A stretch of DNA of 64,000 nucleotides, taken from the IMG/VR virus record IMGVR_UViG_3300031885_000006, positions 12,890 to 76,889 of that record; one strand, given 5' to 3'. Under the pieces are notes generated by a model. That model ran no database searches and was not told the origin of the DNA. It saw nothing but the letters and a program-made list of their open reading frames with translations. A program made the position numbers and the translations under genes. Origin of the DNA: a virus. This document shows positions 1 to 64,000 of this stretch, piece by piece (positions within the stretch are counted from its first letter, which is position 1; every line of letters starts with the position of its first letter).

Positions 1-843
1 TCCTACACTGCGTTTAAGGGAGGCCATTCCTCTACCGCCACCGTAATCTTCACTAATTGTTTCAACTTCGATAGCTCCTTCGGCTCGATCTTGCACAACA
101 TTGATATGATTGCGTTTTGGAGTTTTAGCTTGAGCCAAATCTGTTGAGAATGTAATTGGCTCCCCCGTGACTACCGAAACAATAACGTCTTTCCAATCAT
201 CTTCTGTATTATTATCAACGATAGCCAAGCCTTTAAAGGCAACAATATCATTGCAATTTAAACGATAGCTAATTTTCCAAGCAGCGGCGGGCACTGAATA
301 TTGAATTTCAACATTTGAATCTTCGACGCCCAAGAGAGACAATTTAACAAAAGTGCCATCTGGTTTGATGCTTTGGAGATTGGCGGCAAAGGCTTTCTTG
401 ACTTCCTCTTGAACTTTTACATCTGTAAATTCGAAATTCGAAATATCATCAAGAGGCACCGCAAGGAATTGATTGCCAGCTTTACAAACAAGGCTGGTAA
501 TTTCTCTGTGTTCGGAAGTTTCTTTATGAATTCCACACAGATTGCATTTGACGACCTCGCCATCGATGCGATTCAAAATAATTTCTGCGCCGCTTAATTT
601 TGTCGCTAGCTCTACCAACACATTATCAGACGCCAAAGACAGAGCATCTTCACTATTGACGGTTTTGAAGCTTGGTGGCGAAGTCAACTTAACATTTCCA
701 TAAACGTTAAGGGACGCCAAGATATCTCCTACGTGGCTACTTTTAACGGCCAAAGAGATCTCTTTGGTATCATCTTTTTTGATTTCGTAATTTTGAATGA
801 AATCGGCGATGCCATTGCTAAAAATGGTAATTTTGTTATTCAC
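1..843 (-). CDS. DUF4139/MuiA-like protein, C-terminus runs off the window
   Basis: Hand-translated and not in the track. GTG at 843 after AAGGA; open to position 1. Reads MNNKITIFSNGIADF...YSVPAAAWKISYRL...AIVDNNTEDDWKDVIVSVVTGEP, typical of the DUF4139 region. Confidence 0.7.
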   Translation of the reverse strand, partial: MNNKITIFSNGIADFIQNYEIKKDDTKEISLAVKSSHVGDILASLNVYGNVKLTSPPSFKTVNSEDALSLASDNVLVELATKLSGAEIILNRIDGEVVKCNLCGIHKETSEHREITSLVCKAGNQFLAVPLDDISNFEFTDVKVQEEVKKAFAANLQSIKPDGTFVKLSLLGVEDSNVEIQYSVPAAAWKISYRLNCNDIVAFKGLAIVDNNTEDDWKDVIVSVVTGEPITFSTDLAQAKTPKRNHINVVQDRAEGAIEVETISEDYGGGRGMASLKRSVG

Positions 844-902
844 AATGATCTTCCTTTAAAATTGGATTTGGCCAGAAATAGGATGGTAGATCAATTTCGA
901 AA

Positions 903-1484
903 TTACGTCAATGCCAGAATTTCTTCGAATTTGGAGAAGCTTTCAATGCCGAATCTTTGACGAATGAGTTCAAGTGCGGCGAATCCATACTGTTGGGCAC
1001 AAACACGAGAAACAAGTTTTTCTTGTCCGTACCGACTAACCATTTGCTCGGCTATTTCGGCCCATGTCATTTCATTCATAAAGTGATCATAGAGAATTTT
1101 TTTATTTCTTATATCTTTCTCTGTGTCATCTTTGTGATCTTTGAACATATCTTCAATAACAACGCCAACCACCAATTTATCAATTGTTGCTGGAGTTGTT
1201 GCTGGACAAAGCTCTGAATCTATGGAAACAACATTTCCTTGTCGTTTTTGACGCTTTTGTCGTCTCCAACGTTGAATTAATGATTTTTTAATACAAACAA
1301 CAGCATAGGTGGAAAACAAACCCACTTCAGGTTTATATTCTTTGTATGCATTGATAAGGGCCAAAACGCCTTCACTATATTCCTCAGAGTCTTCAGTATT
1401 AACGCCCTTTGGTACGTATTTAGACACGACCATGCGAACAAGGCCCAAGTGGTCCTCTGCTTTAATTATCGTTTCCATTTCCAT
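903..1484 (-). CDS. Sigma-70 family RNA polymerase sigma factor
   Basis: Region 2 motifs HLGLVRMVV..EGVLALINA..Y.P..G.FSTYA and a C-terminal HTH (MTWAEIAE). Confidence 0.8.
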   Translation of the reverse strand: MEMETIIKAEDHLGLVRMVVSKYVPKGVNTEDSEEYSEGVLALINAYKEYKPEVGLFSTYAVVCIKKSLIQRWRRQKRQKRQGNVVSIDSELCPATTPATIDKLVVGVVIEDMFKDHKDDTEKDIRNKKILYDHFMNEMTWAEIAEQMVSRYGQEKLVSRVCAQQYGFAALELIRQRFGIESFSKFEEILALT

Positions 1485-1562
1485 TTCAAATCACACCCAA
1501 TCGCTCAGGCGAAGTCACAATACAGCAACCCAAGCTAACAATATACTATATTTATAAACAAT

Positions 1563-1595
1563 AAAAAAGCCCGTTTTCTAAAAACGGGCTTTTTT
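1563..1595. terminator. Intrinsic terminator, bidirectional; ends the Ro60 operon
   Basis: aaaaaagcccgtttt-cta-aaaacgggctttttt inverted repeat flanked by A and T tracts. Confidence 0.85.
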
Positions 1596-1600
1596 AAAAA

Positions 1601-1658
1601 CCAAGACGAGTATCGATAAGAAGCCTTTTGGTAATGTATTCCTATCTAGCATTCTTGG
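1601..1658 (-). ncRNA. Minimal Y-RNA-like hairpin, copy 1
   Basis: Minus strand reads CCAAGA-AUG..GAUAGGAA-loop-UUCUUAUC..ACUCG-UCUUGG. Near-identical to 1671-1726 with compensatory changes in the closing stem; lies downstream of Ro60. Confidence 0.65.
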
Positions 1659-1670
1659 ATATTTTAAAAA

Positions 1671-1726
1671 CCGGACGAGTATCGATAAGAAGTTTTTTTT
1701 GCAATGTATTCCTATCTGCATTCCGG
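1671..1726 (-). ncRNA. Minimal Y-RNA-like hairpin, copy 2
   Basis: Minus strand reads CCGGA-AUG..GAUAGGAA-loop-UUCUUAUC..ACUCG-UCCGG. Confidence 0.65.
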
Positions 1727-1738
1727 CATATTTTTACA

Positions 1739-2191
1739 CTAATTACATTTTTGCTTTTTGGTAAATAATTCTGACAGATCATTCAAACTAGGTTCAAATA
1801 TACACAATTTATAACCAATCACCAACACCATTGGATGATCAAGCACCATCCTGCCGCATCCACCATTACAAACATCCATTCTAGCAGTATTACAATGTTT
1901 GGCTGATTTGTAAACAACCTCTTTGGGCAATTTAGCTTCATGCACCAAATTACAACGCAAAAACTTATAACAAAAAGCAGCCAATGTGTAATGCTTTTTT
2001 CCAATTAAAAATTTTCTTTTATCTTCCGGCATCACCGCTGACATAACCGCTCGGAATGCGGCACCATCTTTCAATTTAGGACATCTTAGACGAGAAACAC
2101 CTGCCACTGCGAGTAAAACACTAATTAATGCTCCTTCATAAAATTCATTGTCATAAAGACAAGCAGCTTCCTTCAACCTAGTTCTAATCAT
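1739..2191 (-). CDS. Hypothetical protein (RxxxxH, HEPN-like motif RCNLVH)
   Basis: 150-aa ORF overlapping the upstream stop (ATGA); contains LRCNLVHEA. Confidence 0.55.
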   Translation of the reverse strand: MIRTRLKEAACLYDNEFYEGALISVLLAVAGVSRLRCPKLKDGAAFRAVMSAVMPEDKRKFLIGKKHYTLAAFCYKFLRCNLVHEAKLPKEVVYKSAKHCNTARMDVCNGGCGRMVLDHPMVLVIGYKLCIFEPSLNDLSELFTKKQKCN

Positions 2192-3042
2192 TTTCCTCCA
2201 AAATTTTTATACCATGCTTGATGACACGCAAGTTTTGTTTTTAACTCAAAACCATTTAGTTGTTCCCATTTCCTTTCAAGGCCGGGAATGTCTAAAATCA
2301 TTATTTTTTGCAATATTGCAAACGCTCTTGCTCCAGTTATTTTGTAATCTGAAACTTTTCTAGTCTTTCGTCGTCTAGCTTTTGCCCGCATTTTCCCAGC
2401 AGGTGGAACTATCTCATCAAAAACAGATTGAATCCAATTTAATACATCAAAAGTTCCAGTAAAACTTACTTCTAAACGACCTTTATCAAATCTTATGCAA
2501 CCATCACCATCAAGATAACCTTTGATAAAAGCCAACTTATGGTTCACATCACTTAAATTCGGCGGCTGCAAGATAAGTGATTTTTTACGGACAATATTGA
2601 AATTCCTTTGCAACGCCTCTACAACTCGGGTTGCACTACAAATTTCAACAATAGCTGTATACTTATCTTCTCCTGTATGGAAATACTTGCCTTTCCTAAT
2701 TTTTACATTGCCTGTGTATTTGATATCGTCAGCGAATTTTTGAATGTGTTTAACATCATCAGATTTAAACGCCAAAAAAAGATAATAGCTGTTATCACGT
2801 ACTTTTCTGACCCAACCATCTGCTGCTAATACTCCAGCCCAATAACAATTCCCAACATCTGGTTCATCAAAATAATTTTCATTATGTTGATACTTTTTAA
2901 GACCTTTTTTCAATCCTAAAATATGAGCGTGATTTGTAATTGCACTTGGAGTCTTACCAAGTATTTCGGCTATTTCACTTCTATTTTTAGAAGGATATAG
3001 CTCCCTAAGTTTTTCCTCGTCTTCAAGATTCCACTTTTTCAT
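2188..3042 (-). CDS. Free-standing LAGLIDADG homing endonuclease
   Basis: Two motifs, YWAGVLAADG and FIKGYLDGDG, plus an N-terminal HTH. Confidence 0.85.
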   Translation of the reverse strand: MKKWNLEDEEKLRELYPSKNRSEIAEILGKTPSAITNHAHILGLKKGLKKYQHNENYFDEPDVGNCYWAGVLAADGWVRKVRDNSYYLFLAFKSDDVKHIQKFADDIKYTGNVKIRKGKYFHTGEDKYTAIVEICSATRVVEALQRNFNIVRKKSLILQPPNLSDVNHKLAFIKGYLDGDGCIRFDKGRLEVSFTGTFDVLNWIQSVFDEIVPPAGKMRAKARRRKTRKVSDYKITGARAFAILQKIMILDIPGLERKWEQLNGFELKTKLACHQAWYKNFGGK

Positions 3043-3096
3043 GTTATGCCTTATACAAGATAGATTTCTATCTTATATAGGCACCAACATGAAAAT

Positions 3097-4674
3097 TTAA
3101 ATTTCAATCTTTTCGATTACGTCTACCCAATGGTCTGCTGACGCACCATATTTGATAAAATCAGCAATGACATCAAATGATGCATCCGACCAGCCGCCAC
3201 ACTGCAATATTTCCTTGCTAGGAGCTACTTGGCTAGTTGTATTTGGGATCAAGTCCACGCAAACCAATTTCGACTTTTGATTGCGATTCTTGAATTTGCT
3301 CCATTCGTCAAGCATGGATGTGCCACGACCATAATATCCGCCACCATTTACCCAAGATTCGTTATCTGAGATAAAAATAACAGCCGAGCCTTTAGCCTGA
3401 CGACTATTTAATTCACGCAACGCACAACCACAATCTGTGCCACCACCATTGCGAGCAAATTTTTGAGCATTAGTCATAACGGAATCACGAGGATTCACAT
3501 TGACGGAATGCACTACTGTGTCGAACAACAATACTTCTGCTAATTTATTTTTTCGCAACATAGCTGCTGCCACCAAAGCTGCAACGTCCAAACAACGCAC
3601 GGACGAAGTTGCCCCAGCACGATAGCCAGTGATCGCACTTCTCATGGAACCGCTAGTATCTACGCAAATATAAATCTGACCGTCGATAGCTGGGGTGTTT
3701 TCCAACGCAGTTTCCATAGCATCTTGCAACGATTCACGCACCATTGCTGGCACATTTACGGCTGCATTATAAGCCATGAGCAACTGATATGGATAAGCAC
3801 GAGCCTTAACAATTTCCTCTTTGTTGGAAAGTTTATCCGCAACAGCCTTTACCAATTCTGGAGAATTGAATACGCCATATTTTTGGAAATTGTTCAAGTT
3901 CATACGGGTCATCTGCCAACCACCGTGACGTGCTTGGGATTCCCACATTTTACAAGCTTCTTCTTTGGTCAAAATGCTATCGAGCATTCGGAAGTCAACC
4001 TTTGGGATTTCTCCTTCATGGTTCTTCTTGAAGTTTTCATATTGCTGTACGATAGCTGGCAAGTGGCTAAACACTTCTGCTTTGCCGCTAACCAAATAAC
4101 CATACAACGCTCGTTTTTCTTCATTTTCTGGACGTGGACGAGCCATACGCAAAATGTCACGCATAGTTGGATCGTTACCGATACTTGCACGGAAAATGAA
4201 TTCCGAAGTATGAGATTCAAACCAAGTATTGATAGCACGTCGCACACTGCCAGAGCTTACGTTCAATTTCTTTCCAGCTTGACCGGATCGGCCAATTTGG
4301 ATGAAATTACGCAACATCTTGCCGTTATCAATAATTTTTGGAAACACTTGACGGAACAATTTGCTATCCAAAGTTGCAAGTACCGCAACGAGATATGCAG
4401 GCATATCTTTCATATATGCTTTGTTACGAGCATATACAGCTACTTTTGCAATAAACTCTGGATCGCTGTGCAATTTAGCCACAGCTTCCTTAGCAATTTT
4501 AAGATTAGACTCAGCATCTGCATAATAAGTGCCGTTGAAGCAATTAGTGCATGCAATTTGAGCCAACGCATGACGAGAAGTCATTTCGTAAGCTTTGCCG
4601 CCAGCCGCATTTACAGTGTTTGCAGCAGGAATTTCACTAGTTGGCGCACCGCCAAACAAAGATTTATTAGCCAT
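3097..4674 (-). CDS. rsr: Ro60/Rsr RNA-binding protein (TROVE + vWA domains)
   Basis: N-terminal NAAGGKAY, TROVE repeats, vWA MIDAS motif CVDTSGSM, GGGTD and ISDNESW. Confidence 0.92.
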   Translation of the reverse strand: MANKSLFGGAPTSEIPAANTVNAAGGKAYEMTSRHALAQIACTNCFNGTYYADAESNLKIAKEAVAKLHSDPEFIAKVAVYARNKAYMKDMPAYLVAVLATLDSKLFRQVFPKIIDNGKMLRNFIQIGRSGQAGKKLNVSSGSVRRAINTWFESHTSEFIFRASIGNDPTMRDILRMARPRPENEEKRALYGYLVSGKAEVFSHLPAIVQQYENFKKNHEGEIPKVDFRMLDSILTKEEACKMWESQARHGGWQMTRMNLNNFQKYGVFNSPELVKAVADKLSNKEEIVKARAYPYQLLMAYNAAVNVPAMVRESLQDAMETALENTPAIDGQIYICVDTSGSMRSAITGYRAGATSSVRCLDVAALVAAAMLRKNKLAEVLLFDTVVHSVNVNPRDSVMTNAQKFARNGGGTDCGCALRELNSRQAKGSAVIFISDNESWVNGGGYYGRGTSMLDEWSKFKNRNQKSKLVCVDLIPNTTSQVAPSKEILQCGGWSDASFDVIADFIKYGASADHWVDVIEKIEI

Positions 4675-4698
4675 TTTATCTGTTCCTTATGTAAGTTT

Positions 4699-4760
4699 AT
4701 TCCCGTGAGGGACGAGTTTTGAATAATCACTCTTGGGCAAAAGCAATTATCCGGTAAAAC
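4699..4760 (-). promoter_or_regulatory. Structured 5' leader of rsr carrying a permuted copy of the Y-like motif
   Basis: Minus strand has hairpin GGAUAAUUGC/GUGAUUAUUC, then ACUCGUCCC-UCAC-GGGAAU, just upstream of the SD AAGGA (4684-4688). Confidence 0.5.
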
Positions 4761-4790
4761 CATTATACGCCAAAAATATCATTTGTAAAG
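4761..4790 (-). promoter_or_regulatory. Sigma70-type promoter of rsr (TTTACA-N16-TATAAT)
   Basis: Both hexamers visible; 29/30 nt identical to 59376-59405. Confidence 0.8.
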
Positions 4791-4802
4791 TTGAAGAGAA
4801 AA

Positions 4803-5072
4803 TTATTCTGTAATTTCTTCAACACATACAGTTATATTGGAGGCACGATTGACGATTTCATCTCTGCGAGCGTCCATTGCCGAAACAATTTGAGTTTCTA
4901 CAGATTTCACCACAAAAGAACGATTGGTGGTGGCTTCGACACGAAAAGGAATCGCACCAATACAATTCAAAATCTCACCAACATACGGAACCCTATCATC
5001 TGAATAAACAAATTCAAGCCGACCATCAAGTTGGATTTCAATGTCAAATTTAAATTGATTCATAAGGGACAC
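4803..5072 (-). CDS. Hypothetical protein
   Basis: 89-aa ORF filling the gap between ligA and rsr. Confidence 0.55.
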   Translation of the reverse strand: MSLMNQFKFDIEIQLDGRLEFVYSDDRVPYVGEILNCIGAIPFRVEATTNRSFVVKSVETQIVSAMDARRDEIVNRASNITVCVEEITE

Positions 5073-5078
5073 ACATAA

Positions 5079-7226
5079 TTAAGAAAGGTTCAGGATTTTT
5101 TTCAACTCATCGACCGAAATCAACGAAATTCCTAGCTTTTTGGCTTTTTCCGCCTTTGAACCGGCATCGACGCCTTCGACCACGAAATTCGTCGTTTTTG
5201 ACACACTAGAACCGCATTTTCCGCCCTGTTCTTCGATCAAACCCTCATAAAACTTCTTCCCCTTATCAAATCCACCTGTCAGCACGAAATTCTGCCCGGT
5301 AAGTGGACCCGTTTTAGGCAACTCAGGTTCGATAAATTTTAGCAATTCTTTGATGCCCGGCTCATGGCTGGTCAGGTATTCATTGACCAGCATAGCTGTT
5401 TTAATGCCTACGCCTTCAACGGCTGCTAATTGTTCGTCGCTGGCAGCCATAATTTTATCTAAGCTACCAAAATGATCGACCAATGCTTTGCCCGCACTTT
5501 TTCCGGCGCTTTCAATTCCAAAAGCGGCAAATAGTCGCCACAACGGAACAACCTTTTTATTCTTTTGTGCTTTGACGATAGCTTTCTGCAAATCATCGTC
5601 TTCCATCTGATCGGGGCTATCGATCATATGAATTCCAGCTACAGCTAGCATGCCTTCTCGTTCTGAGAGGCCAGAATGGCGACATTGCTGAACAGTTAGT
5701 TTATAAAAATCAGCAAAATGTTTAATCCATCCACCAGCAACCAAATCAGCCACTGTGGATTCTCCCAATCCCAAAACACCAATTGTTTTAAGAAAGTGTA
5801 AAAGTCTGCTGATATTTTTAGCCGGGCAGTCGTCGTTAATGCACATCAACTCATACATATCGCCACCCGATGTTGGCGTATGTTTAACATGCGTTTTTTC
5901 GCCACAGGATGGACAACTGCGTGGGTAATTAATTTCTTCAACCTGAAGATAATCGACTTCTCCACCCGCAACACCGACAACTTTGGGGATAATTTTGCCA
6001 GCTTTTAGAACAATAATTTTCGTTCCAACTGCAATTTTATTTCTAAAAATGAAGCCAACATTATGCAAAGTTGCTCGACGAACTTGGGTGCCTGCCAAGG
6101 GGACCGCATCAAAAATAGCAACAGGTTTAATTGCCCCTGTACGGCCTGTGTTCCACTCAATAGAAGAAACTACAGGGTTGGCTCGTTCTTCAGCGAATTT
6201 CCAGGCAATCTTTCCTTTTGGAGTACCAGTTTTGGGATCTCCGCTACGTCCCAATTGTTCTTGATCTTCTAGATTATTGACGCCGATTACAACGCCATCG
6301 ACTTCATAATCCAGATTAGCAACATTCGCCTCCATTTCGGCTAAATCATAGAAATTGAATTCTTTAATTTGCACAAAGGGGATGCCCAATTCTTTATTGC
6401 AGAATTTGGCACGCTCAATTTCAGTTTTATAAGGCGGGCTATCAATTCCTTCAACGGAATAACCAATAAAACTAAGTCGTTGGTCTTTAACTTTAGCGGG
6501 CTCTTTAAACTGACGAATTCCACCTGCGGTGTGGTTGCGAGGATTGGCACGAAGTTGTTCGCCCAATGATGCCAATTCCTGTTGAACCTTATTGAAATCT
6601 GATAACTTGCAAATCAATTCACCACGAATTGAGCATGTGATCGGCAACTTCAATTCTTCAGGAATATCATGAACATATTTTACTTGTTCGGTAACATCTT
6701 CACCGTGAACGCCATCTTTTGGCCGTAGCCCGGCTTTAACCAATTTGCCTTTTTCGTAATACAAGCCTAGAGCAACGCCATCAAGTTTGTAACTTTGATA
6801 AAACGTATTTCTTGGATAGGTGACAACTTCGTTGTTGAAGGTACGTTCTTTTTGTTGAACGCCATCAATTTCTTTGGCAGCCAAATCAAAAACTTTATTT
6901 TTACCATCCAATTCAACGGTGCAATCGTTCAGCCACTTAAAAAGCTGCTCTTCTTGGACATCAAGATCTTCGTGACTTGCTTTAGCAATACTGGTGAGGG
7001 GCGGATGATGCTTCATCTTTTTGACGGCACTACTGGCCTTGGATGCCGTCACGGTATCGAACAATTTGGCATTTGGATTCAAAGCCTTCAATGCTCGACG
7101 CATCGAATCATATTCACCATCACTAACGATTTCACCCGTATCTGGATGAGTACAATCATCACCCACTTCATAAAGTGTGTCTAGGTGAGCGATAACACGT
7201 TCTAATAATTGAGCTTGAGTTTCCAT
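5079..7226 (-). CDS. ligA: NAD-dependent DNA ligase
   Basis: KLDG adenylation motif, RGE, DGVV, TGRTG, ATLHN, KAGKIIP, Zn finger CPSC..C..C, HhH and BRCT. Start moved to ATG 7226 (GGAG upstream). Confidence 0.95.
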   Translation of the reverse strand: METQAQLLERVIAHLDTLYEVGDDCTHPDTGEIVSDGEYDSMRRALKALNPNAKLFDTVTASKASSAVKKMKHHPPLTSIAKASHEDLDVQEEQLFKWLNDCTVELDGKNKVFDLAAKEIDGVQQKERTFNNEVVTYPRNTFYQSYKLDGVALGLYYEKGKLVKAGLRPKDGVHGEDVTEQVKYVHDIPEELKLPITCSIRGELICKLSDFNKVQQELASLGEQLRANPRNHTAGGIRQFKEPAKVKDQRLSFIGYSVEGIDSPPYKTEIERAKFCNKELGIPFVQIKEFNFYDLAEMEANVANLDYEVDGVVIGVNNLEDQEQLGRSGDPKTGTPKGKIAWKFAEERANPVVSSIEWNTGRTGAIKPVAIFDAVPLAGTQVRRATLHNVGFIFRNKIAVGTKIIVLKAGKIIPKVVGVAGGEVDYLQVEEINYPRSCPSCGEKTHVKHTPTSGGDMYELMCINDDCPAKNISRLLHFLKTIGVLGLGESTVADLVAGGWIKHFADFYKLTVQQCRHSGLSEREGMLAVAGIHMIDSPDQMEDDDLQKAIVKAQKNKKVVPLWRLFAAFGIESAGKSAGKALVDHFGSLDKIMAASDEQLAAVEGVGIKTAMLVNEYLTSHEPGIKELLKFIEPELPKTGPLTGQNFVLTGGFDKGKKFYEGLIEEQGGKCGSSVSKTTNFVVEGVDAGSKAEKAKKLGISLISVDELKKILNLS

Positions 7227-7228
7227 GT

Positions 7229-7408
7229 TTATTCTCCTACTAGACGGCATCGCCATGCTTCGACGATAGAATCGTCTTCCTCAAAAGAAAAAGCTGGCTT
7301 CCCCAGGGGGTGTTCCACCACGTCTTTTACGGTGTTGGCTTTATAACTAGATTTAAAAGGTTTGCCGGAAATCTTGACTACTTTTTTACCAATATATTCT
7401 TCAAACAT
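7229..7408 (-). CDS. Small hypothetical phage protein (59 aa)
   Basis: Hand-translated MFEEYIGKKVVKISGKPFKSSYKANTVKDVVEHPLGKPAFSFEEDDSIVEAWRCRLVGE; fills the gap exactly. Confidence 0.7.
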   Translation of the reverse strand: MFEEYIGKKVVKISGKPFKSSYKANTVKDVVEHPLGKPAFSFEEDDSIVEAWRCRLVGE

Positions 7409-7410
7409 AA

Positions 7411-7761
7411 TTAGGCATCCATAAGGTTGTGATTCGTCAATTTCTCGACGAACCTAATTGCGTACTTCCAGCCTTTATCATCTGGAGTGAAGCGGGCAAT
7501 CGGATAAACGTAGTTTTCTTTTTCATCACCAAAATGTGGATCTAGATTTTTTTGTTTGACCAGATCTACAAATTTAGCTTCATAGACCAGAATTTTCATG
7601 CCATTGTGATTTTTGCAATCAGGGTATCGCAGTTTCAAGATGGCGAAGCCACCATGCTCAAAACAATCGACTAGATCCCACTTGGTGGGATCGGGAACTG
7701 ATTCATTTTTATAGACAATCTGGTATTCTACATCCCTGTGTCTGCTGCCGTAGATGCCCAT
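7411..7761 (-). CDS. Hypothetical phage protein
   Basis: 116-aa ORF with TAATG coupling to infA. Confidence 0.7.
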   Translation of the reverse strand: MGIYGSRHRDVEYQIVYKNESVPDPTKWDLVDCFEHGGFAILKLRYPDCKNHNGMKILVYEAKFVDLVKQKNLDPHFGDEKENYVYPIARFTPDDKGWKYAIRFVEKLTNHNLMDA

Positions 7762-7982
7762 TATTTCATCCTAAATGTAATGCGACCTTGAGTAAGATCA
7801 TATGGTGACACTTCAACCTTTACTTTATCGCCGGGTACAACCCGAATAAAATTCTTTCTGATGCTGCCTGCTAAACGGCACAACAAAACCAATTCTGAGT
7901 CATCGACTTTGACTCTGAATGCACCTTTGACAGCCTCAAGCACTGTGCCCTGAAGTTCTATCGGGGCTTCTTTTTCCTTCAT
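7761..7982 (-). CDS. infA: Translation initiation factor IF-1
   Basis: IELQGTVLEA..FRV..GSIRKNFIRVVPGDKVKVEVSPYDLTQGRITFR. Confidence 0.95.
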   Translation of the reverse strand: MKEKEAPIELQGTVLEAVKGAFRVKVDDSELVLLCRLAGSIRKNFIRVVPGDKVKVEVSPYDLTQGRITFRMK

Positions 7983-7995
7983 TTGCTCTCCTAAA

Positions 7996-8023
7996 AGTAT
8001 ACTACGATTTTAAAACTTGTGAA
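7996..8023 (-). promoter_or_regulatory. Promoter TTCACA-N16-TATACT for infA
   Basis: Same architecture as the other sigma70-type promoters in the window. Confidence 0.6.
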
Positions 8024-8024
8024 C

Positions 8025-8246
8025 TTATTCTTCGTGAAGTTCAACCATGACTGTTCTGGAGATATCTCCAGATCCATTCCAACCATAAAGATATTTTTTA
8101 TTATGCCACTTAAAAGTCACCCAGCTTTTAGACAACTCTTTAATTTCGGTTGAATTTGGCGGAAGTTCCTGTTGCCATTGCAACAAACGACCTTCTGGAG
8201 TCGTACAGCCACAGAGCAACAAGCTAATTAGAAATAGCTTTTTCAT
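8025..8246 (-). CDS. Small lipoprotein
   Basis: MKK, hydrophobic stretch and lipobox LLCGC. Confidence 0.6.
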   Translation of the reverse strand: MKKLFLISLLLCGCTTPEGRLLQWQQELPPNSTEIKELSKSWVTFKWHNKKYLYGWNGSGDISRTVMVELHEE

Positions 8247-8890
8247 TGATGATGATCTCCTGTAGTGTGACCGGGTCTGTCCTTCAATATGTCTATGACT
8301 TCTTCTAACGCAAATGGCCGATAAGCTCCCAACAATTTGGCGGCATTATCAACGCCAATATCCATTGAACGCCGACCGGGCATGATTTTATCAGCCCATC
8401 GTTCAGCAGTGCTATGGCTATGAGCATAGCACAGGATCGCTTTATGATGATGCTTATTCCAAATAGCCCCACAATAATGATCAAATACAAAGAATTGATT
8501 ATTATATGTGGTAAACGCTCTATGCCCATTCGTCTCAAATATCGAAGGCATATCATCATAAAAGTCATGATTGCCAAAAATCTGATGGACTCGCCTGCAA
8601 TTAATCCGATCCCTAAATCTTTTTACTGTTTTGTAATAATCGTATTTAGCACCAAAGCAAAAGTCACCAACATGATAAAGTTCATCATCTTCTCCAACTA
8701 GCTTGTTGATTTCATCAAAAAGGTAGTCATTCATCCGTTCAACGGACTCACGACTAACCCTAAAATCAACTCCTTCATCTAGTTGCTTTTGTTCTTTTTC
8801 ATTCAACCCAGGACGCCGACAATACTTCATGATGTTCGCATGATTTATGTGAAGATCTGAAGTTACGAATTTTCTTCTTTCTTTTTTCAT
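8243..8890 (-). CDS. Calcineurin-like metallophosphoesterase
   Basis: SDLH, VGDF, GNHD and AHSH motifs. Confidence 0.88.
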   Translation of the reverse strand: MKKERRKFVTSDLHINHANIMKYCRRPGLNEKEQKQLDEGVDFRVSRESVERMNDYLFDEINKLVGEDDELYHVGDFCFGAKYDYYKTVKRFRDRINCRRVHQIFGNHDFYDDMPSIFETNGHRAFTTYNNQFFVFDHYCGAIWNKHHHKAILCYAHSHSTAERWADKIMPGRRSMDIGVDNAAKLLGAYRPFALEEVIDILKDRPGHTTGDHHQ

Positions 8891-8897
8891 GCAGCAT

Positions 8898-8925
8898 ATT
8901 CTACCACATAAATTCGATTTGTAAA
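8898..8925 (-). promoter_or_regulatory. Promoter TTTACA-N16-TAGAAT
   Basis: Hexamers lie directly upstream of the ATG at 8890. Confidence 0.6.
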
Positions 8926-8929
8926 CTAG

Positions 8930-8965
8930 AAAAAGCTCCTTTAACGCAAGGCTAAAGGAGCTTTT
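8930..8965. terminator. Intrinsic terminator
   Basis: aaaagctccttta...taaaggagctttt inverted repeat. Confidence 0.8.
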
Positions 8966-9005
8966 ATGTTGCTTCCCAATTAATTGAAATCACCCCCTTC
9001 AGAGT

Positions 9006-9323
9006 TTAAGTGGAAGCAAATTCATCGATGACTTTTTGAATCGCAGCTTCACTTTGCAGCCCGATTAGTGTTTTGACCACAGTGCCATCTTTAAAAAACA
9101 ACATTGTGGGCAAAGATGCTATTTGATATTGCGTTGCAATGCCGACACTATCATCAGTATTGAGTTTGAGCAATTTGAATTTATCGCCATTTGATGCAAC
9201 CAATCTTTCTAGCAATGGTGTCAATGCTCGACAAGGCCCGCACCAGGGAGCAAAAAAATCGACTAAAACTAGGCCGGTGGCCTGCATTACTTCTTGATCC
9301 CAATCTTCTTCATTTATATTCAT
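9006..9323 (-). CDS. trxA: Thioredoxin
   Basis: DFFAPWCGPC; 105 aa. Confidence 0.95.
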   Translation of the reverse strand: MNINEEDWDQEVMQATGLVLVDFFAPWCGPCRALTPLLERLVASNGDKFKLLKLNTDDSVGIATQYQIASLPTMLFFKDGTVVKTLIGLQSEAAIQKVIDEFAST

Positions 9324-9326
9324 AAT

Positions 9327-9947
9327 TTAATTCCAAATAGTTCCCAAGCCAATCAGTGTTGGCTCAATGGTTGAGTTGTTAGGACGGACTAATTTAACAC
9401 GTATATCATCAGTCATTTTGTTTATGAATGATTCTCGCCAACCGTGGCGGTCTGTCACATAAATTCCACTGCCATTAATAAATCTAGTATAGCCAAACAA
9501 AAATCTTTTTACAGCATTTTGTGTTTCTTTTGCATACACATCTGAAAACAGGGCTTCTTCATAATTATCTAAATCTTGACGATATTCAAATCCACATCTC
9601 AAAAGTATGGTCAATAAAGACCTACGCATAGGGCATTCCTTCCAAAAGTCTGAAGGACTGACCCATAAAGCGTATGGCATATTGGTTTTACTAAATTTGG
9701 AACGTGGCAATGTTTTATGAGAAGCCCCCAGCACATCCTCTGTTTTGACTAAAAAGGCGGCGACGTTTTCTCCACATGCATTGGGATGCGAGAAAAAAAA
9801 GCCCTCTGTGTTTTCAGTGAAAATTTTGGCAAATTGCTCTCTGCACTTTCGCCAATCTAATGGTCCTTGTAAAGAAAAAGACCCTAAAATTGGCTCAGAT
9901 GGAGATAAATTATCGACAATTTTGGGTTCCCCAAATTCAACACTCAT
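9327..9947 (-). CDS. Hypothetical protein, paralog of 42905-43510
   Basis: Shared pattern W..CR, F.F.H, N(V/I)AAF...E..L, PS..W, RSL.TIL.R.G, RFL.GYT. Confidence 0.7.
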   Translation of the reverse strand: MSVEFGEPKIVDNLSPSEPILGSFSLQGPLDWRKCREQFAKIFTENTEGFFFSHPNACGENVAAFLVKTEDVLGASHKTLPRSKFSKTNMPYALWVSPSDFWKECPMRRSLLTILLRCGFEYRQDLDNYEEALFSDVYAKETQNAVKRFLFGYTRFINGSGIYVTDRHGWRESFINKMTDDIRVKLVRPNNSTIEPTLIGLGTIWN

Positions 9948-10000
9948 GCGAAATCTCCTTCAGCATGATAAGTATAATTAATTTGCGTTTTAAAGCAACA

Positions 10001-10825
10001 TCAAAAATACAAAACTTTATTGCTGTGAAGGTCTGAACACTCTTTCTTTTTAAAGGTGATGTTTTGACGAAGAATGGCATCCTTCATTTGTGGAACATAT
10101 TTACGAACTCTTTGTGCATGGCCATTAACGGGGGTGGGAGAAATTATAGTATAGGTTTTGGGTTCTTTGTTTTTTATTCTGATATTTAAATTCAAAACTT
10201 TGAATACGCCATCCAGTTCATTTGTATCAAATACAATCTTGCCAGCTTGATGCGTGCCTTTATCCAGATGACTTGCATTAGGACAATAAAAATTATAATG
10301 ATGCTCGAATGTTGTACGGCATTCAAATAAATCTGCCCAGTTCCAAATATTCGAACTATATTTTGTGTAATCACGAAAATTATATTTTATGCCAGACTGC
10401 CCAGAAATAATGGTATGGTCCCACTTGCCCTGAAAAGCAGAATCGAAAATGACTATTTTCAACAATGTATTTGGATCTACATTTATAACATTTGTATCTG
10501 GATTGATGATCGTCATTATTGATCGGGTATCATTTTCCAAAAACACACATAAGCTGCCACATTTATTTTCTGTAAATACCAACACTTCGCCCAAATGCAA
10601 TCTGGTATGCGGGCGACGGGATAAATCGAACTTTTGATGAAAATGAAAGGTAGCATGATCATCACTCCGATCTACCCTATAAGCATGAAAAAAATGACTA
10701 TTGCATTTAACATCTGCATGTCGGCCATGTAGCGTTACAACAAATCCTTGGTTTGGATGCAAAGGCACTAAATGACCTACGCCAGGATTCACAACTCTAA
10801 CAGGCTCATATTTTTTAATATCCAT
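10001..10825 (-). CDS. Hypothetical protein
   Basis: 274-aa ORF. Confidence 0.65.
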   Translation of the reverse strand: MDIKKYEPVRVVNPGVGHLVPLHPNQGFVVTLHGRHADVKCNSHFFHAYRVDRSDDHATFHFHQKFDLSRRPHTRLHLGEVLVFTENKCGSLCVFLENDTRSIMTIINPDTNVINVDPNTLLKIVIFDSAFQGKWDHTIISGQSGIKYNFRDYTKYSSNIWNWADLFECRTTFEHHYNFYCPNASHLDKGTHQAGKIVFDTNELDGVFKVLNLNIRIKNKEPKTYTIISPTPVNGHAQRVRKYVPQMKDAILRQNITFKKKECSDLHSNKVLYF

Positions 10826-11396
10826 TTTTTTTAATTAATTCAACCAACCAATGACAATAATTTTTAGAATATATGTTTAACAAAGAATTCCATTGTTTGA
10901 AAAATGAATAATGCCCACTAGCAGACTTCATAGTTTTTTGATAACTAGAAAATCTTGCTTCCACAGAAGAGTTGAAATTCAAACTCTCAAAAAGCAAAGG
11001 TTCTAAATAATCAAAATTTCTAGCAAAATAGGTGTCATGACAAAAAATGAAAATTTCCCAAGCGGCCAACACCATCTCTTTGTGACCAGAAATCACTGTA
11101 GATCTCTTTTGTTGATACGTCCAATCATACAAGAAATCTTCATAGGCATCCCAATTCAACTCTATTTCTGGAGAAACTAGATTGTCTTCAATTAAATTGC
11201 CATCATGCACAGGAGTGTAAACATTAAAGCAATAACGACCTGGACTGCGGTCTTTTTCTTTCCAGTTAAAACGCACAATCTCCCAATTAAAGCCAATGCC
11301 GGTAGGTTTCTTTAAGAACAAGTAACCTACCGACACATACTTCACTAGAGACATCCCAATGTCATGCCTCTGAAGATATTCTTCGTATATTTGCAT
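10815..11396 (-). CDS. Hypothetical protein
   Basis: 193-aa ORF. Confidence 0.65.
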   Translation of the reverse strand: MQIYEEYLQRHDIGMSLVKYVSVGYLFLKKPTGIGFNWEIVRFNWKEKDRSPGRYCFNVYTPVHDGNLIEDNLVSPEIELNWDAYEDFLYDWTYQQKRSTVISGHKEMVLAAWEIFIFCHDTYFARNFDYLEPLLFESLNFNSSVEARFSSYQKTMKSASGHYSFFKQWNSLLNIYSKNYCHWLVELIKKNGY

Positions 11397-11412
11397 TTCA
11401 AATTAACTGCAA

Positions 11413-11952
11413 TTATTGTTTAAAAAGATCGTCTACTTCTTTATCCGATGGACGAGTTGGATTGTCTACTGGGCTTGGCAAAGTGCTATCATCTAGCTTT
11501 GCTTTCTTAGCCAAGGCATCAGGAGTTTTCAATCCAGAAGGTCCAGATTTTTTCTGTGCATTCTGTGGTCCAGCTTGATTATAATTCTTAACAGCGGATG
11601 GACCCATTTTTTTATGATTAGCAACTAATCTTTTATCATATACGACGCCGCCTTTGTAAGCAACCGTATATGGATAATCTTGACCAAAATCTAAAACCAA
11701 TCTGTCCTCAGTAGTGCTGACAAAATGAGTTATCACTGGTAAACGGCCATTAATGACTGGAACCACGTATGTTCTTCCATCTATATTGGCATTAACATGC
11801 GAGCGAGTCTGCTGACCGCCTGCAACGTTTACAATTTGCCACACCAATTTAGGCTGTTGAATCACAACCGTATAACTATTTGAATACTCTGTGGCAACAG
11901 CACAGTCGCCTTGGCTTACTAAAGCCGCTACTAACATCAATGCATTAATCAT
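11413..11952 (-). CDS. Hypothetical secreted protein
   Basis: N-terminal signal-like stretch; low-complexity C-terminus. Confidence 0.6.
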   Translation of the reverse strand: MINALMLVAALVSQGDCAVATEYSNSYTVVIQQPKLVWQIVNVAGGQQTRSHVNANIDGRTYVVPVINGRLPVITHFVSTTEDRLVLDFGQDYPYTVAYKGGVVYDKRLVANHKKMGPSAVKNYNQAGPQNAQKKSGPSGLKTPDALAKKAKLDDSTLPSPVDNPTRPSDKEVDDLFKQ

Positions 11953-12184
11953 TTTTTTTCTCCATTCCTAGATCAAATTTTTCTGTTTGTACTAAATCCC
12001 TTGTCGTAACCCATCTACGATCCACTTCACTCCAAACTACTGGATACTCCTGTGGAAGTGAATCCAATATATCGAACAACTCTACTTCTGAATTCGTTTT
12101 TTCTACCGATCTATGAAAAATCAAAGGGTGGATATACGAATAACTATTCTTTATTTTTTCTAAAAAATCCGGCCTAATTGCCAT
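11945..12184 (-). CDS. Hypothetical protein
   Basis: Likely start MAIRPD at 12184 (AGGA upstream) within the track ORF 11945-12250. Confidence 0.6.
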   Translation of the reverse strand: MAIRPDFLEKIKNSYSYIHPLIFHRSVEKTNSEVELFDILDSLPQEYPVVWSEVDRRWVTTRDLVQTEKFDLGMEKKND

Positions 12185-12446
12185 TTTGTCCTGCTTTATA
12201 ATCTTTGTATTTTGCGTAAGCGTAACAAAAAATAACGCCACCAATAACACTCATAACTAAACTAGATGACGATAAAACATGTTCGCTTCGCCCCAATATC
12301 CAATTTAATAGACCGCCTATATAAGAGCCTGCGATACCGATCCCTAATGTTGGGAAAAATCCAATTGGATCGGGGCCTGTATGAATTGCCTTGGCCAAAA
12401 TCCCTATTATCAATCCAAATGCCAGCCAAGATAAAACATAAAACAT
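12174..12446 (-). CDS. GlsB/YeaQ/YmgE (transglycosylase-associated) membrane protein
   Basis: WLAFGLIIGILAK..G...TLGIGIAGSYIGG..SVIGGVI; three TM helices. Confidence 0.85.
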   Translation of the reverse strand: MFYVLSWLAFGLIIGILAKAIHTGPDPIGFFPTLGIGIAGSYIGGLLNWILGRSEHVLSSSSLVMSVIGGVIFCYAYAKYKDYKAGQNGN

Positions 12447-13147
12447 TAACCCTCCTTGTGTTCCACTACTAATTTACAAAGTTGCTTAAAATACTCTTGT
12501 TCATGATTCCACTTCATGACATTTATGTGTTTATGCACCCATTGCACATTTCCTTTTATATATCCCATATTAGAATCAATTCGATCTAAAGATGGAAAAT
12601 CACCATCTTCAACCTTATTTGGAAATGGAATGTCTAGCCCTGTCAAAGCACATTTCCCATTTTGTTTTTCATACAATTCCCAAGCATAATCTATTTCTAT
12701 TAAAAATGGCAAAGAACGACTTTTTCTTTTTGCGTTGTTTTTAATCCGTTTCCAACATGTTCCGCTCAATTGTCCGCAACCGCTCCAATTACAATTATTC
12801 GAACTCATATTAAAACAATATTTACACTTTTTGATTCTTTCAACCAACAACCAAGTTTGTCTTATTTTAGACTGATTTCCGCAATCACATTCACACAGCC
12901 ACATAACTCTATTCCAATTACACTTACCATCCTTTTCTATTAATGGCATGATAACAGTCCAATTTTCTATTTTTAAACCTTTTAAATTATCTTTAATTTT
13001 TATTCTTGGAGTGTAACGCCTAATTATCCCTAATTTTTGCAAATGTCTTTGCAGGGTAGTTTTTGGGATATTGTTTAAAACTCCAGATTCCTTTATTGTC
13101 AAACCAGATTGATAATCTAATACTGCTTTTTCAAAATTTTTATTCAT
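12446..13147 (-). CDS. HNH-type homing endonuclease
   Basis: N-terminal HTH, WLCECDCGN, KCALTG and SLDRIDSNMGYIKGNVQWVHKHINVMK. Confidence 0.8.
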   Translation of the reverse strand: MNKNFEKAVLDYQSGLTIKESGVLNNIPKTTLQRHLQKLGIIRRYTPRIKIKDNLKGLKIENWTVIMPLIEKDGKCNWNRVMWLCECDCGNQSKIRQTWLLVERIKKCKYCFNMSSNNCNWSGCGQLSGTCWKRIKNNAKRKSRSLPFLIEIDYAWELYEKQNGKCALTGLDIPFPNKVEDGDFPSLDRIDSNMGYIKGNVQWVHKHINVMKWNHEQEYFKQLCKLVVEHKEG

Positions 13148-13212
13148 AAATTACATAGTCATGAACAAACCATTCTTCCATGAAAGATCCGCCAAATAAA
13201 AAACAAAAAAAA

Positions 13213-14118
13213 TTACTTGTTCTCTATTTGTAGATATGATTCTGGGGTCGTATTTCTCTTAACATCCTCTGCTAAAAATCCAGTAAATCTAGTGAGGGCA
13301 CCATCAAACTCTGGCAATTTATTAAATCCCATATAATCGCTTATGTCGTGTTCGTAATTATCGTATTTCAAAAAATAATGGAACTTCTTTTGCCCATACT
13401 CTTTACGTATAAAAAGACACAAAACGGCTGCTTTGGCATCAAATATTTGCTTGTTTTCTGGAGTTAATTTTTTCCATTCGGCCTCTGTAATCGCAAAAAA
13501 GTCATGCACAGACGGTTTCCAAGCAAGAGTTTTTGGTGCCCCAGCTAACGCCACATTCCTTTTGATTTGTGAGACATTACCATTTAAGACAGACATGCCT
13601 CGATATAGCCACCAACCCAAATTCAAATTAAATTGAGAATTAAATTCTTTTAAACAAATCATTGTAAGGGCTGAAGGTACGACTTCGGCGGGTCGGCCAT
13701 CTAAAATCAACCACAAATAACTAATGGTTATTTTGCCGTCAACTTCTCTGACTTCGCCATAGGAGCCATTAATGTTGAATAGCTTTTGCATCATTTCTAC
13801 ATTGGGGGCGCAAAATATACGACATTCTGAGCCAAATTGAATATCTGGCAGGCCCCAACGTTTTAGACACCAAGCTTTTATTTGTTCTATATTATGAAAT
13901 AAATATTCACCCTGGTCGAAATCGATAGAATGAATAGTAAAATTTTTAGTTGTCCATCTATTCCAAGCAATTTTTGGAATAGATGGATCAACAGATGGTT
14001 GAACTCCACTGGGAACTGGCAACTGTTCAAAAAAAACTTTTTGCTGTCCCATAGCCGCATTGACAAGGCACAACACAAATAATATGCTGGCGAGGCTCTT
14101 TGACCATATATTCATCAT
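13213..14118 (-). CDS. Hypothetical secreted protein
   Basis: Signal peptide; 301 aa. Confidence 0.6.
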   Translation of the reverse strand: MMNIWSKSLASILFVLCLVNAAMGQQKVFFEQLPVPSGVQPSVDPSIPKIAWNRWTTKNFTIHSIDFDQGEYLFHNIEQIKAWCLKRWGLPDIQFGSECRIFCAPNVEMMQKLFNINGSYGEVREVDGKITISYLWLILDGRPAEVVPSALTMICLKEFNSQFNLNLGWWLYRGMSVLNGNVSQIKRNVALAGAPKTLAWKPSVHDFFAITEAEWKKLTPENKQIFDAKAAVLCLFIRKEYGQKKFHYFLKYDNYEHDISDYMGFNKLPEFDGALTRFTGFLAEDVKRNTTPESYLQIENK

Positions 14119-14127
14119 AAAAACTCC

Positions 14128-14640
14128 CTATGCCGCCATTGTCATCTTGACTGTATCTCTTGCAGATTTAAGCACTTGAGATATTCTTGATTCCGAGACA
14201 CCAATTTTGCAGCCAATTTCTCTCATAGACATTTCATGCACATAATACATGATTAATATGTTTCTATCAAGATCAGTTAGCTTTTTTGTTGCATCCTCAA
14301 AAAAATCATTGCTATTATTTTCTTTTTGAGGAATAGATTCTGCTAAGCTATTCCCATTTTCGTCAGTTTGATCTAAAGATATTCCATATCGTGAACTAGC
14401 TTTACATGCATTTCTAACAAAGTCTTTGATTTCTCCGACAATACGCCATCTAGCATAAGTGCCAAAAGAACTCTTAGATGGGTTGTATTTTTGAGCAGCG
14501 TCTACCAAGCCAAAATAAGCCGCCGATTGTATATCATCAATATCAACTTTTTTTGGCAATGATTTTTTCCTTTCAAAAACAATAGATTTAGCCAGTGGAA
14601 GATAGTTTTCAATAAGTTGATTTCGTTCTGTAATAGTCAT
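14128..14640 (-). CDS. Sigma-70 family (FliA/WhiG-like) sigma factor
   Basis: LIENYLPLA, GLVDAAQKYNP, FGTYARWRIVGEI and MSMREIG..IGVSESRISQ. Confidence 0.9.
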   Translation of the reverse strand: MTITERNQLIENYLPLAKSIVFERKKSLPKKVDIDDIQSAAYFGLVDAAQKYNPSKSSFGTYARWRIVGEIKDFVRNACKASSRYGISLDQTDENGNSLAESIPQKENNSNDFFEDATKKLTDLDRNILIMYYVHEMSMREIGCKIGVSESRISQVLKSARDTVKMTMAA

Positions 14641-14729
14641 TATACGTTTTCCTAGTTAATAAAGTTATAAAGTTAAAGAAAGTTAAACACGCAGATACAA
14701 TCTGCTATAGTTAATAATAGTATATTTAG

Positions 14730-15689
14730 TCAAAAAAGTCCTTTTTCAAATTGTTTTTTTACCTCCGAATCGCCATATAAAAAGAACCTTTCAATCAAAA
14801 ACAATTTAGCCTCAAACAACTCTTTATTGTCTTTTACATCAGAATGCGATAATCCGCAAATAACAAAAAAATCTTTAATGCTTTTGATTGCGGATAAATC
14901 AACTGGCATCTTAGATTTTTTTGAAATTTCTATAAATTGTATAAAGAATTTAACCCAAGATCTGACTGCTCGGGCATCTAGCGTACCTTCCGGCATGCGG
15001 AATTCAACAGTTTTTTTGAGATTTAAATAAACTGGTGGGTCAAAAGGATGAAATGTAGATTCGTAATACAAAGCTGCGGCGACATTCACCGTATTTAAAG
15101 TGACTTTCTTTTGCCGATTTTCATGCGGACTATATTGATTGGGCTTTAATTTATTCCACACCTCTTCCGCTTCATATTTTTTACTTTTAGCTATTTTTCT
15201 AGATTTGCTAATCAACTTGCAAAAATAATTATCCACTCGATGAGGAGGCATTAAATTGCACAGCATGCCCTCAATCTTCATCCATCGAGACAATAAAACG
15301 CCCAATTCTGCTGGGGTGAAATCGCTCACGCAACAATGAATGTGAAAACCACAATTAACATTAGGCAAACAAATCGCAGATAAGCTTTGAGCCACTTGGC
15401 TTATATGATTTAAATCATTATCGCCTGCCGCAACAAAAGAAGCGACTTCCCAGCCATGATCGGCATATTTAGTCTTGCCATCAGCATGTTCTACTTTGCC
15501 AATAGGACCGCATGTTCTATCAAATTTAACATGCCAGTAATTATTGTTAGTTGTTTGTGCCCAAGACGAATTAACAACTATCTCACGACTAGAGCATTTT
15601 TTAATTGTATCTTCTATTTGTTGTTGTGTTTTTTCATTACCAACTTCAAATTCTACGCCGAATTTACGAGCTTCTCTAACATTAGCCAT
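14730..15689 (-). CDS. Putative amidoligase (COOH-NH2 ligase family)
   Basis: FGVEFE, WEVAS, CGFHIH and TVEFR motifs. Confidence 0.8.
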   Translation of the reverse strand: MANVREARKFGVEFEVGNEKTQQQIEDTIKKCSSREIVVNSSWAQTTNNNYWHVKFDRTCGPIGKVEHADGKTKYADHGWEVASFVAAGDNDLNHISQVAQSLSAICLPNVNCGFHIHCCVSDFTPAELGVLLSRWMKIEGMLCNLMPPHRVDNYFCKLISKSRKIAKSKKYEAEEVWNKLKPNQYSPHENRQKKVTLNTVNVAAALYYESTFHPFDPPVYLNLKKTVEFRMPEGTLDARAVRSWVKFFIQFIEISKKSKMPVDLSAIKSIKDFFVICGLSHSDVKDNKELFEAKLFLIERFFLYGDSEVKKQFEKGLF

Positions 15690-15742
15690 AAAATGAACTC
15701 CTATGTCATCAAGGCTAATGCAAAACTACAAATAAATCAATA

Positions 15743-15976
15743 TTAATTACGATCTAAAAATCTCGGATCATATGTTTGAGCCCCTTCAATATCAACCAAT
15801 CCACTATCCATAGATCTTGTTGTTTTTTGAGCATTACTCGGTGGCTCCTCATTCAACGCATCCATCCTTTTTTCAAAGGACACAACAAAGTTGGCCAAAA
15901 AAGAAGCAATTCCAATATTAAATATCAAAATCAATAAAGTTAAAAATAAAATAAACCAAAGCAAAACAATTTCCAT
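15743..15976 (-). CDS. Small membrane protein
   Basis: Hydrophobic N-terminus. Confidence 0.6.
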   Translation of the reverse strand: MEIVLLWFILFLTLLILIFNIGIASFLANFVVSFEKRMDALNEEPPSNAQKTTRSMDSGLVDIEGAQTYDPRFLDRN

Positions 15977-15987
15977 TTTTTACCTTT

Positions 15988-18030
15988 CTAATTATAAAAA
16001 ATAGGCTTTATATCAAGGGTCTTATCGGTACTTGGCAAACTATTTTCAAATATGTTGATCGACAAATTAGGATTTTTTTCCCAAGTCTTGCCAACAAACA
16101 AACCAACATTATCATATAAAATAGAATCTCGAATAACCAAATCTTCAGGAAGCACAACAGATTTAGTTTGCGTATTTATTTTAAATGTAAATTTCAAAAC
16201 ATTATTATTGCAAGTAGGAGCAGTCGGAAATGTATAAAGAATTCTTGTTTCTGTTTGCTCGCTATTCAAAACCCTCTTAATAAGTACCGAGAATCTCCAC
16301 AATGTTGACCCCAAAGTTTCAGAGCCGATTTCATTACTGCAACCCCATTCAAATAATATAGACCATTTTTCATTAGAATTGCTGCCAATGCCATTAAAAT
16401 GGTAATTGGCACGCCAAACATTGTCAAGCTTATTGTAAATCAAAACCAATTGTTCTGAAAGAGTTAAATTATTTCTAGCCAAAAATGATTTCAAACTAAC
16501 GCCAGTATCGATATTGTGAGACATTAACAATAAATTAGGAATAGGATCACAACCGCAACTAGCATTGACATTGGCAATGTCTGGTGCAAAATTAGTAAGT
16601 GCAACATCGATTGGATAAACTGGCTCGATAGACAATAATACAGCCTCTGAATTTATATCAACGTCAAATATTCCCAATGCAGCAAAATCCGTGTCTGCCG
16701 ATCCGCCTAATGTCAAATATCCTGAAGATCTAGTGTGCCATGTCGGACTATATCCAATCAACATTTCTCCACCCAATGTTAGGCCGCCAGATGCAACAGA
16801 AAAATTCGATTGAGTAGAAAGACTTGTTGATCCCACTGTTAAAGAGCCAACTGGGACATAATGAAAATGCAAATTAGATGACCCAGATAAAGACAGGCCA
16901 GAAGTGGGCACATAATGCCATGTTTTAAATTTCAAAAGAGGACTGCCGCTTAAAGTCAAACCACCAACAGCAGTATAAGAAAATCTGTTAGACTTAAAGC
17001 TATTTAATCCAGATAACGTTAAACCACCCGAAGAAGAAGTTCTAAATCTAGCATGTGTTATAGTAGAACTGCCCCGCAATAGAACTCCACCAAAAGGTGG
17101 AGAGTAACGATATTTAGAACGAATTATTGCGGAGCCTCTTAAATTCAAGGTTCCATTGCCGACATAATGGTGATTTGGAGATACAACCAATGGCGTTCCC
17201 GATACCGTTAAACCACCATTGCCCGTGTAGCTCCAAACATTAGAACTTAATTCACCTTCCCCAGCTAACGTCAAACTTCCAGAAGCAACATATTGTTGGG
17301 CACTAGATGTAATGCCAGCAGATCCGCCCAAAACGAGCCCGCCACCAGCATCTATTTTTCGATCCACATCTAAATCAAAAGAACCACCTAACGTCAAGCC
17401 GCCCTTGGCCTCATAATTATAAAATCTATCTTGCAATACCGCAGTCATACCCAAGCTAATTACAACATCTTCGTCCAAGCAAAAATCAAAACATTCTGGA
17501 ATATGGCAGAACATTTGATCGTCTAGCGTATTACAGGTGTTGTCGATTCCCAAAGCAGCCTGGGCAGCAATATCTGTTGTTCTTACGGGTCTACTCCAAC
17601 GACGAATTCTTGCAATTGGCCAATTGCTTGGATAATTCAACAAAGGCTCTTTCATTTTGGTGCATAGATCCGCCAAATCGGTAGCTGCTATGACTGTTAA
17701 AAATCTTTGTCCATCAGCACATTTATCATCATTGATATTAAAACTAGTAGCCTCGCAGGTAGGTGGTGTGCAACGACCTTCAATTTGATAATATCTCAAA
17801 ATTTGATTGCCAACATCCCAGGCACTTTCCATGCTTATTTCAATAGCAGCCAATGAATCCCAAGAAAACTGCTGGGATACCAAAAAATACCCAGTAAAAA
17901 TAACAGGATCAAAAGCATCATTAAATAAAGTTAATCCACCACTGCCAACATAGTTGAAACTAGTAAAAGTTTCACCTGAACAGCTTAGAACTGCCTCTGA
18001 AAATAGATCTGCGGTTGCGAGTAGTGTCAT
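15988..18030 (-). CDS. Repeat-rich protein, probable virion component
   Basis: A dozen or more imperfect Y.(A/G).GGLTL(G/S)GS repeats in the central region. Confidence 0.6.
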   Translation of the reverse strand: MTLLATADLFSEAVLSCSGETFTSFNYVGSGGLTLFNDAFDPVIFTGYFLVSQQFSWDSLAAIEISMESAWDVGNQILRYYQIEGRCTPPTCEATSFNINDDKCADGQRFLTVIAATDLADLCTKMKEPLLNYPSNWPIARIRRWSRPVRTTDIAAQAALGIDNTCNTLDDQMFCHIPECFDFCLDEDVVISLGMTAVLQDRFYNYEAKGGLTLGGSFDLDVDRKIDAGGGLVLGGSAGITSSAQQYVASGSLTLAGEGELSSNVWSYTGNGGLTVSGTPLVVSPNHHYVGNGTLNLRGSAIIRSKYRYSPPFGGVLLRGSSTITHARFRTSSSGGLTLSGLNSFKSNRFSYTAVGGLTLSGSPLLKFKTWHYVPTSGLSLSGSSNLHFHYVPVGSLTVGSTSLSTQSNFSVASGGLTLGGEMLIGYSPTWHTRSSGYLTLGGSADTDFAALGIFDVDINSEAVLLSIEPVYPIDVALTNFAPDIANVNASCGCDPIPNLLLMSHNIDTGVSLKSFLARNNLTLSEQLVLIYNKLDNVWRANYHFNGIGSNSNEKWSILFEWGCSNEIGSETLGSTLWRFSVLIKRVLNSEQTETRILYTFPTAPTCNNNVLKFTFKINTQTKSVVLPEDLVIRDSILYDNVGLFVGKTWEKNPNLSINIFENSLPSTDKTLDIKPIFYN

Positions 18031-18102
18031 TAGGGCCTTTTTAATTTAACGATAGTATATCTATTAAATTCAGGCGATTTATATTGAAATAATGACTAAG
18101 AG

Positions 18103-18777
18103 TTATTCACCTAATCTATCAAGAATTTTGCCTATTAATGGATGTCGTACAATTGAATCATTTTCAAATTTAACAATACCGACACCTGGAACGTTTTCTA
18201 ATCTATAAATAACGTCGCTTAAGGCACATGTTGTTCCGCCAAGATCACTCTGAGTTGGGTCGCCAGTAATGATAATTTTGCTATCTTCTCCAAATCTTGT
18301 CAAAAACAACTTCAACTGCATTAAAGAACAATTCTGGGCTTCGTCTAATATACAAACAGAATTATCAAAAGTTCTGCCTCTTAAATAGGCAAGAGGTGCC
18401 ACTTCTGAAGCTGCGGTAATTACGTCTCTTTGAGGATTGTCTTCTCCAACTAACTTCTTAATAGAATCATACAAAGGCATCATATAAGGATTTACTTTTT
18501 CTTGAAAATCTCCTGGCAAATAGCCCAAAGACTCTCCAGATTCCACAATAGGTCTTGTCAAAATGATTCTTTTTTTGTTCTTTTGCAACACCTCATTTAT
18601 GGCAAAAGCTGTGGCAAGAAAGGTTTTTCCAGTACCGGCTGGACCTGTTAGAAAAAGCACATCATGTTGTTGAAAACCAGCCCAGGCTAGTTTTTGAATA
18701 GAATTTTTGAATTCGATGTGGAATCTACCCTGCCCCTTAGACTTAGTTGCAGGTGTCTTCTCATGTGATTTTGCCAT
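18103..18777 (-). CDS. phoH: PhoH-family ATPase
   Basis: GPAGTGKT, LGYLPG, AYLRGRTF, LDEAQN, TGDPTQSD and IVRHPL. Confidence 0.95.
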   Translation of the reverse strand: MAKSHEKTPATKSKGQGRFHIEFKNSIQKLAWAGFQQHDVLFLTGPAGTGKTFLATAFAINEVLQKNKKRIILTRPIVESGESLGYLPGDFQEKVNPYMMPLYDSIKKLVGEDNPQRDVITAASEVAPLAYLRGRTFDNSVCILDEAQNCSLMQLKLFLTRFGEDSKIIITGDPTQSDLGGTTCALSDVIYRLENVPGVGIVKFENDSIVRHPLIGKILDRLGE

Positions 18778-18801
18778 GCTTTATTTATAGTTACTATCAA
18801 T

Positions 18802-18834
18802 AAAAAAAGCACAAGAAAGTCTTGTGCTTTTTTT
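18802..18834. terminator. Intrinsic terminator ending the ~420-nt ncRNA
   Basis: aaaaaaagcacaaga-aag-tcttgtgcttttttt. Confidence 0.85.
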
Positions 18835-18846
18835 ATTTAAAAGGAA

Positions 18847-19265
18847 ATAGTCCCCCCATTACCAGTATGGGACTCGTTTTTCAGATATAATTGCTTATAT
18901 CTACGAGATTAAGAGGAATTGAACGTCGTTTAAAGGATTTGACATCAGTCTGAGTATTTCTTAAAGAACGACCAGATTAAGAAATTGTCGCAACAACCCT
19001 TCTTTTTGTTCAAATATCTTAAAAGTGTTTTCCTTGTTAAATTGTAGCTCTGGCTCGCCACCGAAGTGGAGTTTCAGTCAAGTTTCAACCAATTACCCAC
19101 GGCTGATCGGGATGGCAATGTAGTATGCCAACGACTGTTTTCATATCGGGGACATGAAAACCATCCCACTAGTTCAGTTCATAGTAGAACCACGAATTTT
19201 ACACCAGTGCGGCGATGCATATTTTTAAATGTCCTGCATGGGGACACCCCAAAGGGCCTGACTAT
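18847..19265 (-). ncRNA. Unassigned ~420-nt structured ncRNA
   Basis: No minus-strand ORF in the track. Ends pair (AUAGUC/GACUAU); CCAC-UUCG-GUGG, AGAUAUAA-GCAA-UUAUAUCU and several other stems; own promoter and terminator. Confidence 0.7.
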
Positions 19266-19269
19266 CAAT

Positions 19270-19299
19270 ATTATAAATGAATTAATGGCAAATTTGCAA
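19270..19299 (-). promoter_or_regulatory. Promoter TTGCAA-N18-TATAAT for the ncRNA
   Basis: The -10 ends 5 nt before the 5' closing stem. Confidence 0.6.
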
Positions 19300-19318
19300 G
19301 TGCTTTTCTACATATTAT

Positions 19319-19807
19319 ATGGAAAATCTCAATTTCAAACATTTTTTAGAGTCTGCTGAAAAAGAATTCAAGGATGACATCAAACAGACACTTAATAAAA
19401 TACCAGCCAGCCACAAAAAGCTAGTGCATGACTACAAATTTAAGTCAGAAGGTGGAAACACACTTAAAGGAGATCAAAAGCATGTGGGTGAAATTGACGA
19501 GAAAAAGAAGCACATAAAAGTCGCCGCACCCTACAATTACAGCAGAGAGACAACCATTTTACATGAGATAGCTCATGCAGTCTGGAAATTCGTTCTTACT
19601 CCAGATTTAAAAAAACAGTGGTCGCACCTTCTTAAAAAGACCAAAGACGAACACAAAGATAAAACTAACAAAGCTGCCAAAGACTCATTAGATCAAAATG
19701 ATGAGGAGATCTTTTGCATGTCATATGCGAACGCCTACACAAAACACAAAAACGCCACCTATAATCATGACGCATGGGATAACTTCATAAAAGCGTTGCC
19801 AAAATAA
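19319..19807 (+). CDS. HExxH zincin-like protein with capsid-targeting-like N-terminus
   Basis: LHEIAH...EEIF; N-terminus MENLNFKHFLE. Confidence 0.65.
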   Translation: MENLNFKHFLESAEKEFKDDIKQTLNKIPASHKKLVHDYKFKSEGGNTLKGDQKHVGEIDEKKKHIKVAAPYNYSRETTILHEIAHAVWKFVLTPDLKKQWSHLLKKTKDEHKDKTNKAAKDSLDQNDEEIFCMSYANAYTKHKNATYNHDAWDNFIKALPK

Positions 19808-19821
19808 ACCAAGGTATAATT

Positions 19822-20694
19822 ATGAATTTCAGTATGTGGCTAGAAAATGAAGCAGATGAATTAGAACATCAAGCAGCCGATTTTATTTTTTCCAAAATAA
19901 AACAAGCATGGCAGTTATCAATTCAAAATAAACAGCCAATTCGATCTATTATGCCGCAAATTTGGACCAACAATATGCGTGGTATCAAGTATTTCCTTCC
20001 TAACGATCAATTTCCGTCATTATCCCAAATAGCAATTCGATTTCCTCCTTCAACAGATGAATCAGACACAATCAGAATGCATGGACAAGTGGTTGAATTT
20101 AATTTTTCTTTAAAAAAATTAGACGATGCAAAAAATGAACAAGAATCACAACAGGCACTTAATTCAATTGGTGGAACAATACATCACGAAATCACTCATT
20201 TGCACCATAAAGGAGCAGATTTAGACTCCAGCGATACGAGTGGGGGCTCAGATGGACAAGCAGAAAGAGCCATTAAATATATGATGTCGCCGGGTGAACT
20301 ACAAGCACATGCGAAAGAATATGCTTTTGCGTGGAATCGACTATTCCCAAATCAAGCATTTAATCCACAACAATTTGTTCAACAAGTCATACCCCAAATC
20401 GCCAATAAAAACAAAGCAACAAATTATTTCGTGGCATTTGCAGACCCCATCAAACAAAACAAATGGAAAGCAAAAAATTTAGATTTGGCCTCTGCCTACG
20501 GCCAAATAGTCAAAACCACATCTAATTATGTGACCGCTTTCAATCAAAAATCTCAACCTCAACAATCTCCAATCGACATCGGTGCAAACAGCAATTGGCA
20601 ACAAAACCTAGCCAAGCTAAAATCAATGGGAGTAGACCCTGAACGAGAAAATTGGAGCCGAGGGGAGATAATTAGAGGCAGGAAAAATAAATAG
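19822..20694 (+). CDS. HExxH protein with capsid-targeting-like N-terminus
   Basis: HHEITH...Y..SPGELQA; N-terminus MNFSMWLENE. Confidence 0.65.
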   Translation: MNFSMWLENEADELEHQAADFIFSKIKQAWQLSIQNKQPIRSIMPQIWTNNMRGIKYFLPNDQFPSLSQIAIRFPPSTDESDTIRMHGQVVEFNFSLKKLDDAKNEQESQQALNSIGGTIHHEITHLHHKGADLDSSDTSGGSDGQAERAIKYMMSPGELQAHAKEYAFAWNRLFPNQAFNPQQFVQQVIPQIANKNKATNYFVAFADPIKQNKWKAKNLDLASAYGQIVKTTSNYVTAFNQKSQPQQSPIDIGANSNWQQNLAKLKSMGVDPERENWSRGEIIRGRKNK

Positions 20695-20700
20695 AGTTCC

Positions 20701-20728
20701 TTCACAATCCTAAAATCTGTGGTATAAT
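20701..20728 (+). promoter_or_regulatory. Promoter TTCACA-N16-TATAAT for the RNA ligase-map operon
   Basis: Both hexamers visible. Confidence 0.7.
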
Positions 20729-20772
20729 CAATGAGCATAAAAAAACTCGATTTGAATTTTAGGTTGTTTATA

Positions 20773-22113
20773 ATGAGCGAATACAATACCACTCAATCTC
20801 AAAAAGACAATATCCGCACGATCATTCAGAAGCTAATCGCTGATGATAAACGCTGGTTTATCGACAATCTCATTATTGTTGGCGATAAAGGTCCATATTG
20901 GATTTTGAATTACCAGCAGGGCGGTCGCAACGAATTCAACCAATTGGTTCGTGGTATGGTAGTAGCTAAACCGCCAGCAAACTTTCATGGCGACCTATTA
21001 TCGCTAATCAAATCCTTCCCATTCATCCGATTCTATAATCAGGGTGAAGGCGATGCTGCGCATGTTGACTTCTCCAATGCAGAAATGCTTGAGAAAATGG
21101 ACGGCACGATGGTTGGTGCGTTCTTCCCAACGGGAGATCCAACTAAGCCGGAATTCCACACTCGCAAAATGATGTCAACTCATGAGCCAGACGTGTCACG
21201 ACAAATGACTACGTTCCAGGGCAAAGACGCTAAGTTTTTACCAACCATTCGCCCTTATGTCGATCAATTGAAATTCACTCAGAAGGATGTGGACTACACA
21301 TACGTCTTTGAGTTCTTGCATGAGATTTCGTATGTTCTCACCAAATATCAGCCGCACCAGTATGGCTTGTATTTGTTGGGTGCCCGAAATATCAAAACTC
21401 ACCAAGAAATGAATGAAGATGAATTAGATCAAACCGCAAAACGACTTGGAGCAAACCGTCCTCGCCGTTTTGTATTGGGAAATAAAACTTCACAACCAGA
21501 TCCTATGTTCGGGGCAGAACGTAGTGGCGCTAAAATCGCAACGCATGCGGAAATTGAAAAAATGTTCCAAGATGCGGCGGCTGAAACTCCAGACTTTGAG
21601 GGCTTCGTTTTCCGAGATAAACAAAGCGGAAATCGAGTCAAAGTTAAAGATCCAAAATATGTAGAAAAACATCACTTGTTAGACAGCCTGTCTTACAAGC
21701 GGCTTATTCCTCTATTGCTTAAGGGAGAAGAAGAAGAGATAGTGGCTTACTTCCCTCAGGCAAAAGAGCGTATCGAGGAAATTAAAACTGCCTACAACAA
21801 ATATCTCAACAACGTTGTCGATACCGTCCAAGCATGGCAGCGGTCGGGTTTTGTAGGTAAAGAATTAGCTTTAAGAATTTTCGGACCAGAAAGTTCTGCT
21901 ATGGATAAATTCACCAAGAATATGTCCAAAAAATTTAATGACGTGCGAGATGTAGATGCGATTCGCAATGGCGTAGACGCACAACTTAAACAAATTGCTT
22001 TAGGCACCGGCAAAGATGGAGGTGGTGGTAGCCCAAAACGATTAATTGAGCTAATTGGATTGCATGACGATGAAGAAGAAGAAAATAACAACCCTAATGT
22101 AGGCGAACTATGA
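20773..22113 (+). CDS. T4 Rnl1-like RNA ligase
   Basis: RG, PF.RFYN.GE, motif I EKMDGT, FE, EGFVFRD and RVKVK..YV..H. Start 20773 preferred because the promoter ends at 20728. Confidence 0.8.
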   Translation: MSEYNTTQSQKDNIRTIIQKLIADDKRWFIDNLIIVGDKGPYWILNYQQGGRNEFNQLVRGMVVAKPPANFHGDLLSLIKSFPFIRFYNQGEGDAAHVDFSNAEMLEKMDGTMVGAFFPTGDPTKPEFHTRKMMSTHEPDVSRQMTTFQGKDAKFLPTIRPYVDQLKFTQKDVDYTYVFEFLHEISYVLTKYQPHQYGLYLLGARNIKTHQEMNEDELDQTAKRLGANRPRRFVLGNKTSQPDPMFGAERSGAKIATHAEIEKMFQDAAAETPDFEGFVFRDKQSGNRVKVKDPKYVEKHHLLDSLSYKRLIPLLLKGEEEEIVAYFPQAKERIEEIKTAYNKYLNNVVDTVQAWQRSGFVGKELALRIFGPESSAMDKFTKNMSKKFNDVRDVDAIRNGVDAQLKQIALGTGKDGGGGSPKRLIELIGLHDDEEEENNNPNVGEL

Positions 22114-22856
22114 TACGGATAAAAACAGCAGAACAAATTGAAGGCATTAGAAAAAGCAGCCAATTGGCCGCTCAAACCCTTGTGCATCTTGAACAATTTG
22201 CTCAACCGGGTGTTTCCACAGCCACAATTGATCAAGAAGCCGATACGTATATTCGTGATCATGGTGCCATTCCAGCATGCTTGGGATATCGTGGATTTCC
22301 AAAATCCATTTGCACATCTCTAAACGAGGTCATTTGTCATGGCATCCCTTCAGAATATATTCTGAAGGAGGGCGACATTCTCAATATCGATGTCACCACC
22401 ATTTTAGATGGTTATTTTGGAGATACCTGTAAAATGTATCCAATTGGAGCAATCACATCAAAAGCCCAAGGATTGCTAGAGACCACCAAGGAATGTCTTG
22501 AACTTGGAATTAAAGAGTGCAAACCAAACAATCTCTTCGGAAACATTGGCTTTGCTATCAACAAACATGCCACCAGTCTTGGCTTTTCTGTAGTTTATCA
22601 ATTCGTAGGTCATGGAGTTGGCCTAGAATTCCATGAAGAACCAAACATCAATCATGTCGCCAGAAGAAACACTGGTGAGGTTATGCGGGCAGGAATGATC
22701 TTTACCATTGAACCTATGATTTGTACAAAGGCTCCCGATGCCGTCATTCTAGAAGATGGATGGACCGCTGTAACTAAAGATGGCGGATTATCTGCACAAT
22801 ATGAACACACCATCTTGATTACAGATGATGGTCATGAAGTTCTTACATTATTGTAA
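22110..22856 (+). CDS. map: Methionine aminopeptidase type I
   Basis: CTSLNEVICHGIP, DILNIDVT, GDT, GHGVG..FHEEP, FTIEPM and SAQYEHT. Confidence 0.97.
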   Translation: MIRIKTAEQIEGIRKSSQLAAQTLVHLEQFAQPGVSTATIDQEADTYIRDHGAIPACLGYRGFPKSICTSLNEVICHGIPSEYILKEGDILNIDVTTILDGYFGDTCKMYPIGAITSKAQGLLETTKECLELGIKECKPNNLFGNIGFAINKHATSLGFSVVYQFVGHGVGLEFHEEPNINHVARRNTGEVMRAGMIFTIEPMICTKAPDAVILEDGWTAVTKDGGLSAQYEHTILITDDGHEVLTLL

Positions 22857-22858
22857 TT

Positions 22859-22981
22859 TTAATTCGGCCTTGCAATTGTAAAGGGAGGCACAAATGGACC
22901 CGGTGGTTTTATAATTTTAAATTGATCTAAAATCAAAACAACAGCTATACACAAAATAAATAAAACCAAAAACCCTTTCAT
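22859..22981 (-). CDS. Small membrane peptide (40 aa)
   Basis: Hand-translated MKGFLVLFILCIAVVLILDQF...; strong SD AGGAGG. Confidence 0.55.
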   Translation of the reverse strand: MKGFLVLFILCIAVVLILDQFKIIKPPGPFVPPFTIARPN

Positions 22982-22993
22982 ATTCCCTCCTGA

Positions 22994-23764
22994 TTACAAT
23001 ACATTTTTTACTGTTTCAGTTTGTATATCTCTTAGCAATTGTGGCAATGTGACCATTGCGGCTTCTGTAAGGCGTTCAAATTCATTGATATCCAAGCTGA
23101 AAATCTTATAATGATGTGCGATAGGATTTTTCATAACTTGTGGCTTATAGCCATGATGTTGAGCCTTTAAAGTGGTAATAAAAGACGGTCCAATCATTGG
23201 AAGTCTCTCAGGGAACGGACCACAATCCTCCCAACATTCTCTGGTGAACATAACCAGCCACTCTCTGATAAAGTCTACTTTCTTTTGCTGCAAAAAGTAG
23301 CTTTGCATTTCCAAGCCTACCAAGCCAGCTTTTTGTGATTCACAAATAGCCGTCAAAAGATCTAACCAGCTTGGATTTTCAATTACTACATCGCAATGCA
23401 TAAACACAAGATATTTAGAATTTTTATCCGCTGCTTCTGCCCCTTTATTGGCCGCTGCTGACCAATAGAGATTCTTTTCATTTCTAATTACTTTAACTTC
23501 GCCCTCAATATCATCAAGAAACTCTTGGCTTTCCTGATCCGATCCATTGTCAACAACGATTAATTCATAATTGTTATTGAAGCTTGTAACCGCAATCGAT
23601 TGCAAACAGATGTTTAAATGTGCCGGGCGATCTTTATGCACAATAATGATTGATACTTGCTCATCTGTGCCATCATGCAAATTAATATTTAATTCAGGGC
23701 GATCTCCCTCTAATGGGTTCCATGATTGATTGGGATTTGATCCATGCTTAATACTGTCGCTCAT
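22994..23764 (-). CDS. Glycosyltransferase family 2
   Basis: VSIIIV, ELIVVDNGS, N.GA and HCDV. Confidence 0.85.
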   Translation of the reverse strand: MSDSIKHGSNPNQSWNPLEGDRPELNINLHDGTDEQVSIIIVHKDRPAHLNICLQSIAVTSFNNNYELIVVDNGSDQESQEFLDDIEGEVKVIRNEKNLYWSAAANKGAEAADKNSKYLVFMHCDVVIENPSWLDLLTAICESQKAGLVGLEMQSYFLQQKKVDFIREWLVMFTRECWEDCGPFPERLPMIGPSFITTLKAQHHGYKPQVMKNPIAHHYKIFSLDINEFERLTEAAMVTLPQLLRDIQTETVKNVL

Positions 23765-24012
23765 ATTTCTCCTTTTTCTAATTCAACTTCGAAGACACCT
23801 AATTCGCAATGACATGACACCTCTCCATGTTCTGTTTTCAAGGTAACAGGCACTGCGTTTCCGTCTTTTGTATATTGTGCTTTTAAAACATATAGAAAAT
23901 CATTTGCTTTTTCCTCTGTTTCAAAAGCCCGCTGTGTTTGCACAAACACCCATTCTCCATGAATTTGTCTGGCAACTGACATGACCACAAAAATTTTCAT
24001 TATTTGTTCCAA
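23761..24012 (-). CDS. Hypothetical protein
   Basis: ORF within the operon; the true start may be ATG 24000. Confidence 0.6.
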   Translation of the reverse strand: MEQIMKIFVVMSVARQIHGEWVFVQTQRAFETEEKANDFLYVLKAQYTKDGNAVPVTLKTEHGEVSCHCELGVFEVELEKGEI

Positions 24013-24473
24013 TCAAAAAAGTAAACTGGCTCCAACCATATTTGGGCAACACTTTCTTGATGAGAAATAACCAAGGGTGTTTCTTGTCCAATATTGGTAA
24101 GCATTAATTTCAATCTATCATCTTCAATAAAAGCATGTGTAATTAACAATCCTCGATTAGCCCAGGCTTTTTTAGCCTCTGCTTTAACTTTAAATCCAGC
24201 AGGCACCTTAATGGTAAATCCGCAATCTAAAACTTGAACTGTTCTGTGATTCAATCTTACTGCTTGAACGCCTTGATGATTCAAAGCAGGAACCACCACT
24301 CGAACATCTGCTACATTTGTTTCTTTGTAAACAGGGATAAAAATACTCTCTTCTGAACTTATCTCTGTGGCAATAGAAAATAGATTAGGAGCAGTATATT
24401 TCTCGCAAATGGATTTCTTGACTGCCGTGCTGACTTTGCCCTTGGGCTTAACTTTAGGTTTTGTAGTTGCCAT
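24000..24473 (-). CDS. Degenerate trimeric dUTPase-like protein
   Basis: Fold-like pattern AD, G..I.VPAG, LKLMLTN.G, VAQ; the catalytic RSG and GxID motifs are missing. Confidence 0.55.
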   Translation of the reverse strand: MATTKPKVKPKGKVSTAVKKSICEKYTAPNLFSIATEISSEESIFIPVYKETNVADVRVVVPALNHQGVQAVRLNHRTVQVLDCGFTIKVPAGFKVKAEAKKAWANRGLLITHAFIEDDRLKLMLTNIGQETPLVISHQESVAQIWLEPVYFFDWNK

Positions 24474-24712
24474 TATTCTTCTTCTTTCTTTGGCTTACTG
24501 ATACGTTCTATATGTCGTTGAATATCTTTGAAAAACCCTTCATACGTATTAACTGGCATTCTTGTTATGGCTTTGATTAATTTTTCTTCCATGTCGGCTG
24601 TGTAGCCTTTTTGCTTAATCAAATTAATTGCTTTAACAAGTGTTAATTTTGGTCTAGAATTCAAAGAATTAGCTCCTGGTACATTGACTTTAAAATTGAA
24701 GCTTTCGGGCAT
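24473..24712 (-). CDS. Hypothetical protein
   Basis: 79-aa coupled ORF. Confidence 0.6.
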   Translation of the reverse strand: MPESFNFKVNVPGANSLNSRPKLTLVKAINLIKQKGYTADMEEKLIKAITRMPVNTYEGFFKDIQRHIERISKPKKEEE

Positions 24713-25076
24713 CGGGTTTCCCTTCTTCTGCTGTTTTTTTGGCTTGCATTACACTATCCAGAGCATCTAACGGCACTGTTGTATTCTGAGTATTTGACTT
24801 CTTTTTATTTAATATTTCCAGTATTGCACTGCCCATTTTGGTGTCATTGATGTTACAAAATTTTTGATCGTATACTATACTTTCGTAAAAATCCAAATAA
24901 ACTAACGATGTGCCTGTTTCGCCGGTGGTTGCCAGCCATTTTGTGGCCATTGGCTGCAAATTAGACATCCTAATAATAGTATATTCTGCACCTGATGATT
25001 TGTGTTCTTCTAAACCATCCATAGATAATTTAATATTTGCTTCGTGTTTAAAGTGTGCTTTTTCTTCCATATTCAT
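24690..25076 (-). CDS. Hypothetical protein
   Basis: 128-aa ORF. Confidence 0.6.
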   Translation of the reverse strand: MNMEEKAHFKHEANIKLSMDGLEEHKSSGAEYTIIRMSNLQPMATKWLATTGETGTSLVYLDFYESIVYDQKFCNINDTKMGSAILEILNKKKSNTQNTTVPLDALDSVMQAKKTAEEGKPDARKLQF

Positions 25077-25111
25077 CCTAAATACTTATGCCTTTTTAAT
25101 AGAGTGAGCAA

Positions 25112-25525
25112 ATGTTAAACTTTAAAGAATTTTTAAAAATAGAAGAACAAAATACAGTCGGCACGCACAACGATGGACCGGGCGTGGCTTATTTGCCAAG
25201 CGAATTCACCGGCTCTGCGGCTCCAGACAAAACGCTAGATGCTAGAAACTTATCTAGCCTAGAAGGCAAATCTCACATATCTAATCTAGATGCTGTTTTG
25301 CCTGCGGTGACCAAAAAAGGTCAAATCAGATTGATAGAAAGGAATAAAAATCCAATTTTCATCCTTTTATCCGATGGCACCCAACTTTATCTAAGCTGGG
25401 ATGAATTCAAAAGAATTCATGGACAAACACCAGAAGTTGGCAAACATTTAACAGTCGTCTTTCAAAGACATCTTGCCGATCAATCAAAAACACCATCAAA
25501 AATCAACAGTATTTTATGTCACTAA
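25112..25525 (+). CDS. Hypothetical protein with capsid-targeting-like N-terminus
   Basis: MLNFKEFLKIEE; CTAAATA upstream. Confidence 0.65.
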   Translation: MLNFKEFLKIEEQNTVGTHNDGPGVAYLPSEFTGSAAPDKTLDARNLSSLEGKSHISNLDAVLPAVTKKGQIRLIERNKNPIFILLSDGTQLYLSWDEFKRIHGQTPEVGKHLTVVFQRHLADQSKTPSKINSILCH

Positions 25526-25797
25526 TTAAAATCCCACACACTGTTAAAATCAGATGGTGTAACATAATTGCTACGAGATGGTGGTGGAGCCTGTTGATTC
25601 TTAAAGAAATTAGGATCGACTTTATCAGGATCAAATCCTGGGTTGTATGGACCGGGCGAATATTCCCTGCGCATTTCTTTGATTACTTTTTCAGTAACTT
25701 TATCAACCACCAATTTACCACCGATAGTGCATATTCCCAAGACTACGGCAAAAACTAAAATGGCTGTCACGGCGTTTTTATTCAGATTTATGTTCAT
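25522..25797 (-). CDS. Small membrane protein
   Basis: One TM helix and a Pro-rich tail. Confidence 0.6.
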   Translation of the reverse strand: MNINLNKNAVTAILVFAVVLGICTIGGKLVVDKVTEKVIKEMRREYSPGPYNPGFDPDKVDPNFFKNQQAPPPSRSNYVTPSDFNSVWDFN

Positions 25798-26836
25798 ATG
25801 ATTCCCCTGAATATATATTCAAGAGATTATTGAATTCCAAAATCTCTTTAGTTGGATATTTCTCCTCCAACTCTGCCAATTCTTGCAATTTAACAACATA
25901 TTCTTCTGAAAGGTCGGTCGGAGTTTGGGCGACCAATAAAACAATTAGATCTCCCGTATGTCCTTGTTCATCCACAATGCCCTTACCACGCAATTTCAAT
26001 TGGGCACCATTTGATGTTCCGGCAGGGACTTTAGCAACAAACTGTTCTTTCAAAGCAGGCACTGTAATATCGCCACCCAATGCCAATTTAGAATAAGAAA
26101 CTGGGATTTTGCAGTGTAAATTCAACCCGTGTCTTTGAAATATAACATGAGGCCGCACATGGATAGTAACATACAAATCGCCCCGACGACCAGATCTATC
26201 ATAGTCGCCTTTATGTCTTAACCGTAACGTTGCTCCGGTATCGACTCCAGCCGGAATTCTAATCGACACATCTTCATCAGGAAGGGGCTTAAAACCTTCA
26301 TTGCATTCACTGCATTTATCAGTATTAATTTTTCCATTGCCGTTACAAACATTACAAGGCGTTTGAAAAAAAGAATGACCAGAGCTTACTACTCTTACAC
26401 CTTTGCCGCCACACTCATTGCATGTAGTCGATTGCATCCAGCCGACAGCATTGCATGTTTGGCACAATTCTTTAGCAATTGCCTGAATATCTTTATTGCA
26501 ACCTTTAGCGGCCTCAATAAAATCCAACTCAATGTGCATTTGCATATCGAGTTGGATTTCACGTCGTCGTTGAGGACCAACAGAACCGCCAAAAATTTGA
26601 GCAAAAAAGTCCATTGGGTTTCCCTGATGCTGATACGGATTATCGTATCTAGCCCTTTTTTCAGGATCGCCCAAATGCTCATAGGCTTCACTTACTGCTT
26701 TGAAACTCTCAACCGCTTCTGGGTTGTTGGGATTCAAATCAGGATGAAACTGTCTGGCTAGTTTTCTATAAGCCACAGAAATATCATCGGCATTAGCATC
26801 TTTGCTAAGCCCTAATATTTTATAATAATCTTTCAA
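25778..26836 (-). CDS. dnaJ: Chaperone DnaJ
   Basis: DYYKILG, HPD, CxxCxGxG-type repeats and the C-terminal domain. Confidence 0.93.
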   Translation of the reverse strand: MKDYYKILGLSKDANADDISVAYRKLARQFHPDLNPNNPEAVESFKAVSEAYEHLGDPEKRARYDNPYQHQGNPMDFFAQIFGGSVGPQRRREIQLDMQMHIELDFIEAAKGCNKDIQAIAKELCQTCNAVGWMQSTTCNECGGKGVRVVSSGHSFFQTPCNVCNGNGKINTDKCSECNEGFKPLPDEDVSIRIPAGVDTGATLRLRHKGDYDRSGRRGDLYVTIHVRPHVIFQRHGLNLHCKIPVSYSKLALGGDITVPALKEQFVAKVPAGTSNGAQLKLRGKGIVDEQGHTGDLIVLLVAQTPTDLSEEYVVKLQELAELEEKYPTKEILEFNNLLNIYSGESYEHKSE

Positions 26837-26838
26837 AA

Positions 26839-27180
26839 TTAACCTTCAACCAAAACTGCCTTGATCATATCTGCGTAAATTAGATTTTTTTGTCTAACAT
26901 CATCATCTAAACCAACGGCAGGCACAAAGGAACCTTGCAGATATACACGGTCACCCACTTTAATGCCGTATTCTTTACTCACTTGAGGTCCAAGTGCCAA
27001 AACATACGCTTGGTTTGAATCTTCATCTGCCGTGGATAACAAAACCGAAGAAGGATTGATTTCCGAAGCTTTCAATCTCTCTACCAAGACTTGATTTCCC
27101 ACTGGAACGATTTGTTTGATCTTAGGAGCGGCAACTGTTATTGAATTGCCCGTCATATCTACAATTTTATTCTTAGCCAT
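26839..27180 (-). CDS. groES: Co-chaperonin GroES-like
   Basis: IVPVGNQVLV, VLALGP, IKVGDRV and IKAVL. Confidence 0.75.
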   Translation of the reverse strand: MAKNKIVDMTGNSITVAAPKIKQIVPVGNQVLVERLKASEINPSSVLLSTADEDSNQAYVLALGPQVSKEYGIKVGDRVYLQGSFVPAVGLDDDVRQKNLIYADMIKAVLVEG

Positions 27181-27190
27181 AAAAACCTTT

Positions 27191-27529
27191 CTAAATACTA
27201 TTGCTATTAACTATTCTTACATATCCATTTGCATCGAGCATTGTATATGGAGGAGACGTATCAAATGTAATTGTTGTACTTGGCATTGGCGACATCATTG
27301 TGTAGCCGCCAGAGGTATAAAAGTCAGAGGTATAAGTACCAGCAGAGATGCTTACGCCTCTGGCCGAGGGTTGAACATACTCTTTCTCTTCCTTGACTTT
27401 TTCCTCCATCGCCTCTTCAACTAATTTTTCTATAAATTCTTCTTTCAAATCTTTGTAACCATACATGCCTTCATCGAAGGCCGAACTTAATAGAGCAATT
27501 AACTTTTGTTTATCAATAAAAATATTCAT
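27191..27529 (-). CDS. Hypothetical protein
   Basis: Likely start MNIFIDK immediately after the iscA stop. Confidence 0.55.
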   Translation of the reverse strand: MNIFIDKQKLIALLSSAFDEGMYGYKDLKEEFIEKLVEEAMEEKVKEEKEYVQPSARGVSISAGTYTSDFYTSGGYTMMSPMPSTTITFDTSPPYTMLDANGYVRIVNSNSI

Positions 27530-27530
27530 T

Positions 27531-27851
27531 TTATTCTGCACTAAAACTTTTGCCGCAGCCACAACTTTTAGTGGATTTAGGGTTAGAAAACTTAAAGCCA
27601 CGATTTGCTAATGTTTCCACCCAATCTACGGTCACATCTTCTAAGTGTACCACAGATTTATTGTCAATTGCAACTGATATTTCTCCAAATTCTAAAATAG
27701 TATCTTCTTCTGTTATTGAAGACTTATTTTCAATAGCCATATCATATTTAAAGCCACTACAGCCACCTGCAACAACCTTGATTCTAAGCACCTCATCTTC
27801 AGATTTGCACTTTTTCAATTCATTAAAAGCAGCAGTTGTTATCGTAAGCAT
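27531..27851 (-). CDS. iscA: HesB/IscA family Fe-S cluster assembly protein
   Basis: GGCSGFKY, F.NP and SCGCGKSF. Confidence 0.92.
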   Translation of the reverse strand: MLTITTAAFNELKKCKSEDEVLRIKVVAGGCSGFKYDMAIENKSSITEEDTILEFGEISVAIDNKSVVHLEDVTVDWVETLANRGFKFSNPKSTKSCGCGKSFSAE

Positions 27852-27856
27852 AATTA

Positions 27857-28972
27857 TTACTCCCAAAAACTAATAAAGTAAACCTTGCCATCTTTTTCAC
27901 CTAACAAAATTGGGTGAATGCATTTTTCTTCGATTAACATAGTATCTAAATTGAATTTAGTTGAATTTTTCGTCTTGTTTGGCCAAGTAATTGCAATTCC
28001 AGGCACAACAGCAATAAATTGATCAAAAATTGGCTTGAAATTAGCCTCTGGCATCGCCTCTAGATGGACGATGATTCTTCCAATGTTTTCTGAATGAGTT
28101 ATAGTATGTGCAGGATAGGTCATCGGTTGATAGAAATAATCTGCCGCTCTAGTAGGCTCAAAATTAATGCCCGTAAAATTGCTACCCGGCATAGTGATTG
28201 TGCTTGTTATGCCATTAAATACACAATTATGCATTTTGGACAAAATAATTGCCGCATTTGCTATCGATATTCTTTGAAAACCATAATATCGATCTTCAAA
28301 TGATTCAAATTCTTTTAACGAATCCAAAATCTCACTACACATCGATTCTAATCGCAGTTGTTTATAAACTTCTGCTCGTTGTTTAATTTTATCAACTTGG
28401 CACTGATGATAGTTATCAAAACGACTGTAAGCTTCTAAATCTTCAACGCTATCCCAAATAACAGATGCTTTTTTGAGAGATAATGGCAAATCAATTTGTC
28501 TGGCTATTTTTGATGCTCGGAGTCTAGTGCGATCCGATTCTTCTTGGAAAAGTCTAATATATTGCTGTTGATTTTTCAGAAAATTAAAAGACCACTTCAA
28601 ATCTTTAAAAACAGCCTTAGCAATACACTTAGAAAAATTAGGCAAAATTTGATCTAATTCTTTCTCTTCCGCCAATGAGACTAATTCTAAGAATTGTATT
28701 AGTTTGTTGGATGCAGTGGCATCTAACATGAAATTAGAAAAAAAAGCGCCTGATTTAATTTCAGGATGATCGAAATCTACATCTTGAGCAACTTCATACA
28801 ATCTAGAACCAAAGTCGGCCAATGCTAAATCGCAAGTGTGACGACCAGCTTCTAGAATTTTTTTGAAAATATTGGGATATGATTCCGTTGTTTCTGAGGT
28901 TTCGGCTATTTCAAAAATTTTAGGCAATAGACGATTTTGTATATCAGAAAATTTAGACATTGCATTTATCAT
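27857..28972 (-). CDS. Hypothetical protein
   Basis: 371-aa ORF. Confidence 0.65.
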   Translation of the reverse strand: MINAMSKFSDIQNRLLPKIFEIAETSETTESYPNIFKKILEAGRHTCDLALADFGSRLYEVAQDVDFDHPEIKSGAFFSNFMLDATASNKLIQFLELVSLAEEKELDQILPNFSKCIAKAVFKDLKWSFNFLKNQQQYIRLFQEESDRTRLRASKIARQIDLPLSLKKASVIWDSVEDLEAYSRFDNYHQCQVDKIKQRAEVYKQLRLESMCSEILDSLKEFESFEDRYYGFQRISIANAAIILSKMHNCVFNGITSTITMPGSNFTGINFEPTRAADYFYQPMTYPAHTITHSENIGRIIVHLEAMPEANFKPIFDQFIAVVPGIAITWPNKTKNSTKFNLDTMLIEEKCIHPILLGEKDGKVYFISFWE

Positions 28973-29499
28973 TTTGATTTAGGTTCGATGATACAATTAA
29001 GAGCATTACCGTCTAATCTAGGCTTGGCCTGAGGTGCCCCGACTTCTTCTAGTTCTTTAACGATTCTTTCAACAACCTTAAAGCCTAGTTCTTTATGTGC
29101 ATTCTCTCGTTTTTCATATTTCAATCGAAAAAATACACGACAACCTTTTTCCAAAAATTTTCTGGCGGCGTTGATCTTAACGACTAAATCATGTTCGCTA
29201 ATCCCTGGGCTTAATCGAAGCTCTTTTTCCTGAAAAGATTTTTGTTTCTTCTTTTGAGCCTTTTCTTTTACCCCTTGTTCGTATTTGAATTTGCCATAAT
29301 CCATAATACGACAAACTGGGGGCTTGGATGTAGGTGATATTTCAACTAAATCCAAGCCAGCTTCTCGGGCTATTTTGCGAGCTTCTTCTGATGTAAAGAC
29401 ACCCAAATTCTGGGAGTCTTGAAGCAGCATTACGGTAGGACACCGTATTTGTTCATTGATTCTATTACGTGGCTGACTATTAAACTTATTATTTGACAT
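28969..29499 (-). CDS. infC: Translation initiation factor IF-3
   Basis: INEQIR, GLDLVEISP..KPPVCRIMDYGKFKYE, KELRL and HDL.VK. Confidence 0.95.
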   Translation of the reverse strand: MSNNKFNSQPRNRINEQIRCPTVMLLQDSQNLGVFTSEEARKIAREAGLDLVEISPTSKPPVCRIMDYGKFKYEQGVKEKAQKKKQKSFQEKELRLSPGISEHDLVVKINAARKFLEKGCRVFFRLKYEKRENAHKELGFKVVERIVKELEEVGAPQAKPRLDGNALNCIIEPKSK

Positions 29500-29500
29500 T

Positions 29501-31132
29501 CTAAACTCTTAGGGACAATCCTTCTGTCATTCTCTTTAAAGCTGGTGAGATATCCAGGGAATCTACAATCACATTGATAATTGTCAATTCCTTACGATTT
29601 AATGCATCCGTAAACTCTTTGTCTAATTCTGCCTCTGTAGTGACTATGCATCCGTAACCACCTCCCAACATATCTGTTATCTTATGATAGTGCCAATCTG
29701 CAATATCATTAAATTCTCCATCAATTAAATATCGCTCGGTTGTGTAGCCATGATTATTCAAAACAATCACAATGGGATTCAACTGCCTTCGAACAATCGT
29801 AGACAATTCTGTACAGGACATTTGAAACGCACCATCGCCCACTAAAACAATCGGTCTTTTTTCGGGTTGGGCCAACAGCATACCTAACACACCAGGAATG
29901 GCATTCCCCATTGAAGTATAAAAAGCAGACGCTATAAACGAAGATTTGTGATGCATCACTAAGTCAGCCGCACCGAACAAACAATCCCCAACATCGGCTA
30001 TAACCGACATTGTTTCGTCTAATATAGAATTGATTTTTTCAAACAATCTAGTAACTGTTAGTTTGTCATTTGTAGGAATAAAAACCTGTTTATCTCGATT
30101 TACACTGCTCTTGATGTTGCATTCTAATTTTGGCAGGTCAAGTTTAAAAAACGCTTCACAAAACTCTTGAAATTGAATATCAGTATATGTGTGATTTTTA
30201 ATCTTCATTCCTTCGATAGCACAATTCACACAATTTCTCTTTTTAAACCTTGATGGCATAAATGTCAAGGTCATATCTGTTAATAAAACACCAAACATTA
30301 ACAAACAATCAGATTCTTCTACAGCTTTCTGCACGCCTTCTTGACTTGTACCGCCAGCATAAACACCTAAAAACAAAGGATGTCTTTCGTTCACCACAGA
30401 TTTAGACAATAGTGTTGTCGCAACTGGAATGTTGACCCGTTCAGCGAATTTGATCAATTTAATTCCAAGATCAAATCTTGATAGTTGCACGCCAGCTAGA
30501 ATTACTGGATTTTTAGCTGTTTTTACCCATTCTGCAACTTCAGACAAAGCTTCTTCGAAATTTTGCTCATCGCTTTTTGGAGCCATTGGAGTGCCTTGAC
30601 GATACACATCATAAACAATTGGTTTATCGGCGATGTCTCTAGGAAGTTCAATGTAAATTGGTTGTTTGTGATGGGCTAACGCCTCAAAAGCACGATCAAT
30701 TTCAAATCCGGCTGTAGTAGGATCATCTAAAACTACCGAGGCACATGTTAAATTTTCAAAAATGTTTTTTTGACATTCAAAAGAACGCACCATGTGATGC
30801 AGCAACATGCCCTCTTGTCGTTCTTTGATCCCAGGCGAACCAGAAATAATTACTACAGGGCATCGTTCAGCATATGCACAAGCCACAGAATTAGCGATCT
30901 TTAATGCTCCTACATTGTAGGTAACACAAACAGCACCAATGCCATTAACTCTGGCGTAAGAATTGGCCGCAAACCCGGCATGAGCTTCATCAGTACAATT
31001 TACTAAATCAATATTTTCTTGATCAGATAGCTTTTTATAAAAGTTAAGAACGTAATCACCTGGAACTCCAAAAACATGTTTTATCCCGGCATGCTCAAGT
31101 CGGTCCAATAAAAAATCGGCTACTGATGGCAT
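29501..31132 (-). CDS. TPP-dependent alpha-keto acid (pyruvate/indolepyruvate) decarboxylase family enzyme
   Basis: FGVPGDY, E..AGFAA..YAR, LLHH and the TPP motif GDGAFQM...NNHGY.TER. Confidence 0.9.
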   Translation of the reverse strand: MPSVADFLLDRLEHAGIKHVFGVPGDYVLNFYKKLSDQENIDLVNCTDEAHAGFAANSYARVNGIGAVCVTYNVGALKIANSVACAYAERCPVVIISGSPGIKERQEGMLLHHMVRSFECQKNIFENLTCASVVLDDPTTAGFEIDRAFEALAHHKQPIYIELPRDIADKPIVYDVYRQGTPMAPKSDEQNFEEALSEVAEWVKTAKNPVILAGVQLSRFDLGIKLIKFAERVNIPVATTLLSKSVVNERHPLFLGVYAGGTSQEGVQKAVEESDCLLMFGVLLTDMTLTFMPSRFKKRNCVNCAIEGMKIKNHTYTDIQFQEFCEAFFKLDLPKLECNIKSSVNRDKQVFIPTNDKLTVTRLFEKINSILDETMSVIADVGDCLFGAADLVMHHKSSFIASAFYTSMGNAIPGVLGMLLAQPEKRPIVLVGDGAFQMSCTELSTIVRRQLNPIVIVLNNHGYTTERYLIDGEFNDIADWHYHKITDMLGGGYGCIVTTEAELDKEFTDALNRKELTIINVIVDSLDISPALKRMTEGLSLRV

Positions 31133-31145
31133 ATATTTCCTTTAA

Positions 31146-31967
31146 TCACAATTCTTTTGTCGGTGAATTTATTATTTGAATTAAAAAACCTTCGCCTGAC
31201 GCTGGAAATCGTCTGACCCAATCTACTCCAGCACCCAAACAACATCCAAAATCGGCGGCGGTCATTGTGCTAGGTGTGAAACTAATGTCGCTTATCGTAT
31301 TAAAATCCAACATGTTAACAGTTTCTTCGTCTACGCTTAAACTTAAATTTTCAACAGGGTCAGTCATTCTTAACAATTTAAATTCTAACCAATAGCACCC
31401 TGGAGTACAAGTGTCTTTAACGTCATAATTATAAACAAATGAAGTCTCTATAATTTGATCGTGAGCAGTAGATCCATCTTCTTGAATAACATCACCCGTC
31501 ACAGTCTCTATTGTGGCAGCATTTCCCATCGCTCTGAAAATTCGCATGCCAGTGCCTTTTTTCCAAGTAGTGACCGCAGTAGATCGATAACCTCTTTCAA
31601 CTTCTACTAAAAAATTATTCTCATCAAAACCAATAACCAACATATATTCTGGCGACCTTACTCTATCCATGACAATTACATCGCCTACCATAATTTGATC
31701 AAAACCAATATTATCAGCTAATTGAAAATAAGTATCGGTAGCATTAATGCTTTTTCTTAATTTGGCTTTTGCCCAAATACTTGCCTCTAAAACCAAATTG
31801 GTATCTGTTAAATCCAAAGAATCATCATCTATAACAATTTTAAAAGAAGGTTGTGTGTCATGCCTTTTCATGGTGGCATCAGGACACACTCCAGGCGGGC
31901 AGCCCCATTTATTGGGACAAGGACAAGATTGATAAAAATTAGTTAATCCGATTGAGACATTATCCAT
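31146..31967 (-). CDS. Probable structural protein (BppU-like N-terminal domain)
   Basis: KRHDTQP..DLT...DT..PG.Y.LEF...FP pattern; TATAAATA upstream. Confidence 0.45.
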   Translation of the reverse strand: MDNVSIGLTNFYQSCPCPNKWGCPPGVCPDATMKRHDTQPSFKIVIDDDSLDLTDTNLVLEASIWAKAKLRKSINATDTYFQLADNIGFDQIMVGDVIVMDRVRSPEYMLVIGFDENNFLVEVERGYRSTAVTTWKKGTGMRIFRAMGNAATIETVTGDVIQEDGSTAHDQIIETSFVYNYDVKDTCTPGCYWLEFKLLRMTDPVENLSLSVDEETVNMLDFNTISDISFTPSTMTAADFGCCLGAGVDWVRRFPASGEGFLIQIINSPTKEL

Positions 31968-32010
31968 AATATTCCTTGTGCGTTAAATAGCACTATTTAT
32001 ATATCGGACA

Positions 32011-32511
32011 TCAATCGAAAACTCCAATTGATTCCATCCATTTCAGCCGGTCTCGCATCCAATTTAAATTACCTGCAAATTTTGATAAATGCATTGATGA
32101 CAACCGAGCTATTTCTTCAATGGTCGGCCATTCCAATCCAGGCTCCCCATTATTAAAATAAACGATCCGTTTAACTCCATGTCCAGCCATTTGCAGCACA
32201 CATGCTTTACATGGACGAACTGTCACATAGACAGTAGAACCTTTCAAATCTAGGCCGCTTGCATGTCGAATAGCATTAGCTTCAGCATGAATGACAAATG
32301 AACCTTTATTGGCAAAAGACCAATCAACTACAGAATCGATTATCTTAGAAGGTGGGCCATTGTAACCAGTAGATATAGGCTCGTTATTAGGACCAATAAT
32401 ACAAGCTCCTTCTTGAGAACGTGGATCTTTTGATTTAGAGGCGATCCAAAAACAAAGGCCCATGTAATAATCATCACGCTCTACAGTTGATCTTGGCTTT
32501 TCTTTTGTCAT
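32011..32511 (-). CDS. dCMP deaminase
   Basis: SKDP..Q.GACI, STGYNG, HAEANAI and PCKAC. Confidence 0.9.
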   Translation of the reverse strand: MTKEKPRSTVERDDYYMGLCFWIASKSKDPRSQEGACIIGPNNEPISTGYNGPPSKIIDSVVDWSFANKGSFVIHAEANAIRHASGLDLKGSTVYVTVRPCKACVLQMAGHGVKRIVYFNNGEPGLEWPTIEEIARLSSMHLSKFAGNLNWMRDRLKWMESIGVFD

Positions 32512-32513
32512 AA

Positions 32514-33050
32514 TTATCTAATTAACATTTCAGCTAATTTAGCCTTATCTTCTATTTCTGGTGCTGTCACTATCAGTCTATTGGTGTCAAGCCAAGATTT
32601 AGCAGAACCATTATCATCTGGCTTGTTAATTAAATGTGGCAAATGAAAAGGAACTGACTTTTGAGAAAACATTGATTTATTCAAGTCCAGAATATCTTTC
32701 CCTTTAAAAGAAAGCCCGAATCTCACCAGACAACGACGAACCGCAATGTCGCTGTAATGGTCACTGTGTTGGTTTTGTTTTTTATAATCTAAACCAGATT
32801 CAATGTCAAATCGATTTGTGACATAAACATTAGAATAATTGTCAACCAAGTTTTTAAAATCATCAATATTATGTTTCAAATGCTCCCAAAAAGCATCTTC
32901 ATATAATTGAAGACCCCATTCCCAAGAGTATAACTTTTTTTTAACAAAAAAAGCCCAAAACCAATTGCCCTTACCAGCCACTCTGGTTACTTTGGCCAAA
33001 AATTTATCTCGATTTACTCCAAGATCTGACACTTGTATATAATCTAGCAT
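32514..33050 (-). CDS. Hypothetical protein
   Basis: 178-aa ORF. Confidence 0.65.
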   Translation of the reverse strand: MLDYIQVSDLGVNRDKFLAKVTRVAGKGNWFWAFFVKKKLYSWEWGLQLYEDAFWEHLKHNIDDFKNLVDNYSNVYVTNRFDIESGLDYKKQNQHSDHYSDIAVRRCLVRFGLSFKGKDILDLNKSMFSQKSVPFHLPHLINKPDDNGSAKSWLDTNRLIVTAPEIEDKAKLAEMLIR

Positions 33051-33495
33051 TAATTTACTTTAGGTTTCGGCGATGATTCTGGTTTTTTAGGATCAGACTT
33101 GTCCTTTGGCTCTGCTTTTTCCTCTTTGTCTGTAGTTTTGTTATCAGGTTTTTCTGCTGTTTGCGGTTTCTCTTTTTCTGGTTTTTTGGGCTCTGGCTTT
33201 TTCTCGTCTTGCTTGTGTTTATCACGAACCTTCTTAAGCTTATCTAGATCCCCTTCAAGAGCATCTACTTCTTTAAGCCAATTATCCAGGTTATTTGCAT
33301 CCCCTGTTTTGCTTACCTTTTTTTTTTACTTTTCTTCTCTATGCTTTTCTTTTCCCAAGGAGCGGCGGTAGAATGACTGTTGACATTGCCGCCCAAACTT
33401 GCGGGTGGTTTTAATCCCAAAGCAACCTCTCTGCGTCGTCTAGTAAAGGCAGTTGATTCATTTTGCTGCCAGTCGTGATATTTAATAAGTGCCAT
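33050..33495 (-). CDS. Lys/Glu/Pro-rich protein interrupted by a frameshift at an A10 run
   Basis: Frame 0 stops at 33313. The -1 frame continues (KVSKTGDANNLDNWLKE...KPKVN) to TAA 33050, which overlaps the next ATG. Confidence 0.65.
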
Positions 33496-33516
33496 AAAGT
33501 TATATAGTTATTAAAT

Positions 33517-33552
33517 AAAAAAAACCTTAGTCCTGAGCAGGACTAAGGTTTT
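33517..33552. terminator. Intrinsic terminator
   Basis: aaaaccttagtcctg-ag-caggactaaggtttt. Confidence 0.85.
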
Positions 33553-33567
33553 GGCAGTTTTACCGAC

Positions 33568-33786
33568 TTAATTTTCTAATTTTTGGTCTAATATTCGAAT
33601 TGACTTGATATAACCAAACATTTCGACCTCTAACTTGTCGCTTTGTTCGGAAATTACTTCTATTAAATCTGGGTGTTTTGCCAATTTTTCTTTTAGTAAT
33701 TTGGCTTTTGCAGCAGTCTCAGCAATTTGTCCGACTAAAATTGAGCATTCTATTTGTAAATCTTTATATTCTTTTAAGGACATCAT
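33568..33786 (-). CDS. Hypothetical protein
   Basis: 72-aa helical ORF. Confidence 0.55.
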   Translation of the reverse strand: MMSLKEYKDLQIECSILVGQIAETAAKAKLLKEKLAKHPDLIEVISEQSDKLEVEMFGYIKSIRILDQKLEN

Positions 33787-34117
33787 CAGTGTATAAACCA
33801 GACTCTATAAGTGTTATCTTTTCAAAATCCATTTCTGCCCTCGCTTTTTCTAACAATGATTCCAAGTGATTGTAACGAACAACCAACAATTGAAGCCACC
33901 GTATTTTACAATGCACCCCGGTATGATTGGAAAAATTCGATGCACTACCAAAAATGTAATAATATCGAACAAACTGTTTTTGAATGTGTGATCTAAAATA
34001 CTTGAACAAATATCTTTTTGATTTTGGAAGCACTAAGTCAAAAAACTCACCTGAGATCAAATCTAAATCAAAACGCAAACTCGATCCCTTCGCAAAATTC
34101 CAAATACAACAATACAA
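33764..34117 (-). CDS. Hypothetical protein (start uncertain)
   Basis: Fills the gap between its neighbours; overlaps the upstream gene. Confidence 0.4.
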   Translation of the reverse strand: MYCCIWNFAKGSSLRFDLDLISGEFFDLVLPKSKRYLFKYFRSHIQKQFVRYYYIFGSASNFSNHTGVHCKIRWLQLLVVRYNHLESLLEKARAEMDFEKITLIESGLYTDDVLKRI

Positions 34118-34475
34118 TGCCAGGAATGTATTTCGGTGGCACTTTTTCTATCGCACATGCTCTCATAATAGCAACCACTATTTTAATATCATCTGCAACT
34201 AGAGACTCATTATCCGTTTCTGTGGCGATGTGACCCGCCATTTCAATCCCACTATATGCTTTGCGTATGCCCGGTTCTAATTCCGTTGTGCGAACCATTG
34301 TGATGTTCCTTTCAGAACACAACAATCGCAGTGGAATCGCCCCGCCGCAATACATTTGTCTGCTGGCAAAGAAATTTATCACATAATTTCTTACCAACAC
34401 CTCTTCTGGAATTTCGTCACACTCAACACACTCAATTTCATCATAGTCAACATCTTCTAATTCTACAGCCAACAT
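34068..34475 (-). CDS. Hypothetical protein
   Basis: SD AGGAG; 135 aa. Confidence 0.65.
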   Translation of the reverse strand: MLAVELEDVDYDEIECVECDEIPEEVLVRNYVINFFASRQMYCGGAIPLRLLCSERNITMVRTTELEPGIRKAYSGIEMAGHIATETDNESLVADDIKIVVAIMRACAIEKVPPKYIPGIVLLYLEFCEGIEFAF

Positions 34476-34579
34476 AAATTATCTCCTGTTGCTGAACTAC
34501 TTCCGTGCTTTCACAAAATTTAAACAAAAACATACGACCAAGTCAATAGATACTTAAGAAAACTAAAAAGAGGTCATGG

Positions 34580-35083
34580 ATGAGATCAATTTTATTAACA
34601 TGCATTTTGACAACCGCCTTATTCACAGGCTGTAGCAAAAATCTATCTCCGTTAAGCCCAGAGCTAAAACAAGAGCTAAACAACGCAAATGGGCAAATTG
34701 AAGAATTAAAAAACAACCAAGATAGCATTGTTTTGGAACTTGGAAAAATTCGAAATCAAAATCAAATGAACGCCCAAGAAATCAAAGATGCTCAACAAGG
34801 CTTGATCAACATGAAGGGCAGCCAAAATTCTGGTATCGCCATCTTTTCTGGAGACGGAGGTTTAATTATGTTCTTTGCCTTAATCGTTGCGGCATTTGTA
34901 TTCATCTATCACTACAGAGATCGAGCCGTAAAAGCCGAAAAAACAGCAGACATATTAGCTCAATCTATTGCTGCACATGATGACATTGAGCTAAATAACA
35001 AAGTGTTTTCTGCCGCTATTAACACAGATGTCGTATCCGACGTTTATCGTCTTATTGTCAAAAACCAAAAATCAAAAATTTAA
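34580..35083 (+). CDS. Lipoprotein with coiled coil and internal TM helix (spanin-like topology)
   Basis: Lipobox LFTGC, heptad region and TM LIMFFALIVAAFVFIY. Confidence 0.55.
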   Translation: MRSILLTCILTTALFTGCSKNLSPLSPELKQELNNANGQIEELKNNQDSIVLELGKIRNQNQMNAQEIKDAQQGLINMKGSQNSGIAIFSGDGGLIMFFALIVAAFVFIYHYRDRAVKAEKTADILAQSIAAHDDIELNNKVFSAAINTDVVSDVYRLIVKNQKSKI

Positions 35084-35355
35084 ACATCCTTATCATAGCC
35101 TTGTTCTAAGTACCTCAAGAAAGGATATCCAGAACAATTATCCTCAATGGGATTATTTTGTTTTGTGGGATCTAAACCTTTGCTTTTACATTCTGCAATG
35201 AAGTTAGACACGCCAACATCGATTGTTTTCTTTTTTATGGAATTATGTTTCAAACAATACCATTTCGTATGATCGACATCATCGCTATCTAAATAACGAC
35301 ATGTACCAGGACCATGTAAAAGACAAATATCTTGAAGTTGTTTTTTGCTTAACAT
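35080..35355 (-). CDS. Cys-rich hypothetical protein
   Basis: 91 aa with SD GAGG. Confidence 0.6.
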   Translation of the reverse strand: MLSKKQLQDICLLHGPGTCRYLDSDDVDHTKWYCLKHNSIKKKTIDVGVSNFIAECKSKGLDPTKQNNPIEDNCSGYPFLRYLEQGYDKDV

Positions 35356-35365
35356 TTTTTCCTCG

Positions 35366-35872
35366 TTAGTAGATATCTACTTCTTTTCCAATATCGGAGA
35401 TTAATATTCCTTGATCATGTTGGATCTCATGCTGGAATACGGCGGCAAAATAACCTTCGACATAATAGCCTTCTAATGTCTTTAACACAAGCTCATTTTG
35501 TTGATCTATTAGTTCGTAACCAGAAACAACAATTTTTTTATAGCGTTGTACTTCAAAAGTTCTTAGTTGGCCCTTAGAATTAACCAAAGAAAGACAACCT
35601 TCTAAATGCGTTATCTTTTCTTCGTCCACTGGCAAGAAGGTGCAATTTATAAAATATCTGAAGTTGTCTTGTGGATATCTAACCAAAAACAATTTCATTG
35701 GAAGACCGGCTTGCACTGCCGAGATGCCAACCCCTTTTTCTAAAACACATAAAACTTGCAATTGCATACAAGTTTTATAAATCTCAAAAAGAGTTTTTGA
35801 AGAATTAGATATAACCAGATTTTCCCCTAAAGGAATATCCGCCACAGGCACTATGTTTAAATTATTTTTCAT
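35366..35872 (-). CDS. def: Peptide deformylase
   Basis: GVGISAVQ, EGCLS and QHEIQH..G. Confidence 0.9.
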   Translation of the reverse strand: MKNNLNIVPVADIPLGENLVISNSSKTLFEIYKTCMQLQVLCVLEKGVGISAVQAGLPMKLFLVRYPQDNFRYFINCTFLPVDEEKITHLEGCLSLVNSKGQLRTFEVQRYKKIVVSGYELIDQQNELVLKTLEGYYVEGYFAAVFQHEIQHDQGILISDIGKEVDIY

Positions 35873-35877
35873 AAATT

Positions 35878-35915
35878 AAAAAATGTGGACCAAGATTATA
35901 CTTGGTCCACATTTT
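35878..35915. terminator. Intrinsic terminator
   Basis: aaaatgtggaccaag...cttggtccacatttt. Confidence 0.8.
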
Positions 35916-35920
35916 GTATT

Positions 35921-36199
35921 TTACTCTTCTACACAAAGTGCCTTTACAATTGCCTCTATCTTAGAATTAAGGAATTGACGTAATTCACCTTCGTCGCCCT
36001 TTAAATGGGCAGGAACATCAATAATTACGTGAATTTCCTCGCCGTCATTTACGAGTAGACTTAAATGCTTTTCAACTAAATCTCTAATCAAATGAGATAC
36101 CGAACAACCCGCCTTTTTTGCAGATGCTTTTAGCAAATCTTGCATATCAGGTTCAATCGACAAACTCATTATTTTTAGTTTTGTTTTATTCTCGCTCAT
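35921..36199 (-). CDS. Ribbon-helix-helix DNA-binding protein
   Basis: IMSLSI...LLK.SAKKAG.SVS.LIRDLV. Confidence 0.65.
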   Translation of the reverse strand: MSENKTKLKIMSLSIEPDMQDLLKASAKKAGCSVSHLIRDLVEKHLSLLVNDGEEIHVIIDVPAHLKGDEGELRQFLNSKIEAIVKALCVEE

Positions 36200-36214
36200 T
36201 TTATAACATTTCTA

Positions 36215-36469
36215 TTAACCGAAATGCTCCCTTAGACGTGTTTTTAGTTGTTCTTTTTTACGTAGTAAATCTGCCGCTCGATCTTTTCTACGCCTTTTCT
36301 GTGTCTTGCTCTCAAAAGTCTGTCTTTCTTTATATTGAGTTAAAATACCAGAATCGTTGACATGCTTCTTAAATGTCGCAAATAGGAATTTAAAAGAACG
36401 ATCTCTTTCTTCCCAAGACGCATTTGGCGGTAAGGACTTAGCCGTTACCCTTATTCTAGTTACAGACAT
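36215..36469 (-). CDS. rpsU: Ribosomal protein bS21-like
   Basis: FKK.V..SGIL..YKER..FES...KRRRK pattern. Confidence 0.75.
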   Translation of the reverse strand: MSVTRIRVTAKSLPPNASWEERDRSFKFLFATFKKHVNDSGILTQYKERQTFESKTQKRRRKDRAADLLRKKEQLKTRLREHFG

Positions 36470-36491
36470 TATAAACCATCCTTATTATTTA

Positions 36492-37658
36492 TTAATATTT
36501 AGGCACTTTTATGAAGTGGGTTCCAAGTTTTTTGCGTTTAATCTCTCTAACTCTGCTATATGGCACTATTTCATACGATTCAGAGGGCGATGGCCAGTTG
36601 TCTCGACTGCTATCGCCTAATAAAGACATTAGTCTAATCATTATACTATCAAATATTGCTAAATTCCAGCTTGATTTATGACTTTCTTCCAATATTGAAG
36701 GAAATAAATACAAATATTCTCTCGGCAAGCCATTTCCACACAAATCATCTATCTCATATTCCTTTAAATTATTATAAATCATCCGCTCCTGACAAGAAAT
36801 ATAAGGACAACGAGCGGCTATAGCAAGTCTAGATATACCGGAAAATACATCCAATACGCAACCTACCGTCCGCATTGCCGACATTAAGCTAGAAACGCTC
36901 AAATTCGACAAATAAACGCATTTTTCTAAAAAATCAGGTGAAACATCAAATGTGTTGTAATTTTGGTAAATAACGGGCAAATAACCATCTTTAAGCACCC
37001 TTTCTATCAAATTAATCCAAAATACTTTAGATGCCTCTTCGGATCTCAATTTTCCGTTTTTCCAGCTTTGCACATACATCGAAGGATAAATAAATATTTT
37101 GTTGCCAGGAGCCAACATCCTTCTATTAAAATCATTGCCCAATACATTTGATGATGGAATTGATGGCAAAAACCTCTTTATATTTTTAAACCTTTCTTGA
37201 TACTCTTTGGTAAACCCATTATTGTAAAATGGCTCCAAAGCAGACCAATCCAACACTTCTTCAAAAAAAGAATTTAATATTCTCTGACAACCTAACACCA
37301 CGTCATGACGATTAGAAAAACAACTGGCATGATTGTAAATTGATCGCAAATGACTTGCATCTTTAAGCATTTCTGGATTCAAATCCCAATATTCGTCAAC
37401 ATATGGGAACAAACCTTCGTTTCCAGGCCATGACGCCAAAATAAAATATTTTGAACCCCTGGCCTCTTCTCTAAACTTTCTCAAAAGCAAAGAAGATAAA
37501 GTAAACGTAGATCGAATATCACCAAAAAACAACAATATAGTCACATTGGAAATTGTTGTCGGCACCGACTTTTCCGAATATCTAGCTCTGATGAAACCAG
37601 CTTTATCCGCAGCACGCTTCAAATTTTGCGTAACAGGTATAGCATCCAAATCAACCAC
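36492..37658 (-). CDS. Glycosyltransferase (GT9/GT-B-like)
   Basis: FGD, FPYVDEYW and DVFSGISRLAIA. Confidence 0.5.
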   Translation of the reverse strand: MVDLDAIPVTQNLKRAADKAGFIRARYSEKSVPTTISNVTILLFFGDIRSTFTLSSLLLRKFREEARGSKYFILASWPGNEGLFPYVDEYWDLNPEMLKDASHLRSIYNHASCFSNRHDVVLGCQRILNSFFEEVLDWSALEPFYNNGFTKEYQERFKNIKRFLPSIPSSNVLGNDFNRRMLAPGNKIFIYPSMYVQSWKNGKLRSEEASKVFWINLIERVLKDGYLPVIYQNYNTFDVSPDFLEKCVYLSNLSVSSLMSAMRTVGCVLDVFSGISRLAIAARCPYISCQERMIYNNLKEYEIDDLCGNGLPREYLYLFPSILEESHKSSWNLAIFDSIMIRLMSLLGDSSRDNWPSPSESYEIVPYSRVREIKRKKLGTHFIKVPKY

Positions 37659-38823
37659 CTATCCGAGCAGAATTATCCCGCTGCATATCCTGAGCGGCAA
37701 TCTGACTCTCTAACAATCCAAAAACAACCTCGAAATTACCAGCCTCAACCTCAACCACACATTTATCCAATAAATTCAACCCAGCCAAATTGTCATTATA
37801 GACATTTAAAAAATGAGATATAACCAACTTCTTCGGACTGAAATCGCAAAGATTTAATCGATACCCCTCTTGACCATTACCCCAGATCTGATCCGGCGTC
37901 TCAAAAATGATATATGGCGTGCCCATCATCGCCGCCAACCTAGTGCTTGCAGTCCAAAATTGAACCGTAAACTCCAATTGTTTAACAATCGCCAAAGTTA
38001 ACTCTAAATCCTTAGATTCAGGCAACCTAGAAAAATCAACTATATGATCCAAAGGACAAGCTAATGTAGATTGTTTTTCTCCCAACCAAATCGGGGTGTA
38101 GCCTTTAGACTCCAACAATTCAATTAACTTAACATAAAATTCGGGTTGTAGATTTCTACCATAACATGTTCTGCCCCTGGCAAAGACACCAACGGGCTTA
38201 ACTCCCAAATAAGTTTTAGCCAAAGCCATCTTCTCTGCACTAGGATTTGGAATCTTGGTTACATTGGCCTTATGATGTTGAACGTCCCCGAATAAAGATT
38301 GATTTACATTTGTACTTTTACACTTAACGCACTCGGCGACCTTTACTATACTGCCCCAGAATGCACCGCAATTGTTGCACTTAACGCCTACAGCTACTTT
38401 TCCCAAATCATTAGAATTTATAACATGACCAGCAAAATTACTCATTCTTTTTTCAACAAGCTTGATGTTTTTTGATTCATTGTGAAACGCACGAGCATAT
38501 TCCCTAAGCCACATATGCTCCTCTTTAATTTCCCAAAATTCGTCCACCAAATGACGATATAAATATTCTCTGCCGTACCAACCCGCCACGATGATATATT
38601 TACCAGGATTCTCTCGAATGATCTGCGGGATGCAATACATCATCCCAACCGTCTCGCAACCAAACTCAGAGAAGCAACATATGATCAAAATTTGATCTAT
38701 GTTAGTTGGTTTGGGCCTATTATTGAACTTAACAATATTAAAATCTAAATTTTTAATAGTTCTTTCTACGGCGATTTCTTTTTTATCACCTGGATTAAAA
38801 GACTTTACGCTCAATAATTTCAT
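37651..38823 (-). CDS. Glycosyltransferase (GT9/GT-B-like) with Zn ribbon
   Basis: EFG.E, VDEFW, DFS..L...LAIV, TASTRLAAMMGTP and a CxxC..CxxC insert. Confidence 0.55.
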   Translation of the reverse strand: MKLLSVKSFNPGDKKEIAVERTIKNLDFNIVKFNNRPKPTNIDQILIICCFSEFGCETVGMMYCIPQIIRENPGKYIIVAGWYGREYLYRHLVDEFWEIKEEHMWLREYARAFHNESKNIKLVEKRMSNFAGHVINSNDLGKVAVGVKCNNCGAFWGSIVKVAECVKCKSTNVNQSLFGDVQHHKANVTKIPNPSAEKMALAKTYLGVKPVGVFARGRTCYGRNLQPEFYVKLIELLESKGYTPIWLGEKQSTLACPLDHIVDFSRLPESKDLELTLAIVKQLEFTVQFWTASTRLAAMMGTPYIIFETPDQIWGNGQEGYRLNLCDFSPKKLVISHFLNVYNDNLAGLNLLDKCVVEVEAGNFEVVFGLLESQIAAQDMQRDNSARIGG

Positions 38824-39002
38824 GTATTACCTTTAATTCTAGTCTGTTTGACTATTTTATGACAAGTGGGACACTTAAATTTTCTTGGACCTCCGCAATT
38901 ACCACACTTCACAATTTCATGAAGATCCTTTAAATCTTCAGAAATCCCCGTGCTATAGCGTGTCCAACCACACTTGCATTGCAATAAGAAACGATATTCC
39001 AT
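38820..39002 (-). CDS. Small zinc-ribbon protein
   Basis: CKC, CGNC and CPTC in 60 aa. Confidence 0.6.
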   Translation of the reverse strand: MEYRFLLQCKCGWTRYSTGISEDLKDLHEIVKCGNCGGPRKFKCPTCHKIVKQTRIKGNT

Positions 39003-39054
39003 ATCGTTAAGAGAGAAAGAACTATTAAATAATTCTTAGTGTTTTCGAAAACTA

Positions 39055-39555
39055 TTACCATTCCTTTGGCATTGGATAATTAGCAAAGCAATCCTCGTCG
39101 TGATTTGAATCATCAAAATAATATCTGAAGTTTTCAGCCGAATCTAAATCCTGATTCCATGTTCGGCCATCCCAAACTTCAATCCCCTGTGAATCGATAT
39201 TCTTTTGCGTATAAAAGCTCCCTGGTGTTTCTCCCAAATCATCTGGCTTCCAAGAGTTACGGTTCAATTTAAACCGTAAAATAATAGGAATATAGCCTTC
39301 TTCTAAAGGCTGATCGGAATGAGTGTAGGCTTGCTCTGCCATTGCATCCAACCAATATTGAACACATTTTGGGTTCGAGCAAAAGAAAACACCCTTGGCA
39401 GAATGATATTGCAAATGAGGCTTGAGCCAAGCAGAAGTACCAGCCCGTGGCATCAATTTAGATGCCGCAATACCTTCCATATTTCTTAGATAGGTAACTT
39501 GATAGGCATGAGGATTCCGCCCCGTGGTATTCATCCATTCGTGAAAGCTTAGCAT
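39055..39555 (-). CDS. ADP-ribosyltransferase-fold-like protein with capsid-targeting-like N-terminus
   Basis: MLSFHEWMN; YQVT...N..GI....L.P...GVFF...ILRF pattern. Confidence 0.4.
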   Translation of the reverse strand: MLSFHEWMNTTGRNPHAYQVTYLRNMEGIAASKLMPRAGTSAWLKPHLQYHSAKGVFFCSNPKCVQYWLDAMAEQAYTHSDQPLEEGYIPIILRFKLNRNSWKPDDLGETPGSFYTQKNIDSQGIEVWDGRTWNQDLDSAENFRYYFDDSNHDEDCFANYPMPKEW

Positions 39556-39574
39556 TCACTATTTAGATGAACGA

Positions 39575-40027
39575 TCATTCTTTTCTCCCAGAAAACGCAT
39601 TATGGCTGTAAAATCGAGTTGTGCTACCAATTTCGGCTCGACCCGAAACTGCGCCATGTTTGTCATAAATAGAAGCAATGCTTCCAGAAGTAGCAGTGCG
39701 GCCCACAAGAGCCCCTGCTTTGTAGATTTGATAATTACCACCGCTTCCGTAAGCCCAACCAGTAACGGAACCGCTGCGGTCATAAAAGGTCGTTTTGTTG
39801 CCAGCTACTTCATACCGTCCAGCAAAGGAATTAGATTCAAATATCTCAATTTTGTTGCCGCTTCTTTTGCTGCGACCTTCAAGACGACCATTCGCATTGT
39901 AATAATTGGCTGTTGATGAACCAAGTAAAATTCTTGCAGGCTCAATGGCAAAACAATTTGCCACCAATACCGCCATCGCAATTACAATGGTGACATAAAT
40001 GAACACCTTCAAAAGAAACTTCAACAT
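39575..40027 (-). CDS. Secreted protein with short YD..G beta repeats
   Basis: Signal peptide; YYNANG, FYDRSG and IYDKHG repeats. Confidence 0.6.
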   Translation of the reverse strand: MLKFLLKVFIYVTIVIAMAVLVANCFAIEPARILLGSSTANYYNANGRLEGRSKRSGNKIEIFESNSFAGRYEVAGNKTTFYDRSGSVTGWAYGSGGNYQIYKAGALVGRTATSGSIASIYDKHGAVSGRAEIGSTTRFYSHNAFSGRKE

Positions 40028-40034
40028 AATGACC

Positions 40035-41159
40035 CTATTTCATTAAAATACGATTGATTCTTTTAGTTTCTTTTTCGTTATACAGATCCCAAATTTTGAT
40101 TTTGGTCTCATCATCATCTTCTTCTTCGATACTACCACCAGCTAAAGGATACTTATACGCTCCTTTACCTAGTTTACCACCACCGCAGCCAAATTTACCA
40201 GCAAATTCTTTGCAAAGATCTGGCACCATGATACTGGCATTGCGACTTCGCACGCTGCCCTCTAGCCGGTCGCCTTCCACCATCGCAAAAGCCACGGCTG
40301 TATTGACATCTTCCCAAGCCAACATGGAGTCGGCCATATCGGCAATCATATCCCGATGTTTAGCCGGAATGATACCCAAACCAACAATTCCCAAACCATC
40401 ATTTACTAAAGCATTTTTAACCGCTTCGGCCTCATGATCTATCCAGAACTTTGGTTTCTCCCAATGAATAATTTTTTTGATGACATTCAAACTTCGAAAC
40501 TCAAACAACTCTGACCATGCGTCAAACTCATATTGAGTAGCATCATCGGACATGAGTGATTCGGTGTCGGTAGAAATGCCCACCATCATACCAGTGGCTA
40601 TTTTACTATCGTTATCATTATCGTCTTCAAAGTGAAAGCTTTCTGGTGGTCTGGCAGCATCTTTGACCGCACGCATATTCTGCATGCTTTTTATTAGATG
40701 ATAGATTGTGCCACAACAACTGCCAGCTTTAATGTTGATAAACAAACCATTAAATCCACCATTAGGGATTTCTCGATGGTGATCAACAACCAAATCAAAT
40801 TTGATCAGATGTGTGCCAACCCCTGCATTCGCAGGAACTGTGTCCACCAAAATGTGAAAGCCATATTCCTCTGGCTTGTATAAATCTATCGTTTTGAGAT
40901 TGGGATCTAGCAAATTCACCATTGCTCTATTTTGAGGATGGGAAATTGTGCCGTCGTAGAAAGATTCTGACTCTATACCATATTTCTGCAAGAGCCATTG
41001 AATCCCCATAATACTACCGATGGCATCGGGATCTGGGGTGGCATGCGTGAACAAAGCTGCTTTGGTATCTTTTTTGGCCTCAAGCAACTTCAAAAAGTTC
41101 TTGAAATAGGCTGCATTCCCAGTATTACGAGGTTCTGAAACCTCTTTTTCGTCTTCCAT
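40035..41159 (-). CDS. DHH/DHHA1 phosphoesterase (NrnA-like)
   Basis: H..PDPDAIGS, LVD, VDHH, GISTDT, SVRS and GGG; SD GAGG before ATG 41159. Confidence 0.88.
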   Translation of the reverse strand: MEDEKEVSEPRNTGNAAYFKNFLKLLEAKKDTKAALFTHATPDPDAIGSIMGIQWLLQKYGIESESFYDGTISHPQNRAMVNLLDPNLKTIDLYKPEEYGFHILVDTVPANAGVGTHLIKFDLVVDHHREIPNGGFNGLFINIKAGSCCGTIYHLIKSMQNMRAVKDAARPPESFHFEDDNDNDSKIATGMMVGISTDTESLMSDDATQYEFDAWSELFEFRSLNVIKKIIHWEKPKFWIDHEAEAVKNALVNDGLGIVGLGIIPAKHRDMIADMADSMLAWEDVNTAVAFAMVEGDRLEGSVRSRNASIMVPDLCKEFAGKFGCGGGKLGKGAYKYPLAGGSIEEEDDDETKIKIWDLYNEKETKRINRILMK

Positions 41160-41198
41160 TTTTTCCTCTATGAACAAAATCGTTTCCGTCCACAAAGC

Positions 41199-41226
41199 AT
41201 TATACTACGGAAAACGACTTTGTAAA
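41199..41226 (-). promoter_or_regulatory. Promoter TTTACA-N16-TATAAT
   Basis: Hexamers visible upstream of the DHH gene. Confidence 0.7.
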
Positions 41227-41233
41227 TCTGTTG

Positions 41234-41668
41234 TTAATCGTAGATCAAATGTTTTTCTCTTAGCCATTTAGCCAAGCTGATTTCTACTTTTTCTCCGTCT
41301 GCGTTATCTGTCGTCAAATACATAGAAACCACCCAAACATTATTCTTGTGCTGCTGAAGAATAATTCTGGGGCTTGTACACTGATTTATGAAAGCCAACA
41401 CCTTAGCTTTAGCGTCTGGGGTGGATCTCACATCTAAAATTGCGTGAATCCTTTTATCATCCGCTAAAATTAAATCAAATTCATCTCCCCCAATTACATT
41501 GATCTTTTTCACGGTAATTGGGTTTTGTGCTTGAATATATGAATTTGCAACGGGATCTGTTGGATGGTGAATTTCGATTTTATGTCTAACAACGGCTACG
41601 CCTACGACAATCAAGGCGACCAATGTTAGAATCAATAGAATCGAATTTTTATATTTCATTTTTTTCAC
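41234..41668 (-). CDS. Membrane-anchored hypothetical protein
   Basis: N-terminal TM helix. Confidence 0.6.
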   Translation of the reverse strand: MKKMKYKNSILLILTLVALIVVGVAVVRHKIEIHHPTDPVANSYIQAQNPITVKKINVIGGDEFDLILADDKRIHAILDVRSTPDAKAKVLAFINQCTSPRIILQQHKNNVWVVSMYLTTDNADGEKVEISLAKWLREKHLIYD

Positions 41669-42233
41669 CAGCGGCTTCGGCCATTACAGATTGCAAGTCA
41701 TGCAACTCAGGACACCACAAGCCATACCTACTGACATTTTTACTGAAAACGCTTAAATCCAAAGGAGCAACCCGCCACTTTGGATTCCCATCGTCATCTA
41801 ATTTAAACTCACTAGTATATTTAATCCGACCCCACTCATCTTTAACAACTATTTTCTTTTTTCCTTCAACTATTGTCTCGGGAACATAATCCGGCTCACA
41901 ACGAGTTAAATGCAGGTCGATAAGAGCTTCCTGTTGATGACTATTTAACACCGAATGCCAAACATCCGAACAGATGGTGATGCAAAAATCCTGTTTTTGC
42001 GGCTCTTGAAAGAGTTTATTAAAAACCGAAAACTTGCTAATTGAGCCCCAATTAAAACGATCTTTAATAAAAGGCTTAGATTCATTGAAAACTACAGCAA
42101 AGTGTGCAGTTTGAAGACGAGGCTCATGATACTTAACTTTGACACTATTAAGTAGATCTACAACATTAGAGGGAGCTTTCCAAGCTAAAGACATAACATA
42201 TCTCCAAATTGGAATTTTACAAATTAAAACCAA
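41649..42233 (-). CDS. Phage putative metallopeptidase-like protein
   Basis: DF.I.I..D.W...L...Q..ALID..L and D...F...V.RYGLW pattern; HExxH not intact. Confidence 0.5.
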   Translation of the reverse strand: MVLICKIPIWRYVMSLAWKAPSNVVDLLNSVKVKYHEPRLQTAHFAVVFNESKPFIKDRFNWGSISKFSVFNKLFQEPQKQDFCITICSDVWHSVLNSHQQEALIDLHLTRCEPDYVPETIVEGKKKIVVKDEWGRIKYTSEFKLDDDGNPKWRVAPLDLSVFSKNVSRYGLWCPELHDLQSVMAEAAGEKNEI

Positions 42234-42253
42234 TTAATGCAAGCCCACAAATG

Positions 42254-42276
42254 AAAAAAGCCGCATTTAGCGGCTT
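42254..42276. terminator. Intrinsic terminator
   Basis: aaaaaagccgc-attta-gcggctt. Confidence 0.7.
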
Positions 42277-42282
42277 AATTTT

Positions 42283-42882
42283 TTAGTCACCTTGGTGACT
42301 TGGTATTCCTTGGGATAACCCATCACTAATTTCATCAATTTGCTTTTGCAAAGATACAATTTGAGATTCTAGTTTAGCACTTGTATCCGCCAAACCCTCT
42401 AAGCCATTAAGTTTATCCAATAATCCGTGCAATTTAACCTTAAGACTCTCAAGATTTTGCAAATCAGAAATATCGTAAGTTGAGCCTAAAGACACAGGAT
42501 TTTTAACATCTTGGTCGATTCCAATAGAACTAGGCTTGATTGGATTAGCAGAACTTGCCATTGCCCGAGCCATTGTTTTTGGGTCAACCTTGACATCCTC
42601 CTGCATCAAATCACCTTCTAGATGATCATCGTCATACTGATTCCCCAAATCATTTTCATCTGGGGCGTATTCTTTAGATAAACCGTAAAGATTGTTCCAG
42701 TACTCGGTATCCGAAACATTTGCTTTGTCAGAGGATTTATCAGAAGACATGCCAAAGAAATCCGTAAAGCCAGTAGCTGCTGAAGGAGCCGCTGGTTTTT
42801 GATCCTTAAAGGCATCGGTTTTCAAAGCAGCATCCCACTGATCCTGCCATTTTTCAAAGTCATTGTAATCTTGATCATTCAT
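42283..42882 (-). CDS. Acidic hypothetical protein with C-terminal coiled coil
   Basis: 199-aa ORF; CTATATA upstream. Confidence 0.65.
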   Translation of the reverse strand: MNDQDYNDFEKWQDQWDAALKTDAFKDQKPAAPSAATGFTDFFGMSSDKSSDKANVSDTEYWNNLYGLSKEYAPDENDLGNQYDDDHLEGDLMQEDVKVDPKTMARAMASSANPIKPSSIGIDQDVKNPVSLGSTYDISDLQNLESLKVKLHGLLDKLNGLEGLADTSAKLESQIVSLQKQIDEISDGLSQGIPSHQGD

Positions 42883-42904
42883 AATAAAATATATAGTTTC
42901 TTTT

Positions 42905-43510
42905 TTATGGTTTTACCAACAATTCTTCGACTTTCTTAATATCTGGCTGTTCATGCTTTAAACCATTATAATAGAATTGGTTATACCAACCCGTAATGTT
43001 TCCTGTATATCGGGTATATCCATCTAGAAACCGATAAAAAGCATAAGACGTATCTGTCAAATATGTCCCCTGCTCCACAACATCTGCCAAGTTGTTTTTA
43101 TTCCTCTTAAAGTATTTGCCCGCTCTAATCAAAATAGTAAACAAAGATCTTTTCATGGCTCGTTCCATCCACCATTTAGAGGGCCGAACGCAAATCACAT
43201 CCTCAAATTGTGTCGGCTCAAATAAGGTTAGGGCTTTTAATTCCAACTTCCTTTCGATAAATTGGATGAAAGCCGCAATATTTTTCTCTTTATTGATTTC
43301 ATGACAGAACAAAAATCTATCTTTTTTCTTCGACTTTGAAAGAGTTGAATGAACAGCATCACGACATCGCAACCAACTGTCGATTGTCAGCCGCTGTTTA
43401 TCATCTTTTGCTATGGCAAAATAATCAGCTTGTCTTTTGTTGTAATAATATATTTCTTCTTCCACAAACTTAATCTTTTTGTCGCTGTAATTTTTTAAAA
43501 TAGCGCCCAT
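42905..43510 (-). CDS. Hypothetical protein, paralog of 9327-9947
   Basis: Shares the motifs listed for 9327-9947. Confidence 0.7.
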   Translation of the reverse strand: MGAILKNYSDKKIKFVEEEIYYYNKRQADYFAIAKDDKQRLTIDSWLRCRDAVHSTLSKSKKKDRFLFCHEINKEKNIAAFIQFIERKLELKALTLFEPTQFEDVICVRPSKWWMERAMKRSLFTILIRAGKYFKRNKNNLADVVEQGTYLTDTSYAFYRFLDGYTRYTGNITGWYNQFYYNGLKHEQPDIKKVEELLVKP

Positions 43511-43517
43511 CTTAACC

Positions 43518-43907
43518 TCAAAGATTTAAAAGAGAAATACTTGTCCAGTGCGGATCAGCAGGAATGTTCTGAGGGTCTGTGTAGTAAAACAGTTCGATCT
43601 TATATTTGTAAGGCTTCTCCAAAACTTGCTCTTTTGTCATGCCCCCAACTAAATCTTCTGCTATTTGCTTGGGAACCAAAACGGAATCTATTTCAGAAGC
43701 ATGCAATAAATTTTTCATGATCTGTGATGCAGCCACGCCTTTATTGGGCATATACAACAGATCAATCATTTGCTTCTTTTCATTACTTGCTACAAAATCA
43801 GCCATCGCCGAATAACACACCATCACCTGCCCTTTTTTTGGCGTATGCAGACGAACATCAAAAAAATGCTGGTCGAAGTTGTCTTTATCTATAACTAATT
43901 CTTCCAT
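43518..43907 (-). CDS. Hypothetical protein
   Basis: TAATG-coupled to the dnaE C-terminal piece. Confidence 0.65.
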   Translation of the reverse strand: MEELVIDKDNFDQHFFDVRLHTPKKGQVMVCYSAMADFVASNEKKQMIDLLYMPNKGVAASQIMKNLLHASEIDSVLVPKQIAEDLVGGMTKEQVLEKPYKYKIELFYYTDPQNIPADPHWTSISLLNL

Positions 43908-46276
43908 TACACCACCAAAACGTTCTTTAAATTGATAAGATTTTTAGGAGAAACCAAAGATTCCACTTTGTCTACTTCGTCTAACTGAGATGGCCTAGCC
44001 AAAACAACAATTCTATAATCTTTGTTCTTGTCTTTTGGAATTTCTTTCCACCTATTTTGTTTTGCCGGGGCATCAAATGTATAACTCTGCCAACCTTGCT
44101 CAGGTTTTTTCAAACGAATGCTTAAAAAATTACCTTTTCTAACATCGCTTTCCCAATATTCCAATTCCTCTTTAAATCTATCATAATCATCAGACCAAAA
44201 AGTAATCATTTGAGATTTAGAGTTGGCATCTTCTACTAAAACCGTGTAATACACAGTTTTATTTTTAGACTTAGATTCTTTTCTTCTGGGTCTTTCAATC
44301 ACATGGACTTCACATGCTTTTGTTGTAATCGTCTCGTCTTCATCAAAGTCAAAAAACGTCCTGTCGCCTTGGAAATCAGGACTGCTTTCTAACAAATGTC
44401 GCCAACTAAATCCATAGAATTTACTCTCGGCGATCTGAGGAACTTCGCACAAAAGCTCTTTCATTTCCACAGTCAATTCCGTTGCCGACTCAAAATCTTC
44501 CAAAGAAGCAATGCCATCCAACTCCAATTCTGCATTTGATTTTGTTTTTTTGTACTTTTTAACCACTTTCCAAAGCGTTCTGATTTCTGATTCTTCTAAC
44601 AACTTCCAAGGGCAATCAGCACCCTGCATGTACTCAATGAACGCTCTTTCTGTATCAAACTCTGCTGCATCTTTTAGAAAACTCATATATTTTTCGTCTA
44701 CCGTGAACTCTTTAAGCTGCTTAACAGACATCTTTGCTTTAAGTGCCGAAAACATTAAAAGTAGTTTGTCTCTTGAAGATATATCTGGTCCTTCTGGACC
44801 TTCGATTTCTTTTACATCTGATAAAATCAACTCGACCTCTAATGCGTATTTCTTATAGCTTTCCTCAGTCCGCTTCACGCTATCAGTTAGTTTTTTAACT
44901 TCCGCTTTGTAATATTCATAATACAAATACAGCTTGACCGGATCGCCTTCAAACACTCGCAAAGCAATTAACGCCTTAACAACATTTGCTTCTGTGCCAA
45001 ATCTCTTTAGAAAATCTTCAAAGTCTCTATATGGCTGCCCCGCCACTATCCTCGCCGCTATTTCCTCCCCCACACCCTTGATATTGGAAAACCCCATGTA
45101 AATGGCATCATCAACAATATCAAACTTTACTTTAGACTTATTTAATGTGACACGACCAATGCTGATTCCCATGCTTTCAGCTTCTTGCCGATAGCCTTTT
45201 AGCTTCGCCGTATCATCGCAACAACTTAAAATAGCTGTAAAAAACTCCAAAGGATAATGTGCCTTCAACCACAACAATCGACTAGAAACATAAGTATAAG
45301 CAATGGTGTGCGACTTATTAAAACCATATTCGGCGAAAGCCTCAATTTGATCCCACAATTCGGATACCCGAGCCTCATCCCAGCCTAAAATCTCTTGGCC
45401 ATTCTTTAAAAACATTTCTTTGTAACGACCAAATATTTCTATCTTTTTCTTAGAAATAGCCTTTCTTACAATTTCACAGTGCATATCTGGCACATTGCCA
45501 ACCGCACGTAAAATCTTCATAACCTGCTCTTGATAAACCATCACGCCATATGTCATTCCCAAAATTGGCTGCAACACTGGGTGCAAAGTGTATTTTTCGT
45601 GACCACGTTTTCTTGCCACAAAAACATCATGCATTCCCAAACCCATCGGTCCTGGTCTATACAAAGCAGAATAAGCTGCAAGATCTTCGAAATTATCAAC
45701 GCCACCTCGACGCACCAACTCTCGAATACCATCTGAATCAAATTGAAATATACATTTTAATTTAGCTTCAGATGCCAAGGCAATCGCAGCGGGATCATCT
45801 AAGTATGCTGTGTCGCTCCAGTCGGATTGACCGGGCAAGGCACATATAGAAGTCACACCATGTCGTTCTTTAATAATACGACATGCAATTGCAATCTGCA
45901 TTAAATTGGTAATTACCAATAAATCGAATTTAATTAGCCCAAGTGGGCCTAAATCCGTACCATGCAAACCTTCTACAAAGGCAGAAGTTGGCAAACCATC
46001 CTTGCCACGTACCAATGGCACCAAAGCATTAATTGGACGATCAGCTATAATTAATCCAGCAGCATGCGTTCCTGCACCACGATTACGATGCAATAATCTG
46101 TGAGCGGCATCCGCAACATCTGGGTTTTCATCACAATAAGTCTTGAGATCAGGATATTGCTCCATCGCTTTATCCCAAGTCAAATTGTTGCCATCGTCAT
46201 CCTTCAGTCCTATTTTTGTAGTGATCTTTAAGATATCACTACGATCTTTGCCATGTACACGAACCATATCGATCAA
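43907..46276 (-). CDS. dnaE: DNA polymerase III alpha, C-terminal piece (thumb, fingers, HhH, OB)
   Basis: HAAGLII, LIKFDLL, FQFDS, ALYRPGPM, YQEQVM, FAEYGFNKSH, LKAHYPLEF and IKGVG. Confidence 0.93.
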   Translation of the reverse strand: MIDMVRVHGKDRSDILKITTKIGLKDDDGNNLTWDKAMEQYPDLKTYCDENPDVADAAHRLLHRNRGAGTHAAGLIIADRPINALVPLVRGKDGLPTSAFVEGLHGTDLGPLGLIKFDLLVITNLMQIAIACRIIKERHGVTSICALPGQSDWSDTAYLDDPAAIALASEAKLKCIFQFDSDGIRELVRRGGVDNFEDLAAYSALYRPGPMGLGMHDVFVARKRGHEKYTLHPVLQPILGMTYGVMVYQEQVMKILRAVGNVPDMHCEIVRKAISKKKIEIFGRYKEMFLKNGQEILGWDEARVSELWDQIEAFAEYGFNKSHTIAYTYVSSRLLWLKAHYPLEFFTAILSCCDDTAKLKGYRQEAESMGISIGRVTLNKSKVKFDIVDDAIYMGFSNIKGVGEEIAARIVAGQPYRDFEDFLKRFGTEANVVKALIALRVFEGDPVKLYLYYEYYKAEVKKLTDSVKRTEESYKKYALEVELILSDVKEIEGPEGPDISSRDKLLLMFSALKAKMSVKQLKEFTVDEKYMSFLKDAAEFDTERAFIEYMQGADCPWKLLEESEIRTLWKVVKKYKKTKSNAELELDGIASLEDFESATELTVEMKELLCEVPQIAESKFYGFSWRHLLESSPDFQGDRTFFDFDEDETITTKACEVHVIERPRRKESKSKNKTVYYTVLVEDANSKSQMITFWSDDYDRFKEELEYWESDVRKGNFLSIRLKKPEQGWQSYTFDAPAKQNRWKEIPKDKNKDYRIVVLARPSQLDEVDKVESLVSPKNLINLKNVLVV

Positions 46277-46294
46277 GGAAGACTTGATCTTAAA

Positions 46295-46663
46295 TTAAGT
46301 GTAATTTCCGATAGCACAGACATTATCTTTACCAAATTCCTCAATTGCCCATTCGTTCTTTAGATAATCACGAACTATTTGAAGATAATCCGTATCCACG
46401 TCAGGAAATTCACCCAAAGTATATTGTGGCTCTAATTCAATATCAAAATCATCCACCAGCCTTAACAGCTTGGCCACAAACAAATTATTTTCATTCTTAG
46501 CAAATTTAGCTTTTCTATCAAACAAATCCAAAAAATAATCTTGCGCCATTAATATGTCAATTTCTTTCACCTCCATTTCCAACCTAGCTTTATACCTAGC
46601 ATCGTATCCATCATGATCAAAAATAGCCCAAATAATTTTCAAAAACTTTTCTTGAGAATCCAT
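46295..46663 (-). CDS. dnaE: DNA polymerase III alpha, middle piece with catalytic DxD; in frame with 43907-46276 across one TAA
   Basis: YKARLEME..DYFL, FPDVDTDY and FGKDNVCAIGNYT*FKIKSSLIDMVR. Confidence 0.85.
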   Translation of the reverse strand: MDSQEKFLKIIWAIFDHDGYDARYKARLEMEVKEIDILMAQDYFLDLFDRKAKFAKNENNLFVAKLLRLVDDFDIELEPQYTLGEFPDVDTDYLQIVRDYLKNEWAIEEFGKDNVCAIGNYT

Positions 46664-46711
46664 AATTTTATACTCCTACGTATATATAGATTATATGTAA
46701 AATAAAAGGAA

Positions 46712-47512
46712 TTGTCAATGAAATACACAGATAAATTAGAAAATGCAATCAAACTCTATCTACATGGACTATCTTTGCAAGCAGCCGCTAAAACAGCAAA
46801 TGTATCCTATAGCAGCCTTCAATTAAGAATTAAAAATCTTAACCTTACTAGAAGCAACAAAACAAATTCTAGAAAATATTTTGTAGATCATAATTTTTTC
46901 GAAAATATCAATTCAGAAATTAAAGCTTATTGGTTAGGATTTATGTATGCTGATGGGTATATCTCTAATCGTGGTTCACAAAAATTAATAGGGGTTGCCA
47001 TTGGCACAAAGGACAAAAATCATTTAACAAAATTCGTCAAACATTTAAAATCTAATTATCAAATTAAAGAATACACGGCTAATAGCGGTTATAGCAAAAA
47101 TATTATTTACAATAGACTTTTAATGACTTCAGAAACAATGTTCAATGATTTACTTAAACAAGGACTTACCGAACACAAAAGCTTAACACTCAAATTTCCA
47201 AGCATCACCAAAAAACTCGAAAGACATTTTATAAGGGGCTATTTTGATGGCGATGGTTCGTTTGCAAAAGCCGTTAATGGCTACAACATTAAAATATGCG
47301 GAACAAAAGAGTTTTTAACAGCCATTTTGAATATATTTCAAAAAAACAAACTTAAATTACACCAAAGAAATCCCGATAAAGATAAAAATAATTACTACTT
47401 AACTATAGGTGGAATGCAACAAGTTAAACATATAGCTGATTATCTATATAAAGAATCCACTGTTTACTTAGACAGAAAACATACGCTTTATGAAATAATT
47501 AAAAGCTATTAA
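46712..47512 (+). CDS. Free-standing LAGLIDADG homing endonuclease
   Basis: YWLGFMYADG and FIRGYFDGDG; N-terminal HTH. Confidence 0.88.
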   Translation: MSMKYTDKLENAIKLYLHGLSLQAAAKTANVSYSSLQLRIKNLNLTRSNKTNSRKYFVDHNFFENINSEIKAYWLGFMYADGYISNRGSQKLIGVAIGTKDKNHLTKFVKHLKSNYQIKEYTANSGYSKNIIYNRLLMTSETMFNDLLKQGLTEHKSLTLKFPSITKKLERHFIRGYFDGDGSFAKAVNGYNIKICGTKEFLTAILNIFQKNKLKLHQRNPDKDKNNYYLTIGGMQQVKHIADYLYKESTVYLDRKHTLYEIIKSY

Positions 47513-47978
47513 ATCCCAACAGCTTAAAAACTTCAGTTAAATATTCTGCGGTAGCTATATTTGTGCCACCATAAGTCGTCTCTGCATTGCCAGCTACATT
47601 AAGCACTTCTATATTATTATTCAATATCCAATCCACCACATCTTGATGAGGAATTGGATTGTTTAAATCAACATCAATATACGGTTTATTATATTGCTTA
47701 ATTGCATTTAAAGTGCAAATTTCACCTCTAGATTGAAAATTAAACGCCAATCTAATTGTGCCATCTGCATCTTTGGCATTTTGATAAGTCCTTGGAACAT
47801 AACTAGCCGAGACATGTTCTTTTATATTGTATAAATTTGCATATTCAGGACGAGACCCGGCTGTAGTTTTGTATCCTTTGGGCATAATGCCATCTGTTGG
47901 AATACCAAACTTTTTAGCAGTGACCAATCCCGCAATATCAGCCCCATTTTGAGCGCCTGAAATACATTTTTTCAACAT
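47499..47978 (-). CDS. SLOG-superfamily (putative molybdenum carrier/YpsA-like) protein
   Basis: ISGAQNGAD.AGL, G.MPKG, RT..N..DADGT and LNVAGN. Confidence 0.8.
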   Translation of the reverse strand: MLKKCISGAQNGADIAGLVTAKKFGIPTDGIMPKGYKTTAGSRPEYANLYNIKEHVSASYVPRTYQNAKDADGTIRLAFNFQSRGEICTLNAIKQYNKPYIDVDLNNPIPHQDVVDWILNNNIEVLNVAGNAETTYGGTNIATAEYLTEVFKLLGFNSF

Positions 47979-48151
47979 TTCGTACCATTCGTTCCAACAG
48001 AAATAATATACGTTTTTACCAACTCCATAGCCTCAATAGTGGTAAATTTTTCGGCAAGGCAATTATCGTAAAGCCTTCGCCAATGAGGCGGGTAAATCTC
48101 CGATACCAATGCCATGCTTTGATCCAACTTCGACAAATCATTATTTTCCAT
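47972..48151 (-). CDS. Small hypothetical protein (59 aa)
   Basis: Hand-translated MENNDLSKLDQSMALVSEIYPPHWRRLYD...; overlaps both neighbours. Confidence 0.6.
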   Translation of the reverse strand: MENNDLSKLDQSMALVSEIYPPHWRRLYDNCLAEKFTTIEAMELVKTYIISVGTNGTKC

Positions 48152-49176
48152 TACTTGTCTTCCTTTTCAAATTTGGTGAAACCCAAAGTATTTTTATCTT
48201 CATCTGAAGACAAACGATTTTCTACCATGCTTTGCAAGCTATCAATGACTGTTTTATAGGGATCGCCCAAAATACAAACAGCAGTATAAAGCTCTTTAAG
48301 ATGAGCAACTGACATGCCCACTGTATCTTTAACCCATTTATCCAAATCGACCTCAACATCACCAGGAGCTTGATTTTTCAACAAATGCTCAAGATACAAT
48401 CTGCGAGATGCCTTGCTGGGGTGTGGCATTTTATACCGACGATCAAATCTACTTGGACGATTGATAATTCGTTCGCCTAATTTCTCAGGGTAGTTAGTAG
48501 TAGCCAAATAAACCACTTTATCAGTGGTTTCAACACCATCCAAAATATTCAACACCTCCGTCTCACCCCACTCTTCAATAATAGCATCAATATCTTCTAA
48601 CAAAACTACTATTGGTGTTAATTTTTGAATAGTGCGAATAATTCTCATGCATTCAATAAACACGCTTGGATTGCCAAACTTTATAGCCACACCATCTCGC
48701 TCAAACACATCTTTCAAAATAAGCTTGATAGTGCTGCTCTTGCCAGATCCTGGTGGACCCCAGAAAAGCAAACCACGCTTATATGCCAATTTGTTTTGAC
48801 GATATTTATCTTCTAGTCCCCAAAAATTCTTGATCTCTTCTACAATTAGTTTGGAGTTGGTTTCTGGAAATTCCAATAAACCATTTGTGTTACATTCTAC
48901 TTTTTCAAAAAAGTAACCACGATTAGGACAATATTTTGGCTCCCAAAGTGCTGGTCCTAACTCTGAATAAGTACGACCAGCAGGAAAAAACTTAGTGTTA
49001 TCTGTTGATGTCCATTGGCAATATGCCCCAGAACTAGCCTCTTCATCTGTTTCTGGAGACCGATATCCATTGCTATAATAAATAGTTCCAGGCTTATTGA
49101 TATTGTTAGTTGTAGTCTTGGCTACATCAGACGCCTTCAATATTTTATTTAATTCTTGATTTTCTTCAATCGTCAT
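48151..49176 (-). CDS. AAA+ ATPase
   Basis: RGLLFWGPPGSGKS, LLEDID, ATTNYPE and RPSRFD. Confidence 0.9.
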   Translation of the reverse strand: MTIEENQELNKILKASDVAKTTTNNINKPGTIYYSNGYRSPETDEEASSGAYCQWTSTDNTKFFPAGRTYSELGPALWEPKYCPNRGYFFEKVECNTNGLLEFPETNSKLIVEEIKNFWGLEDKYRQNKLAYKRGLLFWGPPGSGKSSTIKLILKDVFERDGVAIKFGNPSVFIECMRIIRTIQKLTPIVVLLEDIDAIIEEWGETEVLNILDGVETTDKVVYLATTNYPEKLGERIINRPSRFDRRYKMPHPSKASRRLYLEHLLKNQAPGDVEVDLDKWVKDTVGMSVAHLKELYTAVCILGDPYKTVIDSLQSMVENRLSSDEDKNTLGFTKFEKEDK

Positions 49177-49178
49177 AT

Positions 49179-50411
49179 TTATTCCAAATGATTTGTTTTA
49201 ACTGCGGATTGTAAAAATGAAAAATCGGTATGAGGTGCCCAATAAGCGTACTTCCAACTGATACCGTGCATCAATACTATTTTGATCATTAAATGTTGGA
49301 CATCAAATAGCTTAGCAGCAAGTATTGAAAAACTACTATCTGCTCCGATGAAATACTTGCCTTTTTTTAGGATCTCGATAGATTCAAAAATGTCAGTTTG
49401 GCCAGAGCAATCAATAATACTAGGATGGTCAGGAACTGGTTCTCGTTTGTCGTTTAAGACCACGCCTGTTATTTTCTTTCGTTCTAGAAACCGTATGACT
49501 TCTTCCCAATCAGATGTCAATAAATTCCTAGAAACGCCTTCATAAATACTGCCATCTAGATTCCTAAAATTGCTCGATGCATAAGGACAAATTACAACAT
49601 ATTCTATGGGAAGGTCAATACTAATATCTGATAATTTATAATTTAACCAACTTGATTTATTATAAGCCACATGTCCAGCAGCGAATTGCGGGAAAATTGT
49701 AAATATTCCAAAATCAACAGCATTTAAAAACTCTGGATGGTCCGACTGGCAATCCGCCTTATTTGCAATATAAGGTCGTTCGCTAAAATCATCCCATACC
49801 ACAACATGCTTTTTTATGTTGTAACAAGGCAGAACCGAAAATAACTTTTGCAATACCTGCGATTGCTTGGTCGCATAACAAATAGTTTCTATGTTTGATT
49901 TAATGTCGTCGCTTAGAAAACTATCAATTGCAAAAATATCACCAATGCCGCCAGTAAGAAAAATAGACTTAGCATTTAAATCTATTTTTGGAACTTTCTC
50001 ATGACAATGACACTTGGCATCGCAACCAATTACTTGAATGTTGCCCACAGCAAACAATTCTGCCAAGTCATTAATTCCCACCTCGGCAAAACCATATTTG
50101 AAATCTGGATGCGTGTATTTTCCACCATATTGATGCACTTTGTTATCAAATGTGCCAAATGTAGTTTTTTTACACGCAAAGACAACTTCAAAATAATTTT
50201 GCCCTGGCACTTTATGGGCAGTCGCCGCAAAGAGGACGCCTGATCTTATGTATTCTACAAGATAAGTTGAGTATAATTGTCCATTTTCATCCAATGGAAT
50301 TAAATAAAAGCCAGATCGCTCTGGCTTTTCTATTTTCAAAATACATTGATTGGGATCATCGCCCTCCACCATATAATACATATATGGATAATTATAACAA
50401 TATCCGTCCAT
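49179..50411 (-). CDS. Glycosyltransferase family 9-like, with N-terminal extension
   Basis: GGIGD, ICPYAS, D.SGQT and FIGADSS..ILAA. Confidence 0.6.
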   Translation of the reverse strand: MDGYCYNYPYMYYMVEGDDPNQCILKIEKPERSGFYLIPLDENGQLYSTYLVEYIRSGVLFAATAHKVPGQNYFEVVFACKKTTFGTFDNKVHQYGGKYTHPDFKYGFAEVGINDLAELFAVGNIQVIGCDAKCHCHEKVPKIDLNAKSIFLTGGIGDIFAIDSFLSDDIKSNIETICYATKQSQVLQKLFSVLPCYNIKKHVVVWDDFSERPYIANKADCQSDHPEFLNAVDFGIFTIFPQFAAGHVAYNKSSWLNYKLSDISIDLPIEYVVICPYASSNFRNLDGSIYEGVSRNLLTSDWEEVIRFLERKKITGVVLNDKREPVPDHPSIIDCSGQTDIFESIEILKKGKYFIGADSSFSILAAKLFDVQHLMIKIVLMHGISWKYAYWAPHTDFSFLQSAVKTNHLE

Positions 50412-52870
50412 TAAACCTCTTGTGTAGATACTTTAGCTACTTTAACTACAGATTCATGATCATCTAATTTAACTATTTTAACACCACTCGTAGTGCGTCC
50501 CGTCTCTCTAATATCTTGTAAGTCTATTCTAATGCATTTGCCACTTGAAGTAAGTGCAAGCAATGAATCTCCCTTCGATACAGCACATGCCCCAATTATA
50601 TCCCCATTTTTAACTAAAGTTTGCTTTTTAATTACAGAATAGCCTTTGACATTTTTATTGGTCAAAGCACGATATTCTTTTGCAGAAGTCCTCTTGGCAA
50701 AACCGCCACTTGTAACCACCAATACATCTGGCGTGTCCTTAACTTCTAGTGTAAACACCTGAGCCACTGTATCATCCAAATCTAAACGCATTGCACGACT
50801 ACCTCTTGTCGTCCGACCTTGGATCGGAACGATCTTCTCGTTGTATCTCACACACTGCCCCTTAGCAGTGACGATAAATACATCCTTTTTGCCATCCGTC
50901 ACACAAGCAAATGCTACTTGGTCGCCCATCCCCAATTGAATAGCGGCAATGCCACTGTTCTTTCTGATGGTGTTGTATTCTTTAATCTCGCTCTTTTTAA
51001 TCACACCGTTCGTAGTGACAATCACTAAATAACCAGATTCATCAATGCTTTTGATGCTAACCATGTTGGTCACAAATTCACCAGCAGCAAGATTCAACAT
51101 ATTGCTGGCGTGCAATCCCTTGCCAGTCTTAGACCCCTGAGGAATCTCATAAGCCTTACGTTGATACAAAATGCCAAGATTGGTAAAGAACAACACCAAA
51201 CTTTTGCTGTTGGCTTCAAACATTTCAAAAATGTTTTCTGGCTTATCCGACTTGCTCACAGCTATTGAACCGGCTCCACCACGAGCTTGAAGCTTATAGC
51301 TATCCAAAGATACAGACTTCACATACCCGTCGCCAGTAAGCGATATCAATAATTGCTCGTCTTTGACCAAATCCTCATCGGCAATATCTTCTGCATCTCC
51401 GACTATTTGGGTGCGACGATCATCACCCAACTTCTTGGCAAGCTCTTCCTGCTCCTGCACAATCAACTTCAATATTTCAGATGTATCTTTTAATATGCTG
51501 TTCAACCATTTAATTCTGTCAGTGAGTTTATTTAACTCATCAACAAGCTTGTTGACCTCTAATTTTGACAGTTGTCTCAACGTCAAAGCCAAAACGGCTT
51601 TCGCCTGCTCAACAGTTTTTACATATTTTTTAGATAGCAAATCCTCTTCTGGATTATCCGAACTTCTAATTAATTTGATAACAGCATCCAGAACATCAAA
51701 GATGCCAATCAAACCTTCCAAAATGTGAATTCTATTTTTAGCACGAGTCAATTCCGCCGTGTACTTGTTGGTCAGCATTAACTTTCTGTGATCAACAAAC
51801 GCCGAAACCAACTCCAATAAATTGGCATCTGGAACTACCTTGCCATCAACAAGCACAGTGTGATTTACAGCAATCTTCTTTCTCAAACAAGTCTGCTTGA
51901 GAAGCTGATTCAAAACCAGATTTGGATTGCCGCTCTTGGCAATGTAAATAACAACCCTAATGCCCGTCTTCTTTGAAGACAGATTTTTCAAATCAGAAAT
52001 GCCAGTTATGACTTCGTCGTCAACTAGCTTCTTAATTTGAGTGCATAATTGATCTGGGCTGATTTGATAAGGCAATTCAGTAACTACAATCGAATTGCCT
52101 TTGCCATCTCGCTCTATAGCATACGTGCCTTCAAGTGTTATCTTGCCATGACCTGTCTTGTAATAATCAATAACACCCTGTCTTCCTAAAATTTTTCCTC
52201 CTGAAGGAAAATCAGGACCGGGCATAATTTTGACTAATTTTTCACAAGTGACATCGGGGTTCTCAATGTACTTTTTAATGACGGCCACAACTTCTCGATG
52301 GTTGTGGGGCAAGATCTTTGTCGCCCAACCAACCGCCACGCCTTCTGAGCCGTTAACCAATAAATTAGGCAACATCGACGGAAGAATAGTGGGCTCTTTA
52401 CGTTTTTCATTGTAATTTAAAACATAAGGAACCACATCTTCAGACAAATCCGCAAGCATCGCTTCTCCGAAACGAGAAAGCTTTGCCTCGGTATATCGCA
52501 TAGCGGCTGGAGGGTCGCCGTCAACATTACCGAAATTACCCTGGCCAATCAAAAGAGGATATCGCAGAGCCCATGACTGCACCATGCGGTACATCGTCGG
52601 GTAAACAACAGCTTCGCCATGTGGATGATAATTTCCACTGATGTCACCGCAAATTTTAGCCGACTTTTCTGTGGCTCCATTTGCTGTTAATCCCAAATCA
52701 TTAATGGCGATCAACACTCGACGCTGAGATGGCTTCAAACCATCTCGAACGTCAGGTAGAGCCCGTTGCTCTAGCGTCATGAAAGCATACAACGTAAATC
52801 TTGAATCAAGAACTGTCGCCAGTTCTTCCTCAGACATAAGTTGATCTGCGGTGTCTAATTTTTTCGCCAT
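50411..52870 (-). CDS. gyrA: DNA gyrase subunit A
   Basis: ALPDVRDGLKP, YHPHGE, AAMRYTE, GPDFP and a beta-pinwheel CTD with GyrA-box-like QARGGAG. Confidence 0.95.
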   Translation of the reverse strand: MAKKLDTADQLMSEEELATVLDSRFTLYAFMTLEQRALPDVRDGLKPSQRRVLIAINDLGLTANGATEKSAKICGDISGNYHPHGEAVVYPTMYRMVQSWALRYPLLIGQGNFGNVDGDPPAAMRYTEAKLSRFGEAMLADLSEDVVPYVLNYNEKRKEPTILPSMLPNLLVNGSEGVAVGWATKILPHNHREVVAVIKKYIENPDVTCEKLVKIMPGPDFPSGGKILGRQGVIDYYKTGHGKITLEGTYAIERDGKGNSIVVTELPYQISPDQLCTQIKKLVDDEVITGISDLKNLSSKKTGIRVVIYIAKSGNPNLVLNQLLKQTCLRKKIAVNHTVLVDGKVVPDANLLELVSAFVDHRKLMLTNKYTAELTRAKNRIHILEGLIGIFDVLDAVIKLIRSSDNPEEDLLSKKYVKTVEQAKAVLALTLRQLSKLEVNKLVDELNKLTDRIKWLNSILKDTSEILKLIVQEQEELAKKLGDDRRTQIVGDAEDIADEDLVKDEQLLISLTGDGYVKSVSLDSYKLQARGGAGSIAVSKSDKPENIFEMFEANSKSLVLFFTNLGILYQRKAYEIPQGSKTGKGLHASNMLNLAAGEFVTNMVSIKSIDESGYLVIVTTNGVIKKSEIKEYNTIRKNSGIAAIQLGMGDQVAFACVTDGKKDVFIVTAKGQCVRYNEKIVPIQGRTTRGSRAMRLDLDDTVAQVFTLEVKDTPDVLVVTSGGFAKRTSAKEYRALTNKNVKGYSVIKKQTLVKNGDIIGACAVSKGDSLLALTSSGKCIRIDLQDIRETGRTTSGVKIVKLDDHESVVKVAKVSTQEV

Positions 52871-53223
52871 TAAATTCTTTCGTAAACCGTAATCGTTTTC
52901 TCTACCGGCTTAACTTCGTAAAAATCCATTGCATCATCTAACTGGCTACCATCGTATGAACTGTAATAGCCATCTGCTTGGAAAATACGATCTCCAAACT
53001 TCCATCTCCAGGTATAACCGTCATGGTCATCATCCGAACTACGCTCGCTATCCATGAAGGCAAACTTTAATTCAGATTCCAAAAAGGCTTTGACCTTTTC
53101 AAAGCCGCCTTCTTCATCTTCTCCATAATAATAGCCTTCATTGCTAATGAATTCACTCCACACTTCCTCTCCAACATTTTCCAAAATAGCTTTTTTGAGT
53201 TCTTCTAAAGATAATTCGCTCAT
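52870..53223 (-). CDS. Acidic hypothetical phage protein (YSSYDG family), paralog 1
   Basis: G.YSSYDG...DFYEVKPV..T.YE. Confidence 0.7.
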   Translation of the reverse strand: MSELSLEELKKAILENVGEEVWSEFISNEGYYYGEDEEGGFEKVKAFLESELKFAFMDSERSSDDDHDGYTWRWKFGDRIFQADGYYSSYDGSQLDDAMDFYEVKPVEKTITVYERI

Positions 53224-53225
53224 TT

Positions 53226-53531
53226 TTAATCCTTTTCTCTATAAACAGTAATTTGCACAGCCTTCGCTTCATAAAAATCTTGAATCTTATCCATATAACA
53301 CCCGTCATACGAAGAGTATTCGCCACTAATTTGATACAATTGACCATTAAGCTTCCAAGTCCAATTGTAATACTCCCCCTGACGAGATGCATCAACGAAT
53401 TCAAACTTCAAACCAGTTTCTTCTTCAAATTCTTTGACGCCATCTTTATAATCGCCTTCGCTTTCAATCAATTCCTTGAAAGCACTAAAGTCATACTTCT
53501 CAATCAATTCTTTTATTTCAGCTAATTGCAT
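53226..53531 (-). CDS. Acidic hypothetical phage protein (YSSYDG family), paralog 2
   Basis: G.YSSYDG...DFYEAKAV.ITVY. Confidence 0.7.
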   Translation of the reverse strand: MQLAEIKELIEKYDFSAFKELIESEGDYKDGVKEFEEETGLKFEFVDASRQGEYYNWTWKLNGQLYQISGEYSSYDGCYMDKIQDFYEAKAVQITVYREKD

Positions 53532-53575
53532 TTCTTATTTTCCCTTCTTTCAATTTTGACGTTACATTGGTTTGC

Positions 53576-54256
53576 TCAAAGTAAATTCACCCTCGGTCCA
53601 AAATGGTTTTCATATGCTTTTACTTGCATTTTTGGATCATATGTTTCAATATACTTAGTTTTATTCTTTAATACAAGGTCGCATAAAAAATAAAACTTTT
53701 CCATAGAAAAAGCCCATTTCATAACATTGATATCTTTATGAACCCATTGAACATTTCCTTCAACATACCCCTCAGAATTGTCAATGCGATCTAAAGATGC
53801 TGTTTGCAACTGGGATTCTTTTTTATACATATGCCTAAATTCCAAAGGCAATTCGGTAATAGCACAATTTCTATTTTGTTTAAGAAAAACATCCCAACAA
53901 TAGTCAATACTTATTGACCATTCAAGATTTCTATCTTTAGCATCACGTTGCAAACGATTAAAATAAGATCCGCTTATTTCTCCATAACCCTTCCAGCATC
54001 GCTTTTGCATCATCTCTATTCTGTAACATCCACATGATTGATTGCCCCCCTTTTTCAGACATGTTGAATATTGTGTTGTTGTGTTTCCACAATCGCATTT
54101 GCATGTCCATCTATCACAACGACGTTTTCCATTTGGCGACAAAGCGTCATCCGCCCTTTCAATTACAACAAGTCTTCCAAATTTTTCTCCCACCAAATCT
54201 TTTCTTTTTTTAATCATAATCACCTTTACTATAAAATTAGGAACTATTTGCCGCAC
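53576..54256 (-). CDS. HNH-type homing endonuclease
   Basis: DLVGEKFGRLVV, W.CKCDCGN, SCGC and SLDRIDNSEGYVEGNVQWVHKDINVMK. Confidence 0.85.
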   Translation of the reverse strand: MRQIVPNFIVKVIMIKKRKDLVGEKFGRLVVIERADDALSPNGKRRCDRWTCKCDCGNTTTQYSTCLKKGGNQSCGCYRIEMMQKRCWKGYGEISGSYFNRLQRDAKDRNLEWSISIDYCWDVFLKQNRNCAITELPLEFRHMYKKESQLQTASLDRIDNSEGYVEGNVQWVHKDINVMKWAFSMEKFYFLCDLVLKNKTKYIETYDPKMQVKAYENHFGPRVNLL

Positions 54257-54257
54257 A

Positions 54258-55046
54258 TTATATAGTATTGATATTTTTTAAATTTTGATGAAATAATTCA
54301 ACAAAATTATGATCATCAGGTTTGCGGAGATTAAGCCAATTCATCGCAATATAACTCGCAAACCAACCCTTGGTCATTGATGTAATCAAAAGCTTACATG
54401 CTCTCTTATAAGCTACACTTCTGCTTGTCCTAAAATCCAAAGGAATTAAAAATCTCTCCAAGGCTGTAACGTAGATTTCTTCTCTACATAGTTTCAATTG
54501 GTCATCATAAGAAAGATCTAAAAACATGTTGTGATCAAGCATTGCAGAAGAACGATCTTTCTTTAACTTCTCAAACATAGGCTCATTATAATACGCAACC
54601 GCCCGATGGATGTCATCATGAACATATTTTCTATCAACTTTATCTTTAAAAAAATCATCATTTGTTTTCTTTAAGCAAGCACGTTTGCTTCCATGCAGCA
54701 AAGCCCAATCTTTATACAATTGTTTGAATAATTCGCAATCCAATGTGACATTGTTTTTTTGAAAAAACAAAATGTCAAACATTGTTTTTTCCCAATTAAT
54801 ATCCCAAAAACAATGCGACAATTTCAACGTATAAAGCTGTGATGGTGTTGCCACCTCTTCATTCTCATCAAATATACGACGTATGCCCACACCATTGTTG
54901 CAATTATGATATTCCACACCACTTTCATGATACGACAAATCATCAATCAAATAATCAACATCTTTCGATTCACGAAAATCTGGAAAATGTTGTTTGGCTG
55001 CCACCGAGCCAATCAAAACTAATTTCAAACCGTGTGAAGATTTCAT
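54258..55046 (-). CDS. Phage protein with nucleotidyltransferase-like N-terminus
   Basis: LIGS.A....DFR..KDVD (GS..DxD), LK.SH, HDDIH, ALERF and KGWF. Confidence 0.55.
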   Translation of the reverse strand: MKSSHGLKLVLIGSVAAKQHFPDFRESKDVDYLIDDLSYHESGVEYHNCNNGVGIRRIFDENEEVATPSQLYTLKLSHCFWDINWEKTMFDILFFQKNNVTLDCELFKQLYKDWALLHGSKRACLKKTNDDFFKDKVDRKYVHDDIHRAVAYYNEPMFEKLKKDRSSAMLDHNMFLDLSYDDQLKLCREEIYVTALERFLIPLDFRTSRSVAYKRACKLLITSMTKGWFASYIAMNWLNLRKPDDHNFVELFHQNLKNINTI

Positions 55047-56965
55047 TGCTTAATCACACTATTGACTTGATTGATAATATGTTTCTTACGAGGTGCGGCA
55101 TCAGTGCCCATCAAAACAGACACAATATGCTCTGAATTACCAGGATCGTTAATCTGCAATTGAATTAAACGTCTAACATCCGGCTGCATTGTCGTTTCCG
55201 CCAATTGCTCTGCATCCATTTCACCCAAACCTTTAAATCGCACAACCTTGGACTTAGCATGTTTCTTTGTTTCAGCTTGCATTTCCTCGTTGGTCCAACA
55301 ATACTTTTTAACCTTGCCAACCTCTACACAAAAAAGTGGCGGCTGAGCCAAATAAACATGACCACCCGCTACCAATGGCCGCATATACCGATAGAAAAAA
55401 GTCAACAATAAAGTGGCAATGTGACAACCATCCACGTCAGCATCCGCCATGATAATTACTTTATTATATCTCAATTTATCTAAATTGAAGTCATCTTTAA
55501 TTCCAGTCCCAATGGCAATAATTAAAGATACAATTTCTTTGTTATTTAACAAATCAGAAACATCATTCTTTTCGGCATTAATCACCTTGCCACGAACCGG
55601 AAGAATGGCTTGTATTTCTGGGTCTCTGCCGTCTTTCGCACTACCTGCCGCCGAATCACCTTCAACTATAAAAAGCTCTGACAATTCTTTTTTCTCAGTG
55701 TTACAATCATACAACTTTCCAGGCATACGATTGTTTTTGCCAAGAATGCCTTTTCTTTTAATTAATTCAGATGTCTTTTTAGCTGCTGTTCTGGCCTCTT
55801 GTGCCAGCAATGCTCTTTCAACGATCTTCTTTAAAACGCCAGCATTCTTATCAAAATAGCTGGTCAATAGATTTATCGTTAAATTGCTAACTACGGTTTC
55901 AACTTCGACGCTTCCCAATTTAGATTTTGTTTGAGATACAAATTCTGGTCTAGGAAATCGAATGCTGATAATGGCAACCAATCCCTCTCTGACATCGTCG
56001 CCATTTAAATTTGTGCCATTATCTTTAATTAATTTGTGTTGACGAGCAAAATTGTTAATCACCCTTGTCAATGCAGTTTTGAATCCGCTGACATGGGTGC
56101 CACCGTCGCTGGTAATAATGTTATTGACAAATGACAAAATGGATTCATCATCTTCTTCAGAATAGACCAAGGCAATTTGCACACCACATTGCCCAGAACG
56201 AGAAGTTAAATCTACTTTGCCTTCTCCATAAATTACATCAGTGGGATATAAGCCAGCTTTGCCTTGACACAAAAATTTTGTGTAATCAGCAATGCCGCCA
56301 GTATAATAAAATGTTTCTTTAAAATTAGTGGCTTGATTAACGTAATTAAGTTTCAAACCACGATTCAAGAAAGCCATTTCTCTAATTCGACGCACAATCC
56401 AATTATCATCTATTTTTGGATTATTTTTAAATACAGATGGATCAGCATGCCATGTTATTTTGGTGCCCGTTTTACCTTTTTTGCATTCTGATATTTTAGA
56501 AACTTTACTGGTGGGCTTGCCTGCCGAATAAGTTTGACGCCACAAATAACCTTCTCGAAACACTTCTGCCGTCAAGCTATCTGAAAGGGCATTTACGCAA
56601 CTAGCACCAACACCATGCAAACCGCCAGAAGCTTCATAGGTTCCGCCGCTTTCATTAAATTTACCACCGGCATGCAAGGTGGTCATAACTAATTCTAAAG
56701 CGGATTTCTTTTCTGTTGGATGTAGATCAACTGGAATTCCACGACCGTTATCTTCTACAGAAACAGTCTCTCCATCTTTATCGACATTAAGCCAAATTTC
56801 AGTACAATGGCCAGCCATCGCCTCATCGATAGAATTATCAATGATTTCCCAAACAAGATGGTGCAAGCCTTTGCGGTCTGTATCGCCAACATACATGCCG
56901 GGATTTTTACGTACAGCTTCCAAGCCCTTCAAAACAGAAATTTGAGATGCGTTATAGTTATCCAT
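55043..56965 (-). CDS. gyrB: DNA gyrase subunit B
   Basis: GLEAVRKNPGMY, EIIDNSIDE, DNGRGIP, LHAGGKF, GLHGVG, VEGDSA, DADVDG and FKGLGEM. Confidence 0.96.
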   Translation of the reverse strand: MDNYNASQISVLKGLEAVRKNPGMYVGDTDRKGLHHLVWEIIDNSIDEAMAGHCTEIWLNVDKDGETVSVEDNGRGIPVDLHPTEKKSALELVMTTLHAGGKFNESGGTYEASGGLHGVGASCVNALSDSLTAEVFREGYLWRQTYSAGKPTSKVSKISECKKGKTGTKITWHADPSVFKNNPKIDDNWIVRRIREMAFLNRGLKLNYVNQATNFKETFYYTGGIADYTKFLCQGKAGLYPTDVIYGEGKVDLTSRSGQCGVQIALVYSEEDDESILSFVNNIITSDGGTHVSGFKTALTRVINNFARQHKLIKDNGTNLNGDDVREGLVAIISIRFPRPEFVSQTKSKLGSVEVETVVSNLTINLLTSYFDKNAGVLKKIVERALLAQEARTAAKKTSELIKRKGILGKNNRMPGKLYDCNTEKKELSELFIVEGDSAAGSAKDGRDPEIQAILPVRGKVINAEKNDVSDLLNNKEIVSLIIAIGTGIKDDFNLDKLRYNKVIIMADADVDGCHIATLLLTFFYRYMRPLVAGGHVYLAQPPLFCVEVGKVKKYCWTNEEMQAETKKHAKSKVVRFKGLGEMDAEQLAETTMQPDVRRLIQLQINDPGNSEHIVSVLMGTDAAPRKKHIINQVNSVIKQ

Positions 56966-57045
56966 GTATTTCCCTAAAAATGAATTGGGTGAATGCACAC
57001 CCTACCATATACATCGTAACTTGTAAAGCTATACTTTAGCGGCAC

Positions 57046-57456
57046 TTACTTCAATCTGCCTAATGTCAGATGAAAATTAAACTTTTTATGAGGCAATCCT
57101 AAAGCATCTCTAAAAACATGAAGTTGCGGACACCAAACATCCAGCCAAGCATGACAATTGTTATCAGTTCGCACAATATTAGAATAATAAAATTTTATTC
57201 TGTCATGCTTAAATCCCCAAAGATTTTTGTTTTCAGGTTCTTCACCTTTAACCCAACTAATGTGCGGACCCCAAGCATTGCCCTTGTCTATTGGTTTTCC
57301 CCATTTGTGACAAAGCCATGAATAAAAATCAATAATCCCATGAGCCTCACAAATAACCAAGCTCCACCAAGGCTCATATAATTTGGGATCGTTTTTACGA
57401 GGATCATAAACGATCCTGCCATATGAATAATATGGAAAATATGTTTCGCTTCTCAT
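57046..57456 (-). CDS. 2H phosphoesterase-like protein
   Basis: Two Hx(S/T) motifs, PHISW and FHLTL. Confidence 0.6.
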   Translation of the reverse strand: MRSETYFPYYSYGRIVYDPRKNDPKLYEPWWSLVICEAHGIIDFYSWLCHKWGKPIDKGNAWGPHISWVKGEEPENKNLWGFKHDRIKFYYSNIVRTDNNCHAWLDVWCPQLHVFRDALGLPHKKFNFHLTLGRLK

Positions 57457-57484
57457 TATCGGGAATCGGCTGATGCTTTCATGT

Positions 57485-57754
57485 TTATTCTAAAATTGAT
57501 TTTCCGAAAAATTTTATAAGAGATGCTTCCAACTGCAATTTTGCAGATTTATAGACCTTCCAAGCAGCCTTCGTTTCAGCCTCTTTTGAAGCCCGATCAG
57601 AGACGCCATAAAACTCATGACACATTTTCAAATCCGCATATTTCATTTGCAAATTATAAATGAGATGCAAAGCCGATTCAACAGCTTTTATATTTTTTAA
57701 AATATCTACGGGATAATTTTCACCAAAGCTACCACCAAAACCACAATCTATCAT
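57485..57754 (-). CDS. Hypothetical protein
   Basis: SD AAGGA; 89 aa. Confidence 0.55.
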   Translation of the reverse strand: MIDCGFGGSFGENYPVDILKNIKAVESALHLIYNLQMKYADLKMCHEFYGVSDRASKEAETKAAWKVYKSAKLQLEASLIKFFGKSILE

Positions 57755-57835
57755 AACATTCCTTTGTATTTGTTATTTTTAAACTTTTGCCGTCCATGTT
57801 ACCTCGCTAAATTAGTGGCCCGTTTTTCATAATAG

Positions 57836-58393
57836 CTATGCGCCGAAGGCGTTGTTTTCCACTACCGCCCGACAAAATTTCAAAACTTCTTGCCCTGCCC
57901 ATCCATTTTTTGCATATTGTGCAATTAAAGCGACAAATTGAATATTATCTTTAGTGTATCCTTTAGAACTATCTATTCTATCTAAACTTGCACGATCTGG
58001 TGTCGTTGACAAACATGTGCCATTCGTTGTTTTTTCTGAAATTTTCAATTGCCAACCTGTATAAGGACAAATCCCTTTCTGTTTTTCCCATTGTGACTTC
58101 AAATCTTCCAATGTGATTGAAACAATTCTGTCTTTCTTTTTTTTACTTTTATTTCTATGTTTGCAACTTCCTTTTGCCGATGAAAGAAATTTTCTGAACG
58201 GTGAAAACTCGTCACATGTTCGCCAAGGAGTCAAATGTTCATGAACTCGCTTTTCTCCTAGATTTGAAAGGTTAACTTTACCTTGACACTCTCTAGAGCA
58301 AAAAACTCTTCTTCCTATTTTTTTATTTCTATTTACTTCACTAGTTGAACGAAAAAATTCTTTTTCGCAAACCTCACATATTAATTTTATCAT
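57836..58393 (-). CDS. Free-standing HNH-like endonuclease next to the tmRNA
   Basis: CEVC..FCS.EC, QKGICPYTG and ASLDRIDSSKGYTKDNIQFV; SD GGAGG before ATG 58393. Confidence 0.8.
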   Translation of the reverse strand: MIKLICEVCEKEFFRSTSEVNRNKKIGRRVFCSRECQGKVNLSNLGEKRVHEHLTPWRTCDEFSPFRKFLSSAKGSCKHRNKSKKKKDRIVSITLEDLKSQWEKQKGICPYTGWQLKISEKTTNGTCLSTTPDRASLDRIDSSKGYTKDNIQFVALIAQYAKNGWAGQEVLKFCRAVVENNAFGA

Positions 58394-58440
58394 AACTACC
58401 TCCACGATATGTATGCATGGAGCCGATGATAAAAACAAAA

Positions 58441-58476
58441 AAACTCCGCTCAGATACATGTATCTGAGCGGAGTTT
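58441..58476 (-). terminator. tmRNA terminator (perfect 36-bp palindrome)
   Basis: aaactccgctcagatacatgtatctgagcggagttt, followed by a U-tract on the minus strand. Confidence 0.85.
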
Positions 58477-58478
58477 AG

Positions 58479-59064
58479 TGGAGCCGAGGGGAGTCGATAT
58501 TCCCCACACCTATTACTAGGTGAATGGACTATATCATTGCCATAGCTTTTCAGCCTTAGGCATCGGGCGCTTATCTGGTTATTAAGAGGGCTAAACCTCT
58601 CCAGTAGTCTCTACACCTTCCTGCGATGTATCGCAAGCTTGGCTCGGTATTGCCCCAGAGGGGTTTCACCGAATTCACCCAATATTTTTTTCTAAACCTT
58701 TCGATTTAGATGGGCTCGACTTCCGAACCCCTTTCCAGAATAACTTGTAAAAAGACCTCTACATGCTTGTCTTATTGTTTTTGCTTTCGCATCTCGCCAT
58801 TCGTGTCCACATAAAGCTAAGGACAATTCACAGCCAGCAGAATCTTTGTCTCGTTTAGGTATCTCTGCGTGAACCTAAACCAGCCGGATTTTTTTTCAGG
58901 TTTTCAAGACGCTACCAGCATCGCTTCTATCAACCTGTCGCCACCTTAAGCAGCGAGAGCTAGAGTGTTGCCTGTTAAGGCTTGAACGATTTTTAAAGCG
59001 GCCCTTCGTTCAACCGCTGCATGCCATCTATCTACTGCATTACCTGTCGATGCCTGACGGCCCC
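58479..59064 (-). ncRNA. ssrA: tmRNA, intron-interrupted; tag peptide (A)GNTLALAA
   Basis: Acceptor stem GGGGCCG/CGGCUCC-A with G3:U; T-arm AGGGG-UUCGACU-CCCCU after intron removal; pk1-like knot; tag frame 58972-58946 ends LAA-UAA; 357 nt spliced; CCA not fully encoded. Confidence 0.93.
58498..58726 (-). mobile_element. ORF-less group I intron (229 nt) in the tmRNA T-loop
   Basis: P1 GGGUUCG/CGAGCCC with U:G; P/Q AAUUCGGUGAAAC..AAUACCGAGC; P7 GAGACUA/UAGUCC; P3 GGGUG/CGCCC; P9 CACCUA-GUAA-UAGGUG. Confidence 0.9.
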
Positions 59065-59070
59065 ATAAAG

Positions 59071-59195
59071 GACGCCTCATGTTCCGCTAGCCAGTCGCCA
59101 TCTGGTCAATCTAATCCCCTTATCTTGCGGTCGTCTTCACCGCCTTACGGTTAAGCCCAGGCAAACGGGCACTTTAGCGTCATGAACTAGGTGTC
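59071..59195 (-). ncRNA. Unassigned ~125-nt structured RNA just upstream of tmRNA
   Basis: Nested closing stems GACACCU/AGGCGUC, GUUC/GAAC and CGCUA/UAGCG enclose several hairpins; GC-rich with no ORF in the track. Confidence 0.55.
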
Positions 59196-59214
59196 AACAG
59201 TCTTTTTTCAACCT

Positions 59215-59370
59215 CTACCCGTGTCCTTGTCACATAGTAATCAAAAATAGGTTTTCGTCAATAGCTCTTATTCGGAGGACGCAAAACACGGAAAACCTTA
59301 ACCCTGTTTCGCCACTTCCTCTCCACTACTGACGGGTCTGCCGCTAGGAACTTTCGTTCTTCGGGCAGGT
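59215..59370 (-). ncRNA. Unassigned ~155-nt structured RNA at the 5' end of the tmRNA transcript
   Basis: CUGCC..GAAC-GAAA-GUUC..GGCAG, AGGUUUUC/GAAAACCU, CGUCAGUAG/CUAUUGACG and CCGUGU/ACACGG. Confidence 0.55.
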
Positions 59371-59375
59371 AGTTT

Positions 59376-59405
59376 CATTATACGCCAAAAATCTCATTTG
59401 TAAAG
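59376..59405 (-). promoter_or_regulatory. Promoter TTTACA-N16-TATAAT of the ncRNA/tmRNA locus
   Basis: 29/30 identical to 4761-4790. Confidence 0.8.
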
Positions 59406-59409
59406 CAGC

Positions 59410-60042
59410 TTATCGAATTTTTTCTGCCAATTCGAAAAAGTTGCTTCCATCTCTATGTAGTAGCGGAGTTTTACTTTTGTCGAATTTCCATGCACTAGTT
59501 GGGATTAAAGCTCCTGTGTGGGCGATATGGGCACCTCGATCAATCAAATCCAACTTCTGCCAATCCGTCATTCTTCGCAATAGTTGTTTTCCCACAGAAG
59601 CCCAATAAGCATACTCTCCTTCAAAAACACCCCGTAGCCTAGCTGGAGCTACTGTTCTTTTCGCCAAATCCATCAACCAAGGCGTGCTTTTTGAATACAA
59701 TAATTCTCCAATTGAGTCTTCATCAGGCTGGATGTCATGCAGTGCCGAACCTGGAATCTCAAATAAATAACCAACTTTATCCCAAGTTTCTGGAATATTA
59801 TGTCCTGCCATGTCACCACCCAAACAATAAATAACAGCATATCTTAACTCGGGAGTTATATACACTTTGCCTGGAACTGGCGTTAAATGAGTTTTTGGTT
59901 TAAATGTTAAATCAGGCGGCTGAATACCAGATTTGAATATAGATTCTCCCTGAGCAGCTTTAGAAGTGCCATGATAATAAACGCCAGCTAGATGCTTTTC
60001 TAGCGGGGCAGCCATTTCTGTGTACCAAGTCTTGAAATTCAT
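59410..60042 (-). CDS. ADP-ribosyltransferase-fold-like protein with capsid-targeting-like N-terminus
   Basis: MNFKTWYTE; YYHGT....I...GI.P...VYIT.....A..Y; LFEI; PDED. Confidence 0.5.
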   Translation of the reverse strand: MNFKTWYTEMAAPLEKHLAGVYYHGTSKAAQGESIFKSGIQPPDLTFKPKTHLTPVPGKVYITPELRYAVIYCLGGDMAGHNIPETWDKVGYLFEIPGSALHDIQPDEDSIGELLYSKSTPWLMDLAKRTVAPARLRGVFEGEYAYWASVGKQLLRRMTDWQKLDLIDRGAHIAHTGALIPTSAWKFDKSKTPLLHRDGSNFFELAEKIR

Positions 60043-60118
60043 GATTTATTTAGGAGAATGCTGCTTAAATATATTAGTTGCCTATATCTATTAATAAACA
60101 ATCTCAACGGAGACAATA

Positions 60119-61093
60119 ATGTTCAAAAAGTTCACAAGTTATATTGAAGAGAGAAAAGAAGGCGTAGACGCCAAAGGTGGTTTGGTCGGATCGCCAAAAG
60201 TTAAATTGGTTGCCGATTACGACGGACCAGATCCCAAAAGCCCAACCAAAGGCCAAGGCCAGGGCGAACTATCTCCTTATAAGTCTGCCAATGGCAATGC
60301 GGCTGCCAAGGGTGCCGAAAAAGGTGGATTTGCTGATATGGGTGACGGCAAACTAAAATACGAACCAGATATGAAGGCTGGAGCTTCTAAATTGTCTGCT
60401 TTAGGTAAAGAACTTGGTGGAGATTGGCCAAAAAACAAAATGCCTAAAACAGAACATTTCTTGAACAAGACCAGCAAAATGTCTGCCAGCCAATTCGCCA
60501 AGTATATGATGAAAGAAAATACTTGTGATAATGATGCCATTAGATACATCGTCGCTCTAGCCGGTCAAAATCCTAGAGTTGTCGAACATTTGGTTCATGA
60601 AATGCGACGAGCCAATATTCTTGGCGAAATGTTGAAAGCTTCTTTAGAATTTCCAGAAGCTTATCAAGAATTGACAATTCTATTCGGTGATAATGAAGGC
60701 GAAAGACGTGCTAATCGTCTTGCCAGAGCAATGGCCGAAGCTGTTGGCCCTCCTATGGGCATCGGCAATAATGGCGATGCTAATTTTGATGGCGAACAAG
60801 ATATGGATGATGAAAAAGTCGAACCATCGGAAGATGACGAGGAAGGTCATCCAGATGATGAAACCGATCCTGACGAAGAACATGACGACACCGATGAAGA
60901 CGGCGACGATAGCGACGGCGATGAAAATGGAGATGAAGACGAATATTCAGATGATGAAGATGGATCTGATCCATTTGGCAAAGAAGATGAAGCTCCTGAA
61001 CAAGATGGCAATCCAATGAAGAAGAAAATGCCTCATGAGCATTTAAAAGATGCTCTTCAAAGAGCCTTCATGAAAGCCTTCATGAATAAGTAA
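60119..61093 (+). CDS. Hypothetical protein with long acidic tract, probable head-associated protein
   Basis: MFKKFTSYIEE N-terminus; D/E-rich C-terminal third. Confidence 0.65.
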   Translation: MFKKFTSYIEERKEGVDAKGGLVGSPKVKLVADYDGPDPKSPTKGQGQGELSPYKSANGNAAAKGAEKGGFADMGDGKLKYEPDMKAGASKLSALGKELGGDWPKNKMPKTEHFLNKTSKMSASQFAKYMMKENTCDNDAIRYIVALAGQNPRVVEHLVHEMRRANILGEMLKASLEFPEAYQELTILFGDNEGERRANRLARAMAEAVGPPMGIGNNGDANFDGEQDMDDEKVEPSEDDEEGHPDDETDPDEEHDDTDEDGDDSDGDENGDEDEYSDDEDGSDPFGKEDEAPEQDGNPMKKKMPHEHLKDALQRAFMKAFMNK

Positions 61094-61096
61094 ATT

Positions 61097-61119
61097 AAAG
61101 CCCCGAAAGGGGCTTTTTT
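61097..61119. terminator. Terminator between convergent genes
   Basis: aaagcccc-gaaa-ggggctttttt. Confidence 0.85.
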
Positions 61120-61124
61120 ATTAC

Positions 61125-62510
61125 CTAAAACGGACATTCTTCCACTGTGCCTTTTTCTGTTTCTATATAAATAGGATCTGAAGTCCATTTATACCTCATG
61201 GTTTTACCACCACGAGCAGGACTTAAAAATCTAGAAAACAATAAATCATGTTTAATTGGATCTACATCATGAATTTTAAGGCAATAGGCCACTAAAGAAC
61301 CACCAATACTGCCTCGCCCAGGACCAACAGCTTCTGAGCCGTCGCCCCAGCCCAAAAGGCGAGGACAAGCCCGTCTGGCTTCATCAGTCATTTTCTTTTG
61401 AATTAGAAAATAAGAAGAAAATCCTTTTTGGATAATAAGCGATAGCTCTTCCTGCAATCGCATTATATATTCTTTAGTTCTAGGAAGGGCTCTTTGATCA
61501 AAACCAGTGATTACAAAATCTGTTAATTTTGCATCAGCATCTGGAATAATGGGCAACTTATTAGATCTGTCTAATTGAACGCCTTTAGCTTTTTGACAAA
61601 TGGCGACTGTATTGCGTTTGGCCTGTTTCAACAGTTCATAATCAATAACATCGCTATAATTCGATTTCCACTTGGCATCAATTTCTTCTTCGGATTTATA
61701 CCATAGATTTTGATCCTGAAGCTCGAACATATCGGCTGTTTCGTCTTCATCAAGTGCTTTTTGAATATCTTGAATTGTCTTTCCTGTTTGAACCATAAGC
61801 ATTAATCTCTGCATATGGCTATCTTCTTTCAAACAATAATGACAATCAGTTGTCACAACTAAAGGCAACTTATATTTTTCATGGGCTTTCAAAATGAAAA
61901 CATTATATGGTTTTTGTTTTACAAAATCCAACAGCATAAATTCAAGATAGAAATTATCCCCAAACATCTCCATATATTTTTCAATCATAGGAAATGCCAA
62001 TTCCTCTCCACCCCGATCAAATGCTTGACCGATTTCGCCATTATAGCAACAAGAAGTAAATGTAATTCCTTCCTTGTATTTCAATAATTGCTCATGATTA
62101 ACTCTAGGCTTATAGTAAAACCCTTTGGTCCAACCCCAAGAAGATAGTTTAACTAAATTAGAATAACCAATTTCATTATGGGCGATGGCCAGCAAATGAT
62201 TAGATTTTCTATATAGTTTCTTTTCTTCTGGCGAGAGGTGTTTGGCAAAATCGCCACCAGCTTCACCTTCTTTTAGTTCTGGTTGCATGGGGTTTACATA
62301 TAATTCACATCCAAATATAGGATTGATTTTATTTTCTTCACAAGCTCTGATCTGGCGTGGGATTGCTCCCATCACGCCGTGATCAGTAACACAGAGAAAT
62401 TGTTGATTTATTTGTTTAGCTCGTTTTGCATATTCCTCAATTTTAGCATACCCATCGAGAAGGCTGAAATCTGTATGTGTATGCAAATTTTCGTAACCTG
62501 TAATTTCCAC
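61125..62510 (-). CDS. dnaE: DNA polymerase III alpha, N-terminal piece (PHP domain and start of palm)
   Basis: LHTHTDFSLLDG, VTDHG, GCE, FYYKPR, TDCHY, GPGRGS.GGSLVAY.L.I..VDP...LLFSRFL; ends before the PDxDxD motif. Confidence 0.93.
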   Translation of the reverse strand: MEITGYENLHTHTDFSLLDGYAKIEEYAKRAKQINQQFLCVTDHGVMGAIPRQIRACEENKINPIFGCELYVNPMQPELKEGEAGGDFAKHLSPEEKKLYRKSNHLLAIAHNEIGYSNLVKLSSWGWTKGFYYKPRVNHEQLLKYKEGITFTSCCYNGEIGQAFDRGGEELAFPMIEKYMEMFGDNFYLEFMLLDFVKQKPYNVFILKAHEKYKLPLVVTTDCHYCLKEDSHMQRLMLMVQTGKTIQDIQKALDEDETADMFELQDQNLWYKSEEEIDAKWKSNYSDVIDYELLKQAKRNTVAICQKAKGVQLDRSNKLPIIPDADAKLTDFVITGFDQRALPRTKEYIMRLQEELSLIIQKGFSSYFLIQKKMTDEARRACPRLLGWGDGSEAVGPGRGSIGGSLVAYCLKIHDVDPIKHDLLFSRFLSPARGGKTMRYKWTSDPIYIETEKGTVEECPF

Positions 62511-62519
62511 CTTTAACCC

Positions 62520-62960
62520 CTAATCAACTTTCTTGTATTCTTCGGCATTTAACGTTTCTTGAATAGCCCAATTAATCATCCTATCCAATACTTCTACCGC
62601 AGCTTTTTTATGTTTTGCTGGAACAAAAGATAACAATAATTCACGATCAGCATCTTGAATCGGCTCCTCTTCGTCATCACCTAAATTTCTAAGCTTTTCA
62701 AAAAAAGCTTCATCATCATTTTCAGTTAATGAATCTGCGCTGCCATTATCAAGGAATTCTGCAATCTTTTCATTAAGAGCAGAGAATTCTGTCTCCATCA
62801 TCCATTGATGTTGCTGTATCATATCGAATAGAGCTTGATCATTTCCATCTAGGATTTCTTTTTCCTCTTCGGCCATCATCAATTGGCGTCGTTGCACCAT
62901 ATCGAATAAAGCTTGATCATTTCCATCTAGGATTTCTTTTTCTAACCAATGATTAACCAT
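62520..62960 (-). CDS. Hypothetical protein with a 26-aa internal duplication
   Basis: EKEILDGNDQALFDM occurs twice; likely start MVNHW at 62960. Confidence 0.6.
   Translation of the reverse strand: MVNHWLEKEILDGNDQALFDMVQRRQLMMAEEEKEILDGNDQALFDMIQQHQWMMETEFSALNEKIAEFLDNGSADSLTENDDEAFFEKLRNLGDDEEEPIQDADRELLLSFVPAKHKKAAVEVLDRMINWAIQETLNAEEYKKVD
62795..62942. repeat. Tandem direct repeat, period 78 bp
   Basis: 62820-62864 and 62898-62942 differ at one base. Confidence 0.85.
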
Positions 62961-63165
62961 TATTAGAGGCTCCGGTTTTAAAAGCTTCCCATTCTTCTTG
63001 TAATGTTTTTGCTTCGTCGTCAATAGCCTTCAATTCTGATTTGAGTTTGTCGTACAACAACTTCAATTCATCTTGTTTAGATTTTTTGCGATCAAAAACA
63101 TCTTTAATTTTCTGCGAGAAGACCTGAAATTCTTCTGTTAGTAAAAATTCTACACTGTCTGACAT
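62953..63165 (-). CDS. Small coiled-coil protein
   Basis: 70-aa helical ORF. Confidence 0.65.
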   Translation of the reverse strand: MSDSVEFLLTEEFQVFSQKIKDVFDRKKSKQDELKLLYDKLKSELKAIDDEAKTLQEEWEAFKTGASNNG

Positions 63166-63177
63166 ACAAACCCTTTC

Positions 63178-63861
63178 TTATTGATTTTTTAATTTGTCTT
63201 CTAGTTTTTTAATTAAGTTTAATTCTGTAGTGGTAAATTTAGCAGACCACTCCTTAAGTGCATATGGCAAATACATGTTAAATTTAGCAGCTTCTCTGCC
63301 TGATTTTTTAAACCAAACTTGACCATTGTCATTGCTAAACACCATTTTGTTTCTATATTGCCAATCAGAAGATGTTGACCAAAGCTGAACTAATTCTGGT
63401 GTGAAAAAAGAAGGAGCCAAAGTTGGCTTGTCTGTCACGCATGTGTCCCATGCATCACAAAGAGCCATAAGCTCAGGTCGAATGATTTCACAAGGAACTC
63501 GATAGACTTCGTCAAATAGAACAACATAATACCAAACAGTCTTTTCATCACGAATGCCACGAAAGTCTCTACCATCTTTAGTTTTTTCGTGATTATGGCC
63601 ATAAAAAGGTTGATATCTATTAATCGGAACATCTTTGTGTTTTGGCTTAGGACGCAGCTTAAATTGAATTGGCACTTCTGAATCGGAATCAGAAAATGTT
63701 ACCCAGTAATCCACGCCATCGACATCTTCATCTTTGGTTGCTTTTCTTAGTGTTTTAAAATGACCATTCTTCTTGCAAATAGCAGCTATCAAATCTGTCT
63801 TTAGATTACTTTTTTCAATTCTTGATGTAAAGTGTTCTTTATTCAAATTAGCTAATGTCAT
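63178..63861 (-). CDS. Hypothetical protein, possible PD-(D/E)xK nuclease
   Basis: EDVDGVDYWV...PIQFK pattern. Confidence 0.45.
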   Translation of the reverse strand: MTLANLNKEHFTSRIEKSNLKTDLIAAICKKNGHFKTLRKATKDEDVDGVDYWVTFSDSDSEVPIQFKLRPKPKHKDVPINRYQPFYGHNHEKTKDGRDFRGIRDEKTVWYYVVLFDEVYRVPCEIIRPELMALCDAWDTCVTDKPTLAPSFFTPELVQLWSTSSDWQYRNKMVFSNDNGQVWFKKSGREAAKFNMYLPYALKEWSAKFTTTELNLIKKLEDKLKNQ

Positions 63862-64000
63862 ATCTTACCTTTAAACTTTTCGTATATTTTTAATTCTTCA
63901 GTGGTTTCGCAGCCTACATCGCCCAAGATGTAATCGCAGAAACCATAATACAACGCTTCTTCAGCGCTTAAAAACCAATCGCCCTTATCTTTAATTTTCC
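63858..64000 (-). CDS. clpP: C-terminus of a ClpP-like protease (partial)
   Basis: Hand-translated ...KGDWFLSAEEALYYGFCDYIL...; TGA overlaps the next ATG. Confidence 0.7.
   Translation of the reverse strand, partial: KIKDKGDWFLSAEEALYYGFCDYILGDVGCETTEELKIYEKFKGKI

What the first reader, a model, noticed from the sequence alone, without database searches (positions are those of the whole stretch)
1563..4790. Phage Ro60 operon ending in two miniature Y-RNA-like hairpins
Seen: one transcription unit runs promoter (4761-4790), rsr, LAGLIDADG gene, 150-aa ORF, two ~57-nt repeats, terminator. Both repeats fold the same way. The closing stem covaries (CCAAGA/UCUUGG versus CCGGA/UCCGG), the GAAUG...ACUCGUC internal motif is invariant, the upper stem GAUAGGAA/UUCUUAUC is conserved, and only the apical loop varies. 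Known: Ro60/Rsr binds Y RNAs encoded nearby, and bacterial YrlA RNAs have a Ro-binding stem plus a tRNA-like effector domain. Inference: these are Y RNAs reduced to the Ro-binding stem, acting as gates, decoys or regulators of phage or host Ro60. The match to the GNCGAAN(0-1)G consensus is only partial (GAAUG).
Basis: partly seen in the sequence, partly recalled or inferred. Interest (0 to 1): 0.88.

Follow-up and report, generated by a model that had tools for sequence, protein, structure and literature searches.

The report
Short Y RNA genes beside phage Ro60

Summary
Observation confirmed. The minus strand holds a promoter-like site, rsr, a LAGLIDADG-type endonuclease gene, a 150-aa ORF, two hairpins (1670-1727 and 1601-1658) and a terminator.

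The hairpins share the Rsr-binding module of Rfam YrlA/YrlB: closing stem, GAAUGC, upper stem, UACAU, then U(U/C)GUC and the closing stem. They lack the tRNA-like domain, so they are YrlB-type.

A covariance model built from 15 short phage copies finds only these two in the window. It finds a third copy in the same phage's tRNA array. It gives 67 hits in 22 of 41 phage rsr loci and 189 hits in 73 of 80 bacterial rsr loci, every one on the rsr strand. On 69 phage copies, 15 of 16 pairs show compensatory changes, with 94% of cells paired against 61% when shuffled.

In large phages these RNAs form tandem arrays, often interleaved with tRNA genes 1-4 nt apart.

Phage Ro60 with hairpin Y-like RNAs is published (Chen 2014; Thermus phage phiLo 2025). 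This is therefore a new member of a known kind.

The more novel by-product is a miniature or circularly permuted copy of the motif next to the SD or start codon of rsr in many loci, including this one. It suggests Rsr autoregulation.

No RNA or binding data exist.

The parts
4762..4789 (-). Sigma-70-like promoter of the rsr unit
   Evidence: TTTACA-16 nt-TATAAT, 11 of 12 matches. This is a consensus match only; no transcript data exist.
4699..4715 (-). Leader hairpin UCGUC-CC-UCAC-GG-GAAU. It is a circularly permuted copy of the two internal-loop strands plus closing helix of the Y module, 24 nt before the rsr AUG. Candidate Rsr operator.
   Evidence: Sequence read. The same permuted pattern ends within -24 to +9 nt of the start codon in 7 non-redundant phage rsr lineages, against about 0.1 expected. 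A direct mini-form lies just 5' of the SD in 16 of 80 bacterial rsr leaders, against 1.3 expected. The covariance model R1 does not score it. Binding is untested.
3097..4674 (-). rsr: Ro60/TROVE RNA-binding protein, 525 aa
   Evidence: Pfam TROVE plus vWA_Ro60. NCBIfam Rsr 1.3e-19, below its cut-off. Full-length matches to solved Ro60 structures 9KOP/9L5Y, 2NVO and 1YVP.
3036..3095 (-). 29-nt-arm inverted repeat between rsr and the endonuclease gene. It covers the endonuclease start codon.
   Evidence: the repeat finder I1, 79% complementary. Its role is not tested; hiding the endonuclease RBS/start or acting as a processing site are inferences.
2188..3042 (-). LAGLIDADG-type homing endonuclease gene. 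Probably a mobile insertion, not part of the Ro/Y system.
   Evidence: Pfam LAGLIDADG_3 3e-5 and PHROG endonuclease 7.9e-27. It is absent from other rsr loci except weak matches in L090 and L033. A relative's DNA contig joins 1723 to 3350, skipping this gene and ORF150 (weak evidence).
1739..2191 (-). 150-aa ORF of the Rv1289-like family (PF27329), function unknown
   Evidence: No hit in local Pfam, PHROGs or NCBIfam. The protein atlas places it with Rv1289-domain clusters at score 0.96 and TM 0.81. It was not found near rsr in any of about 120 other loci.
1670..1727 (-). Y RNA hairpin copy 1, YrlB-type: closing stem (G)CCGGA/UCCGG(U), GAAUGC, upper stem GAUAGGAA/UUCUUAUC, UACAU plus an A-rich loop, AUACUCGUC
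   Evidence: R1 scores it 64.9 bits, E 4.8e-15, with filters off. Fold. Family covariation.
1601..1658 (-). Y RNA hairpin copy 2, YrlB-type, closing stem CCAAGA/UCUUGG
   Evidence: R1 scores it 53.2 bits, E 7.3e-12. The Rfam YrlB model scores it 16.1 bits, E 0.09 for the genome. Fold.
1562..1596 (-). Intrinsic terminator closing the unit
   Evidence: 16-bp stem, 3-nt loop and T-run.

Best explanation
The two repeats are genes for hairpin-only Y RNAs of the YrlB type. They are probably made from the 3' end of the rsr transcript, as one two-hairpin RNA or as two ~57-nt RNAs.

Each copy presents the conserved Rsr-binding module. This is a closing helix, then an asymmetric internal loop with 5' strand GAAUGC and 3' strand (A/G)AUNNU(U/C)GUC, then an 8-9-bp upper helix capped by an invariant UACAU and an A-rich loop.

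The phage Ro60 ring, and possibly a host Rsr, binds this module on its outer face, as in other Ro-Y RNA complexes. The RNA has no tRNA-like effector arm. It therefore most likely occupies or gates Ro60, or sets how much free Ro60 there is, rather than tethering it through a tRNA-like arm. The A-rich loop may still contact a partner such as PNPase.

Shown: sequence and structure homology, covariation, and strict linkage to rsr by position and strand.

Inferred: transcription, processing, Ro60 binding and the regulatory role.
For: 1. The layout and unpaired motifs match the Rfam YrlA and YrlB consensus lines. The Rfam YrlB model hits the phage's third copy at 32.8 bits and window copy 2 at 16.1 bits.

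2. Model R1 was built from 15 short phage copies. It finds only the two hairpins in 64 kb with filters off; the next best score is 13 bits. It finds a third copy at G000:C1:1716-1786, on the same strand, in the phage's tRNA array.

3. R1 gives 67 hits in 22 of 41 phage rsr loci and 189 hits in 73 of 80 bacterial rsr loci. All 256 are on the rsr strand and none is on the other strand.

4. On 69 phage copies, 94.4% of cells are paired against 60.8% when shuffled. 15 of 16 pairs show changes on both sides. The covariation score is 0.871 against 0.127 or less for slid registers. A G-U pair at one upper-stem position in 46 of 69 copies marks the RNA strand.

5. GAAUG, UACAU and UNGUC are 96-100% conserved.

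6. In other large phages the hairpins lie 0-7 kb downstream of rsr on the same strand. Some sit between tRNA genes with 1-4-nt spacers, so tRNA processing would release them.

7. Published precedent exists. Salmonella, M. smegmatis and D. radiodurans Rsr bind hairpin Y RNAs (PMC4201824). Thermus phage phiLo Ro60 binds a two-hairpin Yrl1 and a one-hairpin Yrl2 encoded beside it (PMC12135203).
Against: - No RNA data exist: no public RNA run holds the stretch. There is no binding test.
- Both copies score far below the Rfam gathering scores (YrlB 97, YrlA 69) and gave no Rfam Y-family hit in the local scan.
- The strict GNCGAAN0-1G motif is missed by one base in both copies.
- The loop is A-rich, not pyrimidine-rich as described for YrlB and Yrn2.
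- R1 finds nothing in three cultured Ro60-encoding phages, Mx1, Karimac and Forza. The module is therefore not universal.
- The covariation alignment was fitted to the model, which favours the modelled structure.
Confidence: 0.85

Rival explanations
1. The hairpins are cis-acting 3'-end or processing elements of the transcript. They would act as stabilisers against 3' exonucleases, as RNase punctuation marks like those between tRNAs, or as weak terminators. They would work without Ro60.
For: They sit between the last ORF and the terminator, and each is followed by a U5 run. In other phages, copies abut tRNA genes within 1-4 nt, like spacers in a processed precursor.
Against: Stabilisers or punctuation marks would not need invariant unpaired GAAUG, UACAU and UNGUC across phyla. 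Nor would they be tied to rsr in 73 of 80 bacterial loci, always on its strand. The terminator scan does not call them. They share the module of RNAs shown to bind Rsr (PMC4201824).
Confidence: 0.07
2. The repeats act at the DNA level, for example as a protein operator, a recombination site or a homing-endonuclease target duplicated next to the LAGLIDADG gene.
For: They are tandem direct repeats with internal dyad symmetry beside a mobile endonuclease gene.
Against: Compensatory changes keep the pairing while the sequence drifts. G-U pairs are strand-specific: G-U in 46 of 69 copies at one position. All 256 family hits are on one strand relative to rsr. Most loci that hold the element have no LAGLIDADG gene.
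Confidence: 0.02
3. They are Y RNAs aimed at the host rather than the phage protein. As decoys they would soak up the host's Rsr or PNPase to blunt host RNA surveillance or defence. The phage Rsr would use other RNAs not present in this 77-kb fragment.
For: The module is shared with bacterial rsr loci, whose Rsr proteins are about 50% identical to the phage protein. One 57-kb phage rated 100% complete carries a long Y-like RNA but no rsr (L064). The phiLo study proposes hijacking of host PNPase (PMC12135203).
Against: In 6 of 6 phage contigs with short copies, an rsr gene lies within 7 kb on the same strand. That points to the phage's own protein as the partner. The host is unknown.
Confidence: 0.06

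Closest known systems
YrlB, with M. smegmatis YrlB and D. radiodurans Yrn2: hairpin Y RNAs bound by Rsr (Rfam RF02565; Chen et al. 2013/2014, PMC4201824)
   Same: Encoded near rsr on its strand. A single long hairpin without a tRNA-like domain. The layout is the same: closing stem, GAAUGC, upper stem, UACAU, then the 3' strand ..UUUGUC and the closing stem.
   Different: About 57 nt against 78 model positions, because the third helix after UACAU is missing. The loop is A-rich rather than pyrimidine-rich. The 3' strand reads ACUCGUC instead of UUUGUC. Scores are 16-33 bits against a gathering score of 97. The gene is in a phage, in tandem, and a further copy lies in a tRNA array.
Yrl1 and Yrl2 of Thermus phage phiLo, bound by phiRo60 (PMC12135203)
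   Same: Phage-encoded Ro60 with stem-bulge-stem hairpin RNAs encoded beside it. Yrl1 has two such hairpins in one RNA, like the tandem pair here. The protein is the best PDB match of the window's Rsr (1.6e-17).
   Different: In phiLo the RNAs lie upstream of the gene, and the motif cited is CGAA. Here they lie 1.4 kb downstream, behind two inserted ORFs, and read GGAA and AGAA. I could not compare the phiLo RNA sequences directly.
YrlA (Rfam RF02553): Y RNA with a tRNA-like domain
   Same: It shares the Rsr-binding stem, acggCgaAUGC ... AcUuGucGccg. Long versions with a T-arm inserted in the apical loop occur in related phages (L025, L064, L069, L029 10633-10727).
   Different: The window copies have no D/T-arm insert, and no long form was found in the 77-kb record.
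Metazoan Y RNAs (Rfam RF00019)
   Same: A Ro60-binding helix formed by the 5' and 3' ends. Chen 2014 noted that GNCGAA resembles the vertebrate GGUCCGA. One relative (L003 copy a) even reads GUCCGAAUG / CUUGUCGGAC.
   Different: There is no Rfam hit. Transcription is not by Pol III, and there is no large pyrimidine-rich internal loop.

Membership tests
Bacterial/phage Y RNA, hairpin class (YrlB-like) | Encoded within a few kb of rsr, on the same strand | tested here: met
   The copies lie 1.37 and 1.44 kb downstream of the rsr stop on the minus strand. All 256 family hits elsewhere are also on the rsr strand.
Bacterial/phage Y RNA, hairpin class (YrlB-like) | 5'/3' closing stem carrying the GNCGAAN0-1G motif on the 5' strand (Chen 2014) | tested here: inconclusive
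   Copy 1 reads GCCGGAAUG and copy 2 reads UCCAAGAAUG. GAAUG is present, but the C of CGAA is G or A. That position is paired and covaries in the family: C-G 45, U-A 15, A-U 6, G-C 3 of 69.
Bacterial/phage Y RNA, hairpin class (YrlB-like) | Stem, asymmetric internal loop and upper stem, supported by covariation | tested here: met
   94.4% of cells are paired, 15 of 16 pairs show double changes, and the score is 0.871 against 0.127 or less for slid registers. The alignment was fitted to the model.
Bacterial/phage Y RNA, hairpin class (YrlB-like) | Score at or above the Rfam RF02565 gathering threshold (97 bits) | tested here: not met
   16.1 bits for copy 2, and copy 1 is not listed. The third copy in the genome scores 32.8 bits. 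The reported YrlB orthologues are Salmonella-only (PMC4201824), so a narrow Rfam model is my inference for the low scores.
Bacterial/phage Y RNA, hairpin class (YrlB-like) | Small pyrimidine-rich apical loop (description in Chen 2014) | tested here: not met
   The loops are UACAUUGCAAAAAAAAC and UACAUUACCAAAAGGC, which are A-rich. Family loop columns are mostly A.
Bacterial/phage Y RNA, hairpin class (YrlB-like) | Bound by Rsr, with accumulation that depends on Rsr | not testable with these tools
   This needs EMSA or co-immunoprecipitation and Northern blots. No RNA run holds the stretch.
YrlA (RF02553) | tRNA-like domain (D-, T- and acceptor-like arms) inserted between the strands of the Rsr-binding stem | tested here: not met
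   The apical part is a 17-nt loop. ARAGORN and Rfam tRNA find nothing in the window. YrlA gave no hit on the hairpins.
Metazoan Y RNA (RF00019) | Match to the Rfam model | tested here: not met
   No Y_RNA match was listed at E up to 10. The bulged-C helix and Pol III features that define the family from prior knowledge were not separately assessed here.

The most novel reading that the evidence does not exclude
Ro60 (Rsr) may regulate its own translation through a mimic of its Y RNA binding site in the rsr mRNA leader, with the co-transcribed Y hairpins titrating the protein.

In this window the leader reads ACUCGUC-CC-UCAC-GG-GAAU (4699-4717, minus strand), 24 nt before the AUG. It contains the two internal-loop strands and the closing helix of the Y module in circularly permuted order.

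The same permuted hairpin overlaps the SD or start codon in 7 independent phage rsr lineages, against about 0.1 expected. A direct mini-form, GGAAUGC-N5-8-UUGUCC, lies just 5' of the SD in 16 of 80 bacterial rsr genes, against 1.3 expected.

If true, this would be an autoregulatory loop of the ribosomal-protein or ThrRS type for Ro60. It would also give hairpin-only Y RNAs a simple job: setting the level of free Ro60.
Probability: 0.35. Interest if true: 0.65.

Novelty: new member of a known kind. Interest (0 to 1): 0.42.

Why it matters
The finding adds unannotated Y RNA genes to a large uncultured phage. Its main value is a working covariance model for the Rsr-binding module.

That model shows three things. 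Hairpin-only Y RNAs, so far described in a handful of organisms, are the commonest form next to rsr in many phages, and they are frequent in bacteria. They usually come in tandem arrays. In big phages they are woven into tRNA gene arrays, where tRNA processing enzymes would cut them out.

This ties phage Ro60 systems to the phage tRNA supply and to RNA surveillance. It gives concrete RNAs for binding and structural work.

The recurring Y-motif mimic at the rsr ribosome-binding site is a testable lead on how Ro60 levels are set. My searches of the held literature found nothing on this.

Tried and rejected
- Rfam at gathering and at E up to 10 on the region gave no Y-family hit. The hits were only terminator-driven chance matches such as STnc430 and Thr_leader.

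- megablast and blastn against GenBank phages found no relative of the region. The only matches were to the terminator.

- A pattern scan of viral contigs (GAATGC..AGATRG..TACAT) gave 64 stretches, mostly chance matches inside ORFs. About ten were true members.

- I asked whether the rsr leader is an ordinary family member. It is not: R1 with filters off does not score it. Only the permuted-motif analysis picks it up.

It has no Pfam, PHROG or NCBIfam hit. The atlas places it in the Rv1289-like PF27329 family. It is absent from all other rsr loci. I did not fold it.

- RtcB and RNA-ligase genes were not found in the 77-kb record. The record is about 15% complete, so this says little.

- Expression: no RNA holder is listed. 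Only DNA contigs could be laid.

- R1 on the cultured phages Mx1, Karimac and Forza found nothing, either locally with filters off or genome-wide.

- A possible YrlA at G000:C1:6810-6907 (19 bits) is a T-arm-like piece inside a small ORF next to tRNA-Gly. It is not convincing.

- Two reviews on bacterial Y RNAs (PMC10870794, PMC6047535) are not held.
Full report
**What is there**

On the minus strand of the window the following lie in order.
- A strong sigma-70-like promoter at 4789-4762, 11 of 12 matches.
- rsr at 3097-4674.
- A LAGLIDADG-type endonuclease gene at 2188-3042.
- A 150-aa ORF at 1739-2191, overlapping the previous gene by 4 nt.
- Two direct repeats at 1670-1727 and 1601-1658.
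- A 16-bp intrinsic terminator at 1596-1562.

The rsr product is a full-length Ro60. It matches Pfam TROVE and vWA_Ro60. End-to-end matches to solved structures are phiLo phiRo60 at 1.6e-17, D. radiodurans Rsr at 3.8e-15 and X. laevis Ro60 at 1.3e-7.

The window is part of a 76.9-kb IMG/VR virus record rated 15% complete. It therefore probably comes from a very large phage. DNA runs that hold it are sediment metagenomes.

**The repeats**

Both fold into the same shape.
- A 5-6-bp closing stem.
- An asymmetric internal loop, with AUGC(U)A on the 5' strand and GAUACUCG on the 3' strand.
- An 8-bp upper stem, GAUAGGAA/UUCUUAUC.
- A 17-nt loop that starts with UACAU and is A-rich.

The closing stems differ by compensatory changes, CCGGA/UCCGG against CCAAGA/UCUUGG.

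**Relatives**

The closest phage Rsr, at 55% identity (L003/L004), is followed directly by a tRNA-like element and then by a run of the same hairpins. The unpaired motifs are kept and the upper stem has changed in a compensatory way: GAUGGUC/GACUAUC instead of GAUAGGAA/UUCUUAUC.

A pattern scan of viral contigs brought in further members from unrelated large phages: L022, L029, L033 and L050. It also brought in long versions in which a T-arm-bearing, tRNA-like insert replaces the apical loop: L025, L064 and L069.

Many copies lie inside tRNA gene arrays. In L050 the order is tRNA, hairpin, tRNA, hairpin, tRNA, with spacers of 1-4 nt. RNase P cutting at the next tRNA, plus 3' trimming of the previous one, would release the hairpins. 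That processing step is my inference.

Every contig with short copies also has rsr within 7 kb on the same strand.

**Link to known Y RNAs**

The Rfam consensus lines settle the identity.
- YrlB reads ..GGcgcGaAUGC-UgGcCgGGAU-UACAUc...AUCCcGgCuA-UuuAUUUGuC-gcgC..
- YrlA reads acggCgaAUGC..[tRNA-like part]..AaAcUuGucGccg.

This is the same module as in the window: closing stem, GAAUGC, upper stem, UACAU, then U(U/C)GUC and the closing stem.

The Rfam YrlB model itself hits a third copy in the same phage, at G000:C1:1712-1790, about 11 kb beyond the left edge of the window. That copy is on the same strand, inside an array of 11 tRNA genes. It scores 32.8 bits, E 2.6e-6 for the genome. Window copy 2 scores 16.1 bits. 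All are far below the gathering scores. YrlB orthologues were reported only from Salmonella serovars (PMC4201824), so I infer a narrow Rfam model. The YrlA model needs the tRNA-like part. This explains why the plain Rfam scan was empty.

**A model of the module**

I built covariance model R1 from 15 short phage copies.
- In the whole window with filters off, it finds only the two hairpins, at 64.9 and 53.2 bits. The next best score is 13 bits.
- In 41 phage rsr loci it gives 67 hits at E of 0.01 or less, in 22 loci and with up to 8 per locus.
- In 80 bacterial rsr loci it gives 189 hits in 73 loci. These come from Acidobacteriota, Planctomycetota, Verrucomicrobiota, Proteobacteria, Clostridia and others.
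- All 256 hits are on the rsr strand.
- Three cultured Ro60 phages (Mx1, Karimac, Forza) have rsr inside tRNA arrays but give no R1 hit. The module is widespread but not universal.

On 69 phage copies, 94.4% of cells pair, against 60.8% after shuffling. 15 of 16 pairs show changes on both sides. The covariation score is 0.871, against 0.127 or less for slid registers. That alignment was fitted to the model, which favours it. The MAFFT-only alignment of 15 copies already gave 11 of 13 pairs with double changes.

GAAUG, UACAU and UNGUC are 96-100% conserved. Lengths are bimodal: 45 copies are 59-79 nt long and 24 are 82-136 nt long.

**What it is and how it probably works**

The repeats are hairpin-only Y RNAs. 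It is established that Ro60/Rsr binds the conserved stem of Y RNAs, and that bacterial species carry both a tRNA-like Y RNA and a hairpin Y RNA (PMC4201824). It is also established that a phage Ro60 binds hairpin Yrl RNAs encoded beside it, one of them a two-hairpin RNA, and can form complexes with host PNPase (PMC12135203).

By analogy, the window's pair is bound by the phage Rsr. Because the RNAs lack an effector arm, they most likely gate or buffer the protein. These last steps are inference, because no RNA or binding data exist.

The LAGLIDADG gene and ORF150 look like passengers. Neither accompanies rsr elsewhere. ORF150 belongs to the uncharacterised Rv1289-like family. A relative's DNA contig appears to join the hairpin region to rsr without them (weak evidence).

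**By-product: a motif mimic in the rsr leader**

I tested it.

The leader reads ACUCGUC-CC-UCAC-GG-GAAU (4699-4717). These are the two loop strands and the closing helix in permuted order.

A regex for U(U/C)GUC, a helix of at least 4 bp, a loop, then GAAU gives 59 hits in 1.53 Mb. Seven non-redundant phage rsr lineages have it ending within -24 to +9 nt of the start codon, where about 0.1 is expected. In L119 the AUG of GAAUG appears to be the start codon, judged by similarity of the N-terminus. The SD lies in the loop or in the stem.

Bacterial rsr leaders instead carry a direct mini-form, GGAAUGC-N5-8-UUGUCC, just before the SD. It occurs in 16 of 80 loci against 1.3 expected. Many of these loci are related Acidobacteriota, so they are not independent.

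I found nothing on Rsr autoregulation in the held literature. This is the most novel reading. It is unproven.

**Verdict**

The kind is already known, so this is a new member of a known kind, with useful extensions: the breadth of the short class, the arrays woven into tRNA clusters, and the leader mimic.

Noticed in passing
window 4699-4717 (-), and leaders of L080, L085, L087, L102, L107, L109, L119; bacterial L126-L201: A permuted form (phages) or direct mini-form (bacteria, L078) of the Y-module loop strands lies at the SD or start codon of rsr. It is strongly enriched over background. It is a candidate autoregulatory operator.
   Followed up: partly
G000:C1:1712-1790 (-), about 11.1 kb left of the window start (L125 1712-1790): A third YrlB-like hairpin of the same phage (R1 49.7 bits, Rfam YrlB 32.8 bits). 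It lies inside an array of 11 minus-strand tRNA genes (G000 1456-9273).
   Followed up: yes
L003/L078, L028, L105, L106, L109, L110, L050: Large phages carry arrays of 3-10 short and long Y-like RNAs beside rsr. In L050 they alternate with tRNA genes at 1-4-nt spacing.
   Followed up: partly
L003 6870-6998: A tRNA-like gene (Rfam tRNA 43.8 bits; ARAGORN finds none) has a 61-nt insertion in the anticodon loop. It sits directly between rsr and the first Y hairpin.
   Followed up: no
window 58506-59057 (-): An Rfam tmRNA match (58733-59057, 62 bits) abuts a group I intron match (58506-58736, 74 bits), and ARAGORN calls no tmRNA. This may be an intron-interrupted or otherwise unusual phage tmRNA gene.
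   Followed up: no
window 3036-3095: An inverted repeat with 29-nt arms (79% complementary) lies between rsr and the LAGLIDADG gene and covers the endonuclease start codon. It could keep the endonuclease silent or mark a processing site.
   Followed up: no
L064 (IMGVR_UViG_3300028806_000013, 57 kb, rated 100% complete): This phage has one long YrlA-like RNA (R1 46 bits) but no rsr gene. It may use the host's Rsr.
   Followed up: partly
L206 (Myxococcus phage Mx1), L207 (Streptomyces phage Karimac), L208 (Gordonia phage Forza): In these cultured phages the Ro60 gene sits inside or next to a tRNA array, and in Forza next to a tmRNA as well. No Y RNA is annotated, and R1 finds none.
   Followed up: partly
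window 1739-2191 (-): The 150-aa ORF matches the uncharacterised Rv1289 domain family (PF27329) by language-model features (0.96) and by predicted structure (TM 0.81). It is not linked to rsr elsewhere.
   Followed up: partly

What the first reader, a model, noticed from the sequence alone, without database searches (positions are those of the whole stretch)
4684..4760. Circularly permuted copy of the Y-like motif in the rsr leader: candidate autoregulatory operator
Seen: the leader reads ACUCGUCCC-UCAC-GGGAAU about 10 nt before the SD. These are the same two strands as the downstream repeats (ACUCGUC and GAAU) in swapped order, closed by a small loop. Inference: Ro60 could bind its own mRNA and repress translation, with the mini-Y RNAs titrating it. 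I know of no description of such a feedback circuit.
Basis: partly seen in the sequence, partly recalled or inferred. Interest (0 to 1): 0.8.

Follow-up and report, generated by a model that had tools for sequence, protein, structure and literature searches.

The report
Y-RNA look-alike hairpin before phage Ro60
The messenger RNA of this huge phage's Ro60 (Rsr) gene carries, about 10 bases before its ribosome-binding site, a small conserved hairpin that copies in swapped strand order the helix by which Ro60 is thought to grip its Y RNAs, so spare Ro60 probably throttles its own synthesis, though binding has not been tested.

Summary
On the minus strand, 4717-4699 reads ACUCGU-CCC-UCAC-GGG-AAU, 10 nt before the SD (4688-4684) of rsr (3097-4674). 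It is the permuted form of the closing stem of the two mini-Y RNAs at the operon's end (1727-1670, 1658-1601) and of a tRNA-Y chimera elsewhere in the genome.

It is not chance. The pattern YUNGU-stem-loop-stem-AAU occurs in 13 of 63 unique rsr leaders of an independent phage set. About 1.2 to 1.4 are expected, and upstream regions of other genes give 8 of 496. More than 20 different stems keep pairing. In several phages the 3' arm is the SD, or AAUG holds the start codon.

Bacterial rsr leaders carry the same two strands in natural order directly before the SD (16 of 77, against 0.85 expected). The strands match the closing stem of Rfam-recognised YrlA RNAs in the same loci.

My best reading is an autogenous translational operator that mimics the Ro60 site and is titrated by Y RNAs. 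Binding and repression are untested. I found no paper describing it. This scan has noted the same leader mimic before on other genomes. A second conserved leader hairpin (invariant UGCCCAAG) remains unexplained.

The parts
4762..4789 (-). sigma-70-type promoter of the rsr operon (TTTACA 4789-4784, 16-nt spacer, TATAAT 4767-4762); predicted +1 near A4755
   Evidence: It is the best promoter match in 1400-5200, with 11 of 12 positions. CTTTACA...GCGTATAAT is conserved in L005, L006 and L021.
4721..4752 (-). Leader hairpin 1: 14-bp stem with GCCC tetraloop; invariant octamer UGCCCAAG (4739-4732); function unknown
   Evidence: TGCCCAAG is invariant in six related leaders, and the stems differ between them. 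L001 and L014 have a UUUGUCCAAG variant in a hairpin loop.
4699..4717 (-). The finding: permuted Ro-site module ACUCGU-[CCC]-UCAC-[GGG]-AAU (helix U4712-C4709 with G4704-A4701)
   Evidence: The sequence is and the fold. L005 conserves it with a different loop, and L006 and L021 with different stems. The pattern is enriched in rsr leaders.
4684..4688 (-). Shine-Dalgarno AAGGA of rsr, 10 nt 3' of the module
   Evidence: The sequence is. UAAGGAACAGA is conserved in L005 and L021.
3097..4674 (-). rsr: Ro60 homologue (TROVE + Ro60 vWA), 525 aa
   Evidence: Pfam gives TROVE at 4e-11 and vWA_Ro60 at 8e-9. More than 7000 full-length homologues were found, several annotated as 60 kDa SS-A/Ro.
2188..3042 (-). 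LAGLIDADG-type homing endonuclease-like ORF inserted between rsr and the Y RNAs
   Evidence: Pfam LAGLIDADG_3 at 3e-5.
1739..2191 (-). 150-aa ORF of unknown function, overlapping the stop of the previous ORF
   Evidence: Listed among the ORFs. It was not analysed further.
1670..1727 (-). mini-Y RNA 1: GCCGG-AAUGC...upper hairpin with AAUACAU...ACUCGU-CCGGU, followed by a U run
   Evidence: It belongs to a family with covarying closing stems found across many rsr loci.
1601..1658 (-). mini-Y RNA 2: CCAAG-AAUGC...ACUCGU-CUUGG, followed by a U run
1562..1596 (-). intrinsic terminator ending the operon
   Evidence: 16-bp stem followed by a T run.

Best explanation
The hairpin is a cis-acting mimic of the Ro60 (Rsr) binding site of Y RNAs, placed in the rsr 5' leader next to the ribosome-binding site. 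In Y RNAs the site is a helix made by the 5' and 3' ends, with AAUG(C) on the 3' side of one strand and CU(U/C)GU on the 5' side of the other. In the leader the same helix and junction strands are present, but the far end of the helix is closed by a loop. The strand order is therefore swapped while the local geometry is unchanged.

Proposed mechanism (inferred): Ro60 made in excess over its Y RNAs binds this lower-affinity site 25 to 43 nt upstream of the AUG. This hinders 30S binding or, alternatively, marks the mRNA for decay. The mini-Y RNAs come from the same transcript, and they and the tRNA-Y chimera would compete for Ro60 and relieve repression. This is classical autogenous control by target mimicry, and it would set the Ro60:Y RNA ratio.

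Shown here: the motif, its conservation, its covariation, its position and its likeness to the Y/YrlA closing stem. Inferred: binding, repression and titration.
For: 1. Same-genome identity. ACUCGUCC and GGAAU occur in the leader, in both mini-Ys and in the tRNA-Y chimera at G000:5896-6015. The chimera reads ACUCGU-CC-UUCAUU-GG-AAUGUAG.
2. The closed, permuted module is a natural form. It sits in the anticodon-arm position of tRNA-like chimeras in many rsr loci.
3. Discovery set: 10 of 21 leaders match.
4. Independent phage set: 13 of 63 unique leaders match. Whole-locus background predicts 1.2, other-gene upstream regions give 8 of 496, and dinucleotide shuffles give a mean of 1.37 and a maximum of 4.
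5. With a relaxed pattern, 31 of 83 unique leaders match and more than 20 distinct stems occur.
6. Covariation in one clade: 92% of cells are paired, 4 of 5 pairs show compensatory change, and 0 of 500 shuffles reach the score.
7. Position. The module ends 1 to 39 nt before the AUG. The 3' arm is the SD in L016, L017, L018, L154 and L185. In L003, L183 and L202 the AAUG holds the start codon and SD-like purines lie in the 5' arm and loop.
8. Bacterial rsr leaders carry [stem]-AAUG(C)-N4-18-CUUGU-[stem'] ending 0 to 5 nt before the SD in 16 of 77 cases, against 0.85 expected, and the stems covary.
9. Rfam-recognised YrlA RNAs in those loci have closing stems that read [stem]-GAAUGC...CUUGUC-[stem'].
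10. GNCGAAN0-1G is the published Rsr-binding signature (PMC4201824), and Ro60 mainly contacts the 5' strand (10.1101/312249).
11. Co-variation between ligand and leader: the two genomes whose Ys and chimeras mostly use UCGU (this one and L192) also have UCGU in the leader.
Against: There are no binding, toeprint, reporter or RNA-seq data, and no RNA run holds this phage. The window's hairpin is only 4 bp and thermodynamically unremarkable. It has GGGAAUAA, so the G of the published CGAA(N)G signature is an A. It also lacks the upper stem of Y RNAs, so its affinity may be low. It lies 10 nt upstream of the SD rather than on it. More than half of rsr leaders show no match to the pattern. The pattern was first defined on part of the data, although it was then tested on independent sets. 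Related phages are not fully independent samples. A clade-trained covariance model did not find the window's copy.
Confidence: 0.55

Rival explanations
1. Ro60 does bind the leader module, but not to repress translation. It might load co-transcriptionally in cis, protect the mRNA 5' end, or recruit PNPase for decay-based feedback. Alternatively the roughly 65-nt leader (hairpin 1 plus module) could be cleaved off as an extra small Y-like RNA.
For: Y RNAs lie upstream of rsr and are processed from the same precursor in D. radiodurans and M. smegmatis (PMC4201824). Yrl1 and Yrl2 lie upstream of Ro60 in Thermus phage phiLo (PMC12135203). In L147 and L148 a full mini-Y sits 35 to 39 nt before the ATG. 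Conserved hairpin 1 could act as an effector module.
Against: In many homologues the module overlaps the SD or start codon. That is expected of a translational operator, not of an RNA to be released. The module lacks the UACAU upper hairpin that all mini-Ys share.
Confidence: 0.2
2. The shared CUUGU/AAUG junction is a processing or recognition signal for another factor, such as an RNase that matures Y RNAs out of the polycistronic transcript. The leader copy would then be a cleavage or stability site independent of Ro60.
For: The mini-Ys must be cut out of the rsr operon transcript. The 3' strand CUUGU is conserved here, although the literature stresses only the 5' strand for Ro60 contacts.
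Against: The 5'-strand signature overlaps the experimentally mapped Rsr/Ro60 site. The motif is specific to rsr leaders and is not found at other genes.
Confidence: 0.12
3. It is a plain RBS-proximal hairpin that tunes translation or mRNA stability without any protein. Its likeness to the Y stem would be a leftover of duplication or gene conversion from the neighbouring Y genes.
For: The hairpin is short. In some homologues it simply sequesters the SD.
Against: The flanking YUNGU and AAU are kept while stems and loops change across rsr proteins of 34 to 73% identity. Bacteria keep the same strands in the other order at the same place. A leftover would not persist in this way.
Confidence: 0.1
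4. The resemblance is due to chance.
For: The window's copy alone is short, and 12 of 200 shuffles fold as well.
Against: The enrichment over three different controls and the covariation.
Confidence: 0.03

Closest known systems
Autogenous translational operators that mimic the protein's main RNA ligand (E. coli thrS operator mimicking the tRNA-Thr anticodon arm; ribosomal-protein leaders for L1, S8, S15, L20; phage MS2 coat protein and T4 RegA operators). This comparison rests on my own knowledge.
   Same: A short structured copy of the protein's high-affinity RNA site lies in its own 5' leader at or next to the RBS. The free ligand RNA would compete with it. The copy is conserved with covariation.
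   Different: No Ro60/Rsr case is described in the papers I could search. Here the mimic is a circular permutation of the ligand's helix. Binding and repression are untested.
Ro60/Rsr-binding stem of bacterial and phage Y RNAs (YrlA, Rfam RF02553; YrlB; D. radiodurans Yrn1; motif GNCGAAN0-1G; Chen et al. 2014, PMC4201824)
   Same: It has the same two junction strands, (G)AAUG and CU(U/C)GU, flanking a short helix. It lies on the same strand as rsr and within its operon.
   Different: It is not a Y RNA. The strand order is swapped, the helix is closed by a 4-nt loop, and there is no upper hairpin and no tRNA-like domain. It has no Rfam hit and it is part of an mRNA.
Yrl1 and Yrl2 upstream of Ro60 in Thermus phage phiLo (PMC12135203)
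   Same: They are Y-like elements with a CGAA motif in the non-coding region upstream of a phage Ro60 gene, and they were shown to bind the phage Ro60.
   Different: They are described as separate Y-like RNAs with a 5'-3' stem, bulge and stem. They are not described as an RBS-proximal operator, and autoregulation is not discussed (0 occurrences).
tRNA-Y chimeras of the same phages (G000:5896-6015; L001:5870-5998)
   Same: They carry the same closed, permuted module: CU(C/U)GU-hairpin-AAUG.
   Different: There the module replaces the anticodon loop of a tRNA-like RNA and is followed by the UACAU hairpin. It is a stable RNA, not a leader.

Membership tests
Y RNA / YrlA (Rfam RF02553) | The 5' and 3' ends pair into a long stem that holds the Ro60 site (GNCGAAN0-1G on the 5' strand) | tested here: not met
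   In the leader the strands are in swapped order and the helix is closed by UCAC. The sequence is GGGAAUA rather than CGAA(N)G. The natural-order alternative (CCGGA at 4754-4750 with UCC) gives only 3 bp.
Y RNA / YrlA (Rfam RF02553) | An effector module (tRNA-like D and T arms, or at least the upper hairpin) | tested here: not met
   There is no tRNA-like part, and ARAGORN finds no tRNA anywhere in the window. No YrlA or other credible Rfam match falls on the leader at E up to 10.
Y RNA / YrlA (Rfam RF02553) | Encoded within about 4 kb of rsr on the same strand | tested here: met
   The motif lies 25 nt upstream of the rsr ATG on the same strand.
Autogenous translational operator by ligand mimicry | The operator resembles the protein's primary RNA ligand in sequence and structure | tested here: met
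   The leader shares ACUCGUCC and GGAAU with the mini-Ys and the chimera of the same genome. The same strands close Rfam YrlA stems.
Autogenous translational operator by ligand mimicry | Located in the protein's own mRNA at or next to the RBS | tested here: met
   It lies 10 nt before the SD here. In homologues it overlaps the SD or the AUG.
Autogenous translational operator by ligand mimicry | Conserved across homologues with compensatory changes | tested here: met
Autogenous translational operator by ligand mimicry | The protein binds the operator, and the ligand RNA competes | not testable with these tools
   This needs EMSA or filter binding with purified Rsr.
Autogenous translational operator by ligand mimicry | The protein represses its own translation in vivo | not testable with these tools
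   This needs a reporter fusion or toeprinting. No RNA run holds this phage.

The most novel reading that the evidence does not exclude
A minimal Ro60-binding module (a short helix plus the AAUG/CUUGU junction) is a widespread autoregulatory operator of rsr. It would have arisen or been kept in either strand order: permuted in many large phages, natural-order in Acidobacteriota and other bacteria. In this phage it would form a one-operon homeostat in which the co-transcribed mini-Y RNAs and a tRNA-Y chimera titrate Ro60 off its own leader. If so, it would be the first regulatory logic known for Ro60 levels, and it would define the smallest RNA that Ro60 recognises.
Probability: 0.5. Interest if true: 0.75.

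Novelty: new member of a known kind. Interest (0 to 1): 0.66.

Why it matters
Ro60 is a conserved RNA-quality-control protein and a major human autoantigen. How cells or phages set its level relative to Y RNAs is not known. A conserved RBS-proximal mimic of its binding site suggests a simple feedback loop that can be tested directly. It also defines a roughly 20-nt minimal candidate Ro60 ligand, useful for structural and binding studies. Finally, it shows that the Ro site works as a portable module in three contexts: mini-Y RNAs, tRNA chimeras and the mRNA leader.

Tried and rejected
- BLASTN of the operon against GenBank phages found no match.
The closest protein homologues (P0004-P0017, 60 to 67% identity) could therefore not be placed on DNA, and their leaders remain unseen.
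- A leader pattern scan of viral contigs (TTGCCCAAG...AGGARCAG) returned only chance hits, none next to rsr. Those loci served as background.
- Rfam has no family on the leader.
- MAFFT misaligned the heterogeneous hairpins, so the formal pair count was restricted to one clade.
- A covariance model built from that clade (R1) did not transfer. It found neither the window's copy nor most of the others.
- Expression: no RNA holder is listed. Laying DNA contigs of four sediment runs gave nothing informative on the leader.
- Regulon search: other matches to the pattern in the 76.9-kb record have weak AU-rich stems and do not sit at start codons.
- Natural-order reading of the window's leader (5' CCGGA pairing with UCC): only 3 bp, and it is not kept in L005 or L021, so I rejected it as the main fold.
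- A complement of UGCCCAAG at 15558-15565 is at chance level.
- Literature: four searches found no description of Ro60/Rsr autoregulation. The 2020 Annual Review (PMC10870794) is not held.

Full report
**What is there.** The window is part of a 76.9-kb fragment of a large phage, estimated about 15% complete. On the minus strand a strong sigma-70-type promoter (TTTACA-16-TATAAT, 4789-4762) precedes an operon. The operon consists of an 80-nt leader, rsr (3097-4674; TROVE plus Ro60 vWA domains; more than 7000 full-length homologues), a LAGLIDADG-like ORF (2188-3042), a 150-aa ORF (1739-2191), two roughly 58-nt hairpin RNAs (1727-1670 and 1658-1601) and an intrinsic terminator (1596-1562).

The leader has two hairpins. 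Hairpin 1 (4752-4721) has a GCCC tetraloop. The element under review (4717-4699) reads ACUCGU-CCC-UCAC-GGG-AAU and ends 10 nt before the SD AAGGA (4688-4684). The ATG is at 4674.

**The repeats are truncated Y RNAs.** Both repeats fold as [closing stem]-AAUGC-...upper hairpin ending in UACAU...-CUCGU-[closing stem'] followed by a U run. The same architecture recurs downstream or upstream of rsr in many related phage loci. The closing stems differ freely while AAUGC and CUUGU stay fixed.

In bacterial rsr loci, RNAs that Rfam recognises as YrlA (up to 70.6 bits) have exactly this closing stem, [stem]-GAAUGC...CUUGUC-[stem']. It contains the published Rsr-binding signature GNCGAAN0-1G (PMC4201824). 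Anchoring on one strand alone recovers the other as the consensus.

**The permuted, loop-closed form is a real module.** At G000:5896-6015 (minus strand) there is a tRNA-like RNA (Rfam tRNA, 50 bits) with normal acceptor, D and T arms. Its anticodon region reads ACUCGU-CC-UUCAUU-GG-AAUGUAG, followed by the UACAU hairpin.

The same arrangement occurs in L001 (CCUUGU-UGGG-CCUUAAAA-CCCA-AAUGUAG) and in many other rsr loci. Closing the open end of the Ro helix with a loop and entering it from the other side is thus a recurrent natural design in these phages. The leader hairpin is its minimal version.

**Is the leader copy more than chance?** On its own the 4-bp hairpin is unremarkable. The comparative evidence decides the matter.

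- *Closest relatives.* L005 (Rsr 73% identical) has CUUGU-CCC(A)-GAAA-(U)GGG-AAUGC at the same place, with a different loop. L006 and L021 (67% and 64%) keep CUUGU or UUUGU and AAU but have quite different stems, UUCAA/UUGAA and UUAAAUGC/GCAUUUAA.
- *Discovery set.* I fixed the pattern [CU]U[CUG]GU-stem(at least 3 bp)-loop(3 to 16 nt)-stem'-AAU. In the 120 nt before rsr it hit 10 of 21 leaders.
- *Independent set.* In 77 viral loci fetched afterwards, 13 of 63 unique leaders hit. The whole-locus background predicts 1.2. Upstream regions of other ORFs in the same loci give 8 of 496. Dinucleotide shuffles of the leaders give a mean of 1.37 and a maximum of 4 in 200.
- *Relaxed pattern.* 31 of 83 unique leaders hit, against about 5 expected, with more than 20 different stems.
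- *Formal pair count in one clade.* 92% of cells are paired, 4 of 5 pairs show compensatory changes, and no shuffle of 500 reaches the covariation score.

**Position argues for translational control.** The module ends 1 to 39 nt before the AUG.

- In L016, L017, L018, L154 and L185 its 3' arm is the SD.
- In L003, L183 and L202 the AAUG contains the start codon, and SD-like purines lie in the 5' arm and loop.
- In 80 bacterial rsr loci, mostly Acidobacteriota, the permuted pattern is absent (0 of 77). However, 16 of 77 leaders carry the natural-order minimal module [stem]-AAUG(C)-N4-18-CUUGU-[stem'], ending 0 to 5 nt before the SD. Chance predicts 0.85. The stems covary: GG/CC, CGG/CCG, UCGG/CCGA, GCGG/CCGC, CAG/CUG and UCAG/CUGA.

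The two strand orders give the same local structure: a helix with AAUG 3' of one strand and CUUGU 5' of the other.

**Co-variation of ligand and leader.** This phage uses the unusual CUCGU, where most others have CUUGU, in both mini-Ys, in the chimera and in the leader. L192, the other genome whose Ys and chimeras mostly use UCGU, also has UCGU in its leader. The numbers are small, so this is only suggestive.

**Mechanism.** Free Ro60 would bind the leader and hinder initiation. Y RNAs, which are made from the same transcript, would compete with the leader for Ro60. The leader copy lacks the upper stem and has A where the Y RNAs have the G of AAUG. That would fit a weaker site which fills only when Ro60 exceeds its Y RNAs.

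Shown here are the motif, its conservation, its covariation, its placement and its identity with the YrlA closing stem. Binding, repression and titration are inferred. The rivals are a Ro60-bound leader with another role or a released small RNA, a shared processing signal, and a protein-free hairpin. The report sections list them with the experiments that would separate them.

**Comparison with what is known.** Autogenous control by ligand mimicry is classical (thrS and ribosomal-protein operons; my own knowledge). For Ro60/Rsr I found no description in four full-text searches. Neither Chen et al. 2014 nor the 2025 phiLo Ro60 paper describes one, although the latter places two Y-like RNAs upstream of a phage Ro60 gene. 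The leader element is not a Y RNA: it fails the end-pairing, effector-module and Rfam criteria.

Notes of this scan on other genomes (actinomycetes, cyanobacteria, other phages) report the same leader mimic. I reached the phage and bacterial results before reading them. They are unchecked AI notes, not independent evidence.

**Limits.** No RNA data exist for this phage. A clade-trained covariance model did not generalise. More than half of rsr leaders show no match to the pattern. Hairpin 1, with its invariant UGCCCAAG, remains unexplained.

Noticed in passing
window 4721-4752 (-): Leader hairpin 1 is a conserved stem of varying sequence with a G(C/U)CC tetraloop. The octamer UGCCCAAG (4739-4732) is invariant in six related rsr leaders. 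L001 and L014 show a UUUGUCCAAG variant inside a covarying hairpin loop. Its function is unknown.
   Followed up: partly
L222 (G000:C1) 5896-6015 (-), outside the window; also L001:5870-5998 and many loci: These are tRNA-like RNAs with normal acceptor, D and T arms. In the anticodon-arm position they carry the loop-closed, permuted Ro-site module plus the UACAU hairpin, which amounts to a circular permutation of the YrlA layout.
   Followed up: partly
L223-L302 (bacterial rsr loci), e.g. L226, L258, L299: Acidobacteriota and other bacterial rsr leaders carry a natural-order minimal Ro-site hairpin, [stem]-AAUG(C)-N-CUUGU-[stem'], directly before the SD. Tandem arrays of YrlA genes lie downstream.
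   Followed up: yes
L147:2901-2965, L148:2908-2965: In these phages a complete mini-Y RNA in natural order sits in the rsr leader, 35 to 39 nt before the ATG.
   Followed up: no
window 58506-59057 (-): An Rfam tmRNA match (58733-59057, 62 bits) abuts a group I intron match (58506-58736, 74 bits) on the same strand. It may be an intron-associated phage tmRNA gene.
   Followed up: no
window 2188-3042 (-): A LAGLIDADG-type homing-endonuclease-like ORF is inserted between rsr and its Y RNAs. L001 and L005 have their Y RNAs about 0.3 to 0.4 kb after rsr, without this insert.
   Followed up: no
window 4692-4805: In sediment metagenome contigs this promoter-leader bin has raised summed depth, and several contigs diverge upstream at about 4790-4792. 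This suggests that different phages in the samples share the promoter-leader segment.
   Followed up: no
L222 1-12889: A dense tRNA cluster (11 ARAGORN calls) includes tRNA-like genes with long insertions, for example 5520-5612 and 9178-9273.
   Followed up: no

What the first reader, a model, noticed from the sequence alone, without database searches (positions are those of the whole stretch)
4761..59405. Ro60 and the tmRNA/ncRNA locus share a near-identical 30-bp promoter: a candidate RNA-repair/ribosome-rescue regulon
Seen: cattatacgccaaaaatatcatttgtaaag (4761-4790) and cattatacgccaaaaatctcatttgtaaag (59376-59405) lie 54.6 kb apart and differ at one base, spacer included. Other promoters of this class share only the hexamers. 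The window also encodes an Rnl1-like ligase, a 2H phosphoesterase, a DHH nuclease, a metallophosphoesterase and ClpP. Known: Rsr is linked to RNA repair, and tmRNA with ClpXP clears stalled ribosomes. Inference: this is a co-regulated phage system countering host RNA-cleaving defences.
Basis: partly seen in the sequence, partly recalled or inferred. Interest (0 to 1): 0.8.

Follow-up and report, generated by a model that had tools for sequence, protein, structure and literature searches.

The report
Multi-copy strong promoter of a giant phage
The Ro60/Y-RNA operon and an intron-split tmRNA gene of a giant phage do begin with the same 30-base promoter, but the same promoter also heads unrelated units in sister contigs, so it looks like a reusable strong-promoter cassette and not a dedicated RNA-repair regulon.

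Summary
The 30-mer occurs twice in the window (4761-4790 and 59376-59405), with one mismatch. No other copy lies in the 76.9-kb virus contig.

On the minus strand it reads C-TTTACA-N16-TATAAT-G, an 11/12 match to the sigma70 consensus. Copy 1 lies about 81 nt before Ro60 (TROVE plus vWA domains). That operon continues through a LAGLIDADG gene, a 150-aa ORF and two Y-RNA-like hairpins to a terminator. Copy 2 lies about 306 nt before a tmRNA whose T-loop holds a group I intron, followed by a strong terminator.

- The exact 29-mer also occurs in four sediment-metagenome contigs of the same phage group. There it heads three other, unrelated short units.
- Unitigs of two sediment DNA runs holding most of this locus break at the promoter.
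- At one orthologous site the spacer has been replaced outright.
- Ten other phages that encode both Ro60 and tmRNA show no promoter similarity. One relative shares a different 16-nt block.
- ClpP, RtcB and SmpB were not found. A 2H fold has only a sub-threshold motif hit.

Best reading: a multi-copy, host-type strong promoter module, analogous to the PeSL cassettes of T4-type phages. Co-expression is plausible but untested. A dedicated counter-defence regulon is not shown.

The parts
4761..4790 (-). Promoter module copy 1 (P_ro). -35 TTTACA at 4784-4789, 16-nt spacer, -10 TATAAT at 4762-4767. Predicted start near A4755.
3097..4674 (-). Ro60/Rsr orthologue, 525 aa, with an AAGGAA ribosome-binding site and a leader of about 81 nt.
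   Evidence: Pfam TROVE 4e-11 and vWA_Ro60 8e-9; PHROG 850 1e-34; thousands of homologues
2188..3042 (-). LAGLIDADG-type homing endonuclease gene inside the Ro60 operon.
1739..2191 (-). 150-aa ORF with no family match, in the Ro60 operon.
1672..1727 (-). Y-RNA-like mini hairpin 1 (CCGGAAUGC ... ACUCGUCCGG).
   Evidence: a sister copy at L014:1790-1712 gives a weak Rfam YrlB match, 32.8 bits
1603..1658 (-). Y-RNA-like mini hairpin 2 (CCAAGAAUGC ... ACUCGUCUUGG).
1563..1590 (-). Intrinsic terminator that ends the Ro60 unit.
   Evidence: sequence read
59376..59405 (-). Promoter module copy 2 (P_tm). -35 at 59399-59404, -10 at 59377-59382. Predicted start near A59370. An A/T tract GAAAAAATTC lies upstream.
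59065..59370 (-). Leader of about 306 nt between the promoter and the tmRNA 5' end. No family match, no terminator, no significant fold.
   Evidence: (z = -1.03)
58727..59064 (-). tmRNA 5' exon. Acceptor strand GGGGCCG; the tag frame reads GNTLALAA-stop.
   Evidence: Rfam RF00023, 62.1 bits against a cut-off of 47; ARAGORN calls a tmRNA after in-silico splicing
58498..58726 (-). Group I intron in the T-loop, 229 nt. The splice register is ambiguous by 3 nt because UCG is repeated at both junctions.
   Evidence: Rfam RF00028, 74.2 bits; sequence read
58479..58497 (-). tmRNA 3' exon. It restores T-arm GGGGUUCGACUCCCC and acceptor strand CGGCUCC plus A. CCA is not encoded.
58441..58476 (-). Strong intrinsic terminator (16-bp stem plus T-run) that ends the tmRNA unit.
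57836..58459 (-). HNH/endonuclease VII-like gene just after the tmRNA. It is conserved at this place in relative G002 (51% identity).
41199..41226 (-). Promoter-like site TTTACA-N16-TATAAT before the DHH gene. Its spacer is unrelated to the module.
8898..8925 (-). Promoter-like site TTTACA-N16-TAGAAT before the metallophosphoesterase gene. Its spacer is unrelated to the module.
20701..20728 (+). Promoter-like site TTCACA-N16-TATAAT before the Rnl1-like ligase gene. Its spacer is unrelated to the module.

Best explanation
The 30-mer is one copy-family of a strong, host-type (sigma70-like) promoter module. It consists of an A/T tract near -45, TTTACA, a fixed 16-nt spacer and TATAAT. This giant-phage clade reuses the module at several self-contained transcription units. 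In the window it starts two such units, each ending at its own terminator. One is the Ro60 operon: Ro60, a homing endonuclease gene, a 150-aa ORF and two Y-like RNAs. The other is the precursor of an intron-containing tmRNA. That precursor must then be cut at its 5' end (by RNase P, inferred) and self-spliced. Because the core promoters are the same, the two units are probably read by the same polymerase holoenzyme with similar strength and timing, most likely early. This holds equally for the other units that carry the module, so the sharing reflects reuse or copying of a promoter cassette and not a dedicated Ro60-tmRNA circuit. Shown here: the sequence, its copy distribution and the gene content. 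Inferred: promoter activity, timing, and how the copies spread.
For: Promoter anatomy:
- 11/12 consensus match with a 16-nt spacer, the best-scoring site in its region.
- Both copies lie on the coding strand, in gaps directly upstream of their cargo.
- No terminator lies between the promoter and the cargo, and a strong one follows it.

Multi-copy use:
- The exact 29-mer TTTACAAATGAGATTTTTGGCGTATAATG occurs in four metagenome contigs that share no other DNA similarity with the window contig.
- L021 and L022 are orthologous. There the module heads a unit of about 240 nt with its own terminator.
- In L023 it heads a 2.1-kb unit of small ORFs.
- In L024 it heads a unit of about 560 nt. Both the L023 and L024 units lie next to tRNA arrays.
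- L022 genes are syntenic with relative G002 at 28-63% amino-acid identity. The window contig shows the same range against G002.
- Two sediment DNA runs hold 81% and 67% of the sampled words of this locus, mostly as 99-100% identical pieces. Their unitigs break at 59374-59405. The loose ends there continue into the L022 and L024 flanks and into a further spacer variant.
- Five of seven copies carry a GAAAAA(A)TTTTT tract upstream.

Turnover of the module:
- L023 and L024 share 85-91% identical flanks at one site, but their spacers match at only 4 of 16 positions.

Same habit in a relative:
- G002 carries its own twice-repeated module, 22/29 identical to this one, ahead of tRNA genes.

No general link between the two genes:
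- Ten other phages with both genes show nothing above the cross-genome background.
Against: - No transcription start has been mapped. The only RNA-library evidence is one 273-nt insert inside the tmRNA body, which says nothing about the promoter.
- It is not proven that L021-L024 belong to the same genome as the window. They could come from sister phages.
- In relative G001/G002 the Ro60 and tmRNA promoters are the only two sites in 259 kb that carry CGTATAATACCTnAGT. This hints at a specific link between these two genes in a second lineage. Its score of 13 only equals the maximum of about 130 cross-genome controls.
- The fixed spacer across at least five copies could reflect a bound regulator and not simple copying.
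Confidence: 0.62

Rival explanations
1. This is a dedicated Ro60-tmRNA regulon. The conserved spacer would be an operator or a special recognition element that co-regulates RNA surveillance (Ro60 and Y RNA) and ribosome rescue (tmRNA), as a counter to host RNA-cleaving defences.
For: - The pair is the most similar promoter pair in the contig.
- In relative G001/G002 the same two genes again share a block found nowhere else in 259 kb.
- Twelve records examined encode both genes: 10 of 26 further records, plus G001 and G002, which hold the same sequence at both promoter sites.
- A phage Ro60-like protein, Bas63 gp130, is reported to counter the Ppl defence (bioRxiv 10.1101/2024.10.10.617714).
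Against: - The exact module also heads three unrelated units.
- Ten other phages carrying Ro60 and tmRNA show no shared promoter.
- The blocks shared in the two lineages lie in different parts of the promoter: -36 to -6 here, and -14 to +3 in G001.
- ClpP, RtcB and SmpB are absent from the contig, and a 2H fold is not established.
- The tmRNA leader holds no Y-like motif.
Confidence: 0.15
2. The identity is a neutral by-product of recombination. Short promoter cassettes would be copied or converted between intergenic sites by the phage recombination machinery, as proposed for PeSL elements. On this view the identity carries no regulatory meaning beyond 'a promoter is here'.
For: - The identity has sharp borders.
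- The spacer was replaced at the orthologous L023/L024 site.
- Each unit is self-contained, with its own promoter and terminator.
- The PeSL precedent is described in PMC2839356.
Against: - Both window units sit at positions syntenic with the distant relative G002, so neither is a recent insertion.
- 30 nt is short for homologous exchange.
- No conserved stem-loop accompanies the copies.
Confidence: 0.18
3. The 30-mer is not a promoter. It would instead be a protein-binding, recombination or homing-endonuclease target site that happens to resemble one.
For: Homing endonuclease genes lie in both units.
Against: - All copies have the same orientation relative to their downstream cargo and lie in gaps between genes.
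- The hexamers and their spacing are near-consensus.
- The endonuclease genes lie 0.9-1.7 kb away, and the flanks share no similarity.
Confidence: 0.05

Closest known systems
PeSL (promoter-early stem-loop) cassettes of T4-type phages RB49 and phi1 (Arbiol et al. 2010, PMC2839356)
   Same: Both are repeated intergenic motifs that match the sigma70 consensus and have an AT-rich stretch upstream. Both sit in front of small self-contained units and are associated with gain, loss or replacement of what they flank.
   Different: - No conserved stable stem-loop accompanies the copies here.
- Identity covers about 30 nt, not about 100.
- Two copies head conserved, syntenic RNA loci (tmRNA and Ro60) and not orphan ORFs.
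- Recombination between copies has not been shown.
Bacterial stable-RNA promoters of the rrn P1 type (textbook knowledge, not tested here)
   Same: Both have a near-consensus -10, a 16-nt spacer and an A/T-rich upstream element. Both are near-identical at several loci of one genome and drive non-coding RNA genes.
   Different: - No GC-rich discriminator is present, and the sequence after the -10 differs between copies.
- The module also heads protein-coding units.
- It was not found in any of about 185,000 bacterial and archaeal species genomes.
Salmonella rsr-yrlBA-rtcBA RNA-repair operon and bacterial Ro60/Y RNA loci (Chen et al. 2014, PMC4201824)
   Same: Ro60 is encoded together with small Y-like RNAs in one unit. 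That paper reports phage examples of Ro60 with Y RNAs.
   Different: - No RtcB is present.
- The promoter is sigma70-like, not the activator-dependent type of that operon (the latter from general knowledge).
- The Y-like RNAs here are hairpins of about 57 nt with only a weak YrlB match.
Intron-form tmRNA genes (tmRNA database 2025, PMC11915505)
   Same: A group I intron sits in the T-loop, and splicing restores a canonical T-arm.
   Different: - This one is carried by a phage.
- Applying the usual U(-1) rule and the terminal-G rule gives two registers 3 nt apart.
- Relative G001/G002 has the uninterrupted gene.
Bas63 gp130, a phage Ro60-like protein that counters the Ppl defence (bioRxiv 10.1101/2024.10.10.617714)
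   Same: It is a phage Ro60-like protein encoded next to tRNA-type genes, with an experimentally supported counter-defence role.
   Different: - Its similarity to Ro60 is reported as structural only.
- No relation to tmRNA or to a shared promoter is described.
- It was not compared with this protein here.

Membership tests
sigma70-type promoter | Hexamers close to TTGACA and TATAAT, separated by 16-18 nt | tested here: met
   TTTACA-N16-TATAAT, an 11/12 match, in both copies
sigma70-type promoter | Placed between genes, on the strand of the downstream cargo, with no terminator in between | tested here: met
sigma70-type promoter | Transcripts start about 7 nt after the -10 element | not testable with these tools
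   Only contigs of public runs were available. One RNA-library insert lies inside the tmRNA body.
PeSL-like mobile promoter cassette | Repeated sigma70-consensus motif with an AT-rich upstream stretch at several intergenic sites | tested here: met
   Two copies in the window plus three further loci in sister contigs. An A/T tract is present in 5 of 7 copies.
PeSL-like mobile promoter cassette | Adjacent conserved, stable stem-loop | tested here: not met
   Upstream folds are weak (-6 to -12 kcal/mol) and share no common sequence.
PeSL-like mobile promoter cassette | Recombination between copies, or gain and loss of the flanked units | tested here: inconclusive
   The spacer was replaced at the orthologous L023/L024 site. 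The two window units, however, are syntenic with G002.
Dedicated regulon (shared operator) | The shared element is restricted to functionally linked genes | tested here: not met
   The exact module heads three unrelated units.
Dedicated regulon (shared operator) | The link is conserved in other genomes that carry both genes | tested here: not met
   None of 10 further phages shows it. G001/G002 share a different 16-nt block whose score equals the maximum of the controls.
Ro60 / Rsr | TROVE domain followed by the Ro60-type vWA domain | tested here: met
Ro60 / Rsr | Partner Y RNA encoded nearby | tested here: inconclusive
   Two repeated hairpins carry GAAUGC...ACUCGUC. Only a sister copy gives a weak YrlB match, 32.8 bits against a cut-off of 97.
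tmRNA | Covariance-model match above the curated cut-off | tested here: met
   62.1 bits against 47
tmRNA | Acceptor stem with a G3-U pair, a T-arm, and a tag reading frame | tested here: met
   The acceptor strands are GGGGCCG and CGGCUCC. The T-arm is restored by splicing, after which ARAGORN calls the gene. The tag GNTLALAA was read from the Rfam register. ARAGORN's own tag guess was flagged as not identified.
tmRNA | SmpB partner | tested here: not met
   No PF01668 match in the contig. The host protein may serve, and the contig is an estimated 15% of the genome.
rsr-rtcBA type RNA-repair operon | RtcB ligase, or RtcA, encoded with Ro60 | tested here: not met
   No PF01139 match in the contig. 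An Rnl1-type ligase lies 16 kb away on the other strand.

The most novel reading that the evidence does not exclude
The invariant 16-nt spacer is a recognition element for a phage-encoded factor; the contig carries two sigma-like genes. That factor would switch on a defined set of RNA-centred units together: tmRNA, Ro60 with its Y RNAs, and units next to the tRNA arrays. This would be a phage 'translation-support' programme, in which Ro60 and tmRNA are linked in at least two lineages.
Probability: 0.12. Interest if true: 0.55.

Novelty: new member of a known kind. Interest (0 to 1): 0.3.

Why it matters
The result shows how an uncultured giant phage may launch its non-coding-RNA genes. These units appear to be read from a few near-identical, host-type promoters. 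It also cautions against inferring a regulon from one pair of identical promoters in a genome fragment, because more of the phage group's sequence changed the picture. The loci themselves remain good experimental targets: a phage Ro60 with miniature Y-like RNAs, and a phage tmRNA that needs self-splicing. The predicted start sites give precise places to test.

Tried and rejected
- The exact 28-mer and the class pattern gave no match in IMG/VR. The class pattern gave no match in about 185,000 prokaryote species genomes. So no host promoter of this sequence was found.
- GenBank phages share only the intron core with the tmRNA locus.
- The neighbouring 210-aa gene has no IMG/VR relatives.
- The tmRNA leader was tested as a hidden RNA gene. 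It has no Rfam match at E up to 10, a fold z-score of -1.03, no Y-like motif, and no similarity to the other module-driven leaders.
- A looser pattern, TTKACAAAYG-N9-GCGTATAAT, hits 21 stretches in IMG/VR, mostly unrelated. The flanking parts of the 'class consensus' are therefore generic strong-promoter features.
- Homing-endonuclease co-conversion was considered as the source of the identity and rejected, because the flanks are unrelated.
- Public RNA runs hold only small shares of the stretch, so no start site or splice joint could be read.
The promoters of the closest Ro60 relatives (73% and 66% identity) and the longer 104-kb copy of this contig could therefore not be examined.


Full report
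**Observation.** With up to three mismatches they are the only copies in the whole contig. That contig is a 76,889-base IMG/VR virus record, which CheckV rates as about 15% of a genome. Among 1,048 sites with a -10-like hexamer, this is the only pair with at least 28 of 40 identical positions; it scores 33/40. Identity ends abruptly on both sides.

**What the sequence is.** On the minus strand it reads C-TTTACA-(16 nt)-TATAAT-G, which matches the sigma70 consensus at 11 of 12 positions. It is the best-scoring promoter-like site in its region. Both copies point at their cargo.

Copy 1:
- It lies about 81 nt upstream of a 525-aa protein with TROVE and Ro60-type vWA domains.
- The unit continues through a LAGLIDADG endonuclease gene and a 150-aa ORF.
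- It then has two 57-nt hairpins that share GAAUGC...ACUCGUC, and it ends at a terminator at 1590-1563.
- A third copy of that hairpin, elsewhere in the contig, gives a weak match to the Rfam Y-RNA-like family YrlB.

Copy 2:
- It lies about 306 nt upstream of a tmRNA (Rfam 62.1 bits against a cut-off of 47).
- The T-loop of this tmRNA is interrupted by a 229-nt group I intron (74.2 bits).
- A 16-bp terminator follows.
- Joining the exons in silico restores a canonical T-arm, and ARAGORN then calls the gene.
- The tag frame in the Rfam register reads GNTLALAA.
- The leader has no terminator, no family match, no significant fold and no Y-like motif.

**The promoter class.** This is not quite right. 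A third promoter lies 3.6 kb before the window start (L014:9316-9289). It shares TTTACAAATG and GGCGTATAATG and differs only in the central eight bases. It drives a tRNA-like gene with an oversized anticodon loop. Given that shared frame, the extra identity of the Ro60/tmRNA pair is 7 of 8 central positions. By my own estimate this still has a chance of only about 5 in 10,000 per pair. The promoter-like sites before the DHH, metallophosphoesterase and Rnl1-like genes have unrelated spacers.

- One scan of JGI metagenome contigs with the class pattern returned four contigs from two samples. All four carry the exact tmRNA-version 29-mer. None has any other nucleotide similarity to the window contig.
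- L021 and L022 are orthologous to each other. The module there heads a unit of about 240 nt with its own terminator.
- In L023 it heads a 2.1-kb unit of small ORFs, and in L024 a 560-nt unit. Both of these end at terminators just before dense tRNA arrays.
- L022 genes are syntenic with relative G002 (positions 20-30 kb) at 28-63% amino-acid identity. The window contig is collinear with G002 positions 80-131 kb at 27-67%. The four contigs therefore belong to the same phage group and cover regions missing from the window contig.
- Two sediment DNA runs (X2, X3) hold 81% and 67% of the sampled words of the tmRNA locus, mostly as 99-100% identical pieces. Their unitigs break exactly at 59374-59405.
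- The loose ends at that break continue into the L022 upstream flank, the L024 downstream flank, and one further spacer variant. This is the behaviour of a repeat within those samples.
- The module was absent from about 185,000 prokaryote species genomes.

**How the copies arise.** L023 and L024 share 85-91% identical sequence around one site. L024 has the module there, while L023 has TTTACA-AGTTGAAAAAAGAGGC-TATAAT, which matches at only 4 of 16 spacer positions. So promoters at a fixed site can be exchanged wholesale. Relative G002 has the same habit. Its own module is 22/29 identical to this one and occurs twice, both times ahead of tRNA genes. The closest described parallel is the PeSL cassette of T4-type phages. 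PeSLs are repeated sigma70-like early promoters with AT-rich upstream stretches that act as promoters and as recombination sites (PMC2839356). The conserved stem-loop that defines PeSLs is not present here.

**Is there a specific Ro60-tmRNA link?**
- One observation speaks for a link. In G001/G002 (Ro60 55% identical, tmRNA uninterrupted) the two promoters are the only sites in 259 kb with CGTATAATACCTnAGT.
- That block lies in a different part of the promoter from the one shared here.
- I then collected 58 further Ro60 loci from IMG/VR and searched 26 of their records for tmRNA. Ten carry one above the Rfam cut-off.
- In none of those ten do the 350 nt upstream of Ro60 and of tmRNA share more than chance. 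Best ungapped blocks score 7-10. The cross-genome controls have a mean of 8.5 and a maximum of 13.
- The window scores 27 and G001 scores 13. Promoter sharing is therefore not a general property of phages that carry both genes.

- Confirmed: Rnl1-type ligase (20731-22113, plus strand), DHH (40035-41195) and metallophosphoesterase (8243-8890).
- Not found in six-frame HMM searches of the contig: ClpP, RtcB and SmpB.
- The 2H fold gave no match to PF13563. PF02834 gave only a 16.4-bit hit, below its cut-off, at 57040-57102.
- Lenient Pfam scans of the unassigned ORFs added nothing.
- The window does carry many translation-related genes: IF3, peptide deformylase, methionine aminopeptidase and DnaJ.

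**Verdict.** Co-expression of the two units is a reasonable inference, but it applies equally to other, unrelated units. The counter-defence regulon is not supported by anything tested here. One paper reports that a structurally Ro60-like phage protein counters a defence system (bioRxiv 10.1101/2024.10.10.617714). That keeps a counter-defence role for Ro60 itself open.

**Limits.** No transcript starts are available and the genome is incomplete. It is not proven that L021-L024 come from the same genome as the window.

Noticed in passing
L014:9100-9316 (own contig, 3.6 kb before the window start), minus strand: A third promoter of the class drives a tRNA(CAU)-like gene with a 28-nt anticodon loop. 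ARAGORN does not call it; Rfam tRNA gives 46 bits. A hairpin follows that contains UGGUCCGA, the 8-mer of the metazoan Y-RNA Ro-binding strand as I recall it. The fold z-score is -4.0. G002:139350-139443 is its orthologue.
   Followed up: partly
window 58498-58726 and junctions, minus strand: The splice register of the tmRNA intron is ambiguous. UCG occurs at both junctions. The U-G rule in P1 makes the intron end in A, whereas a terminal G requires a 5' splice site after G. The mature sequence is the same either way.
   Followed up: partly
window 4690-4717, minus strand: The Ro60 leader contains ACUCGUC-CCUCACGG-GAAU. These are the two conserved strands of the downstream Y-like hairpins, in swapped order.
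   Followed up: no
window 61125-62510 and 43907-46276, minus strand: The DNA polymerase III alpha subunit is encoded in two pieces about 15 kb apart: PHP plus the start of the NTPase domain in one, and the rest of that domain plus the finger and HhH domains in the other.
   Followed up: no
window 22110-22856, 25778-26836, 28969-29499, 35366-35872: The phage carries genes for methionine aminopeptidase, DnaJ, initiation factor IF3 and peptide deformylase. It also has two sigma-like genes (903-1484 and 14128-14640).
   Followed up: partly
L038:3724-3798 and L039:10663-10736 (relative G002): Two tRNA genes have a CUA anticodon, which ARAGORN labels 'Pyl'. They may be amber suppressors in the 259-kb relative.
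   Followed up: no
L022:1967-2974, minus strand: A DUF1559 protein with a prepilin-type N-methylation motif lies just upstream of a module copy. To my knowledge this family is expanded in Planctomycetota, which hints at the host.
   Followed up: no
window 58754-59026: A freshwater metatranscriptome run holds a 273-nt insert of the tmRNA body with two differences, at depth 28. This is weak evidence that this tmRNA or a near-identical one is expressed. DNA carry-over cannot be excluded.
   Followed up: partly
IMG/VR records G004-G029: Ten of 26 further Ro60-encoding virus records also carry a tmRNA above the Rfam cut-off. Co-occurrence of the two genes in large phages is therefore common.
   Followed up: partly
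L024:2015-2140 and L023 (minus strand, about 1.5 kb after its module): The first 120 nt or so after the L024 module are conserved in L023 at about 85% identity, with changes that look compensatory. This may be a structured leader or a small RNA.
   Followed up: no

Follow-up and report, generated by a model that had tools for sequence, protein, structure and literature searches.

What is encoded in the long gap that separates a phoH gene from its divergent neighbour in a huge phage genome? The question arises from the window, by which is meant the whole 64,000-nt stretch of viral DNA that was analysed. The IMG/VR contig from which it comes is 76.9 kb long and is estimated to be only 15% complete, and the window must therefore be regarded as a fragment of a huge phage. 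The gap measures 541 nt and is bounded by phoH on the minus strand and by a divergent open reading frame (ORF) of 162 aa on the plus strand. A preliminary description had placed in it, at 18802-19299 on the minus strand, a stand-alone and highly structured non-coding RNA (ncRNA) that it could assign to no class. The analysis reported here upholds that reading: the region matches no Rfam family, and its homologs preserve a promoter, a terminator and approximately 20 helices. Judged from comparison of sequences, 18802-19299 on the minus strand is very probably a real structured RNA gene. How this RNA functions, and whether it is linked to the PhoH protein encoded beside it, has to be weighed separately.

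The gap and its neighbourhood

The genes that flank the gap are the following.

18103-18777, minus strand: phoH, encoding a protein of 224 aa whose sole domain is PhoH (Pfam PF02562, E 5.6e-68); its start lies 25 nt past the terminator of the ncRNA
19319-19807, plus strand: divergent gene for the 162-aa protein, with an HExxH motif (LHEIAH) that is invariant in the alignment; syntenic in all homologous loci

No minus-strand ORF of at least 60 aa lies between phoH and the gene at 19319-19807. The stop codons TAA, TAG and TGA are intermixed in all six frames of the gap, so that an alternative genetic code opens no gene there, and a hidden ORF of this kind is ruled out. On the plus strand, the gene for the 162-aa protein is followed by a 290-aa ORF and by genes for an Rnl1-type RNA ligase and a methionine aminopeptidase (MetAP). 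The 680-aa protein encoded downstream of phoH gave no lead in Pfam, PHROG, NCBIfam, PDB or Atlas.

Several further observations concern these neighbours. The 162-aa HExxH protein is also encoded in three metagenomic loci (L015 1458-1946, L017 1400-1888 and L014 2995-3483); it has no Pfam match, and since its HExxH motif is accompanied by atlas neighbours from the ATLF and Peptidase_Mx1 families, it is probably a small zinc metallopeptidase. The 290-aa ORF (19822-20694, plus strand), for which no family was detected, looks like a lineage-specific insertion, because tblastn finds no match to it in the syntenic blocks of L015 and L017. Neither phoH nor its neighbours are preceded by a Shine-Dalgarno sequence, and boxes that resemble -10 elements lie very near their ATG codons (18778-18801, 19808-19821 and 20715-20730): TATAAA stands 6 nt before the ATG of phoH, and TGGTATAAT stands 2-3 nt before the ATGs at 19822 and 20731. 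GGAG-type sites occur at many other genes of the window. The arrangement at phoH and its neighbours may reflect leaderless or otherwise unusual initiation.

Homologous loci

Homologs of the ncRNA are scarce. Neither a blastn search of 50,697 GenBank phage records nor the related IMG/VR contigs reached via PhoH or the 162-aa protein produced a match to it. Metagenome contigs from JGI and ENA were scanned with the PhoH protein, and nhmmer was then run with the ncRNA on the loci found. In this form the nhmmer comparison with huge-phage genomes that the preliminary description had called for gave clear matches in two loci, L016 (E 6e-57) and L015 (E 4e-48), in both of which PhoH identity is 87%. 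Two covariance models built from the window and these two loci, R1 for domain I and R2 for domain II of the fold described below, both match a third and more distant locus, L017, a 546-kb contig with a PhoH identity of 72%. The R1 match covers 1945-2146 (34.8 bits, E 6e-8) and is adjoined by the R2 match at 2170-2371 (50 bits, E 1e-9). The homologs thus number three, all of them on metagenome contigs of related huge phages.

The four loci share one gene order, with the MetAP, Rnl1 and HExxH genes on one strand and the ncRNA, phoH and the gene for the 680-aa protein on the other, and the order RNA-terminator-phoH is kept down to a PhoH identity of 72%. The nucleotide identity of the ncRNA core to its three homologs is 75%, 71% and 59%, which is about equal to that of the flanking genes. 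The ncRNA stretch is also present in public sediment DNA runs; among the public runs listed as containing it, there is none of RNA. Four sediment and freshwater DNA runs yielded short contigs only, among them one 1.5-kb contig, from a relative that resembles L015, which contains two conserved blocks of the ncRNA; its phoH has 80% nucleotide identity, and blocks 18956-18986 and 19077-19139, the latter with 87% identity, are kept amid diverged sequence.

Beyond these sequences the searches returned nothing credible. This holds for five related huge-phage records (G001-G004 and LR756511.1; PhoH identity 55-68%), which were searched by BLAST and with three covariance models, and for 17 other metagenomic phoH loci, none of which matched the ncRNA models. 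Exact-pattern scans of IMG/VR for conserved blocks gave no match for two of the patterns and, for the third, three chance matches confined to the hairpin. The same conserved-block pattern applied to GTDB genomes returned only the L017 phage again, misbinned in a metagenome-assembled genome (MAG), together with chance matches. On this comparative evidence, the predicted RNA is a new family of large pseudoknotted ncRNA, which comprises four distinct sequences and one partial sequence from one clade of huge phages.

The labels attached to the L017 contig in public databases deserve comment. The same contig (L017, L049 and L052; ERZ869936 NODE-6, 546 kb; CALFYV010000090.1) occurs in a GTDB MAG labelled Bacteriovoracaceae, and NCBI attributes its PhoH to a 'Crenarchaeota archaeon' MAG. 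It is most likely a huge phage genome that was binned into cellular MAGs.

In two other loci with PhoH identities of 67-68% (L020 2040-2480 and L018 1640-1925), an ORF-free region of 270-420 nt with a strong terminator stands just before phoH. These regions have fold z-scores of about -3.3 and match none of the models R1-R3; they may be unrelated structured RNAs that occupy the same position.

Predicted transcription unit

Three predicted elements delimit the putative transcript.

19294-19299, minus strand: -35 box TTGCAA, from a promoter scan (10/12 matches)
19270-19275, minus strand: -10 box TATAAT, from a promoter scan; predicted RNA start at about 19266-19263
18802-18834, minus strand: intrinsic terminator, consisting of an A-tract, an 8-bp stem (18827-18809) and a U-tract (18808-18802); the stem differs in each homolog

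The promoter that had been proposed for the region, TTGCAA followed after 18 nt by TATAAT (19299 to 19270), is the best promoter-like site in it. The -10 box is unchanged in L016 and L015, and L017 has TATATT in its place; the -35 box reads TTGTAA, TTGTTT or TTGATT in the homologs, at an unchanged distance. In all four sequences 7-9 nt separate the end of the -10 box from helix P1, which indicates that the RNA starts at its first helix. The proposed terminator was likewise found, with its A-tract, 8-bp stem and U7, and a strong terminator is present in all four homologous sequences; that of L017 has a G+C-rich stem of 13 bp. The distance from the terminator to the phoH start codon is 25-45 nt across the four loci. 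Since the 3' strand of helix P18 ends only 4-10 nt ahead of the terminator, the transcript is expected to be structured from end to end. The region at 18802-19299 is, by these sequence criteria, a unit with its own conserved predicted sigma-70-type promoter and a strong intrinsic terminator.

Stability, strand and known families

The minus strand folds with a minimum free energy of -136.6 kcal/mol, compared to -107.8 +/- 5.5 kcal/mol for shuffled sequences (z -5.24), whereas the z-score of the opposite (plus) strand is -2.70. The assignment to the minus strand, which had been argued from G:U pairs and tetraloops, is supported by the helix map: it contains 35 G:U pairs, and 97.4% of cells are canonical on this strand as against 90% when they are read on the other. 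The UUCG and GCAA tetraloops on which the argument drew are both present.

Rfam 15 was searched with families that include RNase P, SRP, 6S, tmRNA, group I and II introns, ROOL, GOLLD, OLE, raiA, HEARO, riboswitches and small ribozymes. The cmscan comparison that had been suggested agrees with the placing of the RNA outside the catalogued classes, in that no family matches the ncRNA region. At gathering thresholds, the only matches in the window are a tmRNA and a group I intron elsewhere; when the region alone was searched at E<=10, the only matches were to sRNA and leader models that touch just the terminator hairpin.

The tmRNA and the intron lie together at 58506-59057 on the minus strand. 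The Rfam tmRNA alignment (58733-59057) is without the 5' acceptor strand, the whole T-arm and the 3' acceptor, and a complete group I intron (58506-58736) follows directly, starting exactly where the T-arm would be expected to start; ARAGORN makes no tmRNA call. The gene looks from its sequence like an intron-interrupted or otherwise split tmRNA gene. Upstream of the window (G000:C1:5520-5888, corresponding to L063 121-489), ARAGORN reports a tRNA-Pro of 93 nt and a tRNA-Asn of 91 nt, both unusually long.

Architecture of the RNA

Helices were mapped by hand on the four sequences and each pair was checked by script. The resulting predicted fold is composed of two separately closed multi-helix domains, a linker hairpin capped by UUCG, and three pseudoknots. 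Its elements, all on the minus strand and listed from the 5' end of the RNA within each part, are the following.

18841-19266: structured ncRNA core of about 425 nt (the terminator brings it to about 462 nt), delimited by nhmmer, two independent covariance models and the helix map
19075-19264: domain I, 190 nt, closed by P1 (covariation of P1) and containing P2, PK1, P4, P5, P6, P8 and P9
19215-19246: PK1, an H-type pseudoknot with S1 UGUCC/GGACA and S2 AUGCA/UGCAU (covariation)
19166-19187: P5 hairpin, two of whose pairs differ on both sides in L016; conserved loop GAACUGAA, present in 4/4 sequences
19137-19161: P6 hairpin, GUUUUCAUGUC/GAUAUGAAAAC, variable in sequence and fixed in position; hairpin in 4/4 sequences, 5/7 pairs compensatory
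19086-19130: P8 (UGGCA/UGCCA, loop ACUACA), CCAUCCC and P9 (loop UGGGUAAU); the most conserved block
19058-19069: P10 linker hairpin with a C(UUCG)G cap; 4/4 scored pairs covary
19050-19055: 5' strand of PK2, (A)GCCAG, which pairs with the P15 loop CUGGU at 18865-18860
18841-19035: domain II, closed by P18 (covariation of P18) and containing the P11-P14 arm, the P16/P17 arm and P15
18956-18985: P14 hairpin, AUUUCUUAA/UUAAGAAAU, whose loop GUCGUU (18972-18967) pairs in PK3 with AACGAC at 18930-18925
18873-18907: P16/P17 arm with the GNRA cap GCAA; 5/6 P17 pairs compensatory, GNRA loop in 3/4 sequences
18854-18872: P15 hairpin UCCCA/UGGGG, whose loop is the 3' strand of PK2; C-G becomes U-A in L015 and L017

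Across the four sequences, of which L017 is the most divergent, base pairs are maintained by compensatory substitutions. The map comprises 20 helices and 114 pairs; 97.6% of its 456 cells are canonical, and 49 pairs have changed on both sides. In controls in which the 3' partners were slid by 1-3 nt, only 37-45% of cells are canonical and 2-8 pairs have changed on both sides. The counts of compensatory changes in P6, P9, P10 and P17 follow in part from the choice to align these variable hairpins of L017 by position. Estimates obtained by other routes are available for comparison. RNAalifold applied to the three close sequences gives 131 pairs, 27 of them with compensatory changes. In a three-sequence alignment made by MAFFT only, 91.8% of cells are paired, compared to 37-44% when the partners are slid, and 19 pairs have changed on both sides, compared to 7.3 +/- 2.0 in shuffled alignments, a count that was reached in 0/500 of them; each pseudoknot has at least one double change in this alignment. 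The single-sequence fold of L017 (z -5.64) recovers P1, P4, P5, P6, P8, P10, the P11-P14 arm and P17.

Domain I is closed by the pairing of UAGUCAKG (19264-19257) with CMUGACUG (19082-19075) in P1, so that the 5' end is not paired to the 3' end. In P1, G-C replaces A-U in L017, and U-A replaces G:U in the others; the recovery of P1 by the single-sequence fold of L017 is a further sign of this helix. P2 is capped by UUYG. In PK1, S1 is identical in three of the four sequences and weakened in L015, while in S2 an A-U pair becomes G-C in L016 and the pairing is shifted to UUGCG/CGCAG in L017. A C-G pair of P8 becomes U-A in L016, the P9 stem is wholly different in L017, and P10 has a longer stem in L017, again with a UUCG cap.

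Domain II is closed by P18 (19035-19029 with 18847-18841), a helix missed both by the preliminary description and by RNAalifold. Its strands read AAGGAAA/UUUCCUU in the window, AGAAUGA/UCAUUCU in L015 and UGAGAAG/UUUCUCA in L017, and all of its cells are canonical. PK2 joins the sequence RCCAG, which stands just after P10, to the P15 loop CUGGY; a G-C pair becomes A-U in L015, and the flanking pair is A-U, U:G or U-A depending on the homolog. PK3 connects the P14 loop with the internal loop between P12 and P13 as GUCGUU/AACGAC in the window, ACCGUU/AACGGU in L016 and L015, and GCCGUU/AGCGGC in L017.

The secondary structure that had been drawn from the window sequence on its own survives in part. 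The stems GUUUUCAUGUC/GAUAUGAAAAC and AUUUCUUAA/UUAAGAAAU correspond to P6 and P14 and are conserved in the homologs, as are both suspected pseudoknots, namely UGUCC/GGACA with AUGCA/UGCAU, which is PK1, and the loop GUCGUU with AACGAC, which is PK3 and contains no broken cell; the tetraloops stand as well. Two pairings that are complementary in the window are not kept by the homologs and have been discarded. The supposed pairing of the ends, AUAGUC/GACUAU, is contradicted by 3' partners that read GGCUGC or GUUCAU in the homologs, and the stem GGGAUGG/CCAUCCC by a 5' strand that reads CCAGAGU in L016.

Possible functions of the RNA

The explanation that we prefer is that the region is an independent gene for an uncatalogued, highly structured ncRNA which is part of a trans-acting ribonucleoprotein and is linked to PhoH; as a complete statement, it is advanced tentatively. 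The folded RNA would act in trans as the RNA part of the ribonucleoprotein, and its likeliest partner would be the PhoH-type ATPase encoded directly downstream, for which it could be a substrate, a cofactor or a regulator. The link with PhoH is weak, resting as it does on the conserved gene order, on the description of PhoH-family proteins as RNA helicases, and on a preprint on PhoH2 and ncRNAs. For jumbo phages, proteins of the PhoH family have been described as RNA helicase-like ATPases (PMC7824862, section 3.4.9), mycobacterial PhoH2 affects RNA levels (PMC7390352), and in bacteria long, lineage-specific structured ncRNAs are reported to adjoin PhoH2 genes, with an architecture that differs for each PhoH2 lineage (bioRxiv 10.64898/2026.10.21.760802). 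Three points weigh on the other side. Synteny with phoH has been observed only in collinear relatives that keep the MetAP, Rnl1 and HExxH genes as well, and it could therefore represent inherited gene order in place of a functional link. Other phage phoH genes, with 55-68% identity, have no match to the ncRNA models, and the PIN domain that the preprint's PhoH2 proteins contain is missing from the phage PhoH. A split PhoH2 with its PIN domain encoded in the neighbouring gene was considered and is ruled out, because the 162-aa neighbour is of the HExxH type. A more specific proposal, that the RNA is a dedicated subunit of the PhoH ATPase (for specificity, activation or scaffolding) or else a new large ribozyme that works with the adjacent RNA-repair genes, is rather unlikely.

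The strongest competitor is a stand-alone structured RNA that is unrelated to PhoH, either a large ribozyme or one of the self-assembling 'ornate' RNAs, of which ROOL and GOLLD are examples, and for which adjacency to phoH would simply have been inherited. Such an RNA is possible, if somewhat doubtful. With about 425 nt, some 20 helices and three pseudoknots, the ncRNA falls within the range of size and complexity of ribozymes and ornate RNAs; two RNAs associated with phages, ROOL and GOLLD, assemble into homo-oligomers (PMC12286853); the four phages are collinear over the whole gene block; and the phage is rich in RNA biology, with its tmRNA, group I intron and Rnl1-type ligase. On the other hand, no ribozyme, ROOL, GOLLD, OLE or raiA model matches the RNA at E<=10, and no tRNA gene lies near it in the window. 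Complementarity of the ncRNA to the long tRNAs of the phage was also considered, and it was dropped since the duplex energies are no better than those of shuffled sequences.

It is unlikely that the region is a cis-acting 5' leader of phoH, that is, a riboswitch-like element or a protein-dependent attenuator that controls passage through the terminator. The arrangement does resemble a leader: the RNA lies on the same strand and directly upstream of phoH, its terminator precedes the start codon by 25-45 nt in 4/4 loci, phoH has neither a Shine-Dalgarno sequence nor a clear promoter of its own, and the 3' strand of P18 stands 4-10 nt ahead of the terminator in the manner of riboswitch P1 helices. 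The terminators, however, are long and strong and their stems differ among the homologs, and inspection revealed no alternative pairing common to the four sequences that would disrupt them. The antiterminator pairings that can be drawn are weak and restricted to single sequences: 9 bp with a mismatch in L016, five A-U-rich base pairs in the window and, in L017, 4 bp outside the stem; L015 has none. The RNA has roughly double the length of the largest single aptamers known, which also counts against a leader. In addition, three of the four loci have TATAAA, TATAGA or TATATA 4-6 nt ahead of the ATG of phoH, and this box could give rise to a leaderless phoH transcript. A discrete RNA is favoured over an attenuator on this sequence evidence, because the -10 box is near P1, P18 is near the terminator, the terminators are strong and differ from one another, and no antiterminator is shared.

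That the region is a non-functional spacer or a decayed gene with fortuitous hairpins is hardly credible: the family has been found in only four phage contigs, but 49 double changes leave the pairing intact, promoter and terminator are both conserved, and two separate domain models find the distant homolog at the same locus.

Relation to known systems

The closest parallel to the discrete, possibly PhoH-linked RNA that we prefer is provided by the PhoH2-associated ncRNAs of bacteria. COMPASS cluster 1,412,455 and related clusters (bioRxiv 10.64898/2026.10.21.760802) are likewise long, multi-stem RNAs of no known family, with 357 nt there compared to about 425 nt here, and both they and the phage ncRNA adjoin a gene with a PhoH ATPase domain. 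They differ in that the COMPASS RNAs occur in bacteria, mainly Bacteroidota, beside PIN-PhoH fusions, whereas the present RNA occurs in huge phages beside a 224-aa protein with the PhoH domain only. By analogy, the phage locus looks like a counterpart of the PhoH2-associated ncRNAs. When model R1 was run against 151 sampled Bacteroidota genomes, it gave six weak matches of at most 26 bits, belonging to no Rfam family; these were rejected as chance matches because they are weak, far from phoH and mutually unrelated.

ROOL and GOLLD (PMC12286853, PMC5737381) are also large, complex, pseudoknotted and carried by phages. At about 580 nt and about 800 nt, respectively, both are larger than the phage ncRNA, no covariance model of either matches it, and it is not located beside tRNA genes. 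The raiA motif RNA, or ModT (PMC11706538, PMC12968392), offers a similar arrangement, a structured RNA upstream of a gene with a terminator between the two, and it was initially regarded as a leader before it was shown to be an abundant independent ncRNA (same sources). It belongs to a different family, of about 200 nt and found in Bacillota and Actinomycetota, which has no match to the phage ncRNA. Candidate structured RNAs mined from IMG/VR (PMC10690425) are objects of the same kind, from uncultivated phages; they average 67 nt and were required to occur in at least three IMG/VR regions, whereas pattern scans of IMG/VR for the phage ncRNA gave no true match.

The class of object is accordingly a known one, that of orphan large structured RNAs and now of PhoH-associated ncRNAs, while the family and its architecture are new, the COMPASS clusters having been compared by their description.

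Conclusions

Few natural RNA classes are known to exceed 400 nt and to have an intricate pseudoknotted fold, and most of these have proved to be ribozymes or the cores of important ribonucleoproteins. With a promoter, a terminator, 20 helices, three pseudoknots and four divergent sequences, the present ncRNA is ready for chemical probing, cryo-EM and binding tests. If the RNA were a PhoH subunit or a ribozyme, it would provide the first mechanistic handle on phoH, which is a very widespread phage gene. Its fixed place before phoH, taken together with the 2026 report on PhoH2 and ncRNAs, suggests that ATPases of the PhoH family may generally work with a structured RNA partner. What phoH does in phages is a long-standing question, and the ncRNA-phoH locus makes that question testable.
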